Source: an uncultured bacterium (lineage in GTDB: Bacteria; Gemmatimonadota; Gemmatimonadetes; Gemmatimonadales; Gemmatimonadaceae). Taken from it: a stretch of 64,000 bases of DNA. The stretch's first letter is position 1. Each line of letters begins with the position of its first letter. The stretch covers positions 1 to 64,000 of the forward strand of contig CAXBQP010000008.1 of assembly GCA_963978095.1 (NCBI GenBank), written 5' to 3'. The notes under the pieces are model-generated. The model saw only the letters and a program-made list of their open reading frames with translations. It did no database searches and was not told where the DNA came from. Of the stretch, positions 1 through 64,000 are shown piece after piece. Made by a program: the position numbers and the translations under genes.

Positions 1-693
1 GAGGGGCTCTTCTGGTTCGGTGGGACTGGGCCGCAGGTGGTCTTGAGTCTTCTGAACGTGGTGTTGATGGTGGTGCCGCTGGTCGCACTCGTATTCGGAG
101 CGATGCACGTGTACGCATCGCGCGATTTCGTGGAGCTGCTCCTCGCCCAGCCGGTTCGGCGCCGCGAGCTCTTCACCGGGCTCTATCTGGGGCTCGCTCT
201 GCCGCTGACGGCCGCTTTCGTGCTCGGCGCGGGGATCCCCGTGTTGATGAACCTGGGGTTGAGCGGCAGCGGAGTCGCGGTGTTCGCGCTCCTCGTCGCG
301 GGGGCGGCGCTGACCCTCGCCTGCGTGGCGCTCTCCACCTGGATCGCCCTGCGGTCCGATGATCGCCTGAAGGGTATCGGCATGACTCTCGCCGCGTGGC
401 TCCTTACGAGCCTGCTGTACGACGGCTCTGTGGTCGCTTTCGCCGCGGCGTTCGGCGATTGGCCGATCGAGAAGCCGATGTTGGCCATGATGCTCGCCAA
501 TCCCGTGGACCTCGCGCGCGTGCTCGTGCTCGCGCAGGTGGATGCGTCGGCGCTCATGGGGTACACCGGGGCGCTCTTCGAACAAACCTTCGGCACGGTG
601 CTGGGCACCGCCGTCGCACTGGGCGCGCTCCTGCTGTGGTGCGTGGGGCCGTGGTTCGCCGCCGCACGTCGATTCGATGTCCGTGATTTCTGA
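1..693 (+). CDS. nosY: ABC transporter permease, NosY-like (5' partial; frame open from window start)
   Basis: Multi-TM hydrophobic protein with ELLLAQPVRR and ANPVDLAR motifs typical of NosY/ABC-2 permeases; adjacent to a copper protein. Confidence 0.7.
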   Translation, partial: EGLFWFGGTGPQVVLSLLNVVLMVVPLVALVFGAMHVYASRDFVELLLAQPVRRRELFTGLYLGLALPLTAAFVLGAGIPVLMNLGLSGSGVAVFALLVAGAALTLACVALSTWIALRSDDRLKGIGMTLAAWLLTSLLYDGSVVAFAAAFGDWPIEKPMLAMMLANPVDLARVLVLAQVDASALMGYTGALFEQTFGTVLGTAVALGALLLWCVGPWFAAARRFDVRDF

Positions 694-730
694 TCCACCC
701 CTCACAACCCTCGTCCACCTCCGAACTCAC

Positions 731-1165
731 ATGCACAACACGCTCAAGCGCTCCGCCCTACTCCTGACCTTTGTCGCCGCAGCCGCCTGCGGTGGCGGCG
801 CCAGCGGCGACAAGGCCGCGCCGGCCGGCGGCGGTGAAGCGGCCCCGGCGGCCGTCGCCGCGACAGGAACGGTGCACGAGATCATGATGTCCACCGACGA
901 CAAGGGGAGCTTCTTCACCCCGAACACGATCAGCGCGAAGCCCGGCGATGTGCTGCGCTTCAAACTCGCGGTCGGCGTGCACAATGTGAACTTCCTCGCC
1001 GACTCGAACCCCGGGAAATCAGGTCTTCCATCGGTCAGCCCATTCCTGCAGCTGCCGGGACAGACGTACGACGTGCCGCTGACGTTTGGCAACGGGACTT
1101 TCTACTTCCAATGCGACCCCCATGCCGCGCTCGGCATGAAGGGGCACGTCACCGTCGCGAAGTAG
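731..1165 (+). CDS. Plastocyanin/azurin-family type-1 copper lipoprotein
   Basis: Lipobox AAAAC, Ala/Gly linker, HNVNF and CDPHAALGM (His, Cys, His, Met ligands); start moved to ATG 731. Confidence 0.85.
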   Translation: MHNTLKRSALLLTFVAAAACGGGASGDKAAPAGGGEAAPAAVAATGTVHEIMMSTDDKGSFFTPNTISAKPGDVLRFKLAVGVHNVNFLADSNPGKSGLPSVSPFLQLPGQTYDVPLTFGNGTFYFQCDPHAALGMKGHVTVAK

Positions 1166-2192
1166 GCGCGGGGTAGGTCGTCCGCCAGTGCTCGACCTTG
1201 TCGAGCACCTGCTGGACCGTGATCCGGGGAAGCCGGCCGGTCCGATTCTCCATCGAGATCGGATAGTCCTCCCCCTGATCGCCGTAGGCGTCGATCATCA
1301 GGTCGTGGAACTTCCGATAGGGGCCGACGCGCTTCGGATTCGAATATCCGATCAATGAGACGACGGGACGATCGAGCGCCACGCTGATGTGCAACGGTCC
1401 CGTATCGGGGGAGAGCACGAGCGCGGCGCCATCGAAGATCGACACGAGTTTACGGAGCCCGCTCCCGAGTGCGGAGATCGGCTTGAGAGTCGTGCGTTCC
1501 ATGATCACACGCTCGGCCTCGACCTCGCGCGGCGAGCGTCCGCCCACGAGGATCGGCTGCAGCTTCAGGTCACCGGCGAGCACGTCACAGACCTCGGCCC
1601 AGCGCTCCGGGAGCCAGTCCTTTTCCGCCTTGCTCGTGGCCACCACGATCGGCACCGCCGGCCGCTCGATCGGCGCGTAGAATTCCTGCTGCCACGCGCG
1701 CTCGTGCTCCCACGGGCCGAGCCCCCACTCCACGGGCGCCGTCGGCACGCCGAGCCATTCGGTGAACTCGAAGTACTGATCCTGCACATGCTGCATCGCG
1801 CGCGGCGGGATCCGGTGGGTGGTGAACAGCCAGTTGAAGTCCCGCGCCCGCGCGCGGTCGAATCCGAGCTTCACGGGCGCCTGCACGAAGCTCGTGATGA
1901 TGCCAGCCTTGAAGTAGACCTGCAGATTGATCACGAGATCGAACCGGCGCGACGCGAGCTCGCGCCGGACGTCGAGGAAGCCTCGCGCCCCAGCGCTGCG
2001 GTCGAACAGGATGATGTCATCGACGAGCGGATGGCCGCGCACGAGCGTCGCTGGGCCGGGCTGCAGCACCCACGTCACGTGCATCGCCGGATGCTGCCGC
2101 TTGAGCGCGGTGAGCACGGGGAGCACATGCACCGCGTCGCCCACGGCGCTCATCATCACGATGCACACGCGATCCATCGTGACGCGGCTCAT
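1149..2192 (-). CDS. Glycosyltransferase family 9 (LPS heptosyltransferase)
   Basis: SAVGDAVHVLP N-terminus and DTGPLHIS motif. Confidence 0.9.
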   Translation of the reverse strand: MSRVTMDRVCIVMMSAVGDAVHVLPVLTALKRQHPAMHVTWVLQPGPATLVRGHPLVDDIILFDRSAGARGFLDVRRELASRRFDLVINLQVYFKAGIITSFVQAPVKLGFDRARARDFNWLFTTHRIPPRAMQHVQDQYFEFTEWLGVPTAPVEWGLGPWEHERAWQQEFYAPIERPAVPIVVATSKAEKDWLPERWAEVCDVLAGDLKLQPILVGGRSPREVEAERVIMERTTLKPISALGSGLRKLVSIFDGAALVLSPDTGPLHISVALDRPVVSLIGYSNPKRVGPYRKFHDLMIDAYGDQGEDYPISMENRTGRLPRITVQQVLDKVEHWRTTYPAPTSRR

Positions 2193-2941
2193 GTCGTCGC
2201 TCCCGTGGCCCGGATGGCGGCGAGCTGTGCTTCGTCGAGTTCGCGGCCGAGGCCGAGTCGCGCACCGGTCAGCGAGCGCAGGAGACGCGTCGCATTCGCG
2301 GCCGCCGCAGCGCCGGTACCGGCCGCCGGGAAGACGATCCGGTCCACGTCGAGCACGGCTGCGACGCGCGGCCCGCCGTCGAGGATGAGGATGTTCCTCG
2401 CATTGAGGTCCGGGTGCAGGGCACCGGCGCGTTTGAGGGACTGCAGGAGATCGATCACGGCCTCGATCATCGCATCGCGCTCCGCATCACGCTCCGCCCG
2501 CTCCCAGGCCTCGGGGAAGGGAAGTCCGTACAGACGTTCCGTCGCCACGTCGGCTCGGGCGAACGGGGGGAACGTCGGATACACCGCGTAGGCGACGACC
2601 CGCGGCGTGCGGACGCCCGCCGCGGCGAGTCGCAGCGCGATCTCAAGCTCGAGCGGCGCGCGCGTCGGTCGCACGAACAGATCGCGCGTGAGCGGGACGA
2701 GCAGTCCGCCGTGACGCGAGTGTCGCACCACGATCGGGGTGTTGTCGGCAAGCATCGTCCCGTAGGCAATCGCGCGCCCGCGCATCGGTTGGGCACTCGG
2801 CTGACGCCCTGCCCACTCGTGCAGGGAGAGCTCCGCCATCGCAGAACGGATAGCGGCCACATGCTCGCGGAGCGCAACCACCCGCGCCCCGCGCACCTCG
2901 AACCTCTGGTATCCGGGCGGTGTCGCGTGAGCGCGACTCAC
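2189..2941 (-). CDS. Kdo kinase / LPS kinase (KdkA/InaA family)
   Basis: RHGGL, HPDLNARNIL and VLDVD kinase motifs; coupled to the GT9 gene. Confidence 0.75.
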   Translation of the reverse strand: MSRAHATPPGYQRFEVRGARVVALREHVAAIRSAMAELSLHEWAGRQPSAQPMRGRAIAYGTMLADNTPIVVRHSRHGGLLVPLTRDLFVRPTRAPLELEIALRLAAAGVRTPRVVAYAVYPTFPPFARADVATERLYGLPFPEAWERAERDAERDAMIEAVIDLLQSLKRAGALHPDLNARNILILDGGPRVAAVLDVDRIVFPAAGTGAAAAANATRLLRSLTGARLGLGRELDEAQLAAIRATGATT

Positions 2942-4530
2942 CGCTTCACGAGGAAGATCGGGACCGGCTGCGTCTTGCCTTTCAGTGGCACGGGCTCGAG
3001 CGGCTGGAGTGCAGGCGGCTTCGTCAGCGTCTTTCGGAAATCCTCGCTGATGATGATCTCCCCCTTCTTCGCCACCGAGCAGAGACGGCTCGCCGTGTTG
3101 ACGGTATCACCGATCACGGTGTACTCGAGGCGTCGTTCGCTGCCGATGTTTCCGGCGAACGCTTCGCCGAAGTTGAGGCCGATCCCTATCTGCACCGTCG
3201 GCCGTCCTTCGGCGGTCCAGCGGGTATTGAGCGCGTCGAGTGCGGTCATCATGTCGAGCGCGGCGGACATGGCACGATCGCCGTCGTCCGGCTCGCCGAT
3301 CGGCGCGCCCCACTGTGCCATCACCGCGTCGCCGATGAACTTGTCGAGCGTGCCCCCGTGTTGGAAGACGCAGTCCACCATCTCGGTGAAGTACTCCGTG
3401 AGGAGCTTCGCCATCGCGTCCGGGTTCATGGTCTCAGAGAGCGCCGTGAATCCCCGGATGTCGCTGAAGAGCACGGCCACGGGCCGCTTCTCACCGCCGA
3501 GTTTGATGGCGTCCGCCGAGTTCGCGATCCGCGCGGCCAGCTGCGGCGTGAAGAAACGCTCGAAGTTCCCGCGCACCTGCGCCTGTTGCCGGATCTTGTC
3601 GGCGAACTGCCCGTTCTCCGTGGCCGCCGACGCAATGCTCGCGAACGCGATCAGGAAGTCCAGGTCGTCCTCGGTGAACCGATGCGTGCTGATGAAGTTG
3701 TCGACGTACAGGACCCCGAGGACGTTGTCCTCAGAGCCCATCAATGGGACGCACATCGCGCCGCGCACCTTCTGCATCAGGATCGAGGCACCACCCTTGA
3801 ATCGGTCGTCCGCGCCGGCATCATCCGAGAGGACCGCGGATTTCTCCGTGGTGCACAGCCGCGCGATCGACATCGGCACGGCGGCAGGGGCATCCTCCCC
3901 CCGCTTGTCGCGCGAAATCTTGGGTTGGAGTTCCCCGCCGTCGTCGAGCAGCAGGATCGCACACCGGTCGGCTTCAAAGAGCTCGAAGGCGTACCGCGCA
4001 ACCTTGCCGAGCAGCGTATCGACATCGGCGGCACTCGTCAGCCCTTTTGCGATTTCGAGCAGGACCTGGAGTCTCTTCTGGTTCTTGTCAGGGCCGCTGC
4101 TCGCGGCCTTGATCGCCGCCTTGATGTCGCCGGCTTGGCCGCCGGTGCGGTACAACGCGGTGCTTCCCGAGTGGACCGGGCGCACCACCGTCGCGCCCGA
4201 GGGGGCGTTGGGGTCCGGCGCTGCCGTGGGCAGCGGTGCGACGTCCGCCTGGAACTCCACGCGGAAGGCCACTTTTCCGAACGTCAGCGTGTCGCCGTGC
4301 GCCGCGACGGCGGTCGCGAATGCCACACCGTTCAAGTGGGACCCGTTGCTCGACTGGAAGTCGGTGACGTGGATCTGGTCCGCGGTCACCACCATTTCGG
4401 CGTGTCGCCGTGAGACGGTGCCGTCCACGACGGGGCAGTCCGAGTTGACGGCCCGTCCCACCACCATCGTGGTGCCGGTGCGCAACTCGAACCGATACTC
4501 ATTGTCGATGCCGACGAGCGTGAAACTCAT
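2938..4530 (-). CDS. FHA-GAF-class III adenylate cyclase
   Basis: FHA (GR...VSRRHA...SSNG), central GAF, LFSDIRGFT, DKFIGDAVMA, GDTVNTASRL. Confidence 0.9.
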   Translation of the reverse strand: MSFTLVGIDNEYRFELRTGTTMVVGRAVNSDCPVVDGTVSRRHAEMVVTADQIHVTDFQSSNGSHLNGVAFATAVAAHGDTLTFGKVAFRVEFQADVAPLPTAAPDPNAPSGATVVRPVHSGSTALYRTGGQAGDIKAAIKAASSGPDKNQKRLQVLLEIAKGLTSAADVDTLLGKVARYAFELFEADRCAILLLDDGGELQPKISRDKRGEDAPAAVPMSIARLCTTEKSAVLSDDAGADDRFKGGASILMQKVRGAMCVPLMGSEDNVLGVLYVDNFISTHRFTEDDLDFLIAFASIASAATENGQFADKIRQQAQVRGNFERFFTPQLAARIANSADAIKLGGEKRPVAVLFSDIRGFTALSETMNPDAMAKLLTEYFTEMVDCVFQHGGTLDKFIGDAVMAQWGAPIGEPDDGDRAMSAALDMMTALDALNTRWTAEGRPTVQIGIGLNFGEAFAGNIGSERRLEYTVIGDTVNTASRLCSVAKKGEIIISEDFRKTLTKPPALQPLEPVPLKGKTQPVPIFLVKR

Positions 4531-4533
4531 GAC

Positions 4534-6042
4534 CTAAATATGGCGAACGCGGCCGATTGCCGTCAGCATCGCCCGGGCCTTGTTCTCGGTCTCCTCCCAT
4601 TCCAGCTCGGGGACGCTGTCCGCGACGATCCCGGCCCCGCACTGAACATGCGCCTCCCCCCCGGCGATCACGCAGGTTCGGATCGTGATCGCCAGGTCCA
4701 TCCGCCGGTCCCCGTAGGCGACATAACCCACCGCTCCGGCATAGGGACCCCGGCGCTCCGGCTCGAGTTCGTCGATGATCTCCATCGCGCGGACTTTCGG
4801 GGCCCCGGTCATCGTCCCGGCCGGGAAGGTGGCCCGGAAGACGTCCAGCGTCGACCGCCCGGGCGCCAGCTGCCCCTCCACCTGGCTCACGAGGTGCAGC
4901 ACGTGGGAGTACCGCTCCACCGTCATGAGGTCGGTGACCTCAACGGTGCCGTATTCGGCCACCCGTCCCACATCGTTCCGCCCCAAATCAACGAGCATCA
5001 GATGCTCGGCGCGCTCCTTCTCGTCCGCCGCGAGTTCCGCCGCGGCCTGCGCATCGTGCGCGGCATCGCGCCCTCGCGGTCGCGTCCCCGCGATCGGCCG
5101 GACGATGATCCGGTCGTCGGCCACGCGCACATGCAGCTCCGGCGAGCTCCCGACCAGTTCCATCCCGTCCAGCACCAGATGGTACATGTAGGGCGAGGGG
5201 TTCAGCGCCCGGAGGGCCCGGTAGAGTGTCGCCCCGTCAAAATCGTGCGGGACGGCAATCCGCCGCGCCAGCAACGTCTGGAAGCAGTCCCCGGCGACGA
5301 TGTGCTCCTTGATCGTCCGGACATCGGCGAGAAACTCCTCCCGCGCATAGTTCGACGCTCCGGTCGCCGGGGCGGCGAGCGGATTCAGCTCGAGCGGGGG
5401 AAGGGGAGGCCCGGTTCGCAGGGCACGAATCGTGGCGTCGATCTCCGCCTGCGCGTTGGCGTAGGCCGCCGCGGTACCCGCCTCGTCCGTTCCGTGCGGC
5501 ACGGGCATGGCGCACACCAGTCGGGCTTGCGCCCGCAAGTTGTCGATGATGACCATCGTACCCGTCAACACGAACAGCGCGTCGGGAGCCTGCACGCCAC
5601 GCGGCGGGGCGTTGGGCAGTCGTTCGATATGCCGTACCATGTCGTACGAGAAGTAGCCGACCGCTCCCCCCCAAAAGGCCCCGAGTTCCGGCGCATCCAC
5701 GGGTTCGTATTCGCAGAGTTTCCGCTGGAAGTCGGCGAACGGGTCCTCCGGGCGGCGTGCCGAGTGCCACCCGGTCTCGGATGCCCAATCCTCCACGACG
5801 CCATCCTGCAGGCGCCACGCCGCGCGCGGCGCCACGCCGAGAAAGGTGTAGCGGGCCCACGTTTCACTCCCGGCCGGTGCGGACTCGAGCAGGAAGGCGA
5901 ATGGGCCACGCCGCAGGCGCGCGAACGCGCCCACGGGGGTGTCCGCATCGAGAAGGATGTCGCGCCAGACGGGGATGAGCACCCCGGCGGTCCCCGTGTT
6001 CCCCGTTGCTCCTGTTGCCGTCTCGGTTGATCTTCCCTGCAT
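4534..6042 (-). CDS. trpE: Anthranilate synthase component I (chorismate-binding MST enzyme)
   Basis: FLLES, NPSPYMY, PIAGTRPRG, KERAEHLMLVDLGRND, GAPKVRAM; start uncertain (6042 ATG or 5982 GTG). Confidence 0.85.
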   Translation of the reverse strand: MQGRSTETATGATGNTGTAGVLIPVWRDILLDADTPVGAFARLRRGPFAFLLESAPAGSETWARYTFLGVAPRAAWRLQDGVVEDWASETGWHSARRPEDPFADFQRKLCEYEPVDAPELGAFWGGAVGYFSYDMVRHIERLPNAPPRGVQAPDALFVLTGTMVIIDNLRAQARLVCAMPVPHGTDEAGTAAAYANAQAEIDATIRALRTGPPLPPLELNPLAAPATGASNYAREEFLADVRTIKEHIVAGDCFQTLLARRIAVPHDFDGATLYRALRALNPSPYMYHLVLDGMELVGSSPELHVRVADDRIIVRPIAGTRPRGRDAAHDAQAAAELAADEKERAEHLMLVDLGRNDVGRVAEYGTVEVTDLMTVERYSHVLHLVSQVEGQLAPGRSTLDVFRATFPAGTMTGAPKVRAMEIIDELEPERRGPYAGAVGYVAYGDRRMDLAITIRTCVIAGGEAHVQCGAGIVADSVPELEWEETENKARAMLTAIGRVRHI

Positions 6043-8176
6043 GCGTCCTCGGATGGCGGTGCGTGCCGCCGCAATCGTGATCGTCGTGAGCGGCCTTGCC
6101 GCCACGGCGCGTGCTCAGCAATGGAACGATCCCCGGGCAATGGCACTGGTGGACGCCGCCATCGCCCGGCGCGCGGCCCAGTTGGCCGACACCGGGCTGG
6201 CCGGCTACAAGGCCAACGCACACGGCTTCCTGACCTTCCTCGCCCAGATGGGTGACCAGCTCGATGAACCGCCCAAGGTCGTCCGGACCGACGAACTCGC
6301 TGTGGAAGTCTATTGGCGCGCGCCGAATCTGAGCAAGCAGCGGATCGTCGGACGCCGTGACACCCTCCTTCTGCCAACGGACATCGAGTATCACCAAGAC
6401 CATCTGGCGATCGTGCAGAACAACTTCCCGGGAATCATTCGCCTGGGCAACGGGGACGAGGTCCAGGACGTCCCGCACCCGCTGTCGGCCGCCGGTCGCA
6501 CGGCGTACGACTTCGCCGCCACCGACTCCTTCACCATCCGCACGATCGACCGCACCTTCCAGGTGATCGAAGTCAAAGTGCGTCCACGCAACGACCGGCA
6601 GCCGCGCGCCGTGGGCGCGCTCTACCTGGACAAGTCGACCGGCGTCGTCGTGCGGATGGCGTTCAGCTTCACCCGCGCGGCCCTCAAGGACGAACAGCTC
6701 GAGGATGTCTCGGTGATCCTCGAAAATGGATTGGTCGCGGGGAGGTTCTGGCTTCCCCGACGTCAAGAGATCGAGATCCGCCGGACGGGCTCCTGGATGG
6801 ATTTTCCGGTGCGCGGCATCATCCGGGGCCGGTGGGACGTGACCGATGCGGAGCTCCTGGAGCCGCAGCCAACACCCTTTTTCGCCGGCCCCGAAGTCGT
6901 CTCGCTCCCGGAGCCCCAGCTGAAGAGCTTCACATTCACCGGCGACATCCTCGCACGTCTCCCCGGGGACGTGCGCTTGAGCGCCGACGACGACGTCCGA
7001 CGCGTCCAGGAAGAAGCGCGCGCATTGGTGCGCGCCGAGGCACTCGCGCGGACGCAGCGCACAGTCCCCAGCGCCCGCGGAATCAGTGACATCATTCGTG
7101 TGAACCGCGTGGAGGGACTCTCGGTCGGGGGCGGCATCGCTCGCGCGCTCGGCGGGGGGGTGATGGCCGCTGCGCGCGGTCGCTACGGGCTCGCGGATCA
7201 CGCCGTCAAACACCAACTCTCCATCGGATGGCAGCGGGTGGACGGCGCCGGGATCAGCCTCGCCGCCTACAACGACTTCCGCGACGCCGGCGATGAGCCG
7301 GAAGTCTCCCGGATCCGGAATTCCGTGGCGGCACAGGAGTTCGGAACGGACCTCACCGATCCCTTCTCCGTTCGAGGCATGGCCCTCACCTGGGACGCCG
7401 GCGTGCACTGGGGGAATCGCTGGAAGCTCACGGCGGCGCGGGAACATGAGTCTGCACTCGAGGTGCACGCCGAGCCGGCCACGGGGCGCTATGCACCGAC
7501 CCTTCGCGCGAAGGCCGCCGACGTGAGCCGCCTGTCGCTGGATATCACGCGCACGAGTACCGCGCCGATCATCGGTTTCAGCGTGCGGGCCGCTGCCAAC
7601 CTCACCGTCCGGCGCACATCCGCGGGGCTCAACACCGGTGAAGTGGACCATGGTCGGGCGAGCGCGGTCATCCATGCGGAGCGGGAGATCGGTTCGGATC
7701 GACTGGTGCTGCACACCTCGGCGGCCATCACCGGCACCGCGCTCTCCACCGGCGACAGCTGTTCGTTGGTGTGGAGCGCCGCTGTGCAGCGCCGGGTCTG
7801 TCTCGACGCGGCCTTCCCGCAGCTGGATGTCGCGTTCGGCGGCCCGGTCACGGCGCCGGGCTACGATTTTCATGCGCTCCGCGGTCGAGCTGGGATCAGC
7901 CAGCGCATCGAATGGCAACGCACGGTTGCACGGATCCCCGTCTCGCTCGGTCGATTCGGCCGGAGCTCGGTGCGGCTCGCGCTGGCCCCGTGGGTACAGC
8001 TCACGGCCCTCGATGGCCGTCCGGACGACAACCAGTCGCGGGGGGTGTATCCCTCGGTCGGTGTTGGTGCGGTCTCGCTGTTCGACATGCTGCGCGTGGA
8101 CGTGGGCCGCGGACTCCGCAACGGCCGCTGGACCTTCGCGCTCGACGTCACGCGCGATCTTTGGCCTATTCTCTGA
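6041..8176 (+). CDS. Secreted/outer-membrane protein of unknown function, probable C-terminal beta-barrel
   Basis: Signal peptide (ATARA|QQ), amphipathic beta-strands in the C-terminal half; start 6041 or 6053. Confidence 0.6.
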   Translation: MRPRMAVRAAAIVIVVSGLAATARAQQWNDPRAMALVDAAIARRAAQLADTGLAGYKANAHGFLTFLAQMGDQLDEPPKVVRTDELAVEVYWRAPNLSKQRIVGRRDTLLLPTDIEYHQDHLAIVQNNFPGIIRLGNGDEVQDVPHPLSAAGRTAYDFAATDSFTIRTIDRTFQVIEVKVRPRNDRQPRAVGALYLDKSTGVVVRMAFSFTRAALKDEQLEDVSVILENGLVAGRFWLPRRQEIEIRRTGSWMDFPVRGIIRGRWDVTDAELLEPQPTPFFAGPEVVSLPEPQLKSFTFTGDILARLPGDVRLSADDDVRRVQEEARALVRAEALARTQRTVPSARGISDIIRVNRVEGLSVGGGIARALGGGVMAAARGRYGLADHAVKHQLSIGWQRVDGAGISLAAYNDFRDAGDEPEVSRIRNSVAAQEFGTDLTDPFSVRGMALTWDAGVHWGNRWKLTAAREHESALEVHAEPATGRYAPTLRAKAADVSRLSLDITRTSTAPIIGFSVRAAANLTVRRTSAGLNTGEVDHGRASAVIHAEREIGSDRLVLHTSAAITGTALSTGDSCSLVWSAAVQRRVCLDAAFPQLDVAFGGPVTAPGYDFHALRGRAGISQRIEWQRTVARIPVSLGRFGRSSVRLALAPWVQLTALDGRPDDNQSRGVYPSVGVGAVSLFDMLRVDVGRGLRNGRWTFALDVTRDLWPIL

Positions 8177-8259
8177 GTTTTTTGGTACGGTCGTTTCGCG
8201 GTCAGGCGCTAGCATAGGCCATCCGCGGCGATTCCCGCACGCGGTGACTCGGTACCCGC

Positions 8260-10128
8260 GTGCCTTTTCGTCCGTCCCGAACCGTTCCGCACGACGCATG
8301 GCTCCTCTCGGTGATCGCGGACGCGCTCACCGCCGCGCAGCGTGCGCAACTCGAAGCCTCACCCGGCACGAGCGTATGGCAGACTGCCGTGTGTCGGGGC
8401 ATGCTCACGGATGCGCAGATCCTCGCACGGCTCGCCGCGCGATTCCACCTGCATCTCGCCGACATGGACGGGGCGACGCCCGCGGCGTGCGCCGAAGTGC
8501 CGGAGGCACTCGCGCGCCGCTACACCGTGCTCCCGCTCTCGTGTTCCGAGCAGGCGGTGTACGTGGCCAGTGCCGATCCGAGAGACCTGGACGCCGAACG
8601 TGCCCTCGCCTTTGCCCTCGGTCGCCCCGTGCGCATGGCGCTCGCGGCTCCCGCGCGCATCCGCGAGCGACTCGACGAGTTCTATCGTCCGGGAGAGGTC
8701 CTCGACACGTTGCTCGCCAACGTGGCGGGAACGTACATGGTCGAGGCGGTCGCCGAATCCACCGACCGGGAGACATCGCTCGAACGCAAGGCGTACCGTT
8801 CGATGGAACGGCCCGTGGTGCAACTGGTGGACCGGATCCTCGCCGAGGCCATTCAGTCGCGCGCATCCGACATCCATCTCGAACCCGAGGAAGCGAACAT
8901 CGTCGTGCGATTCCGTGTCGACGGCGTGCTTCGCAGCAGGATGGTGTTGCCGCGCGCCGCCGGCCTCCCGCTGGTGTCGCGCGTGAAGATCATGGCCCGC
9001 ATGGACATCGCCGACCGCTTGCGGCCCCAGGACGGGCGGGCGCGGGTCTCCGTGAAGGGACACCGCGTCGACCTTCGCATCTCCTCACTTCCCAGCGCGG
9101 CCGGCGAAAAAGTCGTGATCCGGATCCTCGATCAGCGGGGCACGGCGTTGGCGATCGACGCCCTGGGCGTCGTGCCAAGCGAGCACGAGCGGCTGCAACG
9201 ATTGCTCGACGCCCGGGAAGGACTTCTCTTGGTCACCGGCCCAACGGGCTCCGGCAAGACCACCACGCTCTACGCGATGCTCAAAGCGCTGCACGCACGG
9301 GGACTCAACATCATCTCGGTGGAAGATCCGGTGGAGTATCGAGTGCCCGGGATCGTGCAGGTCCAGGTGCATGAGAAGGCGGGACTCACCTTCCCGGCAG
9401 CGCTGCGCTCCATTCTCCGACAGGATCCCGACGTCGTCCTGATCGGTGAGATCCGCGATCGTGAGACCGCCACGATCGCCGTGCAGGCGGCCTTGACGGG
9501 TCACCTCGTGCTCTCGACCCTCCACACCAACGATGCCATCAGTGCCATCCCGCGGTTGCTCGACTTGGGCGTCGAGCGATTCAAACTCGCGGGCGCCCTG
9601 CGGGGCATCGTGGCGCAGCGCTTGCTCCGCCGACTGTGCTCGCGCTGTTCGATCCGCACGGTCGCCTCGGTCCCGCAGTTGGCGGCGCGCTGGTTCCCCG
9701 CGAGTGCCCCACGGGCTGTGGCGGCGGGATGCCCGGCCTGCGGGCAGACCGGCTACCGCGGTCGCCTCTGTGCGTCGGAAGTCGTGGTCGGGAGCCAAGA
9801 GGTGGCATCGGTGATCAGTACCGGGGGGGCGGTCGCGGCGCTCGTCACGGCAGCCGAGGCCGATGGTCTGCGCCCTCTGTGGTTCGCAGCGGTCCACCAT
9901 GCGGTCCACGGCCAGACGACGGTCGAGGAGATCGTTCGGGTGCTCTCGCCGCCGAGCGTCATTTCGTTGCGTGAACAGACCGCACGACGTCCGTCGTCAC
10001 ACGCGGCGATTGTGGTCGGGAGCACCGCTCCCATTCATGACGAAGTGCGCGACGTGCTCGACCGATTCGGCTACCGTTGGCGCGCGGAGCCCCCTACCGC
10101 CACCGGAGAGCCTGTGGCAGACTCTTAA
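8260..10128 (+). CDS. GspE/PulE/PilB-family secretion ATPase
   Basis: ASDIHLEP, PQDGR, Walker A GPTGSGKTT, EDPVE, LRQDPD, TGHLVLSTLHTN, CxxC...CxxC. Confidence 0.9.
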   Translation: MPFRPSRTVPHDAWLLSVIADALTAAQRAQLEASPGTSVWQTAVCRGMLTDAQILARLAARFHLHLADMDGATPAACAEVPEALARRYTVLPLSCSEQAVYVASADPRDLDAERALAFALGRPVRMALAAPARIRERLDEFYRPGEVLDTLLANVAGTYMVEAVAESTDRETSLERKAYRSMERPVVQLVDRILAEAIQSRASDIHLEPEEANIVVRFRVDGVLRSRMVLPRAAGLPLVSRVKIMARMDIADRLRPQDGRARVSVKGHRVDLRISSLPSAAGEKVVIRILDQRGTALAIDALGVVPSEHERLQRLLDAREGLLLVTGPTGSGKTTTLYAMLKALHARGLNIISVEDPVEYRVPGIVQVQVHEKAGLTFPAALRSILRQDPDVVLIGEIRDRETATIAVQAALTGHLVLSTLHTNDAISAIPRLLDLGVERFKLAGALRGIVAQRLLRRLCSRCSIRTVASVPQLAARWFPASAPRAVAAGCPACGQTGYRGRLCASEVVVGSQEVASVISTGGAVAALVTAAEADGLRPLWFAAVHHAVHGQTTVEEIVRVLSPPSVISLREQTARRPSSHAAIVVGSTAPIHDEVRDVLDRFGYRWRAEPPTATGEPVADS

Positions 10129-10176
10129 GACGTTGGCCGGAGTCACCGGCGCGGCGCTCGGCTCATCGGAGAATGC

Positions 10177-10635
10177 ATGACCCAGATCGCGGTCGGTGTC
10201 GTGGACGTGTTCGTCATCCGGATCGTGCGAGGCCGGTGGCGGGTGCTCGTGTTGCGGCGGTCATCCGGGCGCAGTCCGGGGTCCTGGGAGACCGTCCACG
10301 GCAAGATCGAACCCGGTGAAAGCCCCCCGGTCGCGGCGCGACGCGAACTGCGCGAGGAGACCGGACTCTCGGATGACCGGCTCTACAGCATCACCGTCAA
10401 TCCGTTCTACATTCACGCGATGGGCACCGTGCAGCTCGCGGCGGTCTTCGCCGTGTTCGTCGCATCCGATGCCGTGGCGCTGGGCCAGGAACACGACGCC
10501 TACGAGTGGCTGACGCCCGCCGCCGCCCACAAGCGCTTCACTTGGCCCCGGGAGAGCGAAGCGCTGCGCCATATCCAACGGCTGCTGACCGGGGGCGATG
10601 CCGGCGTGGTCGAGGACGTGCTGCGCATCCCGTAG
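10177..10635 (+). CDS. NUDIX hydrolase (NudB-like)
   Basis: Nudix box GKIEPGESPPVAARRELREETGL; EHDAYEW. Confidence 0.85.
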   Translation: MTQIAVGVVDVFVIRIVRGRWRVLVLRRSSGRSPGSWETVHGKIEPGESPPVAARRELREETGLSDDRLYSITVNPFYIHAMGTVQLAAVFAVFVASDAVALGQEHDAYEWLTPAAAHKRFTWPRESEALRHIQRLLTGGDAGVVEDVLRIP

Positions 10636-10652
10636 CCGGTCTGCCTCGTCGG

Positions 10653-12248
10653 CTAGGGCGATACCTCGTGGAAGGTCACCCCCGGCTCGTGGTCGAGCGC
10701 CCAACGCATCCGCCACTCGTTCTCGAAGAGCAACAACGGCTGCCCTTTGGCGTCATACAGGAGCGTACGCCCCGGATCGCGCGTCGCGCGGGCAAGATCC
10801 GCCTCGGATCCGGTGATCCACCGCGGGTAGCGGGAACTGATCTTCTCCAAGCGCGCGGCGACCCCATATTCGTGCGCGAGTCGATGCATCATCACATCGA
10901 ACTGCAGTTGCCCCACCGCGCCGACGATCGGCGTCGGGCTCGTGACATCCGTGCCCGACGTGAAGAAGACCTGCGCAGCACCCTCTTCCGTCAGTTGCCG
11001 GAGGCCGGCGTCGAGCTGCTTGCGCTTCATGGGATCCGACAGGATCACGCGCGCAAAATGCTCCGGAGCGAATCGCGGGATGTTCGCGAATACCACCCCG
11101 GGCTCCATGGCCAGGGAGTCGCCGATCCGCAGTTCGCGGCGGTCCATCACCCCGACGACATCCCCCGGCCAAGCGGACTCGACCGCGGTGCGCTCGCGCG
11201 CCATGAAGGTCTGGGGTGCATTCAAGCGCACCATCTTGCCGGTACGTCCGTGCAAGACCTGCATCCCCGCGTCGAAGCGCCCGGATACCACGCGGACGAA
11301 CGCCACGCGATCCCGATGCTTGGGATCCATGTTGGCCTGAATCTTGAACACGAACCCGGAGAAGGCCTCCTGTGACGGCTCGATCACCCCGGTGGTCGTC
11401 TCGCGCGGGCTCGGGGCAGGAGCGAGTTCCAGAAACTCCCGCAGGAATGGTTCCACCCCGAAGTTGTTCAGCGCGCTCCCGAAGAAGACGGGCGACAGCT
11501 CGCCTGCCTGTACCTCGGCCGCATCAAACGGATGGCCGGCCTCGTCGAGCAGCGCGACATCATGCACGAGACGCTCATGCGTGTCCGCGCCGAGCAGGTC
11601 CCGCAGCTTGGGATCGGTCAATCGGCCGACTTCGACCATCGGCACCCTCGAACCGTGCGACTCGTCGCGCTCGAACAGGTGGATCTGTCCCATCCGCCGG
11701 TCGTACACTCCGACGAATCCCGCCGATCCACCGTCCGAATGGAAAATCGGCCAGGTGATCGGATGGCACTTGATGCCCAGGTCGGCCTCCACATCACTGA
11801 CCAGCGTCAGCGGGTCGGCCCCCGAGCGATCACACTTGTTCACGAAGGTGAAGATCGGGGTGCGCCGTCGCTTGCACACCGCGAACAACTGGCGCGTACG
11901 CTCTTCGACGCCCTTCCGGTTGTCCAGCAGCATGACGGCGCTGTCGGCGGCGACCAAGGTGCGGTACGTATCCTCGGAGAAGTCTTCGTGTCCCGGGGTG
12001 TCCAGCAAGTTGATGACGTAGCCGTCGTACTCGAACTGCATCACGCTCGACGTGACGGAGATGCCGCGCTCCTGCTCCATCGCCATCCAGTCCGACGTGG
12101 CATGTCGGTCCGCGCGGCGGGCCTTCACGGAGCCGGCGAGATGGATGGCGCCCCCGTAGAGCAACAGCTTCTCCGTCAGCGTGGTCTTCCCCGCATCGGG
12201 ATGGCTGATGATCGCGAACGTGCGACGCTGGCGGATGGCCGCCAGCAA
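10653..12248 (-). CDS. prfC: Peptide chain release factor 3
   Basis: RRTFAIISHPDAGKTTLTEKLL, DWMAMEQERGISV, DTPGHEDF, GAVGQLQFDV. Confidence 0.97.
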   Translation of the reverse strand: MLAAIRQRRTFAIISHPDAGKTTLTEKLLLYGGAIHLAGSVKARRADRHATSDWMAMEQERGISVTSSVMQFEYDGYVINLLDTPGHEDFSEDTYRTLVAADSAVMLLDNRKGVEERTRQLFAVCKRRRTPIFTFVNKCDRSGADPLTLVSDVEADLGIKCHPITWPIFHSDGGSAGFVGVYDRRMGQIHLFERDESHGSRVPMVEVGRLTDPKLRDLLGADTHERLVHDVALLDEAGHPFDAAEVQAGELSPVFFGSALNNFGVEPFLREFLELAPAPSPRETTTGVIEPSQEAFSGFVFKIQANMDPKHRDRVAFVRVVSGRFDAGMQVLHGRTGKMVRLNAPQTFMARERTAVESAWPGDVVGVMDRRELRIGDSLAMEPGVVFANIPRFAPEHFARVILSDPMKRKQLDAGLRQLTEEGAAQVFFTSGTDVTSPTPIVGAVGQLQFDVMMHRLAHEYGVAARLEKISSRYPRWITGSEADLARATRDPGRTLLYDAKGQPLLLFENEWRMRWALDHEPGVTFHEVSP

Positions 12249-12262
12249 CTGGTCGTGGGCGC

Positions 12263-12970
12263 TCAGCGGACCTCGCGCTCCCCACGCGCGACGTGGGGTC
12301 CGGCGTTGTCGGCGCCCGCCTCCTCCGGCGTGACTGCCGCGGTCTGTGCCAGCAACGCCACCAGCGCCTCGGCGAGTTCGTCGCGCCCCTCGCCGGTCGT
12401 CGCGCTGAACCCGATCATCTGCTCCTCGTCCAGTCGGAGGGCGATCGCGAGGGCGCGCATCCGCTCTTTCACCGTGCGGGCTCCCAACTTGTCGATCTTG
12501 GTCGCGACCACGATCGTCGGCGTGCCCGTGTCCGCCAGCAACTCGAACATGGCGTGATCCTCAGCGGTCGGGTCATGTCGCACGTCGAGCAGCTGCACGA
12601 TGCCGCGCAACGTCGGACTGCGCCGCAGGAAGTTGCTGATCAGCGGCCGCCACTCGGCGCGACGCTCCTTGGAGATCTTGGCGTAGCCGTAACCCGGCAG
12701 ATCGACCAGCACGAACTGATGGTTCACCCGGAAGAAGTTCAGCTCGCGCGTACGCCCCGGGGTGTTGGACACCCGGGCGAACGCCTTGCGCTTCACGAGC
12801 CGGTTCAGCAATGAGGACTTCCCCACGTTGGAGCGGCCCGCGAAGGCGATTTCGGGAAGCTCGTGCTGCGGACGCCACCCGTCCACGGTGGCCATTCCCC
12901 CGATGAACTCGAGGTCCCGGATCACCAATGGGTCGGGGGTGGGGCGATGGGGGGCGGTCTGGTCAGTCAT
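12263..12970 (-). CDS. yihA: Ribosome biogenesis GTPase YihA/YsxC
   Basis: GRSNVGKSSL, SNTPGRT, DLPGYGYA, TKIDK. Confidence 0.95.
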   Translation of the reverse strand: MTDQTAPHRPTPDPLVIRDLEFIGGMATVDGWRPQHELPEIAFAGRSNVGKSSLLNRLVKRKAFARVSNTPGRTRELNFFRVNHQFVLVDLPGYGYAKISKERRAEWRPLISNFLRRSPTLRGIVQLLDVRHDPTAEDHAMFELLADTGTPTIVVATKIDKLGARTVKERMRALAIALRLDEEQMIGFSATTGEGRDELAEALVALLAQTAAVTPEEAGADNAGPHVARGEREVR

Positions 12971-12975
12971 CCGAT

Positions 12976-13009
12976 AAAAGATAACGGCGGGGGAGCCTCC
13001 CCCGCCGTT
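12976..13009 (-). terminator. Intrinsic terminator after clpX
   Basis: 12-bp GC stem AACGGCGGGGGA/TCCCCCGCCGTT followed on the minus strand by ATCTTTT. Confidence 0.7.
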
Positions 13010-13040
13010 TGTCCGGCTGATCGCGATGCAGCGGTGCGAA

Positions 13041-14300
13041 TCAGGCTTCCTTCTTCCGGCGCTTCGCGCTGATCTCCAGGAGCGGCGCGGCCCCGTTCGA
13101 CACGCAGGCCTCGGTCACCCGCACCCCGGTGACGTCATCACGACCCGGCAGGTCGAACATCGTCTCCAAGAGGATCTCCTCCAGGATCGCGCGCAGTCCG
13201 CGCGCTCCGGTGCCGCGCTCGATCGCCTTGCGGGCGATCGCCTTCAGCGCCGATTCCTCGAAGGTGATGTTCACGTCCTCGAGCTCGAACAGCTTGCTGT
13301 ACTGCTTGGTCAGCGCGTTCTTGGGTTCCTTGAGGATCTGCACCAGCGCGTCCTCGTCGAGCGCCTGCAGCGGCACCGTCACGGGGAGACGCCCCACGAG
13401 CTCGGGAATGATCCCGTAGCGGAGCAGATCGTCCGGCTCGACGTCCCCGAAAATGTTGACGCCGACCGCTTCCGTGGCACCCGCGTCCGACCCCTTGCCG
13501 AACCCGATCTGCCGGCGGCCCTTCCGCGCCTCGATGATCTTTTCGAGCCCGTCGAAGGCGCCGCCGCAGATGAAGAGGATGTCCTTCGTGTTGATCTGGA
13601 TGTACTCCTGCTGCGGATGCTTGCGCCCGCCCTGCGGTGGCACGCTCGCGACCGTCCCTTCGAGGATCTTGAGCAGCGCCTGCTGCACCCCTTCGCCGCT
13701 GACGTCGCGGGTGATGCTCGGGTTCTCGCTCTTGCGGGCGATCTTGTCGATCTCGTCGATGTAGACGATCCCTCGCTCACACTCGGCGACATTGAAGTCA
13801 CCAGCCTGCAGCAGCCGGACGAGGATGTTCTCGACGTCCTCGCCCACGTAGCCCGCTTCGGTCAACGTCGTGGCGTCGGCGATGGTGAATGGGACGTCCA
13901 GGATGCGCGCCAACGTCTGGGCCAACAACGTCTTCCCGACACCGGTCGGTCCCAGCAGCAGGATGTTCGACTTGTCGAGCTCCACGTCATTCTCACGACG
14001 AGCGGAGGCCGAGTTGATGCGCTTGTAGTGATTGTACACCGCCACCGCGAGCGCCTTCTTCGCTCCGTCCTGCCCGATCACGTACTGGTCCAGGACGTCC
14101 TTGATCTCCTGAGGCGCCGGAACCGACGTGACAGACTCCGAGACCTCGCGGTCCTCGTCCTCGGCGAGAATCTCGTTGCACAACGCGATGCACTCGTTGC
14201 AGATGTAGACCGAGGGGCCGGAGATGAACTTCCTCACGGAATCCTTGGACTTTCCGCAGAACGAGCACCGGAGGTGCCGGTCGTGGGACATCGTCGTCAT
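13041..14300 (-). CDS. clpX: ATP-dependent Clp protease ATP-binding subunit
   Basis: CSFCGK...ICNEC zinc finger, [19 protein letters not shown] and IGF loops. Confidence 0.98.
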
Positions 14301-14462
14301 GAGTCGCGGTCGAGCCTCGGCGAGCGGTGAACCTTCGAACAGGGGTCTCCCAACAAACCGTACTTAGAGACTCCCCCACGTACGACAGGTAACATTACCC
14401 CCAGTGGGGCCCCGCGAACAGTCCGCGAGCGGTGCACACCCTCACAACCCTGTCACCCACGC

Positions 14463-15089
14463 TTATTTCGTCGCGGTCAACGTGGCTGCCGCGGCGGCCT
14501 CTTCCTTCTTCGTGATCACATGGTCGATGATGCCGTACGTCTTGGCTTCTTCGGCCGACATGAAGAAATCCCGCTCCATGTCCCGCTCGATCTGCTCCAG
14601 CGGACGCCCCGTATGCTTGGCGTACAGCCCGTTCATGGTCGCGCGGAGATACAGGATCTCCTTCGCCTGGATCTCGATGTCCGCCGCCGTCCCCTGCGCG
14701 CCGCCCGACGGCTGGTGGATCATGATCCGCGAGTGCGGAAGCGCCGACCGCTTGCCGGTCGAGCCCGCGCACAGCAGGAATGAGCCCATCGAGGCGGCCA
14801 TCCCCATGCAGATCGTGTTCACCGGCGACTTCAGGAACTGCATGGTGTCGTAGATCGCCATCCCGGCCGACACCACGCCACCCGGCGAGTTGATGTACAG
14901 ATGAATGTCCTTGCCAGGATTATCGGCTTCCAGGAACAAAAGTTGCGCGATGATCATGTTGGCCACGTCGTCGTTGATCGACGTGCCCAGGAAGATGATC
15001 CGGTCCATCAGCAGGCGCGAGTACACATCGTAGCTGCGCTCGCCGCGGCTGGACCGCTCAATCACATACGGATTCGGAATGATCGGCAT
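14463..15089 (-). CDS. clpP: Clp protease proteolytic subunit
   Basis: [25 protein letters not shown]. Confidence 0.98.
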
Positions 15090-15182
15090 ATCGTCGTCTC
15101 TGAAGGTCGGTGTCTGGTTCCCGGATCGCCCCCGGGGGAGCGCGCCGTACGTCCGTGCAACAGTATTCCCCGTACCGGGGGA

Positions 15183-16427
15183 CTACGCCTGCTCGACCGT
15201 GTTTCTGGACAAGAGCCAGCCGAACACCCGGTCTTCCGTGATCCCGCGCTCGATCTCGCGGAGTCGCCCCGCCTTCTGCAACGCCGCGTACACTTGCCCG
15301 ACATCCGCACCGCGCGCGGTGGCCATCTCCGCCACCTTCTCGTCCACGTCGGATTCAGACGCCGTCAGGTTCTCCTTCGTCGCGATCGTCTCGATCACCA
15401 GATCGCGTCGGACCTGGCGCTCCGCCATCGTCCGGAACTCCGCGCCGAACTTCTCCGCCTCGGACGCCGGAATCTGGTAGGCCTCCGCATATGCGCCCAT
15501 GAGTTGGCGGACCCACGTCGGTGGCACGTCGAACGGATTCGCTTCGATCAGCTTCTCCACCAGCGCGGACCGTACCGCGGCGTCCGACTCACGCGTGGCG
15601 TTCGACGAGATGTCCTCGCGCACGGCCGCCGTGAGGGCGTCCACCGAATCGAAATCACCGAGTTCGCGCGCCAACGCGTCGTCCAGCGCGGGCAACGACT
15701 TGCGCTTCACGTCCTTCAGCTCCACGCGCACGGTCTTCGTCTTGCCCCGCTGCGCCTCGTCCGGGAAGTCGTCGGGCCACTTCACCGAGCGCTCCACGGT
15801 CGTTCCCGGCGTCAGCTCCATGATGACTTCCTCGATCGCCGGAATGGCCTGACCGGAGCCGAGCACGATCCGGTACTCCTTGCCGTCGGGGATCGTGCCG
15901 CTGTCATCGGCCACGGCGAGCATCACCGAAGTCATGTCGCCCTCATTCGGCTTCCCCTCGACCGGCGACCAAGCGGCCCGCTGCTCACGCAGTTGCTCGA
16001 GCTGCTCGTTCACCATCGCGTCGGTCACGGTCGGGTTGGCGCGGGTCACGGTGAATCCCTCGACCACCGCGAGCTCGATGACCGGCTTCACTTCGCAGTG
16101 CAACTCGAAGGTGAGGTCCTCGCCATCCACGAACTTCACATCGTGCGCGTGCGGCTGGGTCACCGGCTCGAGCTTTTCCGTCTCGATCACCAGCGTGTAC
16201 GCTTCGCGCATCAAGCCGTCGAGCGCCTCTTGTTCGATTTCCTTGCTGAAGCGCTTCTTGACCACGGCGACGGGCGCCTTGCCCGGACGGAAGCCGGCGA
16301 GCCGGACCTGCTTGGCCACACGCGTGACGGCCTTTTCCTTTGCCGCGGCGACGCGGGCGGCGGTCACCGAAATGCCGAGGCGCCGTTCCGCGCCATCAGA
16401 CTTCCGGGAAGTGACTTGAATATCCAT
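15183..16427 (-). CDS. tig: Trigger factor
   Basis: GFRPGKAP ribosome-binding motif, FKBP-like middle domain, position upstream of clpP. Confidence 0.95.
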   Translation of the reverse strand: MDIQVTSRKSDGAERRLGISVTAARVAAAKEKAVTRVAKQVRLAGFRPGKAPVAVVKKRFSKEIEQEALDGLMREAYTLVIETEKLEPVTQPHAHDVKFVDGEDLTFELHCEVKPVIELAVVEGFTVTRANPTVTDAMVNEQLEQLREQRAAWSPVEGKPNEGDMTSVMLAVADDSGTIPDGKEYRIVLGSGQAIPAIEEVIMELTPGTTVERSVKWPDDFPDEAQRGKTKTVRVELKDVKRKSLPALDDALARELGDFDSVDALTAAVREDISSNATRESDAAVRSALVEKLIEANPFDVPPTWVRQLMGAYAEAYQIPASEAEKFGAEFRTMAERQVRRDLVIETIATKENLTASESDVDEKVAEMATARGADVGQVYAALQKAGRLREIERGITEDRVFGWLLSRNTVEQA

Positions 16428-16533
16428 GACGTCTAAATGGGTAAGAACCCCGTCGCCGGGAGTCCCGCGACGGGGTCGTGGAGCGGCACGACTATATCGG
16501 TAAATCTAACCCCGGAACCAGTCCGGTAGGGGG

Positions 16534-17421
16534 CTACCCGACGAACGCCGCTTCGTCAGTGGAATCGCCCCCGGGATTGGCCCGTGCTCGGGCCCGAAGC
16601 GAGAGCAGCAACGGGATGCCCATGGCCACGATGCCGCCGGCCCAAGCCCATGTGAATCCATGCGTTACGCAGATCGTGGTGGCCATCACGCCGTTGACAG
16701 CGTACATCACCAGGGGGAATGGGCTCGCCGTGAGGTGGCGGGCAATCTCCGATGGCTTCACGAAATGCAGCATCACGCGTGCGACCACCGTCCCGGTGCC
16801 GATCCATCCGATCCAGTTGGTCAGGGGCATCCCGTAAAAGAACCCGGGCTCGTGCCAATACCAATGCGCCGTGACGACCATCGCCGGATCCATCGGCACG
16901 TCCCACGCCGTGAGGATGATCCCACCGAGCAGCGCCCAGCGCCACCGGCCGGACGAGGAGTCGTCCGCCGTGGCCAAGCGCGCGACCATCGCCAGACTGC
17001 AGTACAGCATGAACGTCCACGAAATCGGAATCGGGAAGGGAACAAGCTCCGCGATCCGGTACCCCAACAGGTTGGTGTACGAGTAGCCCCCGAAGGGATA
17101 GCCCGTACTGGTGCCCAGCAGTTCCGCCGACAGCGACACGAGCGAGGCGTACAGGAACATCCTGATCGCACGCGATCGGCCGAACCGGGGGATCGCGTGC
17201 AAGAGTGCGGCCAAGAACCCGAGGCACACCACGGAGGGGCCACTCACCTTCCAGCCGATCTCGTAGATGGTCTTGTTGGGCTCCTGTTGCATCCAGGCGG
17301 GTGGCGGGCCGGACAAGATCGTGGCGAAGGCCATCGACGCGAAGATCGTGGCCATCACATGCACCAGCAGGAGAATCCAGGCGGTGCGGTCGGTCTTGGA
17401 CAGCGAGGCGGGGCGGGTCAC
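16534..17421 (-). CDS. cruF: Carotenoid biosynthesis membrane protein, CruF (1,2-hydratase) family
   Basis: ELLGTSTGYPFGGYSY, WDVPMDP, GMPLTNWIGW; GTG start overlaps the crtB stop. Confidence 0.75.
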   Translation of the reverse strand: MTRPASLSKTDRTAWILLLVHVMATIFASMAFATILSGPPPAWMQQEPNKTIYEIGWKVSGPSVVCLGFLAALLHAIPRFGRSRAIRMFLYASLVSLSAELLGTSTGYPFGGYSYTNLLGYRIAELVPFPIPISWTFMLYCSLAMVARLATADDSSSGRWRWALLGGIILTAWDVPMDPAMVVTAHWYWHEPGFFYGMPLTNWIGWIGTGTVVARVMLHFVKPSEIARHLTASPFPLVMYAVNGVMATTICVTHGFTWAWAGGIVAMGIPLLLSLRARARANPGGDSTDEAAFVG

Positions 17422-18383
17422 GAGGCCATTTCCTCTGCGCGCGAGATGGTCTGGCCCTGCCACCGGATGATCGGCTCCAGAGGGACGGTGCCGTTCGGCA
17501 GCGCGGTGCCGTTGCGCCAAATGCTCCACATCAGGCGCCCGCGGGCCCAGGTACCGACGCGCGCACGGGTGGTGAAGGAGTCGTAGTCGATGGACTCGAT
17601 GGCGCTCAGGATCTCGGCGTAGCCGTCGGCGCACGCCCGCGCGCACCGCTGGGCGTCGGGTTCGAGCAGCGAGAGCCCCGGGGCGGCGGCGTCGTACAAG
17701 GCGCGCGCGCGGGCGATCTCGTGCCTCATGAAGGCCTTCCACCGGTCCTGCCGGCCGAGCGCACGGTTGTGCAGCACTTCCTCGGTGCTGATCCCGAAGG
17801 CGGCGAGCGATGCCGCCGGGAGGTAACAGCGTCCGCGCATGGCATCCTCGCCAACGTCACGCAGGATGTTGGTGTGCTGCAGCGCCACGCCCAGCGTGCG
17901 GGCGAACCGCAACGCCCGCTGCCGCGCCTCTTCATGTCCCGTGACCCCGAACACATAGGTGCACATCTCGCCGACCGAGCTCGCCACCCCCTCGCAGTAC
18001 GACGTGAGCTCTGCCCACGTGGCGTAGTGCGCGGGCGCGAGGTCCACGGCCACCCCGCCCATCAACTCGAGCAATGCCGAGGCCGGCACGCCGAACTGCT
18101 TGATGGTCCACGAGAGCTCCCGATACACCGGACCCTCCGGGCGCCCCTCGAGCGCGGCGTGCAACCCCGACATGTAGCCCGCCAGCTCCCGACGCAACGT
18201 TTCGCGATCACCGGTCGCCCCGCGGTCCACGATGTCGTCCGCGATCCGGCAGAACGCGTACACGGCGAACGCGCCGCGCCGCTTGTGCGGCGGCAGGAAA
18301 CGGCTCGCCACCGCGAACGTCCGCGCATGGAGGCGCGTGATGGCCTCGCAGTGGCGCGCATCGTTCATCGCGGGATAAATCAC
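17418..18383 (-). CDS. crtB: Phytoene synthase
   Basis: YAFCRIADDIVD, VASSVG, LQHTNILRDVGED, GRCYLP. Confidence 0.93.
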   Translation of the reverse strand: MIYPAMNDARHCEAITRLHARTFAVASRFLPPHKRRGAFAVYAFCRIADDIVDRGATGDRETLRRELAGYMSGLHAALEGRPEGPVYRELSWTIKQFGVPASALLELMGGVAVDLAPAHYATWAELTSYCEGVASSVGEMCTYVFGVTGHEEARQRALRFARTLGVALQHTNILRDVGEDAMRGRCYLPAASLAAFGISTEEVLHNRALGRQDRWKAFMRHEIARARALYDAAAPGLSLLEPDAQRCARACADGYAEILSAIESIDYDSFTTRARVGTWARGRLMWSIWRNGTALPNGTVPLEPIIRWQGQTISRAEEMAS

Positions 18384-19852
18384 GTGGCCGCTCCAATCAG
18401 GTCCGCGACGATCTTACCCGAACTGATCACGCCAGGCAAGCCCGCGCCCGGGTGCGTCCCGGCTCCGGCGAAATACAGGTTCGGAATGTCCTCGCTGACA
18501 TTGTGCGGTCGCATCCACGCCGACTGCATCAGCGTGGGTTCCACCGAAAAGGCACTGCCGAGATGACTCGACATCACATCCCGGAAGTAGCGGGGATCCA
18601 CGCGCCGCTCGGTCACGATGTGCTTCGACAGCCCCGGCATGTAGCGCTCCTCGAGGTACGCCACGATTCGGTCACGGTACGCCTGCGCCTTCGCCTCCCA
18701 ATCGACATCGCCGGCCAGATTCGGCACGGGTGAAAGCACGTACCACGCGTCACAGCCTGCCGGCGCAAGGCTGGGGTCCGTGGCGGTCGGGCGGTGCAGG
18801 TACAGCGAGAAATCATCCGAGAGGGTCTTCTTGGTGAAGATGTCCTCCAGGAGTCCGCGGTACCGTGGGCCCATCAGGATCTCATGGTGCGCGATGTCCT
18901 CGTACTTCTTGTCCGTGCCGAAGTAGATCACGAACAACGACATCGAGTAATCCATCCCCTTCAGCTTCCGGTCGGTGTACGTCTTCCGGTGGCGCGCGGG
19001 AATCAGTTTCATGTAGGTGTTGGCGACGTCGCCGTTGCTCACCACCGCGTCGGCGTTCAGCACCGTGCCGTCCGCGAGCCGCACGCCGACCGCCTTCCCG
19101 GTACGATCGTCCACCACGATCTCGTCCACGGCGGTGTTCAGCACGAGCGAGCCACCCAGGTCCTCGAACAAGCGCACGAAGGCGCGCACCAAGGCCCCGG
19201 TGCCCCCCATCGCGAACCACACCCCCCACTTCTGCTCCAGATGGTGGATCAGCGCGTAGATCGAGGTGGTCCGGAACGGATTCCCGCCCACGAGCAACGG
19301 ATGGAAGGAGAAGACCTGCCGCAGCCGGTCGTCCTTCAGGTGCTCGAACGCGAACTTCGCCACCGACTTGTCCGAACGCAGCCGGACCAAGTCCGGGAGC
19401 ACCTTGAACATCGAGCGGAACGTGCTGAACGGCTTGTCGATCAGGCCGAACCCGGTCTTGAAGATGTCCGCGGTCTTCCCGAGGAACTTCTGGTAGCCCG
19501 CCTCATCGTCCGGGTTGAACTTCCGAACCTGCGCGAGGACATCATCCCGGGTGCCGTTGTAGTGGAACACCGAGCCATCCTCGAACCGCACGTTGTAGAA
19601 CGGATCAATCGGGATCAGTTGCACGTAGTCGGCGGTCTTCTTCCCGCCGAGCGCGAACAGATCGTCGATCAGCCACGGCGCCGTGATGATGGTCGGCCCC
19701 GCGTCGAACGTGAAGCCATCCTGCTCCCAGACATATGCCCGCCCGCCAGGCTTGTCGCGCTGCTCGAGCACGGTGACCTCGTGCCCCTGCGCACGAAGAC
19801 GAATGGCCGCTGCCAGTCCGCCAAACCCACTGCCGATGACGAGAATTCGCAT
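18380..19852 (-). CDS. crtI: Phytoene desaturase
   Basis: VIGSGFGGLAAA, GGRA, FDAGPTII, GAGTHPGAGLPGV; start at ATG 19852. Confidence 0.95.
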   Translation of the reverse strand: MRILVIGSGFGGLAAAIRLRAQGHEVTVLEQRDKPGGRAYVWEQDGFTFDAGPTIITAPWLIDDLFALGGKKTADYVQLIPIDPFYNVRFEDGSVFHYNGTRDDVLAQVRKFNPDDEAGYQKFLGKTADIFKTGFGLIDKPFSTFRSMFKVLPDLVRLRSDKSVAKFAFEHLKDDRLRQVFSFHPLLVGGNPFRTTSIYALIHHLEQKWGVWFAMGGTGALVRAFVRLFEDLGGSLVLNTAVDEIVVDDRTGKAVGVRLADGTVLNADAVVSNGDVANTYMKLIPARHRKTYTDRKLKGMDYSMSLFVIYFGTDKKYEDIAHHEILMGPRYRGLLEDIFTKKTLSDDFSLYLHRPTATDPSLAPAGCDAWYVLSPVPNLAGDVDWEAKAQAYRDRIVAYLEERYMPGLSKHIVTERRVDPRYFRDVMSSHLGSAFSVEPTLMQSAWMRPHNVSEDIPNLYFAGAGTHPGAGLPGVISSGKIVADLIGAAT

Positions 19853-19890
19853 ATGCGTCTGAACGCGGACTCGGGGGGAAAAGTTCTGCA

Positions 19891-19975
19891 TGCGAAAGGT
19901 GGGACTCGAACCCACACGCCTTTTTAGGGCACAGGATCCTAAGTCCTGCGCGTCTGCCAGTTTCGCCACTCTCGC
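19891..19975 (-). tRNA. tRNA-Leu (anticodon TAG), CCA not encoded
   Basis: Cloverleaf GCGAGAG..TGGCGAAACTGGCAGACG, anticodon arm CAGGA-CTTAGGA-TCCTG, long variable arm, GTTCGAGTC, 3' CTTTCGCA. Confidence 0.95.
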
Positions 19976-20067
19976 AGTCGAACCCCCTAAGCTACATCAT
20001 CTCGGTCAAATCGGGATGGTCGAAACGTCCATGTTTTGTTCGGGTTTTGGCCATCAGCGAGGGCTGC

Positions 20068-20103
20068 AAAAACGGGGAGTCCGCACCCTCCGGACTCCCC
20101 GTT
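20068..20103 (-). terminator. Intrinsic terminator after degP
   Basis: 13-bp stem AACGGGGAGTCCG/CGGACTCCCCGTT running into a T tract on the minus strand. Confidence 0.8.
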
Positions 20104-20137
20104 CGCCCTCCACCGACCGTTCGGCAACCGGGGGCGC

Positions 20138-21700
20138 TCAGTTCCCGCCGAGCCGCACGTTCACGATCCCGGTCTGGCCGACCGTCCCGTCGGAGTTGTA
20201 GCGGGCGACCTTCACCCCGATGAAATCGCCCTCTTTCAGCCCGTTGATCACCTTCTGAAGGTCGGACGCGGTTTTGATCACCGTCTTCTGGGGGAAGACC
20301 ACCTCGGTGATCACATCGCCCACGCCGATCGCCCGCGTGGCGGCCGCGGTTCCACCACGCTCGACTTCCTTCACGAAGGCGCCAAAGACTTCCGATTTGG
20401 CGGCTTTGAGCAGCTCCGCCGGCGGCGCCGACACGGTGATGCCGAGCGCCTTCACCACGATCGTCGTCGCCGAACCGGTGCTCGGCGTGTCCTTCGACTT
20501 CACCGCCGACGCCACGGTCGCCTTCTCCCCCTCGGCTTCCATCAGCTTGATCTTGAAGGTCTGCTTCTTCCCATACCGCAGCCCTTCGAGCTCGATCGTC
20601 TCGCCCGGTTGATGCGTGCGCACGATGCGCTGCAGCGTGCTGACGCGGTCCACGGGCTTGCCGTCGGCCTTCACGATGATGTCACCCGGCTGGAGCCCCG
20701 CCTTCTCGGCCGGGCTGTTCTCGACCCCCTGGAAGTCACCGATCTTCACACCGGCGATCTCCTTGAGCCCGTTCACCTGCGCGTCCTCGGCGGTGATCTC
20801 CTGGATGCGCACGCCCATGATCGCGCGCCGCACGCGACCGTGCGCGATGATGTCGTCCATGACCGTCTTGGCCAGGTTGATCGGGATCGCGAACCCGTAG
20901 CCTGAATACGTGCCGGTCTGGCTGGCGATCGCACTGTTGATGCCGACGACCTCCCCACGGAGATTCACCAGCGGCCCCCCCGAGTTCCCCGGGTTGATCG
21001 CGGCGTCCGTCTGCAGGAAGTCCTGGATCGCGTACACGTTGTTGTTCAGCCCGCGGAGCTCGTTGGAGCGCCCCTTGGCGCTGATGATGCCGGCCGTGAC
21101 CGTGAAGTCCAGTCCGAGCGGGTTGCCGATGGCCACCGCCCACTCGCCGACGCGCACCTTGGAGTCGTCACCAAGCGCGATCGTCGGGAGCTCCTTCCCC
21201 TCGATCTTCAGCACCGCGACGTCCGTCTGCGGGTCCGTCCCGACGACCTTGGCCTTGAAGCTGCGGCGGTCCGAGAGGCCGACCGTCACGCGGTCGGCGC
21301 CTTCCACCACGTGGTTGTTGGTCAGCACGTAGCCGTCGCTCGTGACGATGAAGCCGGTGCCCGTCGCTTCCGATCCGCGCTCCTGCTGGCGCGGGTCGTC
21401 GAAGAACTGCTCGAAGCCCGGCGGGAGGTTCCGCATCTGGGGCGAGCGGGTCGCCTTGCGCGCATCCGTCTGGGCATCGATCGAGACGACCGCAGGGGTC
21501 ACATGTTCGGCGACCGCGACGAACGAGTTCTGCTGATCCATCAGCGAACTCGACACGTTGGCGATGGGTTTGCCGGTGGTCCCGCGGATCTGGGCACCGA
21601 CGATCTTCGTCCAATCCATGGACGAGGCGAACAGCACGCCGCCCACGAAGGCGGCGCTGGCGATGATGGCAATCTTGGGCTTGGAGAGGTTGAGGCTCAT
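20138..21700 (-). CDS. degP: DegP/DegQ (HtrA) serine protease with two PDZ domains
   Basis: TNNHVV, DVAVLK, QTDAAINPGNSGGPL catalytic triad motifs. Confidence 0.93.
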   Translation of the reverse strand: MSLNLSKPKIAIIASAAFVGGVLFASSMDWTKIVGAQIRGTTGKPIANVSSSLMDQQNSFVAVAEHVTPAVVSIDAQTDARKATRSPQMRNLPPGFEQFFDDPRQQERGSEATGTGFIVTSDGYVLTNNHVVEGADRVTVGLSDRRSFKAKVVGTDPQTDVAVLKIEGKELPTIALGDDSKVRVGEWAVAIGNPLGLDFTVTAGIISAKGRSNELRGLNNNVYAIQDFLQTDAAINPGNSGGPLVNLRGEVVGINSAIASQTGTYSGYGFAIPINLAKTVMDDIIAHGRVRRAIMGVRIQEITAEDAQVNGLKEIAGVKIGDFQGVENSPAEKAGLQPGDIIVKADGKPVDRVSTLQRIVRTHQPGETIELEGLRYGKKQTFKIKLMEAEGEKATVASAVKSKDTPSTGSATTIVVKALGITVSAPPAELLKAAKSEVFGAFVKEVERGGTAAATRAIGVGDVITEVVFPQKTVIKTASDLQKVINGLKEGDFIGVKVARYNSDGTVGQTGIVNVRLGGN

Positions 21701-21736
21701 GGCATGTTGTCCGGTGTGCGAGAAAGCGGCTCTCGT

Positions 21737-21765
21737 TTAGACCCGGAGGCGACGCGGAAAGTTTC
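21737..21765 (-). promoter_or_regulatory. Putative sigmaE (ECF) promoter for degP
   Basis: GAAACTT-N16-GTCTAA on the minus strand, 36 nt upstream of the degP start. Confidence 0.6.
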
Positions 21766-21774
21766 CGCGTCGCC
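21748..21774 (-). terminator. Hairpin downstream of dnaK (probable terminator or stabiliser)
   Basis: Perfect inverted repeat GGCGACGCGGAAA-G-TTTCCGCGTCGCC; weak U tract. Confidence 0.55.
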
Positions 21775-21798
21775 CCCGCCTACCTGATGCAACAGTAA

Positions 21799-23736
21799 CT
21801 ACTTCTTCGACTTGTCGTCGTCGACGATCTCGAAATCGGCTTCGGCGACTTCTTCCTTCTTCTGTCCGGCCGCGGCACCGTCGCCCGCGGCGGCACCCTC
21901 CGCCGGGGCTTCGGCCGCCTGCGCGGCATACACCGCCGAGCCGGCCGCCTGGAACGCCGCGTTCAGCTCCTCCAGGGCCCCCGTGATCTCGTTCATGTCG
22001 TCCCCCTTGTGCGCCGACCGGGCGCGGGCCACGGCAGCGTCGAGGCGGGTCTTGAGCTCGGCCGGCACCTTGTCGGCCCACTCCTTCGACTCCTTCTCCA
22101 CCTGATACGCCAGCGTGTCGAGACGGTTCCGCGTGTCGATTTCCTCACGCTTCTTCTTGTCGTCGGCCGCGTTCTCCTCGGCGTCCTTCACCATCTTCTC
22201 GATCTCGGCGTTGCTGAGGCCGCTCGAGGCTTCGACACGGATCTTCTGCTCCTTGCCCGAGGCCTTGTCCTTCGCGGCCACGTGCAGGATGCCGTTGGCG
22301 TCGATGTCGAAGGTCACCTCGACCTGCGGCATGCCGCGCGGAGCGGGCGGGATCCCCGTGAGCTGGAACTTGCCGATCGTCTTGTTGTAGACCGCCAGTT
22401 CGCGCTCGCCCTGGAGCACGTGGATCTCGACGGTGGTCTGGTTGTCGTCGGCGGTGCTGAACACCTCCGACTTCTTGGTCGGGATCGTCGTGTTGCGCGG
22501 GATGAGCACGGTCGTCACGCCGCCCAGGGTCTCGATGCCGAGGGAGAGTGGGGTCACGTCGAGCAGGAGCACATCCTTCTGCTCGCCGGTGAGCACGGCG
22601 CCCTGGATGGCGGCGCCCACGGCGACGACTTCATCCGGATTCACCCCCTTGTTCGGCTCCTTCCCGAAGAAGGCCTTCACCACTTCCTGCACCTTCGGAA
22701 TACGCGTCGAGCCGCCGACGAGCAGGATCTCGTCGACCTCCGACGGCTGCATCTTGGCGTCGGCGAGCGCCTTCTTCATCGGTTCGAGCGTGCGCTGGAC
22801 GAGGTCGTCCACGAGCTGCTCGAACTTGGCCCGCGTGAGCTGGTAGTTGAGGTGCTTGGGACCCGAGGCGTCGGCGGTGATGAACGGGAGATTGATGTCC
22901 GTGCTCATCGTGCCGGAGAGCTCGATCTTGGCCTTCTCCGCGGCTTCCTTCAGGCGCTGGAGCGCCATCGGATCCTTGGAGAGGTCGATCGTCTGATCCT
23001 TCTTGAACTCGGCGACGAGCCAGTCGATCACCTTCTGGTCGAAGTCGTCACCACCCAAGTGGGTGTCACCGTTGGTGGACTTCACCTCGAACTGCTTGGT
23101 GCCGTCCACTTCGTACAGCTCGAGGATCGAGATGTCGTAGGTGCCGCCGCCGAGGTCGAAGACGGCGACCTTCTCGTCCTTCTTTCCCTTCTTGTCGAGG
23201 CCGTAGGCCAGGGCGGCCGCGGTTGGCTCGTTGACGATGCGGAGCACGTCGAGCCCGGCGATCTTGCCGGCGTCCTTGGTGGCCTGACGCTGCGAGTCGT
23301 TGAAGTAGGCCGGAACGGTGATCACGGCCTTGGCGACGGTGTGTCCGAGGTAATCCTCCGCGGTCTGCTTCATCTTCTGGAGGATCATCGCCGAGACTTC
23401 CGGGGGCGTGTAGCGCTTCCCCTGGACTTCGACCGAGGCGAGGTCATTCGTGCCGCTCTTGACCGCGTAGGGCACGCGGGCGATTTCGCTCGTGACTTCG
23501 GGCATCTTGCGGCCCATGAAGCGCTTGATCGAGAAGACGGTGTTCTGCGGGTTCGTCACCGCCTGACGCTTGGCGATCTGCCCGACGAGGCGCTCGCCGT
23601 CCTTGCTGAAGCCAACGACGGACGGCGTGGTCCGTCCGCCCTCTGCGTTGGGGATGACCACCGGGTCACCACCTTCCATCACCGCCACGACGGAGTTGGT
23701 GGTACCGAGGTCGATGCCGATGACTTTGTCAGCCAT
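21799..23736 (-). CDS. dnaK: Chaperone DnaK
   Basis: [38 protein letters not shown] loop, C-terminal EADFEIVDD. Confidence 0.99.
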
Positions 23737-23795
23737 ATGAGCCAGATCCTGAAAAGTGAAGTTGTCGTTGTGTTGCCGAACCTGCGACCAAGGGT

Positions 23796-23811
23796 AGCAA
23801 GTATGGAGCCA
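23796..23811 (-). promoter_or_regulatory. Putative sigma54 (-24/-12) promoter for dnaK
   Basis: TGGCTCCATACTTGCT: TGGC...TTGC with exact GG-N10-GC spacing. Confidence 0.65.
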
Positions 23812-23930
23812 CGAAATCGGGCCATTTTGGCGCGCGATCTCTGAATTTTGGGACTATTTTTCTGTCAAAATGACTGAGTTGTGACAGCCCGATTCGCGTC
23901 GTGAGGCGGTCTGGCCGGAGGCGCTGTCCC

Positions 23931-23948
23931 GTGTAACAATGCCGCAAC
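23931..23948 (+). promoter_or_regulatory. Weak Pho-box-like direct repeat upstream of DUF47-pit-ppk1
   Basis: GTGTAAC-aatg-CCGCAAC, 11-bp period. Confidence 0.35.
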
Positions 23949-23975
23949 ATCGGGTTATACGGCTGTCCAACTCGT

Positions 23976-24004
23976 TTGCCGCACTCTGAGCATTAGCCTA
24001 AGTT
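23976..24004 (+). promoter_or_regulatory. Putative sigma70 promoter for DUF47-pit-ppk1
   Basis: TTGCCG-N17-TAAGTT. Confidence 0.55.
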
Positions 24005-24059
24005 TAAATCTGAAGGAGAAGATCTCCCCCCCACCGTTGCTTCGCCCCGGAGCTTTCCC

Positions 24060-24671
24060 GTGCGGCTTATTCCGAAAGACGAAGGGTTCTTCGAAATGTT
24101 CGATGGGCTCGCGGTCCGCATGACGCGATCGGCCACGCTCCTCAACCAACTGTTCACCGACCCGGGGCAGCTCGACCGGTACGTCGCGCAGATCAAGGAG
24201 ATCGAGCACGAAGCCGACGAGATCACGCACGAGATCATGAATCGGATCGACCGGAGTTTCGTCACCCCGCTCGATCGCGAGGACATCCACCTGCTCGCCA
24301 CGCGCTTGGACAACGTGGTCGATCTCATGGACGGCACGGCGCGTCGGGCCAAGATGTTCCACATCCACGACCGCAAGGAGCCGGCCAAGGAGCTGACGCG
24401 GGTCTTGGTCGCGGCCACGGAGCAGATCGCGCTCGGAGTGGCGTCACTGAAGGACGCGCGGCAGGTGCAGCTGATCGGACGCGAGGTCAAGCGGCTGGAG
24501 GAGGAGGCGGACGCGATCTACTCCGAGGCGGTCGGCGCCCTCTTCGAGGGGACGCCGGACGCGCTCGACGTCATCAAGTGGAAGGAGCTCTACGACAACA
24601 TCGAGCATGCGATCGACGAGGCGGAGGACGTGATCAACGTCCTGGAGAGCGTATCCCTCAAGAACAGCTGA
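24060..24671 (+). CDS. DUF47 / PhoU-like PiT accessory protein
   Basis: EHEADEI, FVTPLDREDI, LEEEAD, IKWKELY; directly upstream of PiT. Confidence 0.9.
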   Translation: MRLIPKDEGFFEMFDGLAVRMTRSATLLNQLFTDPGQLDRYVAQIKEIEHEADEITHEIMNRIDRSFVTPLDREDIHLLATRLDNVVDLMDGTARRAKMFHIHDRKEPAKELTRVLVAATEQIALGVASLKDARQVQLIGREVKRLEEEADAIYSEAVGALFEGTPDALDVIKWKELYDNIEHAIDEAEDVINVLESVSLKNS

Positions 24672-24675
24672 TCGC

Positions 24676-25719
24676 GTGCTGACGTACGTCCTCATCATCG
24701 TCGTCCTCGCGATCGGGTTCGACTTCATCAACGGGTTCCACGACTCCGCGAACTCCATCGCGACGATCGTCGGAACCCGGGTGCTGAGTCCGCTGGCGGC
24801 GGTCGTATGGGCGGCGACCTTCAACTTCGTGGCGGCCTTCTTCGGGAACACCGCGGTCGCGAAAGCGGTCAGCAGCGGGTTCGTCGACCAGCATGTCGTC
24901 GATGCCAACGTGATCTGTGCGGCCCTGATCGGCGCGATCGTGTGGAACCTGTTCACCTGGTTCTATGGCATCCCGTCGAGTTCGAGCCATGCGCTGATCG
25001 GCGGGTTCGCGGGCGCGGCCATCGCCAAAGGGGGATTCGCGGCGTTGACGTGGGGCACCAAGTGGATCCAGACGCTGTCGTTCATCGTCATCTCGCCCAC
25101 GCTCGGCGTGATCGTGGGCTTCCTGCTGATGGCCCTGGTGCTGAATCTGTTCCGCGCGGCGTCCCCGCGTCGCGTGGACAAGGTGTTCCGCCCCGGACAA
25201 CTCGCGAGCTCGGCCCTGTTGTCATTTGCGCACGGGCAGAACGATGCCCAGAAGACGATGGGGATCATTGTCGGGCTGTTGGTGGCAACGCAGCGCTATT
25301 TCGAACATGAGACCGGGTTCTGGCACCATTTCTATCTGGCGAACAACTCGCACATCCCGTGGTGGGTGGAGATGTGCGCCTACTCCGCCATTTCGCTTGG
25401 CACTCTGTTCGGCGGCTGGCGCATCGTGCACACGATGGGGTCGCGGATCACGCGGTTGCGCCCCGTGGGCGGCTTCGCGGCCGAGGGGGGCGGGGCGCTC
25501 GTGATCCTGGCGGCCACGAAGTTCGGGATCCCGGTCAGCACGACCCATACGATCACCGGTGCAATCGTCGGCGTCGGAGCCACGAATCGCTTGTCGGCCG
25601 TCCGCTGGGGGCTGGCCAGCCGCATCGTGTGGGCGTGGGTCGTGACGATTCCGGCGGCGGCGGCGATGGCGGCCATCAGCTACCTCCTCCTGTCGACGAC
25701 CATCGCGCCGTCGTTGTGA
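24676..25719 (+). CDS. pit: Inorganic phosphate transporter, PiT family
   Basis: NGFHDSANSIAT, PSSSSHALIG, HGQNDAQK, PVSTTH. Confidence 0.95.
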   Translation: MLTYVLIIVVLAIGFDFINGFHDSANSIATIVGTRVLSPLAAVVWAATFNFVAAFFGNTAVAKAVSSGFVDQHVVDANVICAALIGAIVWNLFTWFYGIPSSSSHALIGGFAGAAIAKGGFAALTWGTKWIQTLSFIVISPTLGVIVGFLLMALVLNLFRAASPRRVDKVFRPGQLASSALLSFAHGQNDAQKTMGIIVGLLVATQRYFEHETGFWHHFYLANNSHIPWWVEMCAYSAISLGTLFGGWRIVHTMGSRITRLRPVGGFAAEGGGALVILAATKFGIPVSTTHTITGAIVGVGATNRLSAVRWGLASRIVWAWVVTIPAAAAMAAISYLLLSTTIAPSL

Positions 25720-27884
25720 CGCGCTTCCGCGCCGATCCATCGCTGTTCATCAACCGCGAGCTGTCGTGGTTGGAGTTCAACTCGCGGGTACTGGCCGAAG
25801 CGTTCGACGAGCGGAATCCGCTGCTGGAGCGCCTGAAATTCCTCGCGATCTTCCACAGCAATCTCGACGAGTTCTACATGGTCCGGGTGGCGGGCTTGCG
25901 CCGCCAGATGTCGGCCCGTGTGCCAAGCGTGAGCAACGACGGCTTGTCGGCGCGGCAACAGCTCGACCTGATCGACCGCCGCGTGCGCGAGATGACGGAG
26001 TCGGTGCAGCACTGCCTGCACGACATTCTGTTGCCCGCCCTCGACGCGCACGGCATCCGCATCGTCTCCATGGACGATCTGTCCGCGACCGAGCGCGTCG
26101 GGGTCGATGCGTTCTTCGATCAGCAGGTCTTTCCCGTGCTCACACCGCTCGCGGTCGATCCGGGACACCCGTTTCCGTACATCTCCAACTTGTCGCTGTC
26201 GCTCGCGGTCGAACTCCGGCATCCGGACGGCACGGACGATCGGTTCGCGCGCGTCAAAGTCCCCAAGTCGCTGTCGCGCTGGGTGGCGGTCCCCGGGCGC
26301 CGCAACCATTTCATCCCGCTCGAAGCGGTCGTGAGCGCGCATCTCGCGCGACTCTTCCCGGGGATGCAGATCCTCGGCGCCCACGCCTTTCGCATCACCC
26401 GGTACAGCGATCTCGAGATCGCCGATACCGAGGAGCCGGAGGACCTGCTCGCCACCATCGAGGAGCAGGTCTTCCAGCGCCGATTCGGCGAAGTGGTGCG
26501 CCTCGAGGTCCAACGCGGAATGCCCGATGCTCTGCGCACGCTGTTGCTGGATGAGCTGCGCGAGAGCGAGGACCCCGAGTTCGAGCCGCTGAGCGATCGG
26601 GAGGTCCAGTCGGGTGGGCCGCTGCTCGACTTGGGCGATCTGATGACGCTCGCGGGAATCGACGTGCCGGCGTTGCGCGACACGCCGTTCGCGCCGGCGA
26701 TTCCGCCGGAGCTGCGCGACGCCGAGCCGTCCATCTTCGATGTCGTGCGCGCGCGCGATTTGCTGGTGCACCATCCGTTCGACTCGTTCGCGGCGACGGT
26801 GGAGCAGTTCATCGCGGCGGCGTCCAAGGACGATCGGACCCTGGCGATCAAGATGACCCTGTACCGGACCTCCGGTGATGGGGCGATCGTCCGCGCGCTG
26901 GTGGCGGCGGCACAGCGGGGAATCCAGGTCGCGGTGCTCGTGGAGTTGCAGGCGCGGTTCGAAGAGACCAACAACATCACGTGGGCCAGGACGCTCGAAT
27001 CGTACGGCGTCCACGTGGCCTACGGGCTCCCGGGGCTCAAGATCCACGCCAAGACCGCGCTCGTCGTCCGGCGCGAAGCCGACGGCATCCGCCGGTACGT
27101 GCACTTGGGCACTGGAAACTACAACGGACGGACCGCGCGCACGTATACCGACATCGGCTTGTTCACGTGCAGCGAGGCCATCGGTGCCGACGTCAGCGAT
27201 CTCTTCAACTCCCTGACGGGATTTTCGCGCCAACTCGTGTATCGCAAGCTGGCGGTGGCACCGAGTGGATTGCGCGACAAGGTCCACGCGCTGATCAGTC
27301 GTGAGGCCGCCCATGCCCGCGCCGGCCGGCCGGCGCGCATCATCGCCAAAATGAACGCGCTGGTGGACTCGGAAACGATTCTCGAACTGTACGAGGCCAG
27401 CCAGGCCGGTGTGCAGATCGACCTGATCGTCCGCGGCATCTGTTGCTTGCGGCCCGGGATGCCGGGTGTCAGCGACCGCATTCGGGTCACGAGCATCGTC
27501 GGCCGGTTCCTCGAGCATTCACGGCTCTGGTATTTCGCCAATGACGACGAGCCCGAGTACTGGATCAGCTCTGCCGATTGGATGCCCCGCAACTTCGACC
27601 GGCGGGTGGAAGCGGCCACGCCGATCGAGGATGTGGCGCTGCATCCCCGTTTGCGCGCGCTGCTGGACACCTGCCTGACGGACAACCAGCAGGCGTGGGA
27701 GCTGCAGGCCGACGGGGGATATGCCAAGCGGCATATCAGCGGCGAGCCGGCGCGTTCCACGCATCGGCTGCTGATGCTGGAGTCATGGGGGCAAGCCAAG
27801 CCAGGGCAGGGCGCCAAGGGGACGCGCCCCCGCGCGGCAGAAGAACCCGGCATCGCCGCGAGCGCCGGCTCGACCCACGGCTGA
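25716..27884 (+). CDS. ppk1: Polyphosphate kinase 1
   Basis: NRELSWLEFN, NLDEFYMVRV, HPFP, HHPF, GTGNYN, GRFLEHSR, SADWMPRN; GTG start overlaps the pit stop. Confidence 0.97.
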   Translation: MTRFRADPSLFINRELSWLEFNSRVLAEAFDERNPLLERLKFLAIFHSNLDEFYMVRVAGLRRQMSARVPSVSNDGLSARQQLDLIDRRVREMTESVQHCLHDILLPALDAHGIRIVSMDDLSATERVGVDAFFDQQVFPVLTPLAVDPGHPFPYISNLSLSLAVELRHPDGTDDRFARVKVPKSLSRWVAVPGRRNHFIPLEAVVSAHLARLFPGMQILGAHAFRITRYSDLEIADTEEPEDLLATIEEQVFQRRFGEVVRLEVQRGMPDALRTLLLDELRESEDPEFEPLSDREVQSGGPLLDLGDLMTLAGIDVPALRDTPFAPAIPPELRDAEPSIFDVVRARDLLVHHPFDSFAATVEQFIAAASKDDRTLAIKMTLYRTSGDGAIVRALVAAAQRGIQVAVLVELQARFEETNNITWARTLESYGVHVAYGLPGLKIHAKTALVVRREADGIRRYVHLGTGNYNGRTARTYTDIGLFTCSEAIGADVSDLFNSLTGFSRQLVYRKLAVAPSGLRDKVHALISREAAHARAGRPARIIAKMNALVDSETILELYEASQAGVQIDLIVRGICCLRPGMPGVSDRIRVTSIVGRFLEHSRLWYFANDDEPEYWISSADWMPRNFDRRVEAATPIEDVALHPRLRALLDTCLTDNQQAWELQADGGYAKRHISGEPARSTHRLLMLESWGQAKPGQGAKGTRPRAAEEPGIAASAGSTHG

Positions 27885-27913
27885 GGCCGGTCGGCGTCAG
27901 CGGGCCGCTGCGG

Positions 27914-29548
27914 TCACTCGACCGTTTCGGCCATCACCGGATCTTGCACGACGCGTCCATCCGGACCCACGATCTCCACGGGCGACCCGATGAGATCCGC
28001 CAACAGCTGAGATTTCCGCGCGGCACCCCAGAGTTCGAGCCGCAACGACTTGGCCCGCGGTGCGGCCACGGGTGTGATGCGCAGCGCACGTTCCATCCAC
28101 CGCACCTTGAGGCGCTCGACGGCCGCGACGTGCCCGCGGTCGAGTCCATCGGCGATCCGCAACAACGCCGACAGTCGCTTGACGCGGATGCGCGTCCCCT
28201 TGGGAAGTGCGGCGTATTCGGGGTGTTTGCGGCGGTCGGGCGGTGACCCCCGGTGATATCGCGCGACATGCGCGACGATCACCTGTTCCGTGGGCGACAT
28301 CCCCAGCAGCTCCGCGTGCAGAATCAGGTGATACGAGTGCTTGTTGTGCTTGACGTAGTTGATGTGGTAGCCCACGTCGTGGAGCAACGCCGCATCGGAC
28401 AGAATCTGCCGGTCCGCGGGCTCGCATCCGAGGCGGTGTCCGACGGCATCGTACAACTGCAGGGCGATGCGCTGTACCTGCCGGGAGTGCGGGGCCTCGT
28501 AGTGGCAGCGTTCCGCGAACTCGCGCACGGACCGCTCGCGCGCTTCGCCAGGATCGGCGATGTTCGCCTTGACCCGGGCCACGTCGAGCAGCAGCCCCTC
28601 CCGAATGCCATACGCCGACGCCCCGATCTCCCGGGGTTCGACCCGCGCGAGCACCTCGGCGGCCACCGCAAGCCCCGCCACGATGATGTCGGCGCGGCCC
28701 GCGTTCAGCCCAGGCACCGCCAGACGTTCTGCGAGGGTCATCTCGGCGAGCATATCGAGGACGTGCTCCACCTCGGCCCGCGGAATACGGGTGCCGTGCA
28801 CCGAGCGGGCGGCTCGCATCCCTTGGCGCGCCAGATAGATCCCCGCGAGGTTGGTGAAGGTCCCGCCGGACCCGATCACTTCCGCGCCCCGCCAGTCACG
28901 CACCGGGAGCACGGCGCGGATCTCCTCGCGGATGTGCTTCCGGAGCTTCTTGATCGCCTTCGGTGTGCTTCCCTTGCTCAGGAACTGCTCGGTAAGCCGC
29001 AAGGCGCCGAACGGTAACGATACGAGATGCTCGACCAACCCTTCCGCCGCGAGCGCGAGTTCGAGTGACCCGCCGCCGATGTCCATCACCACGCACCGAC
29101 CGTGGCCGAGCTCGAAGTGGGCGAGCGCCGAGCGGAATGCGAGCCGTGCTTCCTCGGAGCCGTCGAGCACGCGGACCTTCAGGCCGGTCTGTTGCCGCAC
29201 ACGGCTGAGGAACAGAGCGCCGTTGGCGGCATCGCGAACGGCGCTGGTTGCGACCGCCTCGACCCGCTTGGCGCCCAGTTGCCGGGCGAGGGTGGCCATC
29301 CGTTGCAGCGACTCCACGGCCAGGCGCATCGGCTCTTCGCCCAGCGCACCCGTCTCGCTGAGTCCGGCGCCAAGCCGCGGCGCCGCCTTCATTTCGTCGA
29401 CGATGCGGATGGAACCGTTGCGCCCGACATCCGCGATGATCTGCCGGATCGAGTTCGATCCGATGTCGATGGCCGCGATGCGCTGCTCGCCGTCGTCGCT
29501 TTGGGTGCGCGTCGCGTCATCGCCGGCCACGAAACGAAGAATCGTCAT
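27914..29548 (-). CDS. ppx: Ppx/GppA exopolyphosphatase with HD domain
   Basis: AAIDIGSNSIR, ATSAVRDA, DIGGGSLE, GIREG, LLHDVG. Confidence 0.93.
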   Translation of the reverse strand: MTILRFVAGDDATRTQSDDGEQRIAAIDIGSNSIRQIIADVGRNGSIRIVDEMKAAPRLGAGLSETGALGEEPMRLAVESLQRMATLARQLGAKRVEAVATSAVRDAANGALFLSRVRQQTGLKVRVLDGSEEARLAFRSALAHFELGHGRCVVMDIGGGSLELALAAEGLVEHLVSLPFGALRLTEQFLSKGSTPKAIKKLRKHIREEIRAVLPVRDWRGAEVIGSGGTFTNLAGIYLARQGMRAARSVHGTRIPRAEVEHVLDMLAEMTLAERLAVPGLNAGRADIIVAGLAVAAEVLARVEPREIGASAYGIREGLLLDVARVKANIADPGEARERSVREFAERCHYEAPHSRQVQRIALQLYDAVGHRLGCEPADRQILSDAALLHDVGYHINYVKHNKHSYHLILHAELLGMSPTEQVIVAHVARYHRGSPPDRRKHPEYAALPKGTRIRVKRLSALLRIADGLDRGHVAAVERLKVRWMERALRITPVAAPRAKSLRLELWGAARKSQLLADLIGSPVEIVGPDGRVVQDPVMAETVE

Positions 29549-29590
29549 GATGACAGTATCGTACTCCAAGGACGCGTTTTTGGCGAGGAG

Positions 29591-29632
29591 CCGTGACGCA
29601 AATGTGACGGAAATCGAGGAATAACGTGACAG
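29591..29632 (-). promoter_or_regulatory. Pho-box-like array in the ppx / TonB-receptor divergent region
   Basis: Minus strand CTGTCAC-gtta-TTCCTCG-attt-CCGTCAC-attt-GCGTCAC; GTCAC cores at 11/22-bp spacing. Confidence 0.65.
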
Positions 29633-29727
29633 GGGCTTGGGAGATTTCCGGACGTTCCTCCACGACCCGAACATCACCAACTCTCGGAGCGATGGTCATC
29701 GGATTCCGGTACCATCTGAAATCGAAC

Positions 29728-32700
29728 ATGAAGTTTTCTCGCACGTGGTGGGCAGCGCTGGTCTGCACACTCTGCCTATCCTTGCCCCTCGGGGCACAGA
29801 TCACGACGAGCGTCGTCAGCGGTCGCATTGTCGGGCCCAACGGTGAGGGACTCGCCGGCGTCCAGGTTGTTGCGACACTTCCCTCGACGGGAGAGCGCTA
29901 CGGCGCGATGTCCCGCGACGATGGCAAGTACCTGGTCGCAAATCTCCGTGCCGGCGGCCCGTACACCCTGACGTTCACGCGCCTCGGCTTCAAGAAGGAG
30001 ACGCGCGACGGCGTCATGGCGAACCTCGGCGCGAACGCGGTCATCAACGTGGCGATGACCGCAACCGCGGTGTCGCTGTCCTCCGTCACGGTCACTGCGG
30101 ATCCGAACGCGATCATCGACAAGTCCAAGACGGGCCCCTCAACGACGGTTTCCAAGGAACTCCTTGAGCGGTTGCCGTCCATCGCCCGGTCGATGCAGGA
30201 CTTTACGCGTCTGACGCCGCAAGGCGGCGGCGCGAACTCGTTCGGTGGAACGAACTTCCGTTATAACAACGTCACCATCGACGGCGCCGCGAGCAACGAT
30301 GTGTTCGCCTTCAGCGCCTCGGCTGGCGGCATCTCTGGGCAGGGACCGAGCGGCACGCCGGGTGCCGGCGCGCGGACGCAGCCCATCTCCTTGGATGCCG
30401 TCGCGGAAGTGCAGGCGGTGCTGGCGCCGTACGATGTGAAGATCGGCAACTTCACCGGTGGTTCGATCAATGCGGTGACCCGCAGCGGGACGAACACCTT
30501 GTCGGGTTCGGTGTTTTCATACGGCCGCAACCAGACCCTGACGGGCAAGAGTGCGGACACGTCGCGCACGAGCCTGCCGGCCTATTCGGATGTGCAGTTC
30601 GGCGGGCGGATCGGTGGCCCGATCATCAAGGACAAGGCTTTCTACTTCTTCACGGCCGAGTACGCGTCGCGCAATGAGCCGGTCGGGTACGCACCGGGCT
30701 CCACGGGGACCGTGATCGACGCGGCCACCGCCAAGGCGATCTCCGATACCCTCACCGCCCGCTATGGTTACAACGGCGGCTCCATCGGAGCCTACGACAA
30801 GCCGTTGCAGAACCTCAAGCTGTTCGGCCGCTTGGATTTCAACCTCAGCGACATGAACAAGCTGAGCATCCGGCACAACTACGTTGACGCGCATGCCTCG
30901 CTGTTCGAGCGCACGCCGTACCTGCTCAAGTTCGCCGGTCAGGATATCACGCAGTACAACCGGACGAACAGCACCGTTGCCGAGCTGAAGACGACCTTCG
31001 CCAGCGGTATCGCGAACAACCTGATCGCCAGCCTCGCCATCACGGACGACCATCGGTCGTATCCGGGGCAGCTGTTCCCGCAGTTGGAGATCACGGGCCC
31101 GTCGGGTGCCTCGATCTTCGTCGGCACGGATCGTGAGGCCTCGGTCTTCAAGATCGGTACCAAGGTGTTCGAGCTCACCGACAACCTGACGATGTACCGT
31201 GGAAACCACACGTTCACGTTTGGGTCGCACAATGAGTTCTACAACATCGACTACAACTTCCTGAATGCGTACAACGGCCGTTGGGCGTATTCGTCGATTG
31301 CGAACTTCTACGCCAACAAGCCGAGCCGCATCCGTGGTCAGTATGACCTGACGGACGATTCCTACAGCAACGTGATGGGTGCTCCGCAGGCGAGCTTCAA
31401 GGTTTACTGGCCCAGCGCGTACGCCCAGGATGAAATCGCGGTGTCGAACCGCCTGACGGTCACGCCGGGGCTGCGCATCGACGCCCCGATGTTCCCTGAC
31501 CAGATTCCGGTCAATCCGTTGATCACGGCAACGCCGGGCTGGTCCAAGTACACGAACACGCAGAGCACCCAGCTGTACTTTGCGCCTCGCGTGGCGTTCA
31601 ACTGGGACGTCAACGGCGACCAGTCGCTCCAGATCCGCGGTGGTACCGGCGTGTTCACCGGACGTGCTCCGTTTGCGTGGATGGCCTATGCGTATGAGAA
31701 TACCGGACTGAAGCTGGGCAACGTGGACTGCCGTCCGTCCACGACCTCGGGGTGTGCGGGCAACAGCGCGACCGTTCCACTCGTCACCGACGGCAAGAAC
31801 CTCAAGACGCTGCAGACTGGAGTCTTCGAGGCCAACATCCTCGACAACAACTTCAAGTTGCCGACGGTCATGCGTTCCAGCTTGTCGGCCGACATCAAGC
31901 TGCCCGCCGGCTACCTGCTGACGTTGGAAGCGATGTACACGCAGGTGGTGAATGACGTCAAGTTCCTGAACATCGGTCTCAAGGACACTTCCGTCGTGAA
32001 CCCGATCGACAACCGGACCACGTTCCTTGGCAGCCCGGTCCAGTTGCGCGTGAATCCCAACTTCACGTCCGTGTTCCTGATCACGAACACCAATCAGGGG
32101 TGGCGCCACAGCTTGACCGCGCAGCTTCGCAAGACCTGGCAGAACGGCTTCGACGGCATGTTTGCATACACCTACGGGCAGTCTCGCGACGTTGCCAATG
32201 GCATCCGCAACTCGCCGCAGTCGAACTGGGAGTACAACCAGGTTCCGGATGTACGCAGCCCGGGTCTCTCCAACTCGAATTTCGACATTCGTCACCGGTT
32301 GGTGGGATCGTTCGGCTACAAGAAGAACTGGGGAGGCGGTTATCTCACGGGTGTGTCGGCCGTGTTTACCGCATCGTCCGGCAGCCCGTTCACGTACATC
32401 TACGCCAGCGACGCGAATCGCGACGGCACGGGCAACAACGACTTGATCTATGTGCCGAAGGACTCCGCCGACTTCCACTACGTCGCGGTTGCTGGCGAAA
32501 CCCGCACGCCGAGTCAGGTGTGGCAGGCGCTCGATTCGTTCATCAAGAGCCAGCCAGGGCTGGATGCGTTGCGTGGTCAGATCGCCCCGCGCAACACTGG
32601 GCGCACCCCCTGGAACTCGCAGCTCGACCTGCGCGTGCTGCAGGACATCCCGCTGGCCGGGGTCGGTGCGGGTCACAAGGTCCAAGTGACGCTCGACATC

Positions 32701-32919
32701 GTCAATGTCGGCGCGATGCTTGGTACGACGTGGGGACGCCAGTACTTCGTGCCGAATGAAGAGAACTACAACTTCAAGTTGCTCCGCATCACGTCGAGCA
32801 ACGCGTCCGGCGTACCGACGGGCTACAGCTTTGACGGGGTGCCGAACAACACGCCGTGGCAGTACGACAATCTCTCGTCGCGTTATCAGGCGCAGCTCGG
32901 TCTGCGGTACTCGTTCTGA
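29728..32919 (+). CDS. TonB-dependent receptor, Oar-like, with N-terminal carboxypeptidase-regulatory-like domain
   Basis: Signal peptide, NLRAGGPY, NNVTIDG, plug GGSINAVTRSGTN, C-terminal QLGLRYSF. Confidence 0.9.
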   Translation: MKFSRTWWAALVCTLCLSLPLGAQITTSVVSGRIVGPNGEGLAGVQVVATLPSTGERYGAMSRDDGKYLVANLRAGGPYTLTFTRLGFKKETRDGVMANLGANAVINVAMTATAVSLSSVTVTADPNAIIDKSKTGPSTTVSKELLERLPSIARSMQDFTRLTPQGGGANSFGGTNFRYNNVTIDGAASNDVFAFSASAGGISGQGPSGTPGAGARTQPISLDAVAEVQAVLAPYDVKIGNFTGGSINAVTRSGTNTLSGSVFSYGRNQTLTGKSADTSRTSLPAYSDVQFGGRIGGPIIKDKAFYFFTAEYASRNEPVGYAPGSTGTVIDAATAKAISDTLTARYGYNGGSIGAYDKPLQNLKLFGRLDFNLSDMNKLSIRHNYVDAHASLFERTPYLLKFAGQDITQYNRTNSTVAELKTTFASGIANNLIASLAITDDHRSYPGQLFPQLEITGPSGASIFVGTDREASVFKIGTKVFELTDNLTMYRGNHTFTFGSHNEFYNIDYNFLNAYNGRWAYSSIANFYANKPSRIRGQYDLTDDSYSNVMGAPQASFKVYWPSAYAQDEIAVSNRLTVTPGLRIDAPMFPDQIPVNPLITATPGWSKYTNTQSTQLYFAPRVAFNWDVNGDQSLQIRGGTGVFTGRAPFAWMAYAYENTGLKLGNVDCRPSTTSGCAGNSATVPLVTDGKNLKTLQTGVFEANILDNNFKLPTVMRSSLSADIKLPAGYLLTLEAMYTQVVNDVKFLNIGLKDTSVVNPIDNRTTFLGSPVQLRVNPNFTSVFLITNTNQGWRHSLTAQLRKTWQNGFDGMFAYTYGQSRDVANGIRNSPQSNWEYNQVPDVRSPGLSNSNFDIRHRLVGSFGYKKNWGGGYLTGVSAVFTASSGSPFTYIYASDANRDGTGNNDLIYVPKDSADFHYVAVAGETRTPSQVWQALDSFIKSQPGLDALRGQIAPRNTGRTPWNSQLDLRVLQDIPLAGVGAGHKVQVTLDIVNVGAMLGTTWGRQYFVPNEENYNFKLLRITSSNASGVPTGYSFDGVPNNTPWQYDNLSSRYQAQLGLRYSF

Positions 32920-32941
32920 GCTAGGCGACTGACAGGAGGCA

Positions 32942-32981
32942 GAAAGGGCCGGCTCCCCAATGGGAGCCGGCCCTTTCGTTT
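32942..32981. terminator. Bidirectional intrinsic terminator between TonB receptor and phoR
   Basis: 16-bp stem GAAAGGGCCGGCTCCC-CAAT-GGGAGCCGGCCCTTTC with T-rich ends on both strands. Confidence 0.85.
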
Positions 32982-32983
32982 GG

Positions 32984-34690
32984 TCAGCGCTGGGGAGGGA
33001 AGTTCGCCATGATCGTCGTCCCCGCCCCCAGCACGCTCTCCGCTTTGACCTTCCCCCCGTGGGCCTCCACCAGATGCTTCACGATGGCGAGGCCAAGCCC
33101 CGTCCCCCCCTCGGCGCGGGAGCGGCCCGGATCAACCCGGTAGAACCGCTCGAAGATGCGGGGGAGATGCTGCGTCGGGATGCCCACGCCCGTGTCCCGG
33201 ACGCCGACCGTCACCCCGCCGTCGTCGCGGGGCCGCGAAAAGATCACGACGGCACCGGTGGCCGTGTGGCGCACGGCGTTGTCCACGAGATTGCCGATGA
33301 TCTGGCGCAGCGCCGTCGAATCGGCGAAGAGCGCGGCCGCCCCGGGGTGGATATCCACGGACAGGGTCAGCCCCTTCGCGTCGGCGGCGTCGCGGGCGGC
33401 CGTGATCGTGTCGGTTGCCACCGACGCCAGGTCGATCGTGGTCGGATTGGGAACCCAGCCGCCGCTCTCGATGCGCGAGAGGTCGAGCAGGTCATCGACG
33501 ATCCGCTGCATGCGCCGCGTGTTGTTGAGAATGCGATCCGCGAACTGCCGGCGGCTCTCCGCCGGCGGATCGTCCTGCGCGAGCGTTTCGGCAAAGCCGC
33601 CCACGATGGTCAGTGGCGTGCGCAGTTCGTGGGACACATTCGCCACGAAATCGCGCCGGACCGCCTCGAGGCGCCGGACGCGGGTGAGGTCGAGGAGTGC
33701 CAGAACGGCCCCCCCACTGGCCAGTGGACGAGCGGTGACGTTCAGGGTGCGCCCCGAAATCACCAGTTCGGCATCGTCGGTGGTGTCGCCATTGGTCGCG
33801 CTCGCCAGGGCGTCGCGGAGCACCGTGGCGCGTGGCAGGATATCGGAGTGGAAGGGCAACACATCCCGGACGTTGAGCAAGCGGCGCGCGGTCTCGTTGA
33901 TGCGCACCACGAGCCCGGCCGTATCGACGGCGATCACACCCTCGTTCAGCGATTCGGTCAGCTGGACGAGCAGCGATTCGTCCGCTTGCAGGGCGGCCAG
34001 GCGCGCGGAGAGTTGTTCGGCCAGCTGATGGAGCGCCACCGCGAGATCACCCACCTCGCCGGGGGCGCGGATCTTGGGGCGCCGCGCCAGATCCCCCGCG
34101 GCCAGCGCGCGCGCGACGTCGCGGAGTTCGACCACGGGACGCGAGACCGCCTGGGAGAACAGCCAGGCCAGCACCAGCGCCCCGAGCAGCGCGAGGGCTC
34201 CGGCCGACGTGACGTCCCGCCCCGCGGCCGCGACGATGGCATCCAACGAACCGGTGGGCACCGACACACGCGCCACGCCGAGCGGCGCGCGGACGGCGAC
34301 GTAGAGCTCGACGTCCCCGCGCGACGCACTCGACCGCAAGGCAGATCCGACGCGACCACGGATCGCGTCCGCCACCTCGGGCCGACTGCGATGGTTCTCG
34401 AGTCGCCGCAACCCTTGCTCGTCGAAATCGGTGTCGCCGATCACCACCCCATCCTCGCGGATGAGCGTCACGCGGCGCCCGAGCGACTGGCCGGCGGCGT
34501 GCGCGAGCGCCGACGGATCGGACGCCGGAGTCCATTGCGTGGCCACGAACCGGGCCTCGCGCGCGAGATTCTGCGTGGTCTCGTCGCGCAGGCGCTGGCT
34601 CAGCTGGCGGCTCACCACGACGACGATGAAGACGACGAGGAATCCGACGACCGCGACCGCCCCCAGCAGGAGGCGCTGGGTGAGCTTCAC
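32984..34690 (-). CDS. phoR: Sensor histidine kinase PhoR (HAMP-PAS-HisKA-HATPase)
   Basis: LENHRSRPEV, RRDFVANVSHELRTPLT, FERFYRVD, GTGLGLAIVKH. Confidence 0.88.
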   Translation of the reverse strand: MKLTQRLLLGAVAVVGFLVVFIVVVVSRQLSQRLRDETTQNLAREARFVATQWTPASDPSALAHAAGQSLGRRVTLIREDGVVIGDTDFDEQGLRRLENHRSRPEVADAIRGRVGSALRSSASRGDVELYVAVRAPLGVARVSVPTGSLDAIVAAAGRDVTSAGALALLGALVLAWLFSQAVSRPVVELRDVARALAAGDLARRPKIRAPGEVGDLAVALHQLAEQLSARLAALQADESLLVQLTESLNEGVIAVDTAGLVVRINETARRLLNVRDVLPFHSDILPRATVLRDALASATNGDTTDDAELVISGRTLNVTARPLASGGAVLALLDLTRVRRLEAVRRDFVANVSHELRTPLTIVGGFAETLAQDDPPAESRRQFADRILNNTRRMQRIVDDLLDLSRIESGGWVPNPTTIDLASVATDTITAARDAADAKGLTLSVDIHPGAAALFADSTALRQIIGNLVDNAVRHTATGAVVIFSRPRDDGGVTVGVRDTGVGIPTQHLPRIFERFYRVDPGRSRAEGGTGLGLAIVKHLVEAHGGKVKAESVLGAGTTIMANFPPQR

Positions 34691-35400
34691 GCGTCCTTGC
34701 CGGTCGCGGATTTCATGCGGTAGCCGAATCCGCGGACGGTCTCGATCAGATCACCGGACTTGCCCAGCTTGGACCGCAAGCGGAGCACGTGCATGTCCAC
34801 GGTGCGGGTCTGGATGTCTGGCGCGGCCTCCCAGACCTTCTCGAGCAGTTGCGACCGCCCCTGCGTACGGCCGCGCCGCTCGGCGAGCGTGAGCAGCAGC
34901 TTGTACTCCGTGGCGGTGAGCTCCACCGGTGCGCCCTTCAGCGTGACGCTGTTGGCGGCACGGTCGATCACGATGTCGTCGATGGCCAGGATGTCGGCCG
35001 CACTCGACGGGGCCGACACGCGCCGCAGAATGGCCCCCACGCGGAGCACCATCTCCTGCGGACTGAACGGTTTGGTCAGGTAATCGTCGGCGCCCAACGA
35101 GAGGCCGCGGATGCGGTCGGGCTCTTCCTTGCGTGCGGTCAGCATCAGCACGGCAATATGGCGCGTCCCCTCATCGGCCCGGAGCTGCTCCAGGACGTCG
35201 AAGCCGGACAGGCCGGGCAGCATGAGGTCCAGCACGATCAGCGACGGACGCTCGCGTTTCGCGATCGCCAGCGCGTCGGTTCCCGTGCTGGCCGTCGAGA
35301 CACGATACCCGGCTTTTGCCAGATGATAGACGACGAGCGCGACGATGTCGGGTTCGTCGTCGACGATCAGGACGCGGTCGGATGCGATGGATGCAGTCAC
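34687..35400 (-). CDS. phoB: OmpR-family response regulator, PhoB-like
   Basis: IVDDEPD, LDLMLPG, GADDYLTKPF, RTVDMHVLRLR, ETVRGFGY; coupled to phoR. Confidence 0.85.
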   Translation of the reverse strand: MTASIASDRVLIVDDEPDIVALVVYHLAKAGYRVSTASTGTDALAIAKRERPSLIVLDLMLPGLSGFDVLEQLRADEGTRHIAVLMLTARKEEPDRIRGLSLGADDYLTKPFSPQEMVLRVGAILRRVSAPSSAADILAIDDIVIDRAANSVTLKGAPVELTATEYKLLLTLAERRGRTQGRSQLLEKVWEAAPDIQTRTVDMHVLRLRSKLGKSGDLIETVRGFGYRMKSATGKDA

Positions 35401-35419
35401 GGCAGTGGAGTCGGAAAGG

Positions 35420-36040
35420 TCACGTCGGTTGCAGACGACGCAGGATGGTGTTGATGATCAGATCGATGGCGACGGTGTTGTGCCCGCCGCGCGGGACGAT
35501 GATGTCGGCGTAGCGCTTGCTGGGTTCCACGAACTGCAGGTGCATCGGCTGCACGGTCGTCAGGTACTGCTCCAGGATCTCCTCCAGCGGACGTCCCCGG
35601 TTGGCCATGTCACGGCGGATGCGCCGGATGAGGCGCACATCGGCATCCGCGTCGACGAACACCTTCACGTCGCACCGCGAGCGGACGCGCTCGTCCACGA
35701 AGAGCAGGATGCCGTCGACCACGATCACGTCGGCGGCCTCGATGCGGACCGTGTGCTCCGCCCGCAGGTGCGTGACGAAATCGTAGACGGGCTTGTCGAT
35801 CGCCTTGCCATCGGCGAGCGCCATGAGATGCGCCGCCAGGAGGTCCAGGTCGAAGGCGTCGGGATGGTCCCAGTTCACCTTTCGACGCTCGTCGATGGAG
35901 AGGTCGGAGCGATGCTTGTAATACGCGTCCATGTCCAGGAACGCGACTTTCGCCGGCGTCAGTGCGTCCGCGATGCGATGCGCCACGGTGGACTTGCCTG
36001 ATCCAGACCCACCGGCAATTCCGATGATCAGTCGTCGCAT
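35420..36040 (-). CDS. udk: Uridine kinase
   Basis: GIAGGSGSGKS, NWDHPDAFD, PVYDF, RRIRRD, FVEPSKRYADIIVP. Confidence 0.95.
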   Translation of the reverse strand: MRRLIIGIAGGSGSGKSTVAHRIADALTPAKVAFLDMDAYYKHRSDLSIDERRKVNWDHPDAFDLDLLAAHLMALADGKAIDKPVYDFVTHLRAEHTVRIEAADVIVVDGILLFVDERVRSRCDVKVFVDADADVRLIRRIRRDMANRGRPLEEILEQYLTTVQPMHLQFVEPSKRYADIIVPRGGHNTVAIDLIINTILRRLQPT

Positions 36041-36099
36041 CGGCGATTCTGCGAGGTCGAAGACACGTCTTGAATGTCCATGAGGAGGCTGGGGAACAG

Positions 36100-36128
36100 A
36101 AGCCACGGTGCTGTCACAGTCCTGTATC
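36100..36128 (+). promoter_or_regulatory. Pho-box-like array in the udk-phoBR / nucleotidase divergent region
   Basis: AAGCCAC-ggtg-CTGTCAC-agtc-CTGTATC, 11-bp period. Confidence 0.55.
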
Positions 36129-36229
36129 GTCGCCCGATCGTGACGGGCCCCGTCTGAAATATGGCGAGTCGAGGGCACCGCGTGCCCCGGACACTCCCCG
36201 CGTCCCCCCGCACCGCATAGCTTTCACTG

Positions 36230-37951
36230 ATGGAACGATGCCCGTACCCTCTCCGGCGCCTGGCCACGGCGATGGCGCTCTGCGCTGTGCCGGCGGTCGT
36301 GTTCGCGCAGCGCTCCGCTCCACCGGGCGGACGCGTCGTGGATCTGGTGGTGACGGCCACCACCGACGTCCATGGGCGGGTTCGCGGGTGGGACTACTAT
36401 GCCGACACGGCGGAAGGGGGGCGCGGCCTCTCGCGGGCCGCCACGATCGTCGATTCCGTGCGGACCGCCAACCCTGGCCGCGTCCTCCTCGTGGACGCGG
36501 GTGATCTGTTGCAGGGGAACCCGTTCACGTATGTGGCACGCGACGGCAAGGGGGCGCATCCCGTGATCGCGGCCATGAACGCCATGCGCTACGACGCGGT
36601 GGCGGTCGGGAACCATGAATTCAACTACGGGATTCCGGCCTTCGAGCGGGCGAGCGCGCAGGCCACCTTTCCTTTTCTGGCGGCCAACTCGCGGAGTCTG
36701 GACGGCAAGAAACGTTGGTCGCCCTTCACCCTCGTCGTGCGCGACGGGGTGAAAGTCGGCATCATCGGCGTCACGAACCCGGGCTCCATGGTGTGGGACG
36801 CTGAGAATCTCCGGGGGAAGGTCGCGATCGACGACATCCTGCCGGCGGTGCGGCGCACGGTCGGCGCGGCGCGGGCGGCGGGGGCGCAGGTCATCGTCGT
36901 GGTGGCGCATGCCGGACTGGATGGCGTGGCATCCTACGACACCGTCGGGACGGGGCTCGGCAGCGAGAACCCGATGGCGGCGGTGGCCAAACAGGTGCCG
37001 GGCATCGACCTGATCGTCTTTGGGCACTCGCACCGCGAGTTGGGCGATACGTTGATCAACGGCGTGCTCCTCACCCAGCCGCGCAACTGGGCCACGAGCG
37101 TCTCGGTGGCGCACCTCACGGTGCGTCTGGAGAACGGGAACGCCACCGTCACCGCGCGGCATGCCGACCTGGTGCGGTCAACGGGGCATGGCGAGCAGGC
37201 GGCGGTGGTTTCTGCCGCGCGGGTGGGGCACACGCGGGCGCGCACCTACTCGACCGCCGTGATCGGCCGCACCACCGCCGATTGGCGCGCCGATTCGGCC
37301 CGGGTGGTCGATACGCCGATCATGGATTTCGTGCTCGAGGTGATGCGCAAGGCGGCCGGGACGGACTTGGCGTCGGCGGCGGCATTCTCCACTGAGGCGC
37401 GTCTGGCCAAAGGCAATGTCACGGTGGCGCAGTTGGCGTTGTTGTATCCCTACGACAACACCCTCAAGGGCCTGCGGATTTCCGGTCGACAGCTCCGCGA
37501 GTATCTGGAACAGAGTGCGCGCTACTGGCAGGTCACCGGAAGCCAGGTGACCCCGGATCCCGCGATTCCGTCCTTCAATTTCGAAATGGTGGCGGGCGCC
37601 GACTACTCAATGGATCTGTCCAAGCCGCTCGGCGCGCGGATCACGGGGCTGACGGTGAAGGGAGTGCCTGTTCGGGACGGCGATTCCTTCACCATCGCGC
37701 TGTCGAACTACCGAGCGGGTGGCGCGGGAGGGTACACCATGCTGCGCGGCGCATCGCTGATGCACGACAAGCAACTGGAGATCCGCCAGCTGCTGATCGA
37801 CGAAGTGATGGCCAGGAAAACGTTGCAGCCATCGGATTATTTCACCCGTAACTGGGCACTGACGCCGGATGCGCTGCAGCAGGCCGCGGCCGCGGCATCG
37901 GTCCATGAACGTCCGTTCGATGCGATTCGTCCACTCAATCATTTCCCATGA
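36230..37951 (+). CDS. cpdB: Periplasmic 2',3'-cyclic-nucleotide 2'-phosphodiesterase / nucleotidase
   Basis: Signal peptide; TTDVHG, DAGDLLQG, GNHEFNYG, GHSH metallophosphoesterase motifs; LYPYDN, SNYRAGG. Confidence 0.85.
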   Translation: MERCPYPLRRLATAMALCAVPAVVFAQRSAPPGGRVVDLVVTATTDVHGRVRGWDYYADTAEGGRGLSRAATIVDSVRTANPGRVLLVDAGDLLQGNPFTYVARDGKGAHPVIAAMNAMRYDAVAVGNHEFNYGIPAFERASAQATFPFLAANSRSLDGKKRWSPFTLVVRDGVKVGIIGVTNPGSMVWDAENLRGKVAIDDILPAVRRTVGAARAAGAQVIVVVAHAGLDGVASYDTVGTGLGSENPMAAVAKQVPGIDLIVFGHSHRELGDTLINGVLLTQPRNWATSVSVAHLTVRLENGNATVTARHADLVRSTGHGEQAAVVSAARVGHTRARTYSTAVIGRTTADWRADSARVVDTPIMDFVLEVMRKAAGTDLASAAAFSTEARLAKGNVTVAQLALLYPYDNTLKGLRISGRQLREYLEQSARYWQVTGSQVTPDPAIPSFNFEMVAGADYSMDLSKPLGARITGLTVKGVPVRDGDSFTIALSNYRAGGAGGYTMLRGASLMHDKQLEIRQLLIDEVMARKTLQPSDYFTRNWALTPDALQQAAAAASVHERPFDAIRPLNHFP

Positions 37952-38193
37952 CCGAACCCACTGAGGTCCGCGCCTTCGTCAACGGCGCGGCAGTAGCTGT
38001 CGCCCGCGGTGCCACGGTGATCGACGCCGTCCGCACGCACGACGCCACCATCGCCGAGGCGCTTGAAGCGGGCACCCGCGCGGCCACCGACAGCCGCGGG
38101 CTCCCGGTGGCGCTCAACGAGGCCGTCACGGGGGGCATGGTGTTGCGCATCGTCTCGGCGCGCGCCTTGGCCGGACACGGGGACGACGAATGA
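37948..38193 (+). CDS. Small hypothetical protein, probable beta-grasp (ThiS/ubiquitin-like) fold
   Basis: 81 aa, ATGA-coupled on both sides; VRAFVNG-x-AVAV-x-GATVIDAV...GMVLRIV pattern. Confidence 0.7.
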   Translation: MTEPTEVRAFVNGAAVAVARGATVIDAVRTHDATIAEALEAGTRAATDSRGLPVALNEAVTGGMVLRIVSARALAGHGDDE

Positions 38194-39233
38194 ACGCGGT
38201 GAGCGCCGAGCTGTTGCGTCGGATCCCGAAGGCGGAGTTGCACTGCCATCTCGACGGCAGCGTCCGCCCCACGACGCTTCTCGATCTCGGCGCGGAGTAC
38301 GGGGTGACGATGCCGGGGCAGACGCCGGCTGAACTCGCGCACCACATGTACGTGCGCGACGCGCGCCATCTGGAGGACTATCTCGCGCGCTTCGATACGA
38401 CGCTCGCCGTCATGCAGACCGAGGCGTCGCTCGAACGCATCGCCTACGAGCTCGCCGAGGACGCGTGGCACGATGGCGTCCGCTACATCGAGGTGCGGTA
38501 TGCACCCGTGCTCAATGTGGTGGGGGGGATCTCGATGGAGGCCGCCGTGGACGCTCCGCTCCGCGGGCTCGCCCGCGCCAAGGCCGACCATGGGATCGAG
38601 GGACGGTTGATCATCTGCTCGCTGCGGCACCTCGACCCGGCGATCTCGCTCGAGCTCGCTCGGCTCGCGGTGGCATATCAGGGCAAGGGCGTCGTCGGCT
38701 TCGACCTCGCGGGGGGCGAGCTCGGGAATCCCGCCGCGCGCCATGCGAAGGCGTTCGAGCACGCACGGTCGCACGGCATGTTCTGCACCTGTCATGCTGG
38801 CGAAGGGGACGGCGCGGATTCCGTGCGCGAGGCGGTGCATGTCTGCGGGGCGCAGCGGATCGGACACGGCACCCGCCTGATCGAAGATCTGCGCCTCACG
38901 GACGAGCTCGCCAAAGCGGGGGTCGCGATCGAAGCGTGTCTCACGAGCAATGTGCAGACGCGTGCCATTCCCGACTACGAACATCACCCGCTGCGCGCCT
39001 ATTTCGAGCGCGGCATGAAGGTCACGCTCAATACCGATAACCGGCTGATGAGCGGGACCACGCTCACCGACGAGTATGTGCACGCCGCACGGGCGCTGCA
39101 CTTCGGGTTCGACGAGCTCTGCACACTGGCGCGCAACGGCTTTGAAAGTGCGTTCCTTCCGGTCGGCGAGCGGGCCGCGCTGCTCGAGCGCATCGACACG
39201 GAACTGGCCGCCCTCAGGCAGGAGGTGGTATGA
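38190..39233 (+). CDS. add: Adenosine deaminase
   Basis: PKAELHCHLDGS, GFDLAG, HAGE, RIGHG, NTDN. Confidence 0.95.
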   Translation: MNAVSAELLRRIPKAELHCHLDGSVRPTTLLDLGAEYGVTMPGQTPAELAHHMYVRDARHLEDYLARFDTTLAVMQTEASLERIAYELAEDAWHDGVRYIEVRYAPVLNVVGGISMEAAVDAPLRGLARAKADHGIEGRLIICSLRHLDPAISLELARLAVAYQGKGVVGFDLAGGELGNPAARHAKAFEHARSHGMFCTCHAGEGDGADSVREAVHVCGAQRIGHGTRLIEDLRLTDELAKAGVAIEACLTSNVQTRAIPDYEHHPLRAYFERGMKVTLNTDNRLMSGTTLTDEYVHAARALHFGFDELCTLARNGFESAFLPVGERAALLERIDTELAALRQEVV

Positions 39234-40060
39234 GCGATCACGGATCCAGCGCCGCGCGAGCCGCTGCGGACGCCGTCCAGCTACGGCTCGGGGTGAAGGC
39301 GCCGGTGGCCGCCATCGTCCTCGGGTCCGGCCTTTCCGCGCTGGCCGACCGGATCGAGGACGCGGTGCGCATCCCGTACGCCGAGATCCCGGGGTTCCAC
39401 GCCCCGCGCGTGGACGGGCACAAGGGCGAACTGATTCGGGGATTCCTCGGCGGACGCGAGATCCTCGCCTTGTCCGGCCGGTTCCATATGTACGAGGGGT
39501 ACGATGCCAAGGCCGCCGGATTCCCGGTGCGCGTCGTGCACGCGCTGGGCGCGAAGGTGCTCTTCGTGTCGAACGCGGCGGGCGGAGTGCGCCGCACCTT
39601 CAACGCCGGCGATCTGATGATCATCGAGGACCACATCAACCTGATGTTCCGGAACCCGCTGATCGGCAGCCTCGAGAGCGGTGATACACGGTTCCCGGAT
39701 ATGTCCGCGCCTTATTCGCCGCGATTGATCGCGCTGCTCAAGGCGTCTGCCACCGCGACCGGCGTGCCGCTCACGTCCGGGGTCTATGCCGGGCTGCTGG
39801 GCCCGACGTATGAGACCCCTTCGGAAGTGCGCATGCTGGAACGTGTCGGCGCGGACGCCACGGGCATGAGCACCATCCCCGAGACGGTGGTGGCGGCCGC
39901 GATCGGGATGGAGGTCGCCGGCATCAGTCTGATCACGAACCAGGCGGCCGGGATCAGCACGGTGCCACTCAATCACGCCGACGTGGTCGAGGTCGGCCAT
40001 GCGGCGGCCAAGCGCTTCGCGGATCTCGTGACGGAGTTCGTGCGCCGGCTCAGCGCGTAG
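39230..40060 (+). CDS. punA: Purine-nucleoside phosphorylase (trimeric type)
   Basis: VLGSGL, GRFHMYEG, NAAGG, GPTYETPSE, GMST, ITNQAAG. Confidence 0.95.
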   Translation: MSDHGSSAARAAADAVQLRLGVKAPVAAIVLGSGLSALADRIEDAVRIPYAEIPGFHAPRVDGHKGELIRGFLGGREILALSGRFHMYEGYDAKAAGFPVRVVHALGAKVLFVSNAAGGVRRTFNAGDLMIIEDHINLMFRNPLIGSLESGDTRFPDMSAPYSPRLIALLKASATATGVPLTSGVYAGLLGPTYETPSEVRMLERVGADATGMSTIPETVVAAAIGMEVAGISLITNQAAGISTVPLNHADVVEVGHAAAKRFADLVTEFVRRLSA

Positions 40061-40898
40061 CCTTCTTTTTGGGAGGCGACGCCGGGAGCGACTGCAGTCG
40101 CTTCTTGAACGATTGGAAGTCCGGTGCGTCTTTGGTGAGTCCTGCGACGGCACCCGACGGATAAGTCGCGATCAAGGCCTTGGTGGCGGTGATCCGATCC
40201 TCCTCCAAGGGATGGCTCAAGAACATCGCATCGAGGCCCGCCGGCTTCGATTTCCGCTCGTCGAGCAGAATCCGGAACATCTCAGGCACGCCGTCGGGGC
40301 TGATGTGCGCGGCCACCATCAGCTTGACCCCCTCCGCGTCCGCCTCGGCCTCGTCGTCCCGGCTGAACTTGGCGAACACGCCGTTGGCCGCCAGGCCGAC
40401 GAACATTTGCGTGATGCCGCTGTCGCACACGCGTGTCAGGGCGCAGCCGATGGACATGCCGATATTCGCGTTCTGCTGCTTCTCCATCTGCTTGACGCTG
40501 TGGCGCCGCACCACATGCCCGATCTCGTGGCCGATGACGCCCGCGACCTGATGCATGCTCTTCGCGCGCTCGATCAATCCGCGGTTGACGTAGATGTAGC
40601 CCCCGGGAACGGCAAAGGCGTTCACGTCCGGGTCGTCGACGATCTCGAAGTGCCAGGTCAGCTGGCTCCGCAGCGTCAATCCCGCCAGCGATTCTCCGAG
40701 CGCGTTGATGTAGCGGTGGACTTCGGGGTCCTTGATGAGCGGGAGCTGCTTGGCGATTTCCGCCGAATAGCTGGCCCCCAGTTGGCTCTCCTGCTGCTCG
40801 GTGACGGTGGCGCACCCCACAACGGCGGCTGTGGCGACGGCGAGCCCGAGAAACGTCACGCCCCGGTGGAGCGTCCCTGTAACGAGTAGGTGCGGCAT
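40050..40898 (-). CDS. M48-family zinc metallopeptidase lipoprotein
   Basis: Lipobox VVGC, NAFAVPGG, HEIGH, SRDDEAEAD, SHP. Confidence 0.9.
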   Translation of the reverse strand: MPHLLVTGTLHRGVTFLGLAVATAAVVGCATVTEQQESQLGASYSAEIAKQLPLIKDPEVHRYINALGESLAGLTLRSQLTWHFEIVDDPDVNAFAVPGGYIYVNRGLIERAKSMHQVAGVIGHEIGHVVRRHSVKQMEKQQNANIGMSIGCALTRVCDSGITQMFVGLAANGVFAKFSRDDEAEADAEGVKLMVAAHISPDGVPEMFRILLDERKSKPAGLDAMFLSHPLEEDRITATKALIATYPSGAVAGLTKDAPDFQSFKKRLQSLPASPPKKKATR

Positions 40899-40954
40899 TT
40901 CGGGTATGGTAACGGGGTGTCTCGGGTGTACGACGCTCCCAACAGGCGAGGCCG

Positions 40955-41719
40955 ATGGCGCAATTGTTGACCCTAGCGCGGGACCTGAAGCGTCGCAAGG
41001 CGCGCGAACGGAAGGGATATTTCGTGGCCGAGGGTGTACGAACGGTCGAGGAGTTGCTGGCGTCCCGTCGCGCGGTCACGGGAGCGCTGGTATGTCCGGC
41101 GATTCATGCCACCCCGCGCGGAGCGGCGCTGTTGGCAGCGCTTCAGTCCCGGGGCGTGGAGACGGTTGAGGTCTCGGACAAGGAGTTTGAGTCCGCGGCC
41201 GACACCGAGCACCCCCAGGGGGTGCTGGCGATCGCCAAGGCTCCCAGCGCGACGCTCTCGGCGCTCGACCTCCCCAACGGTCCACTGCGCCTGCTGGTGC
41301 TCGACGGGGTCCAGGACCCGGGCAACGCGGGGACGCTCGTGCGCACCGGGGCCGCGCTCGGGGTCCATGCGGTCATCGCCTTGCCCGGCACCGCCGATCT
41401 CTGGAGTGCCAAGTCGATCCGCAGCGCCGTCGGCGCCCACTTTCGCCGCCCGGTTCTGCATGGCGACATCGCCGAGCTCCAGTCGCTCCTCGCGGAGTCC
41501 CACATCGAGCTCTGGGCCACGGCGGGCGATGGAGCGCCGATCGACGCGTCCCCCGCACCCGAGCGACTCGCCGTGGCCGTCGGGAACGAAGGGGCCGGGG
41601 TCAGCGATGCGATACGCGACCTCGCGGCACGCAGCGTCGCCCTCCCGATGTCGTCCGGCGTGGAGTCGTTGAACGTTGCCGTGGCCGCCGGCATCGCACT
41701 CTACGCGCTCCGTCCGTGA
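40955..41719 (+). CDS. TrmH/SpoU RNA methyltransferase
   Basis: VQDPGNAGTLVR, GNEGAG, ESLNVAVA. Confidence 0.9.
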   Translation: MAQLLTLARDLKRRKARERKGYFVAEGVRTVEELLASRRAVTGALVCPAIHATPRGAALLAALQSRGVETVEVSDKEFESAADTEHPQGVLAIAKAPSATLSALDLPNGPLRLLVLDGVQDPGNAGTLVRTGAALGVHAVIALPGTADLWSAKSIRSAVGAHFRRPVLHGDIAELQSLLAESHIELWATAGDGAPIDASPAPERLAVAVGNEGAGVSDAIRDLAARSVALPMSSGVESLNVAVAAGIALYALRP

Positions 41720-42546
41720 CTCCGCTCATGACCGTCCATACGCTCTTCGTGTTCGTCGTGGGTGCATGCATCGGGTCGTTCCTGAATGTGTGCATCGCCC
41801 GCTGGCCCGAGGAGCTCTCGGTCGTGCGGCCGCCCTCCCGCTGTCCACGGTGCGCGCACGGCATCGCGTGGTACGACAATCTCCCCGTGCTCTCCTGGGT
41901 GCTGCTCCGCGGGAAGTGCCGGAACTGTCGCGCGTCCATTTCTCCGATGTATCCGGCGGTCGAGTTGGCGGTCGGGATGCTGTTCGCCGCGATCGTCCTC
42001 TGGTTCGGACCGACCCTGACGGCGCTTCGCGTGGCGCTCTTTGCGACCCTTCTGTTGGGGGTCGCCCTGACCGATCTGCGCAGCTATCTGATTCCCGACG
42101 GGTTCACGATCAGCGGACTGCTGCTCGCGATGCTGGGCGCCGTCGCCGGCTTCATCCTCGGAGAGCCATCGCCGTTCGCGACGCCGGTCGACGCGATATT
42201 CGGCGCCTGCGTCGGCGCTGGTGCCATCACGATCGTCGGGTGGATCGGCGAGGTGATCCTCAAGAAAGAAGCCATGGGATTCGGCGACGCCACACTCATG
42301 GCGATGGTCGGTGCCGCCGTCGGCTCCGCGCGCGCGCTGCTGACGATTTTCGTCGGAGCGGCGATCGCCGCGATGGTCTTTCTCGTGGTGGTGTATCCGG
42401 TGGGCATCGTGCGCGCGCGCGCCCGCGGCGCGGCGTTCGAACCACCGCTGGTGCCTTTTGGCGTCTTTCTTGCCCCCGCAGCGTTCGTGACCCTCGTGTG
42501 GGGTCGCGACCTGATCGACTGGTATCTCTCTCGCATGATGGGCTGA
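41716..42546 (+). CDS. pilD: Prepilin peptidase / N-methyltransferase
   Basis: GSFLNVCIARWP, two CxxC, WYDNLPVLSW, AMGFGD, VPFGVFL. Confidence 0.93.
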   Translation: MTPLMTVHTLFVFVVGACIGSFLNVCIARWPEELSVVRPPSRCPRCAHGIAWYDNLPVLSWVLLRGKCRNCRASISPMYPAVELAVGMLFAAIVLWFGPTLTALRVALFATLLLGVALTDLRSYLIPDGFTISGLLLAMLGAVAGFILGEPSPFATPVDAIFGACVGAGAITIVGWIGEVILKKEAMGFGDATLMAMVGAAVGSARALLTIFVGAAIAAMVFLVVVYPVGIVRARARGAAFEPPLVPFGVFLAPAAFVTLVWGRDLIDWYLSRMMG

Positions 42547-42547
42547 C

Positions 42548-43840
42548 ATGTCTCGTTTCGCACGTCGTTCTTTGGGGTTCACGCTCACGATGCTCGCCCT
42601 CCTGCCCATGGCGAGCGGCTGCACGCCGGAGGGAAGTGGCGCCTACAAGGGCCCGTACGAACGCGAGGTGAATCTCGCGATCCCCGCGATCGAGAAATCG
42701 GCAGGATTCCCCTTCAAGCGCATGCCGAAGGTCGAGACCCGCTCCAAGGACGACGTGCGCGGGTTTCTCGAACGGAAGTTTGATGAATCGACGCCGGCGC
42801 TGGAGCTCGCCGGCACCGAGCGCGCCTACAAGATCCTGGGCCTGCTGCCGGACTCGCTCGACCTCCGGAAGTTCATGCTCAAGTTGCTGGCCGAGCAGGT
42901 GCTGGGATACTACGACCCCGCCACCAAGGTGCTGTATGTGGTGGAGGGTGCCGACAAGAAAGATGGCGGCGAACTGGTCCAGGTGACGATCGCGCACGAG
43001 TTGGTGCACGCGCTGCAGGACCAGTACGCGAACCTGGATTCGCTCGAGAAACTGCACGGCGACAACGATCGGCAGACGGCGATGCAGGCCGTGATGGAGG
43101 GCCAGGCCACATACGAACAACTCGCCTCGATGGTCGGAGGGCAGTCCGCCCTCAACATGCCCGGCAGCTGGGAGCGGGTGCGTCGGGTCATCCGCGAGTC
43201 GCAGGGAACGATGCCGATCTTCGCGTCGGCCCCGCTGCTCATCCAGGAGACGTTGCTCTTTCCCTACCTCTCCGGCGCCGAGTTCGTGAAGGCGTTCAAG
43301 GAGCGCCGCCCGGGGCAGGCGCCGTACGCGCCGCTTCCAAAGTCCTCCGAGCAGATCCTGCATCCGGAGAAGTTTCTGGACCTGGTGGATGAGCCAGTGC
43401 GCATCCGGCTCCCGAAACCGAACACGGGCTCGGTCGTCCTTGAGAATGACTTGGGTGAGTTCGAGACGCGCCTGTTCCTCTACCAGCATCTGAAGGATCT
43501 CGGCGTCGCGGGGCAGGGTGCCGATGGCTGGGGTGGTGACCGCTACGTGGTCGTCAACACCGGGGGCGGAGTGGGTCTCAGCTGGCTCTCGGTGTGGGAC
43601 ACGCCGATCGATGCGGCACAGTTCCGCGATGCCGCGGAGCGCACAGTCGAGCGGCGATTCGGCGTCGCGGCGGGAGCAGGGGGGACAGGCACCACGCGGC
43701 GGTTCACGGCGAAGGGACGCACCATCGAACTCACGGCGGCGATGGTGCTCGGCAAGGCTGCCGTCCTGTACACCGACGTCCCGGCCGGGACGTCCACGAC
43801 CCTGATCGATCTCTCAAAAGTCACGCTGGAGAAACCCTGA
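42548..43840 (+). CDS. Lipoprotein with zincin HExxH motif, unknown function
   Basis: Lipobox MASGC, LGYYDP, AHELVHALQDQ, EGQA, FPY, GWGGD. Confidence 0.75.
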   Translation: MSRFARRSLGFTLTMLALLPMASGCTPEGSGAYKGPYEREVNLAIPAIEKSAGFPFKRMPKVETRSKDDVRGFLERKFDESTPALELAGTERAYKILGLLPDSLDLRKFMLKLLAEQVLGYYDPATKVLYVVEGADKKDGGELVQVTIAHELVHALQDQYANLDSLEKLHGDNDRQTAMQAVMEGQATYEQLASMVGGQSALNMPGSWERVRRVIRESQGTMPIFASAPLLIQETLLFPYLSGAEFVKAFKERRPGQAPYAPLPKSSEQILHPEKFLDLVDEPVRIRLPKPNTGSVVLENDLGEFETRLFLYQHLKDLGVAGQGADGWGGDRYVVVNTGGGVGLSWLSVWDTPIDAAQFRDAAERTVERRFGVAAGAGGTGTTRRFTAKGRTIELTAAMVLGKAAVLYTDVPAGTSTTLIDLSKVTLEKP

Positions 43841-44682
43841 TGCAGGCACTGCGGATGGTGATCGGACAGCTCGCGCGCCTCTGGCGTCCCGCGATGACCC
43901 TCGGGATGATGATGCTCGTGCAGACCGCCTGCGTGCGGTATCCGTCCCCTCCGGATGCTCAAGGGGTCGCGCGCTACGTGAGCAGCGTGCAACTGACCGA
44001 TTCCGTGTCGGCGGCGACGATCCGCACCGGAAGTCCTGCGGCCGATCCGCACGCGCCGGCGTTGCATGCGGTCCTCGCACCCACTGCACTCGAGGGCGGG
44101 ACGACGGAAGTCACGGCGACTGCGGCAACGCCGTTCACGCGAGTTGCCGTCTCCGTTCCGGGCTCGGGCAGCTATTGGGACGTCACGCTCGCGCGGCCGA
44201 CGACCGTCGCGACGATCCGCTTGACCTTTGCCGAGCATCTCCCCACCGGCCCCTTCGAACTGCGCCTCGCCGGGGCCGATGCGGCCGCGTACGGGACGCC
44301 GACTGCGGCCACGCTGGCAGCGCTGGCCGTCGCTGACGGCGGGCGCGTCACGGTGGAGTGGGACTCGCCCGCCGACGTGGGAGTCCGCGCGGTCGACCTT
44401 GCGGGCGGCGAGCTGCCGTGGCATGCCGAACAGCGGACGCTTTCGGTCGCCTGCGGCTTGCCCGCACGCGGCGTCCGGAATGCATGGTCCGGGACCGGGC
44501 TTGATGCGCCGCCGGGCGCATACCGGGTGCGGCTATCGTTCGCCGCCGAGTGCACGCGCGGCGCGACGCACTACACGTTGACCACCGCTTCGCCGAACGG
44601 ACGCGCGCAGTCGTTCAGCGGGATTCTTCCAGGTCTCGCCGATCGGGTTCGGGCCGACGAGGTCGCGCTGGCCGATCGCTGA
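43840..44682 (+). CDS. Hypothetical (lipo)protein, degenerate YfaP/DUF2135-like C-terminus
   Basis: TGATG-coupled; VQTAC; VTVEWDSPADV and PPGAYRVRL; 3' end overlaps the lon 3' end by 68 bp. Confidence 0.55.
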   Translation: MQALRMVIGQLARLWRPAMTLGMMMLVQTACVRYPSPPDAQGVARYVSSVQLTDSVSAATIRTGSPAADPHAPALHAVLAPTALEGGTTEVTATAATPFTRVAVSVPGSGSYWDVTLARPTTVATIRLTFAEHLPTGPFELRLAGADAAAYGTPTAATLAALAVADGGRVTVEWDSPADVGVRAVDLAGGELPWHAEQRTLSVACGLPARGVRNAWSGTGLDAPPGAYRVRLSFAAECTRGATHYTLTTASPNGRAQSFSGILPGLADRVRADEVALADR

Positions 44683-47080
44683 GTGCCGTGGTGCTGACCG
44701 GCGGTTGATCGGTCGGCGCGGCGTCCGCCAACGTCACGAGCGGGGCGTCCAACAACAGCTGGTCGAGGACGTCGTCCATCGTGCGCACGAAGTGCACGCG
44801 CATCTGTCCGCGCACCGCGGCGGGGATCTCGCGCAGATCCTTCTCGTTGCTCGCCGGCAACATCACGTCGCGCAGTCCGCTGCGATATGCCGCGAGCACC
44901 TTCTCCTTCACGCCGCCGATCTCGAGCACCTTGCCCCGCAGCGTGACTTCGCCGGAGAGCGCCACGTCACGTCGGACGGGCCGCCCGCTCAGAACGCTCG
45001 CGATCGCCAGCGTCACCGCCGCACCTGCGCTCGGGCCGTCCTTCTGCACGGAACCCGCGGGGAAGTGGATATGCAGGTCCGTGGCCACCATGCCGGCATC
45101 GTCGATCCGCAGCGCGCGGGCGCGCGATCGCACATACGAGCACGCGGCATCCACCGACTCCCGCATGACGTCGCCGAGTTGGCCGGTGACCGTGAGCCGT
45201 CCGGTACCCGGCATGCGGAGCGCTTCGATCGTCATCAGCTCGCCGCCGCCCGCGGTCCACGCCAGCCCCGTCACCGTGCCCACCTCGGGCTCGATCTCGG
45301 CTTCCTCGGCGGCATAGCGCGGCACGCCCAAGACGTCTTCGAGGCGCGCGGCGTCCACGATCCACGCGCCCTGCTCCTCCTGCGCCTTGCGGCGTGCACG
45401 TCGACGCATCACCGACGCCAAACTGCGCTCGAAGCCGCGCAGCCCGCTCTCGCGTGAGTAGCGACTCGCGATCATCCCGAGCGATTCGTCGGTGAACTGC
45501 AGGTCGTACGGCGTGATGCCATGCTCCTCGAAGAGGCGCGGCAGCAGGTATCGCCAGGCGATCTCGACCTTCTCGTCCACCGTATACCCCGCGATCCGGA
45601 TGACCTCCATGCGGTCGCGGAGCGGAGCGGGGATGTCGAGCAGATTGTTCGCCGTGCAGATGAACAGCACGGAGGACAAGTCGACCGGCAGGTTCAGGTA
45701 GTGGTCGACGAAACTCCCGTTCTGCTGCGGGTCGAGCACTTCGAGCATCGCCGCGAGCGGATCGCCGCTCGGTCCGCCGGCGGTCATCTTGTCGATCTCG
45801 TCGATCATCAGCACGGGATCGCTGACGTTCACACGCCGCAGCGCCTGCACGAGCAGTCCCGGGAGTGACCCGACGTAGGTGCGGCGATGTCCGCGAATCT
45901 CGGCTTCGTCGCGTACGCCACCGACGGAGATCCGGTAGAACGCGCGTCCGATGGATGCGGCGATCGCCTCGCCGAGCGACGTCTTGCCGGTACCCGGCGG
46001 CCCGACGAAGCAGAGGATCGGGCCGTGGGCGTTGGCCGCCTTGTGGGCGAGGAGTTTGCGGACCGAGAGGTACTCGAGGATGCGCTCCTTGGCCTCCTCG
46101 AGCCCGTAGTGCCGGTCATCCAGGGCCTGCTCCACCTTGTCGAGCGCGATGTCGTCGTCGCCGGAGCGCTTGCTCCAGGGCAGTGCGAGCACCCATTCGA
46201 TGTAGTTGTGCAGCACCTGGTACTCGCTGGACGCTGGCGACAGCGCGCGCAGGCGCTCCGTTTCGCGGCGCGCCTCGGTCGCCACGTGCTCCGGCAGCCC
46301 GGCGGCCGCGATCTGCCGGAGCAACGCCTCCGCGTCGGACGCGCTGGGGTCGCGCTCACCGAGTTCGGTGCGGATCGCCTGGAGCTGTTGCCGCAGGTAG
46401 AACTCGCGATGGTGTTGCTCCACCTTCACGTCGGTCTGCCGCTTGACGTCGTCGAGCACTTGCGCGCGCGCGACGTCCTTTTCCAGACGATGCACCACGT
46501 GCGCGAGCCGCGCGTGGACGTCCAGGCGCTGGATGGCCTCATCGCGATCCGCGATCCTGAATCCCGCGCGCGAGGCGGCGAGGTCGGCGAAAGCCGATGG
46601 GTCGCGGGCCACGCGCCGCAGCAACCCCGGGAGTTCGGCGGGGAAGGACTCGCTCAGGTCGATCAGGGTGTCGGCCGCTCCGAGCACGCGTTCCATCTGA
46701 GCGCGCGCCGTGTCGGCGTCGGGCACCCGTTCTTCGACCGGCGCGATCTCGACCACCGGGTAGGGGTCGCGCTGGACCGGCACCCCGAGCCGCACGCGCG
46801 TGATCCCGTCAAGGGTGACTTGCACCGTGTCGCGGCCCGCCTCGATGCGGTTGCGCACGCGCGCCACGACACCGATGCGGCCGCGAAGTCGTTCCGCGTT
46901 CGGGTCGTCCGCGGCCGCCACCGCGACCACCACGTGAAACTCCGAGACAGGGTGCGCACGCAACAGGGCCACGTTCTCCGCCGCGCCCATCTGCACCGCA
47001 ATCGAGCCGCGCGGAAAGACCACCGTGCTCCGCAACGCGAGCAAGGGGAGGACGTTCGGTAGGGGTTCGGGGTGCGTCAC
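44615..47080 (-). CDS. lon: Lon protease
   Basis: LPLLALRSTVVFP, GPPGTGKTS, RGHRRTYVG, KDGPSAG (catalytic Ser), GGVKEK (catalytic Lys); GTG start 47080. Confidence 0.96.
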   Translation of the reverse strand: MTHPEPLPNVLPLLALRSTVVFPRGSIAVQMGAAENVALLRAHPVSEFHVVVAVAAADDPNAERLRGRIGVVARVRNRIEAGRDTVQVTLDGITRVRLGVPVQRDPYPVVEIAPVEERVPDADTARAQMERVLGAADTLIDLSESFPAELPGLLRRVARDPSAFADLAASRAGFRIADRDEAIQRLDVHARLAHVVHRLEKDVARAQVLDDVKRQTDVKVEQHHREFYLRQQLQAIRTELGERDPSASDAEALLRQIAAAGLPEHVATEARRETERLRALSPASSEYQVLHNYIEWVLALPWSKRSGDDDIALDKVEQALDDRHYGLEEAKERILEYLSVRKLLAHKAANAHGPILCFVGPPGTGKTSLGEAIAASIGRAFYRISVGGVRDEAEIRGHRRTYVGSLPGLLVQALRRVNVSDPVLMIDEIDKMTAGGPSGDPLAAMLEVLDPQQNGSFVDHYLNLPVDLSSVLFICTANNLLDIPAPLRDRMEVIRIAGYTVDEKVEIAWRYLLPRLFEEHGITPYDLQFTDESLGMIASRYSRESGLRGFERSLASVMRRRARRKAQEEQGAWIVDAARLEDVLGVPRYAAEEAEIEPEVGTVTGLAWTAGGGELMTIEALRMPGTGRLTVTGQLGDVMRESVDAACSYVRSRARALRIDDAGMVATDLHIHFPAGSVQKDGPSAGAAVTLAIASVLSGRPVRRDVALSGEVTLRGKVLEIGGVKEKVLAAYRSGLRDVMLPASNEKDLREIPAAVRGQMRVHFVRTMDDVLDQLLLDAPLVTLADAAPTDQPPVSTTALSDRPARPRRPEPDRRDLEESR

Positions 47081-47153
47081 GCAGGGTAAAGTAGTGCCGC
47101 GGCAGGGTTTTCGTCGATATCCGCGTGGCCGATCGCGCCGGGAATCCCCAGTC

Positions 47154-47182
47154 TTGGTGCAGACGTTCCGTGCGGCTATCTT
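47154..47182 (+). promoter_or_regulatory. Putative sigma70 promoter for ffh
   Basis: TTGGTG-N17-TATCTT, 10 nt before the ATG. Confidence 0.5.
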
Positions 47183-47192
47183 ATCAGGCTCT

Positions 47193-48548
47193 ATGTTCGA
47201 CGAACTCTCAGAAAAACTCGACGCCACCTTCGCGAAACTGCGCGGTCGTGGCGCGCTCGGTGAAGCCGACGTCAAGGAAGGGCTGCGTGAAGTCCGCCGC
47301 GTCCTGCTCGAAGCCGACGTCAACTTCCAGCTCACCGGCGAGTTCCTCAAGCGGGTCGAGGCCAAGGCCGTCGGCGTCACCGCACTCAAGACGGTCTCGC
47401 CGGCCCAGCAGTTGGTCAAGATCGTCTACGATGAACTCACCGTCATGCTTGGCGAGCGGAAGGAGGGGCTCCGGCACTCCACGCTCCCGCCCACCGTCAT
47501 CCTCATGGTCGGGCTTCAGGGCTCGGGCAAGACGACGACCGCGGCCAAGCTCGCGCGCAAACTGAAGGGGGAGAGCCGACAGGTCAGTCTGATCGCGGGC
47601 GACGTGTACCGCCCCGCCGCCATCGATCAGCTCGAGACCCTTGGCCGCGACCTGGCGATCACGGTCCACGCCGACCGCACCACCACGGACGTCGTGAAGA
47701 TCGCCCGCGCCGGTCTCGAGCAGGCCCGCCGCGACCGCGATCGCGTCGTGATCGTCGATACCGCCGGCCGTCTGCAGATCGACGCCGACATGATGGACGA
47801 GTTGAAGCGGCTCAAGGACGCGATCAAGCCCGACGAGATCCTCTTCGTCGCCGACGGCATGACCGGCCAGGAAGCGGTCAGGATCGCGCAGGGCTTCAAC
47901 GACGCCCTCAGCATCACCGGCGTCATCCTGACCAAGCTCGACGGCGACGCCCGTGGCGGTGCCGCGTTGTCGATCTACGGCGTGCTCAAGAAGCCGATCA
48001 AGTACATCGGCGTGGGCGAGAAGAGCGACGCCCTCGAGGAGTTCCACCCCGACCGCATGGCCGGCCGCATTCTCCAGCAGGGCGACATTCTGTCGCTGGT
48101 GGAGAAGGCGCAGGAGTCCTTCGACGCGGATGCGGCCAAGAAGCTCGAGAAGAAGGTGCGCAAGGAAGGAATGGACCTGAACGACTTCCTGGCGGCCATG
48201 AAGCAGATCCAGAAGTTGGGCCCCCTCGAAGGCATCCTGAAAATGCTCCCCGGGGTCAACAGCAAGATGCTCAAGCAGGCCAATGTCGACCCCAAGCGGA
48301 TGAAGCACGTCGAGGCGATCGTGCTCTCGATGACCGCCGAGGAGCGGAAGAAGCCGGAGCTGCTGAACGGCTCGCGCCGGATCCGCGTGGCCAAGGGGTC
48401 GGGGCGGCCGATCCAGGAGGTGAACCGCCTGCTGGATCAGTTCCGCGACATGCAGAAAATGATGAAGAAGATGGGCGCGGGCGGGGGGATGCCCCGATTC
48501 CCGGGCGGCGGGGGCTTCCCGGGTGGATTTCCGGGCGGATTCCGCTAA
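47193..48548 (+). CDS. ffh: Signal recognition particle protein
   Basis: LLEADV, GLQGSGKTT, DTAGR, TKLDGDARGG, Met-rich M domain. Confidence 0.98.
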   Translation: MFDELSEKLDATFAKLRGRGALGEADVKEGLREVRRVLLEADVNFQLTGEFLKRVEAKAVGVTALKTVSPAQQLVKIVYDELTVMLGERKEGLRHSTLPPTVILMVGLQGSGKTTTAAKLARKLKGESRQVSLIAGDVYRPAAIDQLETLGRDLAITVHADRTTTDVVKIARAGLEQARRDRDRVVIVDTAGRLQIDADMMDELKRLKDAIKPDEILFVADGMTGQEAVRIAQGFNDALSITGVILTKLDGDARGGAALSIYGVLKKPIKYIGVGEKSDALEEFHPDRMAGRILQQGDILSLVEKAQESFDADAAKKLEKKVRKEGMDLNDFLAAMKQIQKLGPLEGILKMLPGVNSKMLKQANVDPKRMKHVEAIVLSMTAEERKKPELLNGSRRIRVAKGSGRPIQEVNRLLDQFRDMQKMMKKMGAGGGMPRFPGGGGFPGGFPGGFR

Positions 48549-48648
48549 GTTTCCAAGGCTAGGCAGGAAACGGGGTGCGATCCGGACACGCCGGAACCGC
48601 GAGGAGCCCCGTCAGCAGGACCCGTCACCCTCCGCACAGGATCTCGTC

Positions 48649-48957
48649 ATGGCCGTTGCCATCCGTCTCCGTCGCACCGGGCGCACCAAGGCGCCCACGT
48701 ATCGCATTGTCGTCGCCGACTCGCGCAGCCCGCGCGATGGCAAGTTCATCGAGATCCTCGGGCAGTACCAGCCCCGCAGCGGTGAGAAGGCGCTCAACCT
48801 GAACGCCGAGCGCGCCAACTACTGGATGGACAACGGCGCGCAGCCGTCGGACACCGTCCGCTCGCTCCTCCGCAAGGCGGGCGTGCTGAAGGCCCGTCAC
48901 GAGGCCCGTTTGGCGGCCAAGCTTTCTGCCGCCGCGGTGCCGGTCAAGGACGCGTAA
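48649..48957 (+). CDS. rpsP: 30S ribosomal protein S16
   Basis: IRLRRTG, YRIVVADSRSPRDG, GAQPSDTV. Confidence 0.98.
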   Translation: MAVAIRLRRTGRTKAPTYRIVVADSRSPRDGKFIEILGQYQPRSGEKALNLNAERANYWMDNGAQPSDTVRSLLRKAGVLKARHEARLAAKLSAAAVPVKDA

Positions 48958-48978
48958 GCGTCCGGCGCGGAGCGTTCG

Positions 48979-49524
48979 TTGACCGCTCCCGACCATGTGA
49001 TTGTCGGTCGGATCCGTCGTGCCCATGGGGTGCGCGGTGAGATGGCGGTCGAACTGATCACCGATGAGCCGGACGCGATCTTCGCGCCCGGCCTTCGTGT
49101 TTTTGCCGGGAGCGAACACGGGGTCCCCGCTCGTGATCCGGCGACCGGCGCCCATGTCACGCTGCACATCACGGGCGTTCGCCCCTTCCAGGACGGGGCC
49201 CTGGTCACCTTCGCGGAGATCACCGACCGCACCGTGGCGCAACGGTGGCATGGTCGGTATCTGGTGGTCCCGTTCGAGGAACTCCCGTTGCCGGAGGAGG
49301 GGGCGGTGTACCTCCACGAACTGGCCGGCATGACGGTCCTGGATGCCGAGGGACGCCCCGCGGGGACCATCCGCGGTTACTATCAGTTGCCGCAGGGGAT
49401 CGTGCTCGAGATCGATTCGCCGGGTGGGCCGCGCGACGTGCCGTTCAACGAGGCGTTCGTGCGCGATATCGATCGTGCAGCGCGCGCCATGGTCGTCCTG
49501 ATTCCCGACGAATCTCAAGACTGA
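48979..49524 (+). CDS. rimM: Ribosome maturation factor RimM
   Basis: VGRIRRAHGVRGE, YLHELAGMTV, DVPF; gene context. Confidence 0.9.
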   Translation: MTAPDHVIVGRIRRAHGVRGEMAVELITDEPDAIFAPGLRVFAGSEHGVPARDPATGAHVTLHITGVRPFQDGALVTFAEITDRTVAQRWHGRYLVVPFEELPLPEEGAVYLHELAGMTVLDAEGRPAGTIRGYYQLPQGIVLEIDSPGGPRDVPFNEAFVRDIDRAARAMVVLIPDESQD

Positions 49525-49532
49525 GTATCCCC

Positions 49533-50609
49533 ATGCACGTTGGCGTAGAAGCGAGTCGTCTGGCACGGGAGTCCCGCGGCATCGGGCGCTACGTGCGTGC
49601 GCTCTTGCCGGAGCTGGCGGCCGCGGACGCAGCCCTCCGCGTCACCTGCTTCGCCAAGGACCGGGACGATGCGGCGGCGCTCACTGCCGCCCTCGCCGCG
49701 TTGCCCTTTCTCGAGGGCCGATGCGCGGTCCAGCCGCTCTCGGCGCTCGGAAGCGTGCGGACCGACCTGACCTGGTTTCCCTGGAACGTGGTACGGCCGG
49801 AGGCGCCATCGGGCCCCGTGGTGGTGACGACGCACGACATCGTGCCAGTGGCACTCCCGGATCCACGCTGGCACGCGGTTCGCACGCGGTGGAAGTGGCG
49901 CCGGCTGTACCAGCGTACCGTCGCCCGTGCGACGCGCATCCTCGCCGACTCCGCCTTCACGCGTGATGAGCTCGTCCGCACGCTCGGCGCGGATCCCGCG
50001 CGCGTGGTGGTGGCGCTGCTGGGCGGGGACGACACGCCGACGCAGCCCGCGTACGACCGCCCGGCCGCACTGCGCCAGCGGGGGATCACACGGCCGTTCG
50101 TGCTCTGCGTCGGCGCGGACGAGCCGCGGAAGAACCTCGGCATGGCGCGCAGCGCGGTCGGGACGCTGCGCGCGCGCGGACTCGCCGTCCAACTGGTGTG
50201 CGTGGGGCCGCGCAAACGGGCGCTGATCGATGCCGACGGCGTGCTCGAGCTCGGATTCGTGAGCGAGCAGGAACTGGCGACGCTGTACGCGGAGGCCGCG
50301 GCGCTGGTGATGCCGTCCTCGTACGAGGGGTTCGGGCTTCCATTGCTCGAGGCGATGCATGCCGGCACTCCCGCCATCTGCGCGCGCGCGGCCTCGCTGC
50401 CGGAAGTCGGCGGCGACGCGGTGGTGTATGTCGGGGCGCACGACGGGCGCGCGCTGGCCTCGGCGATCGAGCGCTGTGCGACCGACGTGGCGTGGCGCGC
50501 CGAGTTGTCGGCGCGTGGGCGTGCGCGGGCCGCCCAGTTCCGGTGGGCCGAGACGGCGCGGATCACGCTCGCCACGTTCCGCGACGCGGTGGCGGACGGG
50601 CCCCGCTGA
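49533..50609 (+). CDS. Glycosyltransferase family 4 (GT-B)
   Basis: GIGRYV, THD, PRKN, YEGFGLPLLEAM, SLPEVGG. Confidence 0.9.
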   Translation: MHVGVEASRLARESRGIGRYVRALLPELAAADAALRVTCFAKDRDDAAALTAALAALPFLEGRCAVQPLSALGSVRTDLTWFPWNVVRPEAPSGPVVVTTHDIVPVALPDPRWHAVRTRWKWRRLYQRTVARATRILADSAFTRDELVRTLGADPARVVVALLGGDDTPTQPAYDRPAALRQRGITRPFVLCVGADEPRKNLGMARSAVGTLRARGLAVQLVCVGPRKRALIDADGVLELGFVSEQELATLYAEAAALVMPSSYEGFGLPLLEAMHAGTPAICARAASLPEVGGDAVVYVGAHDGRALASAIERCATDVAWRAELSARGRARAAQFRWAETARITLATFRDAVADGPR

Positions 50610-51709
50610 TGTCGATGCACGTGCTCGCGGTGGAGAGTTCCCGTTGGGCGCGGGACGTGCGGGGGATCGGCCGGTACGTCAGCATCCTGCTGCCGCTGCT
50701 CGCGGCGGCGCGTCCCGAGCTCCGGCTGATCCTGTTCGCGAGGACCGGTGCTGATGCCGAGGTCCTGCGCGGGCGCGTGAACGCCGAGCCCGCGTTGCGC
50801 GGCCGCGCGGAGGTGAAGCTCCTCCGGGAGTTGCCCACGACAACGGCCGACGTGTTCTGGTATCCGTGGAACGCAATCATCACCAAGGCCCGCGTCGGCG
50901 CGATGGTGGTGACCCTCCAGGATGTGGCCCCGCTCGCGATGCCGGACCCCCGATGGAGCCGCTGGTTCAAGAATGCGCGGGCCAAATGGCGGTATCGCGA
51001 GGTCGCCCGACTGGCCACGCATGTGATCGCGATTTCGGAGTTCAGTGCCCGAGAGGCGCATCGCCATCTGGGGATCCCGTACGATCGGATGACCGTCGTG
51101 CTCGACGGCGGGGACTTCGGTGCGCCGCCGGACGCGGCTGGCGACGCGGCCGCGCTCGAACGGCTTGGCGTGCGTGGGAAGTACCTGCTCACCGTGGGCG
51201 CCGCCGACCGTCGGAAGAACTTCCCGATGCTGCAACGGGCGATGCGAACCGTGCGGGAGACGCATCCCGATCTCTCGCTCGTGCTGGCCGGCCCACGGCG
51301 TCGGGGGAGTGCGCAGGACGCGTTGCAGTCGTGGGAGCAGGCGGTCGGATTCGTGTCCGACGATGATCTGTGGCGGTTGTACCGGAACGCCGAGCTGTTC
51401 GTGTTTTCGTCCCGCTATGAGGGGTTCGGACTCCCTGTGATCGAAGCGATGCGGGTGGGCGCGCCGGTGGTGAGCACGCGGGCGGCGTCCCTCCCTGAGG
51501 TCGGCGGCGAGGCCGCGATGTATGTGGAGCCGGACGACAGTCCGGCCATGGCGTCGGCGATCCTGGCCGTGCTCGCGGATCCCGCACGGCAACAGGCGAT
51601 GCGCGCGGCGTCGGTGGCGCACGCGGCGCGGTTCATGACGTGGGAGGAAACGGCGCGGCAGACGCTGGCCGTGTTCGACCGTGCCGCGGCGATGGCGCCG
51701 GCGCGCTAA
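50609..51709 (+). CDS. Glycosyltransferase family 4 (GT-B), paralog of the upstream gene
   Basis: GIGRYV, RRKN, YEGFGLPVIEAM, SLPEVGG; TGATG overlap. Confidence 0.9.
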   Translation: MSMHVLAVESSRWARDVRGIGRYVSILLPLLAAARPELRLILFARTGADAEVLRGRVNAEPALRGRAEVKLLRELPTTTADVFWYPWNAIITKARVGAMVVTLQDVAPLAMPDPRWSRWFKNARAKWRYREVARLATHVIAISEFSAREAHRHLGIPYDRMTVVLDGGDFGAPPDAAGDAAALERLGVRGKYLLTVGAADRRKNFPMLQRAMRTVRETHPDLSLVLAGPRRRGSAQDALQSWEQAVGFVSDDDLWRLYRNAELFVFSSRYEGFGLPVIEAMRVGAPVVSTRAASLPEVGGEAAMYVEPDDSPAMASAILAVLADPARQQAMRAASVAHAARFMTWEETARQTLAVFDRAAAMAPAR

Positions 51710-51737
51710 CTTCCGGGAACCCCCGCACCCCAGCGCC

Positions 51738-52415
51738 GTGCTCCGCATCAACGTCGTCAGCATCTTCCCGCAGTTCTTCGAGGGGCCCTTGTCGCTCTCG
51801 ATTCCCGCGCGCGCCGAAGCCGCCGGGGCGGTGCAGTATCATTTGGTGGACCTCCGCGACTTCACGCACGACAAGCATCGGAGCGTGGATGACACGCCGT
51901 ATGGCGGCGGCCCGGGGATGGTGATGAAGCCGCAGCCCTTCTTCGAGGCCGTGGAGGCGCTCGGGCCTGGGGCCGCTGCCGGGCCGATCATCCTGCTCTC
52001 TCCGCGGGGGAAGCCGTTCGGCCATGCGGACGCCGTGCGGTTGAGCGGCCTCGAGGAGTTCACCCTGTTGTGCGGACATTACAAGGACGTGGACCAGCGG
52101 GTGGCCGACTATCTGGCCACCGAGGAGCTGTCCCTCGGTGATTTCGTCATGTCCGGCGGTGAGCCGGCGGCGCTGGCGATCATCGACGCGACCGTCCGAC
52201 TCCTCCCGGGGGCGATGAGCGACTTGGAGAGCGCCCGCACCGATTCGTTCTACGATCGGGGACTATCGGCCCCGAGCTACACCCGCCCGCCGGAGTACCG
52301 GGGCTACGGGGTGCCGGATGTGCTGCTCTCGGGGAACCATGCCGAAATCGACCGGTGGCGTGAGGCCGAGGGGCGCCGATTGACCCGGGTTCGGGAATCG
52401 GGGACGGAGGACTAG
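51738..52415 (+). CDS. trmD: tRNA (guanine37-N1)-methyltransferase
   Basis: VDDTPYGGGPGMV, SLGDFVMSGGE, YTRP, LLSGNH. Confidence 0.97.
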   Translation: MLRINVVSIFPQFFEGPLSLSIPARAEAAGAVQYHLVDLRDFTHDKHRSVDDTPYGGGPGMVMKPQPFFEAVEALGPGAAAGPIILLSPRGKPFGHADAVRLSGLEEFTLLCGHYKDVDQRVADYLATEELSLGDFVMSGGEPAALAIIDATVRLLPGAMSDLESARTDSFYDRGLSAPSYTRPPEYRGYGVPDVLLSGNHAEIDRWREAEGRRLTRVRESGTED

Positions 52416-52498
52416 CGTACGTAGCTGGTCTTGCATAGCTTTGAAGGCTCAACCCAAGAACCCTGAACTGGGTCTTTTTCCCCGGCCCGGAGCTGTCT

Positions 52499-52879
52499 AT
52501 GCACGAGTTCATCGAGACCCAGAAAGAGTGGATGAAGGAGATCCCCGCCTTCCGTTCCGGCGACACGCTCCGCGTGAACGTCCGCGTGAAGGAAGGTGAC
52601 AAGGAGCGCATCCAGGCGTTCGAGGGCGTTTGCATCGCCCGTCGCGGCGCTGGCGTGTCGAGCACCTTCACGGTGCGCAAGATCTCGAACGGCGTGGGGG
52701 TGGAGCGCATCTTCCCGGACCACTCGCCGATGATCGAGAGCATCAACGTCGTGCGCCGTGGTCGCGTGCGTCGTGCCAAGCTCTTCTACCTCCGCAACGT
52801 GACGGGCAAGTCGGCGCGCATCAAGGAGCGGAAGGTTCGCGTGGCGGTCCCGGCGACCGGGACGGCCGCCGAGGCGTAA
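52499..52879 (+). CDS. rplS: 50S ribosomal protein L19
   Basis: [34 protein letters not shown]. Confidence 0.98.
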
Positions 52880-52897
52880 GCCGGACGGGCCGCGCGA

Positions 52898-53524
52898 GTG
52901 GCCCGCTGGAGCGCGATCGAGCGGGACCTGCGCGCCACGGGCGTGCGGTACATCGCTGGAGTCGACGAAGTCGGACGGGGCCCGCTTGCGGGCCCCGTTG
53001 TCGCATGTGCGGTGATCATGCCCGCCGCGGCGCGTGCCATTGCGGGCGTCGCAGACTCCAAGCTGCTCGACCCCGCCGAACGGGAGCGGCTCGCCGGCCT
53101 GATCCTGGCGCGCGCGCAGGCGTTGGCGTTGGGGGCGGCGAGCGTCCGGGAGATCGGGGAGCGCAACATCTATCAGGCCACGGCGTTGGCCATGCGGCGG
53201 GCGCTGGCGCGTCTGTCGGTCGTTCCCGATGCGGTGCTCGTGGACGGCAAGCCGATCAGGACGCTGGGCGTGGAGCACACGGCGGTGGTGAAGGGCGACA
53301 ACAAGTGTTACGCCATCGCGTGCGCGAGCATCGTGGCCAAGGTGGTGCGCGACCGGCTGATGCAGCGGCTGGACGCCCGCTACCCGGTGTACGCGTGGCG
53401 GACGAACGCGGGGTACGGCACACCCGTGCACATCCAGGCGTTGACTACCCATGGACTGACGGCGCACCACCGGGTGTCGTTCTGTCGGTCCGTGTTGGAG
53501 CGGGAACTGGAGCTCGAGTTCTGA
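52898..53524 (+). CDS. rnhB: Ribonuclease HII
   Basis: GVDEVGRGPLAGPV, DSK, VDG, KGD, ASIVAKVVRD. Confidence 0.96.
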   Translation: MARWSAIERDLRATGVRYIAGVDEVGRGPLAGPVVACAVIMPAAARAIAGVADSKLLDPAERERLAGLILARAQALALGAASVREIGERNIYQATALAMRRALARLSVVPDAVLVDGKPIRTLGVEHTAVVKGDNKCYAIACASIVAKVVRDRLMQRLDARYPVYAWRTNAGYGTPVHIQALTTHGLTAHHRVSFCRSVLERELELEF

Positions 53525-53612
53525 CGTTTTTCCCCCGACGGGGTCCGACTATTTTACGGACACCAGCGGGGCGTTCCGGCCCATCGACGGACTTCAGCGA
53601 CGAGGAATCACG

Positions 53613-53798
53613 ATGTACATCATCAAGATGAACGAGATCGCACTGCCGGTGACGTATCCGACGCGCGAAGCCGCCGTGGAGGAGATCCACCGGATGTTCG
53701 GAGAGACGGAGTTCGAGACCGAGTCGGCGAACATCATCTTCTGGCCCAGTGTCTCGGCGCGCGGCAACACCAAGATCGAGATCGCGCGGGCGAGCTAG
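53613..53798 (+). CDS. Small hypothetical protein (61 aa)
   Basis: GAGGAA RBS, GC3-biased codons, protein-like composition, no competing gene. Confidence 0.6.
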   Translation: MYIIKMNEIALPVTYPTREAAVEEIHRMFGETEFETESANIIFWPSVSARGNTKIEIARAS

Positions 53799-55582
53799 GG
53801 CGGGAGCATCGGCGCGGGCTGCGACGGGCGCCGCGCGCCCGAGGGGATGGCATCGGGCAGTGCGTAGAGCGTGACGAACAGTCCGGCGCCGCCGACGGTG
53901 ATCCCGCGCTTCCACTCCGTGCTGCCGGGGGCGGCGATTCGCCGGAGTTCGGTGCGCGAGTAGGTCGATTCGGGGTGCGTCAGCACTGGGTGTTCGCGCA
54001 CGACCTGCATGGAGCGTTGCAGCGCCTGAAAATCGGTGGGGCGCATCGGGGCGGCCGTGTTCACGAAGAGGATCCGTCGCGGTTCGTCCGCCCCCTCCGC
54101 CGGCCGGAATTTTCCGTACTGCGGGAGATCCGAGCAGCCCTTGTGGAATCGCGGCCGTCGGAGCGAGGCCATGAGCTCCAGATCATCGGTGCAGGCAAAC
54201 GTCACGATGAGGTCGGCGTGGGTACTGTCTGCGAGGGCCACGATCTCCGGCTCGCGCAAGGGATTGGCGCGGTCCGCCATCACGGCGGGCATCGCGGACC
54301 GGTAGGTGGTCACCAGGAGCACCGCTGACGCCGCGCTCGCGACCGTGCCCACCCTCACGGAGCCGATCGCCGAGAGGGCGCGTGCGATGAACAGGGCGAG
54401 AAAGGGGAGCCAGATCAGCGCGTGACGGGTGGGGCTCAAGGTGAGCGCGCGGACCCCGATGAGCCCCACCCAGATGATGACCAACGTCCCGCTGAGCACC
54501 ACGACCGAGCGATCGACGACCGTGCGCGAGCGCCACATGCTGCGGATCCCGATGACGGCAAGGGCCGTGCTCAGGAGTCCGAGCCCTGTGGCGAGTGGAC
54601 TCGTGTCGGGGACGACGGCGGTCATGGCGGTGATGGTGGCGACGGTGTTGCTGACGAAGAACCGTGCGGCGTAGGCGGCCGTGGCGGCGAGGCCTGCTCC
54701 CGACGGGACCGTGAACAGATATTCGTGCCGTGGTCCGGCATTCCACGAGACGCCGGCGCCGGCCCACAGATACAGGAAATAGTGGTAGAGTGCCGCGCTG
54801 CTGAGCGCGAGCGGGAGCGCTGCCCAGAGCAGGGCGCGCGTCACGGTGGCCCGCGTCGCGCCCGTCCGCCGGCCCTGCCACCCACGCGCCACGGCATATG
54901 CCGGCACCATGAACAGGAGCTGGTACTGGCACCAGGTGAGGATGGCCAACACGCAGGCTTCGCCAAGGGCGCGACGCGGCGTCGCGGGGACATCCGCCGA
55001 GGCGACCAGCAGGAAGAGGAGTCCGGTCGCGGCGAGCGTGCCGAGGGCGTAGTTCTCCATTTGGGCGGCATGGAGCGACAACTCGATGCTGCACGCGCCG
55101 ATGGCGGCCATGAGCCACGCGAGCGCGGCGCGTCGCTCGCCGCCCAGTCGCCATCCGATGAGCGCAAGCAGAAGCGGGACGAGCGTCGCGAAGAGCAGGG
55201 CCGGGAGTCGTCCGCGCACGAGCAGTTGCTGATAGGTCAGCCCGCGATGGAGCAGGGCACCCGTCAGGAGGAACTGTGCCGGCGCATAGGTCCACTGATA
55301 CGGGACGGTGAGGGAGCTGCCGATCTTCGCGATCAGGGGGGCCGCGCCGACCGCGGTGGCGGTGCGAATGAGGAGGGCGAGGGGGCCGTGGCCGTTGTGG
55401 CGCGCCAGGGCGGCGGCGACCGCGTCCGGACCGGCGGCGTTCTGCGCCTCGAGCAGCGTGACGGCGACGCCGATATCGTCGACATGCGTGATCATCGTCG
55501 GGACGGCACGCGCTTTGGCGAGCGTCGTGGTGCCGACGATCAGGAGCACGCCAAGAATCGTGAGACCGACGCGTCGGGTCAT
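53795..55582 (-). CDS. Polytopic membrane protein, GT-C (ArnT/PMT-like) glycosyltransferase candidate
   Basis: N-terminal TM then HVDD acidic loop, about 11 TM segments, soluble C-terminal domain. Confidence 0.55.
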   Translation of the reverse strand: MTRRVGLTILGVLLIVGTTTLAKARAVPTMITHVDDIGVAVTLLEAQNAAGPDAVAAALARHNGHGPLALLIRTATAVGAAPLIAKIGSSLTVPYQWTYAPAQFLLTGALLHRGLTYQQLLVRGRLPALLFATLVPLLLALIGWRLGGERRAALAWLMAAIGACSIELSLHAAQMENYALGTLAATGLLFLLVASADVPATPRRALGEACVLAILTWCQYQLLFMVPAYAVARGWQGRRTGATRATVTRALLWAALPLALSSAALYHYFLYLWAGAGVSWNAGPRHEYLFTVPSGAGLAATAAYAARFFVSNTVATITAMTAVVPDTSPLATGLGLLSTALAVIGIRSMWRSRTVVDRSVVVLSGTLVIIWVGLIGVRALTLSPTRHALIWLPFLALFIARALSAIGSVRVGTVASAASAVLLVTTYRSAMPAVMADRANPLREPEIVALADSTHADLIVTFACTDDLELMASLRRPRFHKGCSDLPQYGKFRPAEGADEPRRILFVNTAAPMRPTDFQALQRSMQVVREHPVLTHPESTYSRTELRRIAAPGSTEWKRGITVGGAGLFVTLYALPDAIPSGARRPSQPAPMLPP

Positions 55583-55800
55583 GCGCCCAAGGGTGAAGCC
55601 ATGGTCAGGCGGAGGTGGCGCGGAGGGGAACGGCGGTGCAGCGCGTCGCTGGAGCGAAAGTTCGGAGGTGGGCGGCTGGCGTCAAGGGCGCGGATGCGGT
55701 GGTGTGGACGCTGGTGTCCCGCGTGCGCGATGCGTGCGCCTGAATCGCCGGATGTCGGGGTAGAGAAACCGCGACGGGTGCACCAAATTGCAGGCTGGGA

Positions 55801-55873
<73 letters not shown>

Positions 55874-55881
55874 TGGGAGTC

Positions 55882-55917
55882 GAGGGGCCTCCCGCGCGTG
55901 GGCGCGGGAGGCCCCTC
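55882..55917 (+). terminator. Strong hairpin after tRNA-Lys
   Basis: 16-bp stem GAGGGGCCTCCCGCGC-GTGG-GCGCGGGAGGCCCCTC; no clear U tract. Confidence 0.6.
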
Positions 55918-56108
55918 ATCAGTTCGCCCCGCGCGATTTTCGAGGAGCCGCCGGCATTGCGTCGACGATCGTGCGCCGTGCGATCAGCGACCGGAGCCGG
56001 AGTGCATGGTGCTGGCGTCGCGACCGGTCCCCGGCGGTGAGCAGGTCGACAGGGCCTCGGAGCATGAGGGAGCGCCCTCGTCGGGGGTATGCGCGGTGTA
56101 GTACCCTT

Positions 56109-56125
56109 TGTCATCTCCCTGACAT
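56109..56125 (+). promoter_or_regulatory. OmpR-family-type direct repeat upstream of the efflux operon
   Basis: TGTCAT-N5-TGACAT (11-bp period), 24 nt before the tolC-like ATG. Confidence 0.45.
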
Positions 56126-56149
56126 CCCCAACGGGAATTCTCACCAGAT

Positions 56150-57355
56150 ATGCAATCGATCGTCCGGAGTATTTGTCTGTTGATGTTCTCCGCCGGCGCG
56201 ATATTGGCGCAGCAGCCGCTGTCGCGGGCGGAGGCATGGAGCGCCGCGTTGACCCGAGGCGCGCGAATGGGGATGGCCCGTGCCGACTCGGCGATGGCCA
56301 AGGGGGCCTTGCTCACCGCGCGCCAGTTCGAGAATCCCACCGTCGGCGTCAGCTACAGCCGCTCGACGCCGCAGGAGCACTACGCGGTCGACCTGCCGCT
56401 CGACTATCCCTGGCTTCGGCGCGATCGCGTGGGCAGCGCCGAGGCGGGGTATGCGGCGGCGCGCATTCGGCTGAAGCTCGAGCGCGCGGCCAGTGCCTAT
56501 GAGGTGGATGCCGGTTACACCGAGGCGCTCTCCACCGCGCAGCGTGCGCGACTGTCGGCCCTCACGGCGCGTGACGCGGACAGCGTCCTGACGCTCGCCA
56601 AACATCGACACGACGCGGGCGACGGATCGGAGCTCGATGTGCAACTCGCCATCGTGAACGCCGGGCAACTCGCGAACGACGCGGCCCGCGACCACCTCGA
56701 TGCGCAGTCCGCGTTGTTGGCATTGCAAGCGATGATCGGCCTGGCGGCGGACAGCGTCCGCGTGGTCCTGACGGATACGCTCGAACCGGGCACGATGCGC
56801 GCAGCGACGGCGGCGGCTCCCTTGTTGGCGGTCGCGGCGGCGGAGGAAGATCTGGTGGCCGCTGATCGGGCGTTGGCGCTTGCACGCGGACTGCTGTGGC
56901 CGGCACCATCGGTGTCGTTGGGGTTCGAGAGCCGCGACCCCGGCGGGACGGAGAATCAGGCGTTGCCGACGATCGGGATCTCCTTTCCGCTCCCGATCCT
57001 CAACAAGAACACCGGCGCCGTGGCACAAGCGCAGGCGGCGCGCGACCGGGCGGCGGCAGCACGCCTCGCGGCGCAGATCGGGGCCACGCAGCAGGCTGCC
57101 AAAGCGTCGCGCGAGGCCACGGCGGCGCGCGCGCGATTGGACCGCAGTGCGCAGTTGCTGCGGGCGGCTGATCGGGTCGCGGCACTCGCCCTCGTGGCCT
57201 TCCGCGAAGGTGCGGCGGCGCTGCCGTCGGTGCTCGAAGCCCAACGGAGCGCCCGCGCCGCGATGACCCAGTACGTGAACGATCTGGCCGCGACACGCAC
57301 GGCGAACGCCCTGCTCCAGTTCGCCACGCTCACCGTGAACGACACGATCCCATGA
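56150..57355 (+). CDS. TolC-family outer membrane efflux protein
   Basis: Signal peptide, ENPTVGV, Ala-rich coiled coils, ISFPLP, FREG...VLEAQR. Confidence 0.85.
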   Translation: MQSIVRSICLLMFSAGAILAQQPLSRAEAWSAALTRGARMGMARADSAMAKGALLTARQFENPTVGVSYSRSTPQEHYAVDLPLDYPWLRRDRVGSAEAGYAAARIRLKLERAASAYEVDAGYTEALSTAQRARLSALTARDADSVLTLAKHRHDAGDGSELDVQLAIVNAGQLANDAARDHLDAQSALLALQAMIGLAADSVRVVLTDTLEPGTMRAATAAAPLLAVAAAEEDLVAADRALALARGLLWPAPSVSLGFESRDPGGTENQALPTIGISFPLPILNKNTGAVAQAQAARDRAAAARLAAQIGATQQAAKASREATAARARLDRSAQLLRAADRVAALALVAFREGAAALPSVLEAQRSARAAMTQYVNDLAATRTANALLQFATLTVNDTIP

Positions 57356-58443
57356 AACGACTGCCCGCTTGCGCGACGATGTTCCTCGCTCCCCTCGTGC
57401 TCCCGCTGATGGTGACGGGATGCGAAAAGAAGGAGGGGGAGAAAGAGAAGGCCACGGCCGAAGTCACTGCTGAGGTCGCGCCGGCCACGGCGGAGACTTT
57501 CTCCGAGGTCGCCGAGGCGGTCGGCATCGTGACGCCTCGGGTGGGGCGGGTCGCCGCGTTGGCGGCGCCGTCGCCGACGCGGGTGGCACGCGTCTTCGTG
57601 ACCACGGGAGCGGCGGTGAAAGTGGGCGATCCGTTGATCGAGTTCGAACGGGCGCCCTTCGAGTCGGCGGCGGCGAGTGCGGAAGCCACCTTGCAGGCCG
57701 CGGAGCGGGCGGCGGAGCGCGCCCGGCGGCTCGCCGATGCGGGTGTCGGCGCACGCAAAGACGCGGAGTCCGCAGCGGCCGATCTGGCGGCGGCGACATC
57801 GAATGCGGTGACGGCGCGACGTGCGCGGGAACTCGCCACGCTCCGTTCGCCGATCGCGGGGGTCGTCACGCGCCTCTCGGCGGTGCTTGGCGCGAGCGCC
57901 GATGCCGGGCTGTCGTTGGTCGAGGTGTCGGATCCGACCGCCCTGGACGTGGTCGTCGGGCTCGACCCCGCGGTGGCGGCGAGCGTGCAGCGCGGACAGG
58001 CAGTGACGCTGTTCGGGGGGGCGGCGGCCGAGGGATCGCCGGTAGCCCATGGCACGGTGGCAGACGTGGCGATGGCGGTCGATACGGCCAGTCGCGGCGT
58101 GTCGGTGCGGGTCACGGTGGACCAGATGACGCGCCCGCTGCGCTTCGGGGAAACCGTGTTCGCCCGGGTCGCGGTCGCCGCGCATGCTGCGGCGGTGGTC
58201 GTGCCGGTCGCTGCGCTGGTGCCGACGGGCGAGGGGTTCCGTGTCTTCGTCGTGGACGAGTCGGGGATCGCCCATGCGCGCGCGGTGAAGGTCGGCGCGC
58301 GCAGCGACCACGGCATCTGGGTGCGCGAGGGACTCAAGGCGGGGGAGCAGGTGGTCACCATCGGCGCATACGGAATGGACGACAGCGCGAAAGTGGTCGG
58401 CAAGGAGCAGAAGCCGGGCAAGGCGGGAGCGAAGGCGCCGTGA
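57352..58443 (+). CDS. RND efflux membrane fusion (adaptor) lipoprotein
   Basis: Lipobox VTGC, GAAVKVGDPL, LRSPIAGVV, VVPVAAL, GLKAGEQVV. Confidence 0.9.
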   Translation: MKRLPACATMFLAPLVLPLMVTGCEKKEGEKEKATAEVTAEVAPATAETFSEVAEAVGIVTPRVGRVAALAAPSPTRVARVFVTTGAAVKVGDPLIEFERAPFESAAASAEATLQAAERAAERARRLADAGVGARKDAESAAADLAAATSNAVTARRARELATLRSPIAGVVTRLSAVLGASADAGLSLVEVSDPTALDVVVGLDPAVAASVQRGQAVTLFGGAAAEGSPVAHGTVADVAMAVDTASRGVSVRVTVDQMTRPLRFGETVFARVAVAAHAAAVVVPVAALVPTGEGFRVFVVDESGIAHARAVKVGARSDHGIWVREGLKAGEQVVTIGAYGMDDSAKVVGKEQKPGKAGAKAP

Positions 58444-61400
58444 GCGACCCGACGCACGACGCGCGCGGCGGTTCGCTGTTCGATGTGCTCTCCGGGCAGC
58501 GCCGGTTCATCTATCTCGCCGTGGCGTTGCTCAGTGCGGCGGGCCTGTGGTCGGCCATGCAGTTGCCGTCGGCGATCTATCCCGAGCTGACCTTTCCGCG
58601 CATCACCATCGTGGCCGAGGGATCGTCGCTCGGTGCGCGGCAGGTGGTCTTCGCGATGACGCGACCGATCGAGGAGGCCGTGAGCATCGTGCCCGGCGTG
58701 GAGCGCGTGAAGTCGCGCTCGATCCGCGGGTCGAGCGAGGTGTCGATCACCTTCAATGAGCATACGGACATGCCGTATGCGCTGCAGTTGGTGCGGACGC
58801 GTGTCGAGGAGATTCGCGGCGAGCTGCCACCGGGGCTCGATATCCAAGTCGAGCGGTTGGCGCCGTCCCTCTTTCCGGTGCTCTCGTACAACCTGGAAGG
58901 GGGCGACCCCGCCACGTTGTATGACATCGCGCGGTACCAGATCAAGCCGGTGCTCTCGCGAGTGCCCGGAGTCGGGCGCGTGGACATCCAGGGGACGGAT
59001 GTCCGTGAGATCGAGGTGATCGCGGATCCGGCGCGGCTCGCGGCGGCGGGGCTGACGTATGACGACCTGGCCTCGGCCATCAAGGCGGGGATCGCCGTCG
59101 ACGCGGTGGGGCGCGTCGCGCGGGACTACAAACAATATCTGGTCGTGGCGGCACAGGAGGCACACTCGGCGGAGGATGTGGCCGCCGTGGTCGTGCGCGG
59201 CGCGCTCCGGGTGCGGGATCTCGCGACGGTCGTGCCGGGGACCGAGGATCATGTGCGAGTGGTGGCGGGCGACGGGAAGCCGGCCGCGCTGATCAATGTG
59301 ACGCGCCAGGTGGGGGGAAACACGATCGAGATCCGGGACAGCGTGGCCCGGGTGGCCTCGGCGCTGGCGTCGACCCTGCCTCCTGGCGTGCGACTCAAGC
59401 CCGTGTACGATCAGGCCGCGCTGGTGGCGGATGCGGTCAGCGCCGTGCGCGACGCCATGCTCATCGGAGCGCTGTTGGCCGTGATCATCCTGCTGCTCTT
59501 TTTGCGGCATGGTCGCATCACCGCCATCAGCGCGACGGCGATTCCGCTGACCCTCGCGGTCACGATGTTCCTCATGCGGCTGTTGGGCCAGACCTTCAAC
59601 CTTATGACGCTGGGGGCGATGGCGATCGCGATCGGCCTGGTGATCGACGATGCGGTGGTGATCACCGAGAACATCGTCCGTCATCTCCGGCTCACGGACG
59701 ACCGCACCGCCGCCATTCGGCACGCGGTTCAGGAACTGATCTGGCCGGTGACATCGTCGACGATCACGACGGTGGTGGTGTTCCTGCCGCTCGGTCTGTT
59801 GGAGGGGGTCGCGGGGCAGTTCTTCTCCGCGTTGTCGCTGACGCTGACGATCGCGGTGCTCGTCTCGCTGGTGCTGGCGCTCACCGTGATCCCGTTGATG
59901 AGCGAGCAGTTCCTGAGGGACGAGGATACGCACGACCGCGTGCCGGATGGGCGTGGCGGACCGCTGGTCCGAATCTCTCGGGCATTGGATGCGTTGGCCG
60001 TTCGGTACGCGCGCGGGCTGTCGGCGATCCTGCCCCGTCGCGGCCTGATCCTCGCGGTTGCCGTGCTGTTGGCCGCCGCGGGGGTCGGCGCCTACCGTGT
60101 GGTGGGAACCGGGTTCCTCCCCGAGATGGATGAGGGCTCGTTCATCCTCGATTACTGGAGTCCGGGCGGGACCGCGCTGGCGGAGACGGATCGGCAGTTG
60201 CGGATCGTGGAGCGGATCCTTGCCGAGACGCCGGAGGTGGCGGGGACATCACGCCGGACCGGTGCCGAACTCGGGTTGTTCGCGACGGAACAGAACCGCG
60301 GCGACATCGCGGTGCGTTTGGTCCCGCATGGCGAGCGTTCGCGGACCATTGAAGCGGTGATGGACGAGGTCCGCGGGAAGATCGAGGCCGCCACGCCGCG
60401 TCTGCGGGTCGAGTTCGTGCAGATCCTCTCGGATGTGTTGGACGATCTGTCCGGGGCGTCGCGTCCGGTCGAGGTGAAATTGTTCGGGTCCGATCTCGTC
60501 GCCCTCGAGCGGTACGCGGCGATTCTCGCGCCGAAGGTGCAGAAGGTCGAGGGGCTGGAGGATTTCTTTGCGGGGGTCGCGCCGCCGGCGGCGGAAATGG
60601 GGATGCACGTCAAGGCAGCTGAGGCCTCGCGGCTCGGACTGACCGCGCAGCAAGTGAGTGCCGCGGTGAGCGGGGCGCTGTTGGGGGTCTCGGCTGGGGA
60701 GATTCGCCTGGATGATCGGTCGATCGGCGTTCGCGTGCGCGCGAGCGACGCGGTCCGGTTGAACGCGAACCGTTTGGGTGCGCTCCCGATTTACTCGCCG
60801 CAAACGCATCAGGCTGCGGCGCTCTCGTCGTTGGCGGATTTCACGACGGAGGATGTCCGCAGCGAGCATCTCCGGGAAAATCAGCAGCAGTTGCTGGCCA
60901 TCACGGCCGGGGTGGAAGGGCGTGCGTTGAGTGAGGCCATGGCCGATGTGCGCGAGATCCTCGACGCGAATCCCGCACCGGCCGGGATCCGCGTGGAGTT
61001 GGGGGGGCGATACGCCAGCCAACAGCGCGCCTTCCGTGCCCTGCTGATCGTGTTGGGGCTGGCGGCCGTGAGTGTGATGGCCGTCATGGTACTGCAGTTC
61101 CGGAGTTTCGTGGAGCCACTGGTGGTATTGCTGGCGGCACCGTTGTCGTTCGTCGGGGCGTTGGCCATCCTGATCGTGACCAGGACGCCCTTGAATGTCG
61201 CGAGCTTCATGGGATTGATCCTGCTGGTGGGACTGGTCGTGAAGAACGGCATCATCCTGCTCGATTTCACGCGCCACCGCATGCAGCAGGGGGGAGTGGA
61301 CCTCGAAACCGGGATCCGCGAGGCGGCGGCGGTGCGTTTGCGACCCATCCTGATGACGACACTCTGCACCTTGTTCGGCCTGCTGCCGCTGGCGCTCGGG

Positions 61401-61550
61401 ATCGGTGCCGGGAGCGAGTTGCAGAAGCCGTTGGCCTTGGCGGTCATTGGTGGGCTGGCGCTGTCGACGCCGGTGACGCTTTTCGTGGTGCCCGTGCTGT
61501 TGGTCGCGATTCGCGGTGCCGGGTATCGGTTGCCGACGACATCGCGCTGA
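58440..61550 (+). CDS. RND efflux permease (AcrB/CusA superfamily)
   Basis: TRPIEEAV, GLVIDDAVV..ENI, FLPEMDEG, KNGIIL, RLRPILMT. Confidence 0.95.
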   Translation: MSDPTHDARGGSLFDVLSGQRRFIYLAVALLSAAGLWSAMQLPSAIYPELTFPRITIVAEGSSLGARQVVFAMTRPIEEAVSIVPGVERVKSRSIRGSSEVSITFNEHTDMPYALQLVRTRVEEIRGELPPGLDIQVERLAPSLFPVLSYNLEGGDPATLYDIARYQIKPVLSRVPGVGRVDIQGTDVREIEVIADPARLAAAGLTYDDLASAIKAGIAVDAVGRVARDYKQYLVVAAQEAHSAEDVAAVVVRGALRVRDLATVVPGTEDHVRVVAGDGKPAALINVTRQVGGNTIEIRDSVARVASALASTLPPGVRLKPVYDQAALVADAVSAVRDAMLIGALLAVIILLLFLRHGRITAISATAIPLTLAVTMFLMRLLGQTFNLMTLGAMAIAIGLVIDDAVVITENIVRHLRLTDDRTAAIRHAVQELIWPVTSSTITTVVVFLPLGLLEGVAGQFFSALSLTLTIAVLVSLVLALTVIPLMSEQFLRDEDTHDRVPDGRGGPLVRISRALDALAVRYARGLSAILPRRGLILAVAVLLAAAGVGAYRVVGTGFLPEMDEGSFILDYWSPGGTALAETDRQLRIVERILAETPEVAGTSRRTGAELGLFATEQNRGDIAVRLVPHGERSRTIEAVMDEVRGKIEAATPRLRVEFVQILSDVLDDLSGASRPVEVKLFGSDLVALERYAAILAPKVQKVEGLEDFFAGVAPPAAEMGMHVKAAEASRLGLTAQQVSAAVSGALLGVSAGEIRLDDRSIGVRVRASDAVRLNANRLGALPIYSPQTHQAAALSSLADFTTEDVRSEHLRENQQQLLAITAGVEGRALSEAMADVREILDANPAPAGIRVELGGRYASQQRAFRALLIVLGLAAVSVMAVMVLQFRSFVEPLVVLLAAPLSFVGALAILIVTRTPLNVASFMGLILLVGLVVKNGIILLDFTRHRMQQGGVDLETGIREAAAVRLRPILMTTLCTLFGLLPLALGIGAGSELQKPLALAVIGGLALSTPVTLFVVPVLLVAIRGAGYRLPTTSR

Positions 61551-61617
61551 CACGTCGGCGCGCTAGTATTCAGCGGTGTCCAGCGACATGCATCAACTCA
61601 ACCCAGGAGTCGGACCC

Positions 61618-62094
61618 ATGCGTGCTAATCGGAATGGAGTGGCGCTGCTGTTGCTGGTGGTGACGGCAGTCTCGGCGGAAGCGCAGGGAAAGACCGCGCC
61701 GGCTGCGACGCCGGCTGCGACGCCGGCGTCCCCCGGTGGGGCTGGTTCGTTGGTGAAGGTGAAGGAAGCCAAACCCGGCCTGTTGAAGAAGGCCAAGGTG
61801 ACCGCCGAGTCGGCGATCGCGGCCGCACAGGCCAAGTTCCCGAAGGCGAAGCTCGCGTCGGCGGAGATCGAAGAAGAGGATGGGAAGCTGATTTTCTCGC
61901 TGGACTTCAAGACGGATGGAAAAGCCGGCATCGATGAGGTCGCGGTTGACGCGCTGACCGGCAAGGTCCTGAAGTCCGAACACGAGTCTCCTGAGGACGA
62001 AGCCAAGGAAGCGAAGGCGGACAAAGCCAAGGCGGACAAAGCCGGCGCGGCCAAGCCGGCCGCCCAGAAGCCGGCTCCCAAGAAGCCGGTCTGA
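61618..62094 (+). CDS. PepSY-domain periplasmic protein
   Basis: AGGAG RBS, signal peptide, EIEEEDGKLIFS..EVAVDALTGKVL; low-complexity PAAT and KADKA repeats. Confidence 0.85.
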   Translation: MRANRNGVALLLLVVTAVSAEAQGKTAPAATPAATPASPGGAGSLVKVKEAKPGLLKKAKVTAESAIAAAQAKFPKAKLASAEIEEEDGKLIFSLDFKTDGKAGIDEVAVDALTGKVLKSEHESPEDEAKEAKADKAKADKAGAAKPAAQKPAPKKPV

Positions 62095-62186
62095 ATCCTC
62101 GCGACGTCGGGCGATCGGGCCGTGGTGCGGGGCGCGCGAGATCTCGCGCCCCTGTGCCGCGGCCCGCGTCATGCTAGAATCCCCGG

Positions 62187-62882
62187 ATGCGCATTCTTGT
62201 CGTCGAAGACGACCCTGAAGTGGCGGAGTTCCTGGTGCGCGTCCTCCGCGAATCCGCGTGGGCCCCTGATGCGGTGACCACCGGCGAGGCCGCGCTGGAT
62301 GCGCTGGAGGCGACCGCGTACGACCTGATGGTGCTCGACCTTGGACTGCCGGGGATGGACGGATTTGCCGTCTGCCGCGCGCTGCGCGGGCGCGGTGACC
62401 GGACTCCCGTGCTGATGCTGACGGCGCGAAACGCCGTCAATGACCGGGTGCTCGGACTCGACGCCGGCGCCGACGACTACCTGGCCAAGCCGTTCGCCGT
62501 GAGCGAGTTGCGTGCCCGACTCCGGGCGTTGGCGCGGCGTCCGTCGGCAACGGTCGCACCGGTCCTCCGGGTGGCGAACCTCTGCCTGGACCCGGCATCG
62601 CATCACGCGGAGCGCGGCGGAACGTCGATCACGTTGACGGCGCGCGAGTTCGCGTTGCTCGAGTATCTGATGCGGAATCCGCGCCGCGTGGTGAGTCGGG
62701 CGCAGATCCTCGAGCATGTGTGGGACGACAACTTCGATCCGGTCGCCAACGCGGTGGATGTGCTCGTCGGCCGTGTCCGTCGCAAGATCGACGCGTCGGG
62801 CGAGGCTCCGTTGCTGCATACCGTGCGCGGCGCGGGGTACATGCTCACCGATCGGCCACCCGGAGGGAGCGATGCCGGCTAG
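62187..62882 (+). CDS. OmpR-family response regulator
   Basis: MRILVVEDD, LDLGLPG, GADDYLAKPF, HTVRGAGY. Confidence 0.93.
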   Translation: MRILVVEDDPEVAEFLVRVLRESAWAPDAVTTGEAALDALEATAYDLMVLDLGLPGMDGFAVCRALRGRGDRTPVLMLTARNAVNDRVLGLDAGADDYLAKPFAVSELRARLRALARRPSATVAPVLRVANLCLDPASHHAERGGTSITLTAREFALLEYLMRNPRRVVSRAQILEHVWDDNFDPVANAVDVLVGRVRRKIDASGEAPLLHTVRGAGYMLTDRPPGGSDAG

Positions 62883-64000
62883 TCGACTCCGCCTGCGGAT
62901 CGCGCTGGGCTTCGCCGTCGTCTTCGCTGCGGCGCTCGCGATCTTCGCGGCGGCCTCGGTGACGTATCTGCGTCGCGAGTCGGAGCGTCGGCTCGATGGT
63001 CGCCTCGGTGCGGTCGCACGCGACGTCGTGGCCGGGGTGCAACGGGAGTTGGAGGAGTCGCCCGATTCGACGATCGGCTTCGCGTCGCACGAGGTCGTCT
63101 ACGAGTGGCCGGCGAATGGGGATGCGTTCGTCGTGCTCGACGCGACGGGGCGGGCGGTGGCGGCACTCGATCGCGACTCGACGGCGTCGGCGGTCGTCGC
63201 GGCGTACCCGCCGGCCGGAGATACGGCGCGCTTCGATGTGCGGAGTGGTGTGGCGCGATATCGGGTGGTCGTGCGTCCGGTAACCTTGCCAGGTACGCTG
63301 CGTCGCCCACCCCGTCAGTTCACGGTGCTCGCCTTCGGTTCGACGCGCGGAATCGAGGACGATGTCCGCGTGCTCGGCAGCGCGTTGGCAGTGGCGGCGC
63401 CGCTGATCCTGTTCCTCGCGTTGGGGGCAGGCTATCTGCTGTCCGGACGTGCGTTGGCGCCGGTGGCGGATCTCGGTCAGGCGATCGCGGGGGTCGCGCC
63501 GACGGATCTCTCACGACGCCTCGTGGTCGCGGGGTCCGGCGACGAGGTCGATCGGATCGCGGTGGAGTTCAACAGCCTGATGGCGCGACTTGACGACGCC
63601 CAACGCCGGAACCGGGGCTTCGTGCGCGAAGCCGCCCATCAAATACGCACGCCGCTGACGCTGGTGCTTGGAGAGTCCGCGCACGTGCTCGCCGATGCGA
63701 GGGCCGATGCGGCGGCCCTGCGCGCGGCGCTGCAGCGCGTGGGGGGAGCGGCCGAGCAGATGCGTCGTCGCGTCGACGAGCTGTTCCTGCTGGCGGAGGC
63801 GCAGAGCGGGGAGCCCGTCCGACTGGAAGACGCGGTAGAGCTCGACGGTCTCCTGCTCGACACCACGGACCTGATGCGGGGGCGCGCCGCGTCGCTCGGG
63901 AGGCAGCTCGCGATCGGCGAGGCCGACCACGTGGTCGTACGGGGGAACGCCGCCCTGCTTCGCGAGGCGCTGCTGGAGCTGATCGAGAACGGGTGCCGGC
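62872..64000 (+). CDS. Sensor histidine kinase with HAMP domain (3' partial; absent from the ORF track)
   Basis: Manual translation from ATG 62872: MPASRLRLRIALGF (TM1), TM2, HAMP, H-box FVREAAHQIRTPLT, N-box LLELIENG at the window edge. Confidence 0.88.
   Translation, partial: MPASRLRLRIALGFAVVFAAALAIFAAASVTYLRRESERRLDGRLGAVARDVVAGVQRELEESPDSTIGFASHEVVYEWPANGDAFVVLDATGRAVAALDRDSTASAVVAAYPPAGDTARFDVRSGVARYRVVVRPVTLPGTLRRPPRQFTVLAFGSTRGIEDDVRVLGSALAVAAPLILFLALGAGYLLSGRALAPVADLGQAIAGVAPTDLSRRLVVAGSGDEVDRIAVEFNSLMARLDDAQRRNRGFVREAAHQIRTPLTLVLGESAHVLADARADAAALRAALQRVGGAAEQMRRRVDELFLLAEAQSGEPVRLEDAVELDGLLLDTTDLMRGRAASLGRQLAIGEADHVVVRGNAALLREALLELIENGCR

Follow-up and report, generated by a model that had tools for sequence, protein, structure and literature searches.

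The window analysed here is a stretch of 64,000 nucleotides from a Gemmatimonadaceae-level genome, and between positions 24060 and 40060 it carries 12 contiguous genes, all of them real, arranged in five transcription units. The families that the initial annotation had named for them are borne out by profile matches. At the left, on the forward strand, are genes for a DUF47/PhoU-like Pit accessory protein (24060..24671; PF01865, E 3e-21), a PiT-family phosphate transporter (24676..25719; PF01384, E 1e-93) and polyphosphate kinase 1 (PPK1; 25716..27884; TIGR03705, 820 bits, over the cut-off), the start of ppk1 being placed by inference at a GTG that overlaps the pit stop codon. A Ppx/GppA exopolyphosphatase with an HD-like domain (27914..29548; PF02541 and PF21447; start also inferred) lies on the reverse strand, followed on the forward strand by a monocistronic gene for a TonB-dependent receptor of 1063 aa (29728..32919), whose assignment as Oar-type is one of domain architecture, a PF13620 N-terminal extension with a PF25183 barrel. 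Atlas clusters share this architecture, one of them named as an Oar family; no PDB sequence match was found for the receptor, and no SusD/PusD partner at the locus. Three reverse-strand genes then encode a PhoR-like sensor kinase (32984..34690; HisKA/HAMP), a PhoB-like response regulator of the OmpR type (34687..35400) and uridine kinase (udk; 35420..36040; TIGR00235 and NF004018 over cut-off), with udk at the head of the operon. The best models for the kinase (PnpS and phoR_proteo) and for the regulator (PhoB, TIGR02154; 240.6 bits against 296.2) fall below their curated cut-offs, and the PhoB/PhoR assignment is favoured because in 49 of 58 order-level loci the orthologues flank pst genes, these being downstream of phoB; in relatives the regulator's orthologue is in synteny with pstSCAB-phoU. 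The last four genes, again on the forward strand, encode a CpdB-like secreted nucleotidase/phosphodiesterase (36230..37951), an 81-aa Gemmatimonadota protein that we call X (37948..38193), adenosine deaminase (add; 38190..39233; TIGR01430 over cut-off) and a purine nucleoside phosphorylase of the PunA type (39230..40060; NF006054 and TIGR01697 over cut-off).

The receptor and phoR genes converge on a strong hairpin (32942..32977; z −8.3 and −7.3, 0 of 200 shuffles each) that is probably a bidirectional terminator, and that is absent from the list returned by the terminator scan. A sigma-70 scan gave nothing beyond chance (1 site found, 1.8 expected). Four aquatic metatranscriptome runs from a single study share 16–30% of words, and no claim made here draws on them.

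The CpdB-like protein is a single module of 573 aa with PF00149 and PF02872; it scores 254 bits against the CpdB model (cut-off 486) and 110 bits against UshA, its best PDB matches are YfkN and CpdB, the metal-site motifs are present, and its signal peptide was judged by eye only. Protein X occurs in 53 of 89 loci and is fused to Add in four; 67 of its 68 longer homologues carry PF00962. It is read as an adenosine-deaminase accessory domain, with a fold that is probably beta-grasp-like. No NCBIfam match was found in 48 members, nine of which have a weak Fer2_4 match, and the PDB matches are weak and confined to the first 28 residues. A ThiS/MoaD sulfur carrier and a 2Fe-2S ferredoxin were both considered and rejected, neither X nor the consensus of the 48-row alignment having a C-terminal GG or cluster-binding Cys.

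Putative regulatory sites were located with a Pho-box matrix trained on the pstS, porin and PUS-like promoters of relatives, and these promoters, many of them head-to-tail, fix the polarity of the motif. Sense sites of at least 12 bits are present in 25 of 26 TBDT promoters and in 15 of 18 and 6 of 6 promoters of two porin sets, whereas antisense sites at this threshold number 3, 2 and 1, respectively; control regions upstream of spoU (0/26), m48 (0/9) and dnaK (0/9) have none. The sense-strand sequence of the box is GT(G/T)AC, and the E. coli-type Pho box is its reverse complement. Adopting the E. coli polarity would direct the sites toward cpdB and ppx, and it was rejected because the opposite one is seen in relatives at the promoters of pst, porin and TBDT genes. 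Genome-wide there are 58 sites of at least 12 bits; one of them lies within crtI, and one top site precedes phosphodiesterase/glycosyltransferase genes that are found in the pho locus of relatives.

The initial annotation had placed Pho-box-like repeats in all three promoter regions, and two of these stand. First, a forward-strand box facing the receptor (29591..29632; half-sites at 29593, 29604 and 29626, in 11-bp phase) scores 16.3 bits, the sixth highest site in the genome, and is equalled in 0 of 2000 shuffles. Second, a reverse-strand box facing udk-phoB-phoR (36100..36130; three half-sites in 11-bp phase) scores 14.9 bits (1 of 2000 shuffles) and is conserved in the two closest genomes, G265 and G271. 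The proposed tie of udk to phoBR control holds up in the form of a Pho-boxed operon. Of 30 udk loci, 26 have a box of at least 12 bits, and its spacing from udk hardly varies even though the udk|cpdB gap ranges from 132 to 292 bp. The third region, between dnaK and DUF47, fares less well. Its Pho-box-like element (23931..23950), which is conserved and lies 135 bp ahead of DUF47, is weak whichever strand is read (29 and 28 of 2000 shuffles), and its polarity is ambiguous: it scores 10.2 bits in the direction of DUF47-pit and 9.2 bits in the opposite one, the latter value becoming 13.9 when the matrix is symmetrised, and in G265 and G271 it scores 13.5 and 12.8 bits in the away orientation; sense sites of at least 12 bits facing DUF47 are present in 3 of 12 loci of relatives.

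No strong conserved box faces cpdB-X-add-punA in this family. The site in the window is weak, at 9.3 bits (11.3 if the matrix is symmetrised) and 19 of 2000 shuffles, and is kept in neither G265 nor G271, and a cpdB-facing box is present in just 3 of the 30 udk loci. The cpdB gene lies 3.3 kb from the receptor in a separate transcription unit, and with the strong box of the udk|cpdB region pointing away from it and a hairpin parting the receptor from phoR, the single integrated unit that was first proposed is not confirmed. These features point to cpdB-X-add-punA as a separately controlled nucleotide-salvage operon.

Comparison with relatives shows the neighbourhood to be old. The salvage genes had been described as linked to phoBR, and this is confirmed: 58 of 63 order-level loci have add no more than about 6 kb from phoB, and 50 of 63 have cpdB there; because this linkage extends across the order, synteny does not overturn the initial annotation. 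Linkage to phoBR nonetheless covers housekeeping genes almost as often, unrelated m48/spoU/pilD genes adjoining it in 45 of 63 loci, and none of the 18 loci of other orders contains add. The Oar-type receptor has a different history: it occupies the phoR|ppx gap in 0 of 58 order-level loci of relatives and is absent from both of the closest genomes, where this gap is either empty with a deletion scar (G265) or holds a TBDT-FII-lipoprotein-pstS module (G271). The gap is thus a swappable uptake slot, 11 of the 12 genes are an ancestral neighbourhood, and cpdB-X-add-punA is older at the locus than the receptor and is retained without it.

It is against this background that the model of the initial annotation must be weighed, in which a single PhoBR-controlled system imports nucleotides through the receptor, releases Pi with CpdB and salvages the nucleosides with Udk, Add and PunA. 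Besides the linkage of add and cpdB to phoB and the place of udk within a Pho-boxed operon, it draws support from boxes of at least 12 bits facing cpdB or add in 8 of 32 udk-less loci of other sampled families, from 17 of 29 loci in other families whose salvage operon includes nupC, and from a PF03825 nucleoside symporter encoded elsewhere in this genome; CNT/NupC itself was not found in the genome. In Vibrio, moreover, CpdB activity rises post-transcriptionally under Pi limitation (PMC4714964). Yet the strong box holds its distance to udk and faces away from cpdB, the receptor is rare and lineage-specific, and the neighbourhoods of its homologues are nearly devoid of salvage genes, the exceptions being one cpdB-like match and PNP in clusters of the arsenosugar type. 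Nothing links its cargo to nucleotides. We therefore consider this model unlikely: the 12 genes make up a neighbourhood that is old and spans the order, and not a single nucleotide-mining island, and an integrated island of that kind is not established.

Control of the receptor by Pho, which had also been proposed, is very probable given the facing 16.3-bit box and its recurrence in orthologues. At 55–72% identity there are seven orthologue loci, and all seven have a sense box (13.7–21.1 bits, six distinct sites). The gene orders are phoR-receptor-ppx in one (L175) and phoB-phoR-receptor in another (L176), and four of the seven either offer no context of a pho locus or sit in an unrelated one; L116 has an unrelated context, L172 and L174 have a different two-component pair, and L173 and L178 are too short for context. 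The only other match among 400 family genomes, with two candidates scored per genome, is a receptor of 42% identity in G294, which has an ambiguous box (9.9 bits sense, 13.6 antisense) in a non-pho context and was left out of this count. OmpR-family regulators bind similar 11-bp repeats, and the synteny could in principle be neutral, with the repeat belonging to another such regulator and the receptor here by chance; there are four other OmpR-type regulators in the genome, and the 58 genome sites include the one inside crtI. This is very unlikely, however, as the matrix derives from pstS, porin and PUS-like promoters and scores no control region, one top site precedes genes of the relatives' pho locus, and independent receptor orthologues directly follow phoR.

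Among 80 homologue loci, 19 have a box of at least 12 bits and six of these are orthologues, most Bacteroidota loci falling below. Repeatedly, the neighbours of Bacteroidota homologues are phosphate-starvation genes, which favours a phosphorus role: PiT/DUF47, FII-like lipoproteins, two-component pairs and, in many cases, a glycosyltransferase and metallophosphoesterase pair, presumably of the lipid-remodelling kind. The last of these neighbours would also suit a Pho-induced receptor that does not import organic P but acts in envelope remodelling under P starvation or in protein export, as would the lack of a SusD partner or co-transcribed hydrolase. Secretion of PopC in Myxococcus requires Oar (PMC11658791; PMC6434023). 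On the other hand, the slot is one that Pst, porins and PUS-like modules use for uptake, TBDTs usually import, and the likeness to Oar is one of domain architecture, so we regard export or remodelling as distinctly improbable. The receptor gene has a GC content of 0.62 (GC3 0.84) against 0.63–0.72 in its neighbours, and horizontal transfer from Bacteroidota was considered; in a FastTree phylogeny (built without a test of the root, and with a row, L269, that probably stems from a wrong-frame ORF), the Gemmatimonadota clade is sister to the Bacteroidota rows and not inside them, and for this reason no donor is claimed.

The absence of pstSCAB and phoU from the window, as first noted, extends to the genome, in which pstS, pstB, pstC and phoU were not found (assembly 91% complete), and this bacterium appears to be missing the high-affinity phosphate pump Pst. 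In G265, which is 100% complete, pstS, phoU and pstC were likewise not found, and we regard the loss in the genus as real. Across the family, 24 of 150 near-complete genomes yielded no pstC, compared with three of three receptor-bearing genomes, which are too few and not independent. Because several Pst-less genomes (G265, G268 and G274) have no such receptor, it is not an obligatory Pst replacement. The pit gene of this locus gives the only PF01384 match in the genome, and PiT is apparently its sole Pi importer; PhoD was not found in the genome.

The explanation that we favour, and think probable, is that the pho locus is the ancestral one of the Gemmatimonadales, that the cpdB-X-add-punA operon diverging from it is independent, and that the receptor has replaced Pst in the slot. 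It builds on gene content, synteny, slot swapping and the presence and polarity of the motif. PhoB would bind and activate its own operon, udk-phoB-phoR, together with the uptake cassette between phoR and ppx, which in most relatives consists of pstSCAB-phoU, sometimes joined by a porin or TBDT-lipoprotein module, and which here, with Pst gone, would be the Pho-boxed, SusD-less receptor. Under Pi starvation, the induced receptor may actively concentrate a scarce P-bearing solute in the periplasm, with phosphate esters, oligonucleotides or polyphosphate as candidates; we infer this cargo and the inward direction of transport. Periplasmic hydrolases would then release Pi, PiT would admit it and PPK1/PPX would buffer it, and CpdB could supply Pi to this receptor-PiT route under separate control.

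Oar-type receptors are abundant and nearly all are without known cargo, and for one subfamily, in two phyla, the Pho box and the recurrent occupation of the pst slot now provide a phosphorus function that can be tested. A bolder and rather unlikely extension is that this SusD-less subfamily of Gemmatimonadota and Bacteroidota is a dedicated P-scavenging importer, for nucleotides/oligonucleotides or polyphosphate, that can substitute for PstSCAB-PhoU, with PhoB coupling it to nucleoside salvage through udk and the back-to-back cpdB-X-add-punA, and PhoR sensing without Pst/PhoU, possibly through PiT/DUF47. Some Gemmatimonadaceae do lack Pst/PhoU, and this prompts the question of how their PhoR senses phosphate. 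The lineage-specific matrix also enables regulon prediction in a poorly cultured phylum.

Several known systems share parts of this arrangement. The DUF47-pit pair with a box-like element upstream resembles orfA-pit of Sinorhizobium, whose orfA we take to encode a DUF47 protein, except that ppk1 follows here and pit is apparently the only Pi importer. The Sinorhizobium pair is repressed on Pi starvation (PMC3131613). Vibrio cholerae scavenges phosphate from nucleotides and eDNA with PhoX, UshA, CpdB and NupC (PMC4714964); a periplasmic nucleotidase that frees Pi, with salvage of the nucleosides, is common to both (here as a prediction), but a TonB receptor and PiT take the place of the porins and Pst proposed there. 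Vibrio cpdB, whose transcription was not Pi-induced, and Salmonella ushA2 (PMC10715179) are precedents, in favour of the explanation preferred here, for nucleotidases that PhoB does not transcribe. The main phosphate uptake route reported for Gemmatimonadota is phoBR-pstSCAB-phoU with ppk/ppx (PMC10581226), and this locus shares with it phoBR, ppk1 and ppx, as well as where the uptake cassette sits, while differing in that pstSCAB-phoU is missing, udk heads the phoBR operon and the box is GT(G/T)AC on the sense strand. Like Oar-subclass TBDTs (Myxococcus Oar and the Xanthomonas Oar-like proteins; PMC1790865), the receptor has a carboxypeptidase-regulatory-like N-terminal extension, a PF25183 barrel and a length of about 1060 aa, the Pho box and pst-slot position being features of the receptor here; no link between an Oar-type receptor and phosphate was found in the literature searched. 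Flavobacterium combines PusCD and orphan TBDTs in a system (PUS) with no PstSCAB, a PitA-type importer, TonB transporters linked to low Pi and periplasmic phosphoesterases, and includes a TBDT and FII lipoprotein in the phoBR operon and a Pi-induced orphan TBDT, Fjoh_3841, annotated only with pf13620 (PMC8115612), a domain that our receptor also has. The present locus differs in its phylum, in its single Oar-type receptor with no PusD or co-transcribed phosphatase, and in that its induction is a prediction. Nevertheless, this genome is likewise Pst-less, has Pit, and has a TonB receptor tied to low Pi by motif and context, which suggests a Flavobacterium-like Pst-free strategy of Pho-controlled TonB receptor plus PiT, beside a separately controlled salvage operon.

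Gene calls and family profile matches bear out the twelve genes of the initial annotation, in position and in family, and when grouped by strand and spacing these form five units: DUF47-pit-ppk1 (+), ppx (-), the Oar-type TonB-dependent receptor (29728..32919, +; PF25183 and PF13620), udk-phoB-phoR (-), and cpdB-X-add-punA (+), where X is an 81-aa protein (37948..38193, +). A 36-nt hairpin (z -8.3) lies between the convergent receptor and phoR genes. Names attached to homologues place the host in Gemmatimonadota/Gemmatimonadaceae. The absence of pst genes and phoU extends beyond the window, in that pstS, phoU, pstC and any pstB over the cut-off were not found in the whole genome (G000; 2.98 Mb, 91% complete), and pit is the sole PF01384 gene found. 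The available part of PMC10581226 gives pstSCAB as the main phosphate route of the phylum, and pstC was found in 126 of 150 family genomes with completeness of 95% or more (a tally that takes in two unpublished genomes, G148 and G519). It is absent from all three receptor-bearing genomes (G000, G003 and G294) and also from G265, G268 and G274, all without the receptor. Six of 30 genus genomes have neither pstS nor phoU, among them G265 (100% completeness), one of the two closest relatives. In another genus member, G010 (97% complete), orthologues of phoB and phoR, as well as pstS and phoU, were all not found.

A Pho-box matrix was derived by EM from a seed repeat spotted by eye, with 102 upstream regions taken from relatives' pstS, porin and TBDT genes as training data. 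The motif is an 11-bp repeat, on the sense strand (facing the downstream gene) YYGT(G/T)AC-N4-YCGT(T/G)AC. The training sets score by construction; the controls were non-training upstream regions, in which no box was found (spoU 0/26, m48 0/9, dnaK 0/9 and punA 0/58). Genome-wide there are 58 sites of at least 12 bits and seven of at least 16. Of the Pho-box repeats proposed for three promoter regions, two are strong, facing the receptor (+29591, 16.3 bits, 0 of 2000 shuffles) and udk-phoB-phoR (-36119, 14.9 bits, 1 of 2000), but the site in the DUF47 gap is weak (10.2 and 9.2 bits on the two strands, 29 and 28 of 2000). Read on the opposite strand, the gaps with the receptor-facing and udk-facing sites gave 17 and 19 of 2000. 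The DUF47-upstream element is kept in G003, G265 and G271 and fits better facing away from DUF47; repression of orfA-pit on Pi starvation, described in the accessible part of PMC3131613, offers a precedent.

Of 30 udk loci, 26 have a udk-facing box of at least 12 bits, whose start lies 78-94 bp ahead of udk, and three have a site that faces cpdB; the udk-cpdB gap ranges from 132 to 292 bp. Throughout the family, at window 35420-36130 as at 30 loci of family f1, uridine kinase heads a Pho-boxed udk-phoB-phoR operon, which would tie pyrimidine salvage to PhoB autoregulation; at L036 the family's udk box is inverted and points at cpdB (14.0 bits). Evidence against placing the salvage operon outside Pho control comes from the udk-less loci, eight of 32 of which have a box facing cpdB or add (three with boxes in both directions); such control may therefore exist in other lineages. 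In G000, further top-ranking sites lie ahead of four genes: two for SusC-like TBDTs, one for a second Oar-type receptor and one for a phosphodiesterase adjoining glycosyltransferases (contig positions C40:7789-10941, C58:9944-13057, C20:34424-37834 and C70:8807-9715). These make up a candidate Pho regulon rich in TonB receptors. An 18-bit site inside the phytoene desaturase-like gene of a carotenoid group (window 16534-19969, with phytoene synthase and PF04240) is probably due to chance. In the open-access library searched, we found no report on a Gemmatimonadota Pho box, udk-phoBR, or Pho-linked Oar-type receptors.

Synteny was compared across 89 loci of up to 20 kb, each centred on the best phoB match: all 29 relatives' matches and 60 chosen from roughly 100 further places, taking every further family member first and then long contigs from other groups. 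The recurring order is dnaK, DUF47, pit, ppk1, ppx, gap, phoR, phoB, udk, cpdB, X, add, punA, m48, spoU, pilD. The proposed linkage of the salvage genes to phoBR is old and real, with add in 58, cpdB in 50 and udk in 27 of the 63 order-level loci with sufficient flank, but it is not specific: at least one of the unrelated m48, spoU and pilD genes is present in 45 of the 63. In 18 loci from other orders (where some phoB matches are possibly not orthologues) add is absent. On the opposite side of phoB, pst genes occur in 49 of 58 loci and the receptor in none. The closest genomes, G265 and G271 (87-89% identity in PhoR and Ppx), keep the same eleven genes and differ between phoR and ppx: G265 has no gene there, only a Pho box and the joined ends left by deletion of a cassette, and G271 has a TBDT, two lipoproteins (one FII-like, one small) and pstS. 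The phoR-ppx gap is a swappable uptake slot. Class-wide, a Pho-boxed module of a PF14905 TBDT, an FII-like lipoprotein and a lipoprotein of about 200 aa adjoins phoBR in 26 of 89 loci (e.g. L039:10010-15233, L260:10661-17245), and in some loci pstS comes next on its own, with no pstCAB; the module resembles Flavobacterium PUSIV. A probably porin-like protein (L051:10531-11697; cluster 13, 26 loci), with no Pfam or NCBIfam match, accompanies pstS, and Porin_O_P proteins take its place elsewhere.

The genes cpdB, X, add and punA have 4-bp overlaps and would be expected to behave as one operon. Insertion of nupC in 17 of 29 loci of the other families is compatible with nucleotides serving as a source of nucleosides, carbon or nitrogen and not of phosphorus alone. 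The CpdB-like nucleotidase retains the metal-site motifs and is closer to the CpdB than the UshA model, scoring under both cut-offs; the available tables of PMC10454023 mark Gemmatimonadota -/+, which we take as ushA-like absent and cpdB-like present. The protein is single-module in this genome (window 36230-37951), G265 and G271, and in most relatives it carries a tandem pair of nucleotidase modules (about 1050 aa, e.g. L021:7543-10665). X is present in 53 of 89 loci, in four of these fused to Add (two translated), and of 68 longer database matches 67 are Add fusions; X is best read, from these fusions, as an accessory domain of Add, and a beta-grasp fold is only suggested. In many Gemmatimonadales (L026, L031, L073, L074; P0145-P0211) the fusion places X at the N-terminal end of adenosine deaminase, and one match is fused to CpdB.

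The receptor is rare. There are 33 close homologues at 54-89% identity, below which identity drops to 47% or less save for three partial homologues (59-66%) further down the list, and the next group is Bacteroidota where titles are given. It is found in one of 29 other genus genomes (G003), no match above 37% identity was found in 150 family genomes, and 400 genomes, with few candidates scored per genome, gave one match (42%). A sense box of 13.7-21.1 bits precedes close orthologues in 7/7 loci (six distinct sites), of which L175 reads phoR-receptor-ppx and L176 phoB-phoR-receptor, with L116 and L172/L174 in other contexts. Among the family's more distant Oar-type paralogues, 9 of 18 loci have a sense site of at least 12 bits and 3 of 18 an antisense one (L097 being from unpublished G251), and the genome's second full-length Oar-type receptor scores 12.4. 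Bacteroidota homologues adjoin PHO4 transporters (in 12 of 101 clustered loci), a glycosyltransferase (12) together with a metallophosphoesterase (eight) and FII-like lipoproteins (eight); DUF47 recurs too, and many other loci have unrelated neighbours. Four lie inside Chitinophagaceae arsenosugar clusters (L115, L117, L119, L132; arsS, arsM, TIGR04282, TIGR04283, TIGR04169), which also hold a PiT-family gene and PNP. No solved structural relative of the receptor was found.

We propose that low Pi would activate PhoR/PhoB, which would raise expression of udk-phoBR and the receptor; the receptor would bring a scarce phosphorus compound into the periplasm, where hydrolases, CpdB being one candidate, would free Pi for import by PiT and for storage and release by PPK1/PPX. 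The salvage operon would be under separate control, with precedents in Vibrio cpdB, whose activity but not transcription is induced (in the part of PMC4714964 available), and in Salmonella ushA2, PhoB-independent in the accessible text of PMC10715179. That all twelve genes form one integrated nucleotide-mining island, as initially annotated, now seems unlikely. Flavobacterium offers a parallel in the available part of PMC8115612; the FII-like label was given from context and from the Pfam architecture listed in that paper. It describes an orphan TBDT, Fjoh_3841, that is Pi-induced and may be a homologue of the receptor. The proposed system would work in the manner of the PUS described there but is without PusD and a co-transcribed phosphatase, and we therefore do not class it as a PUS member.
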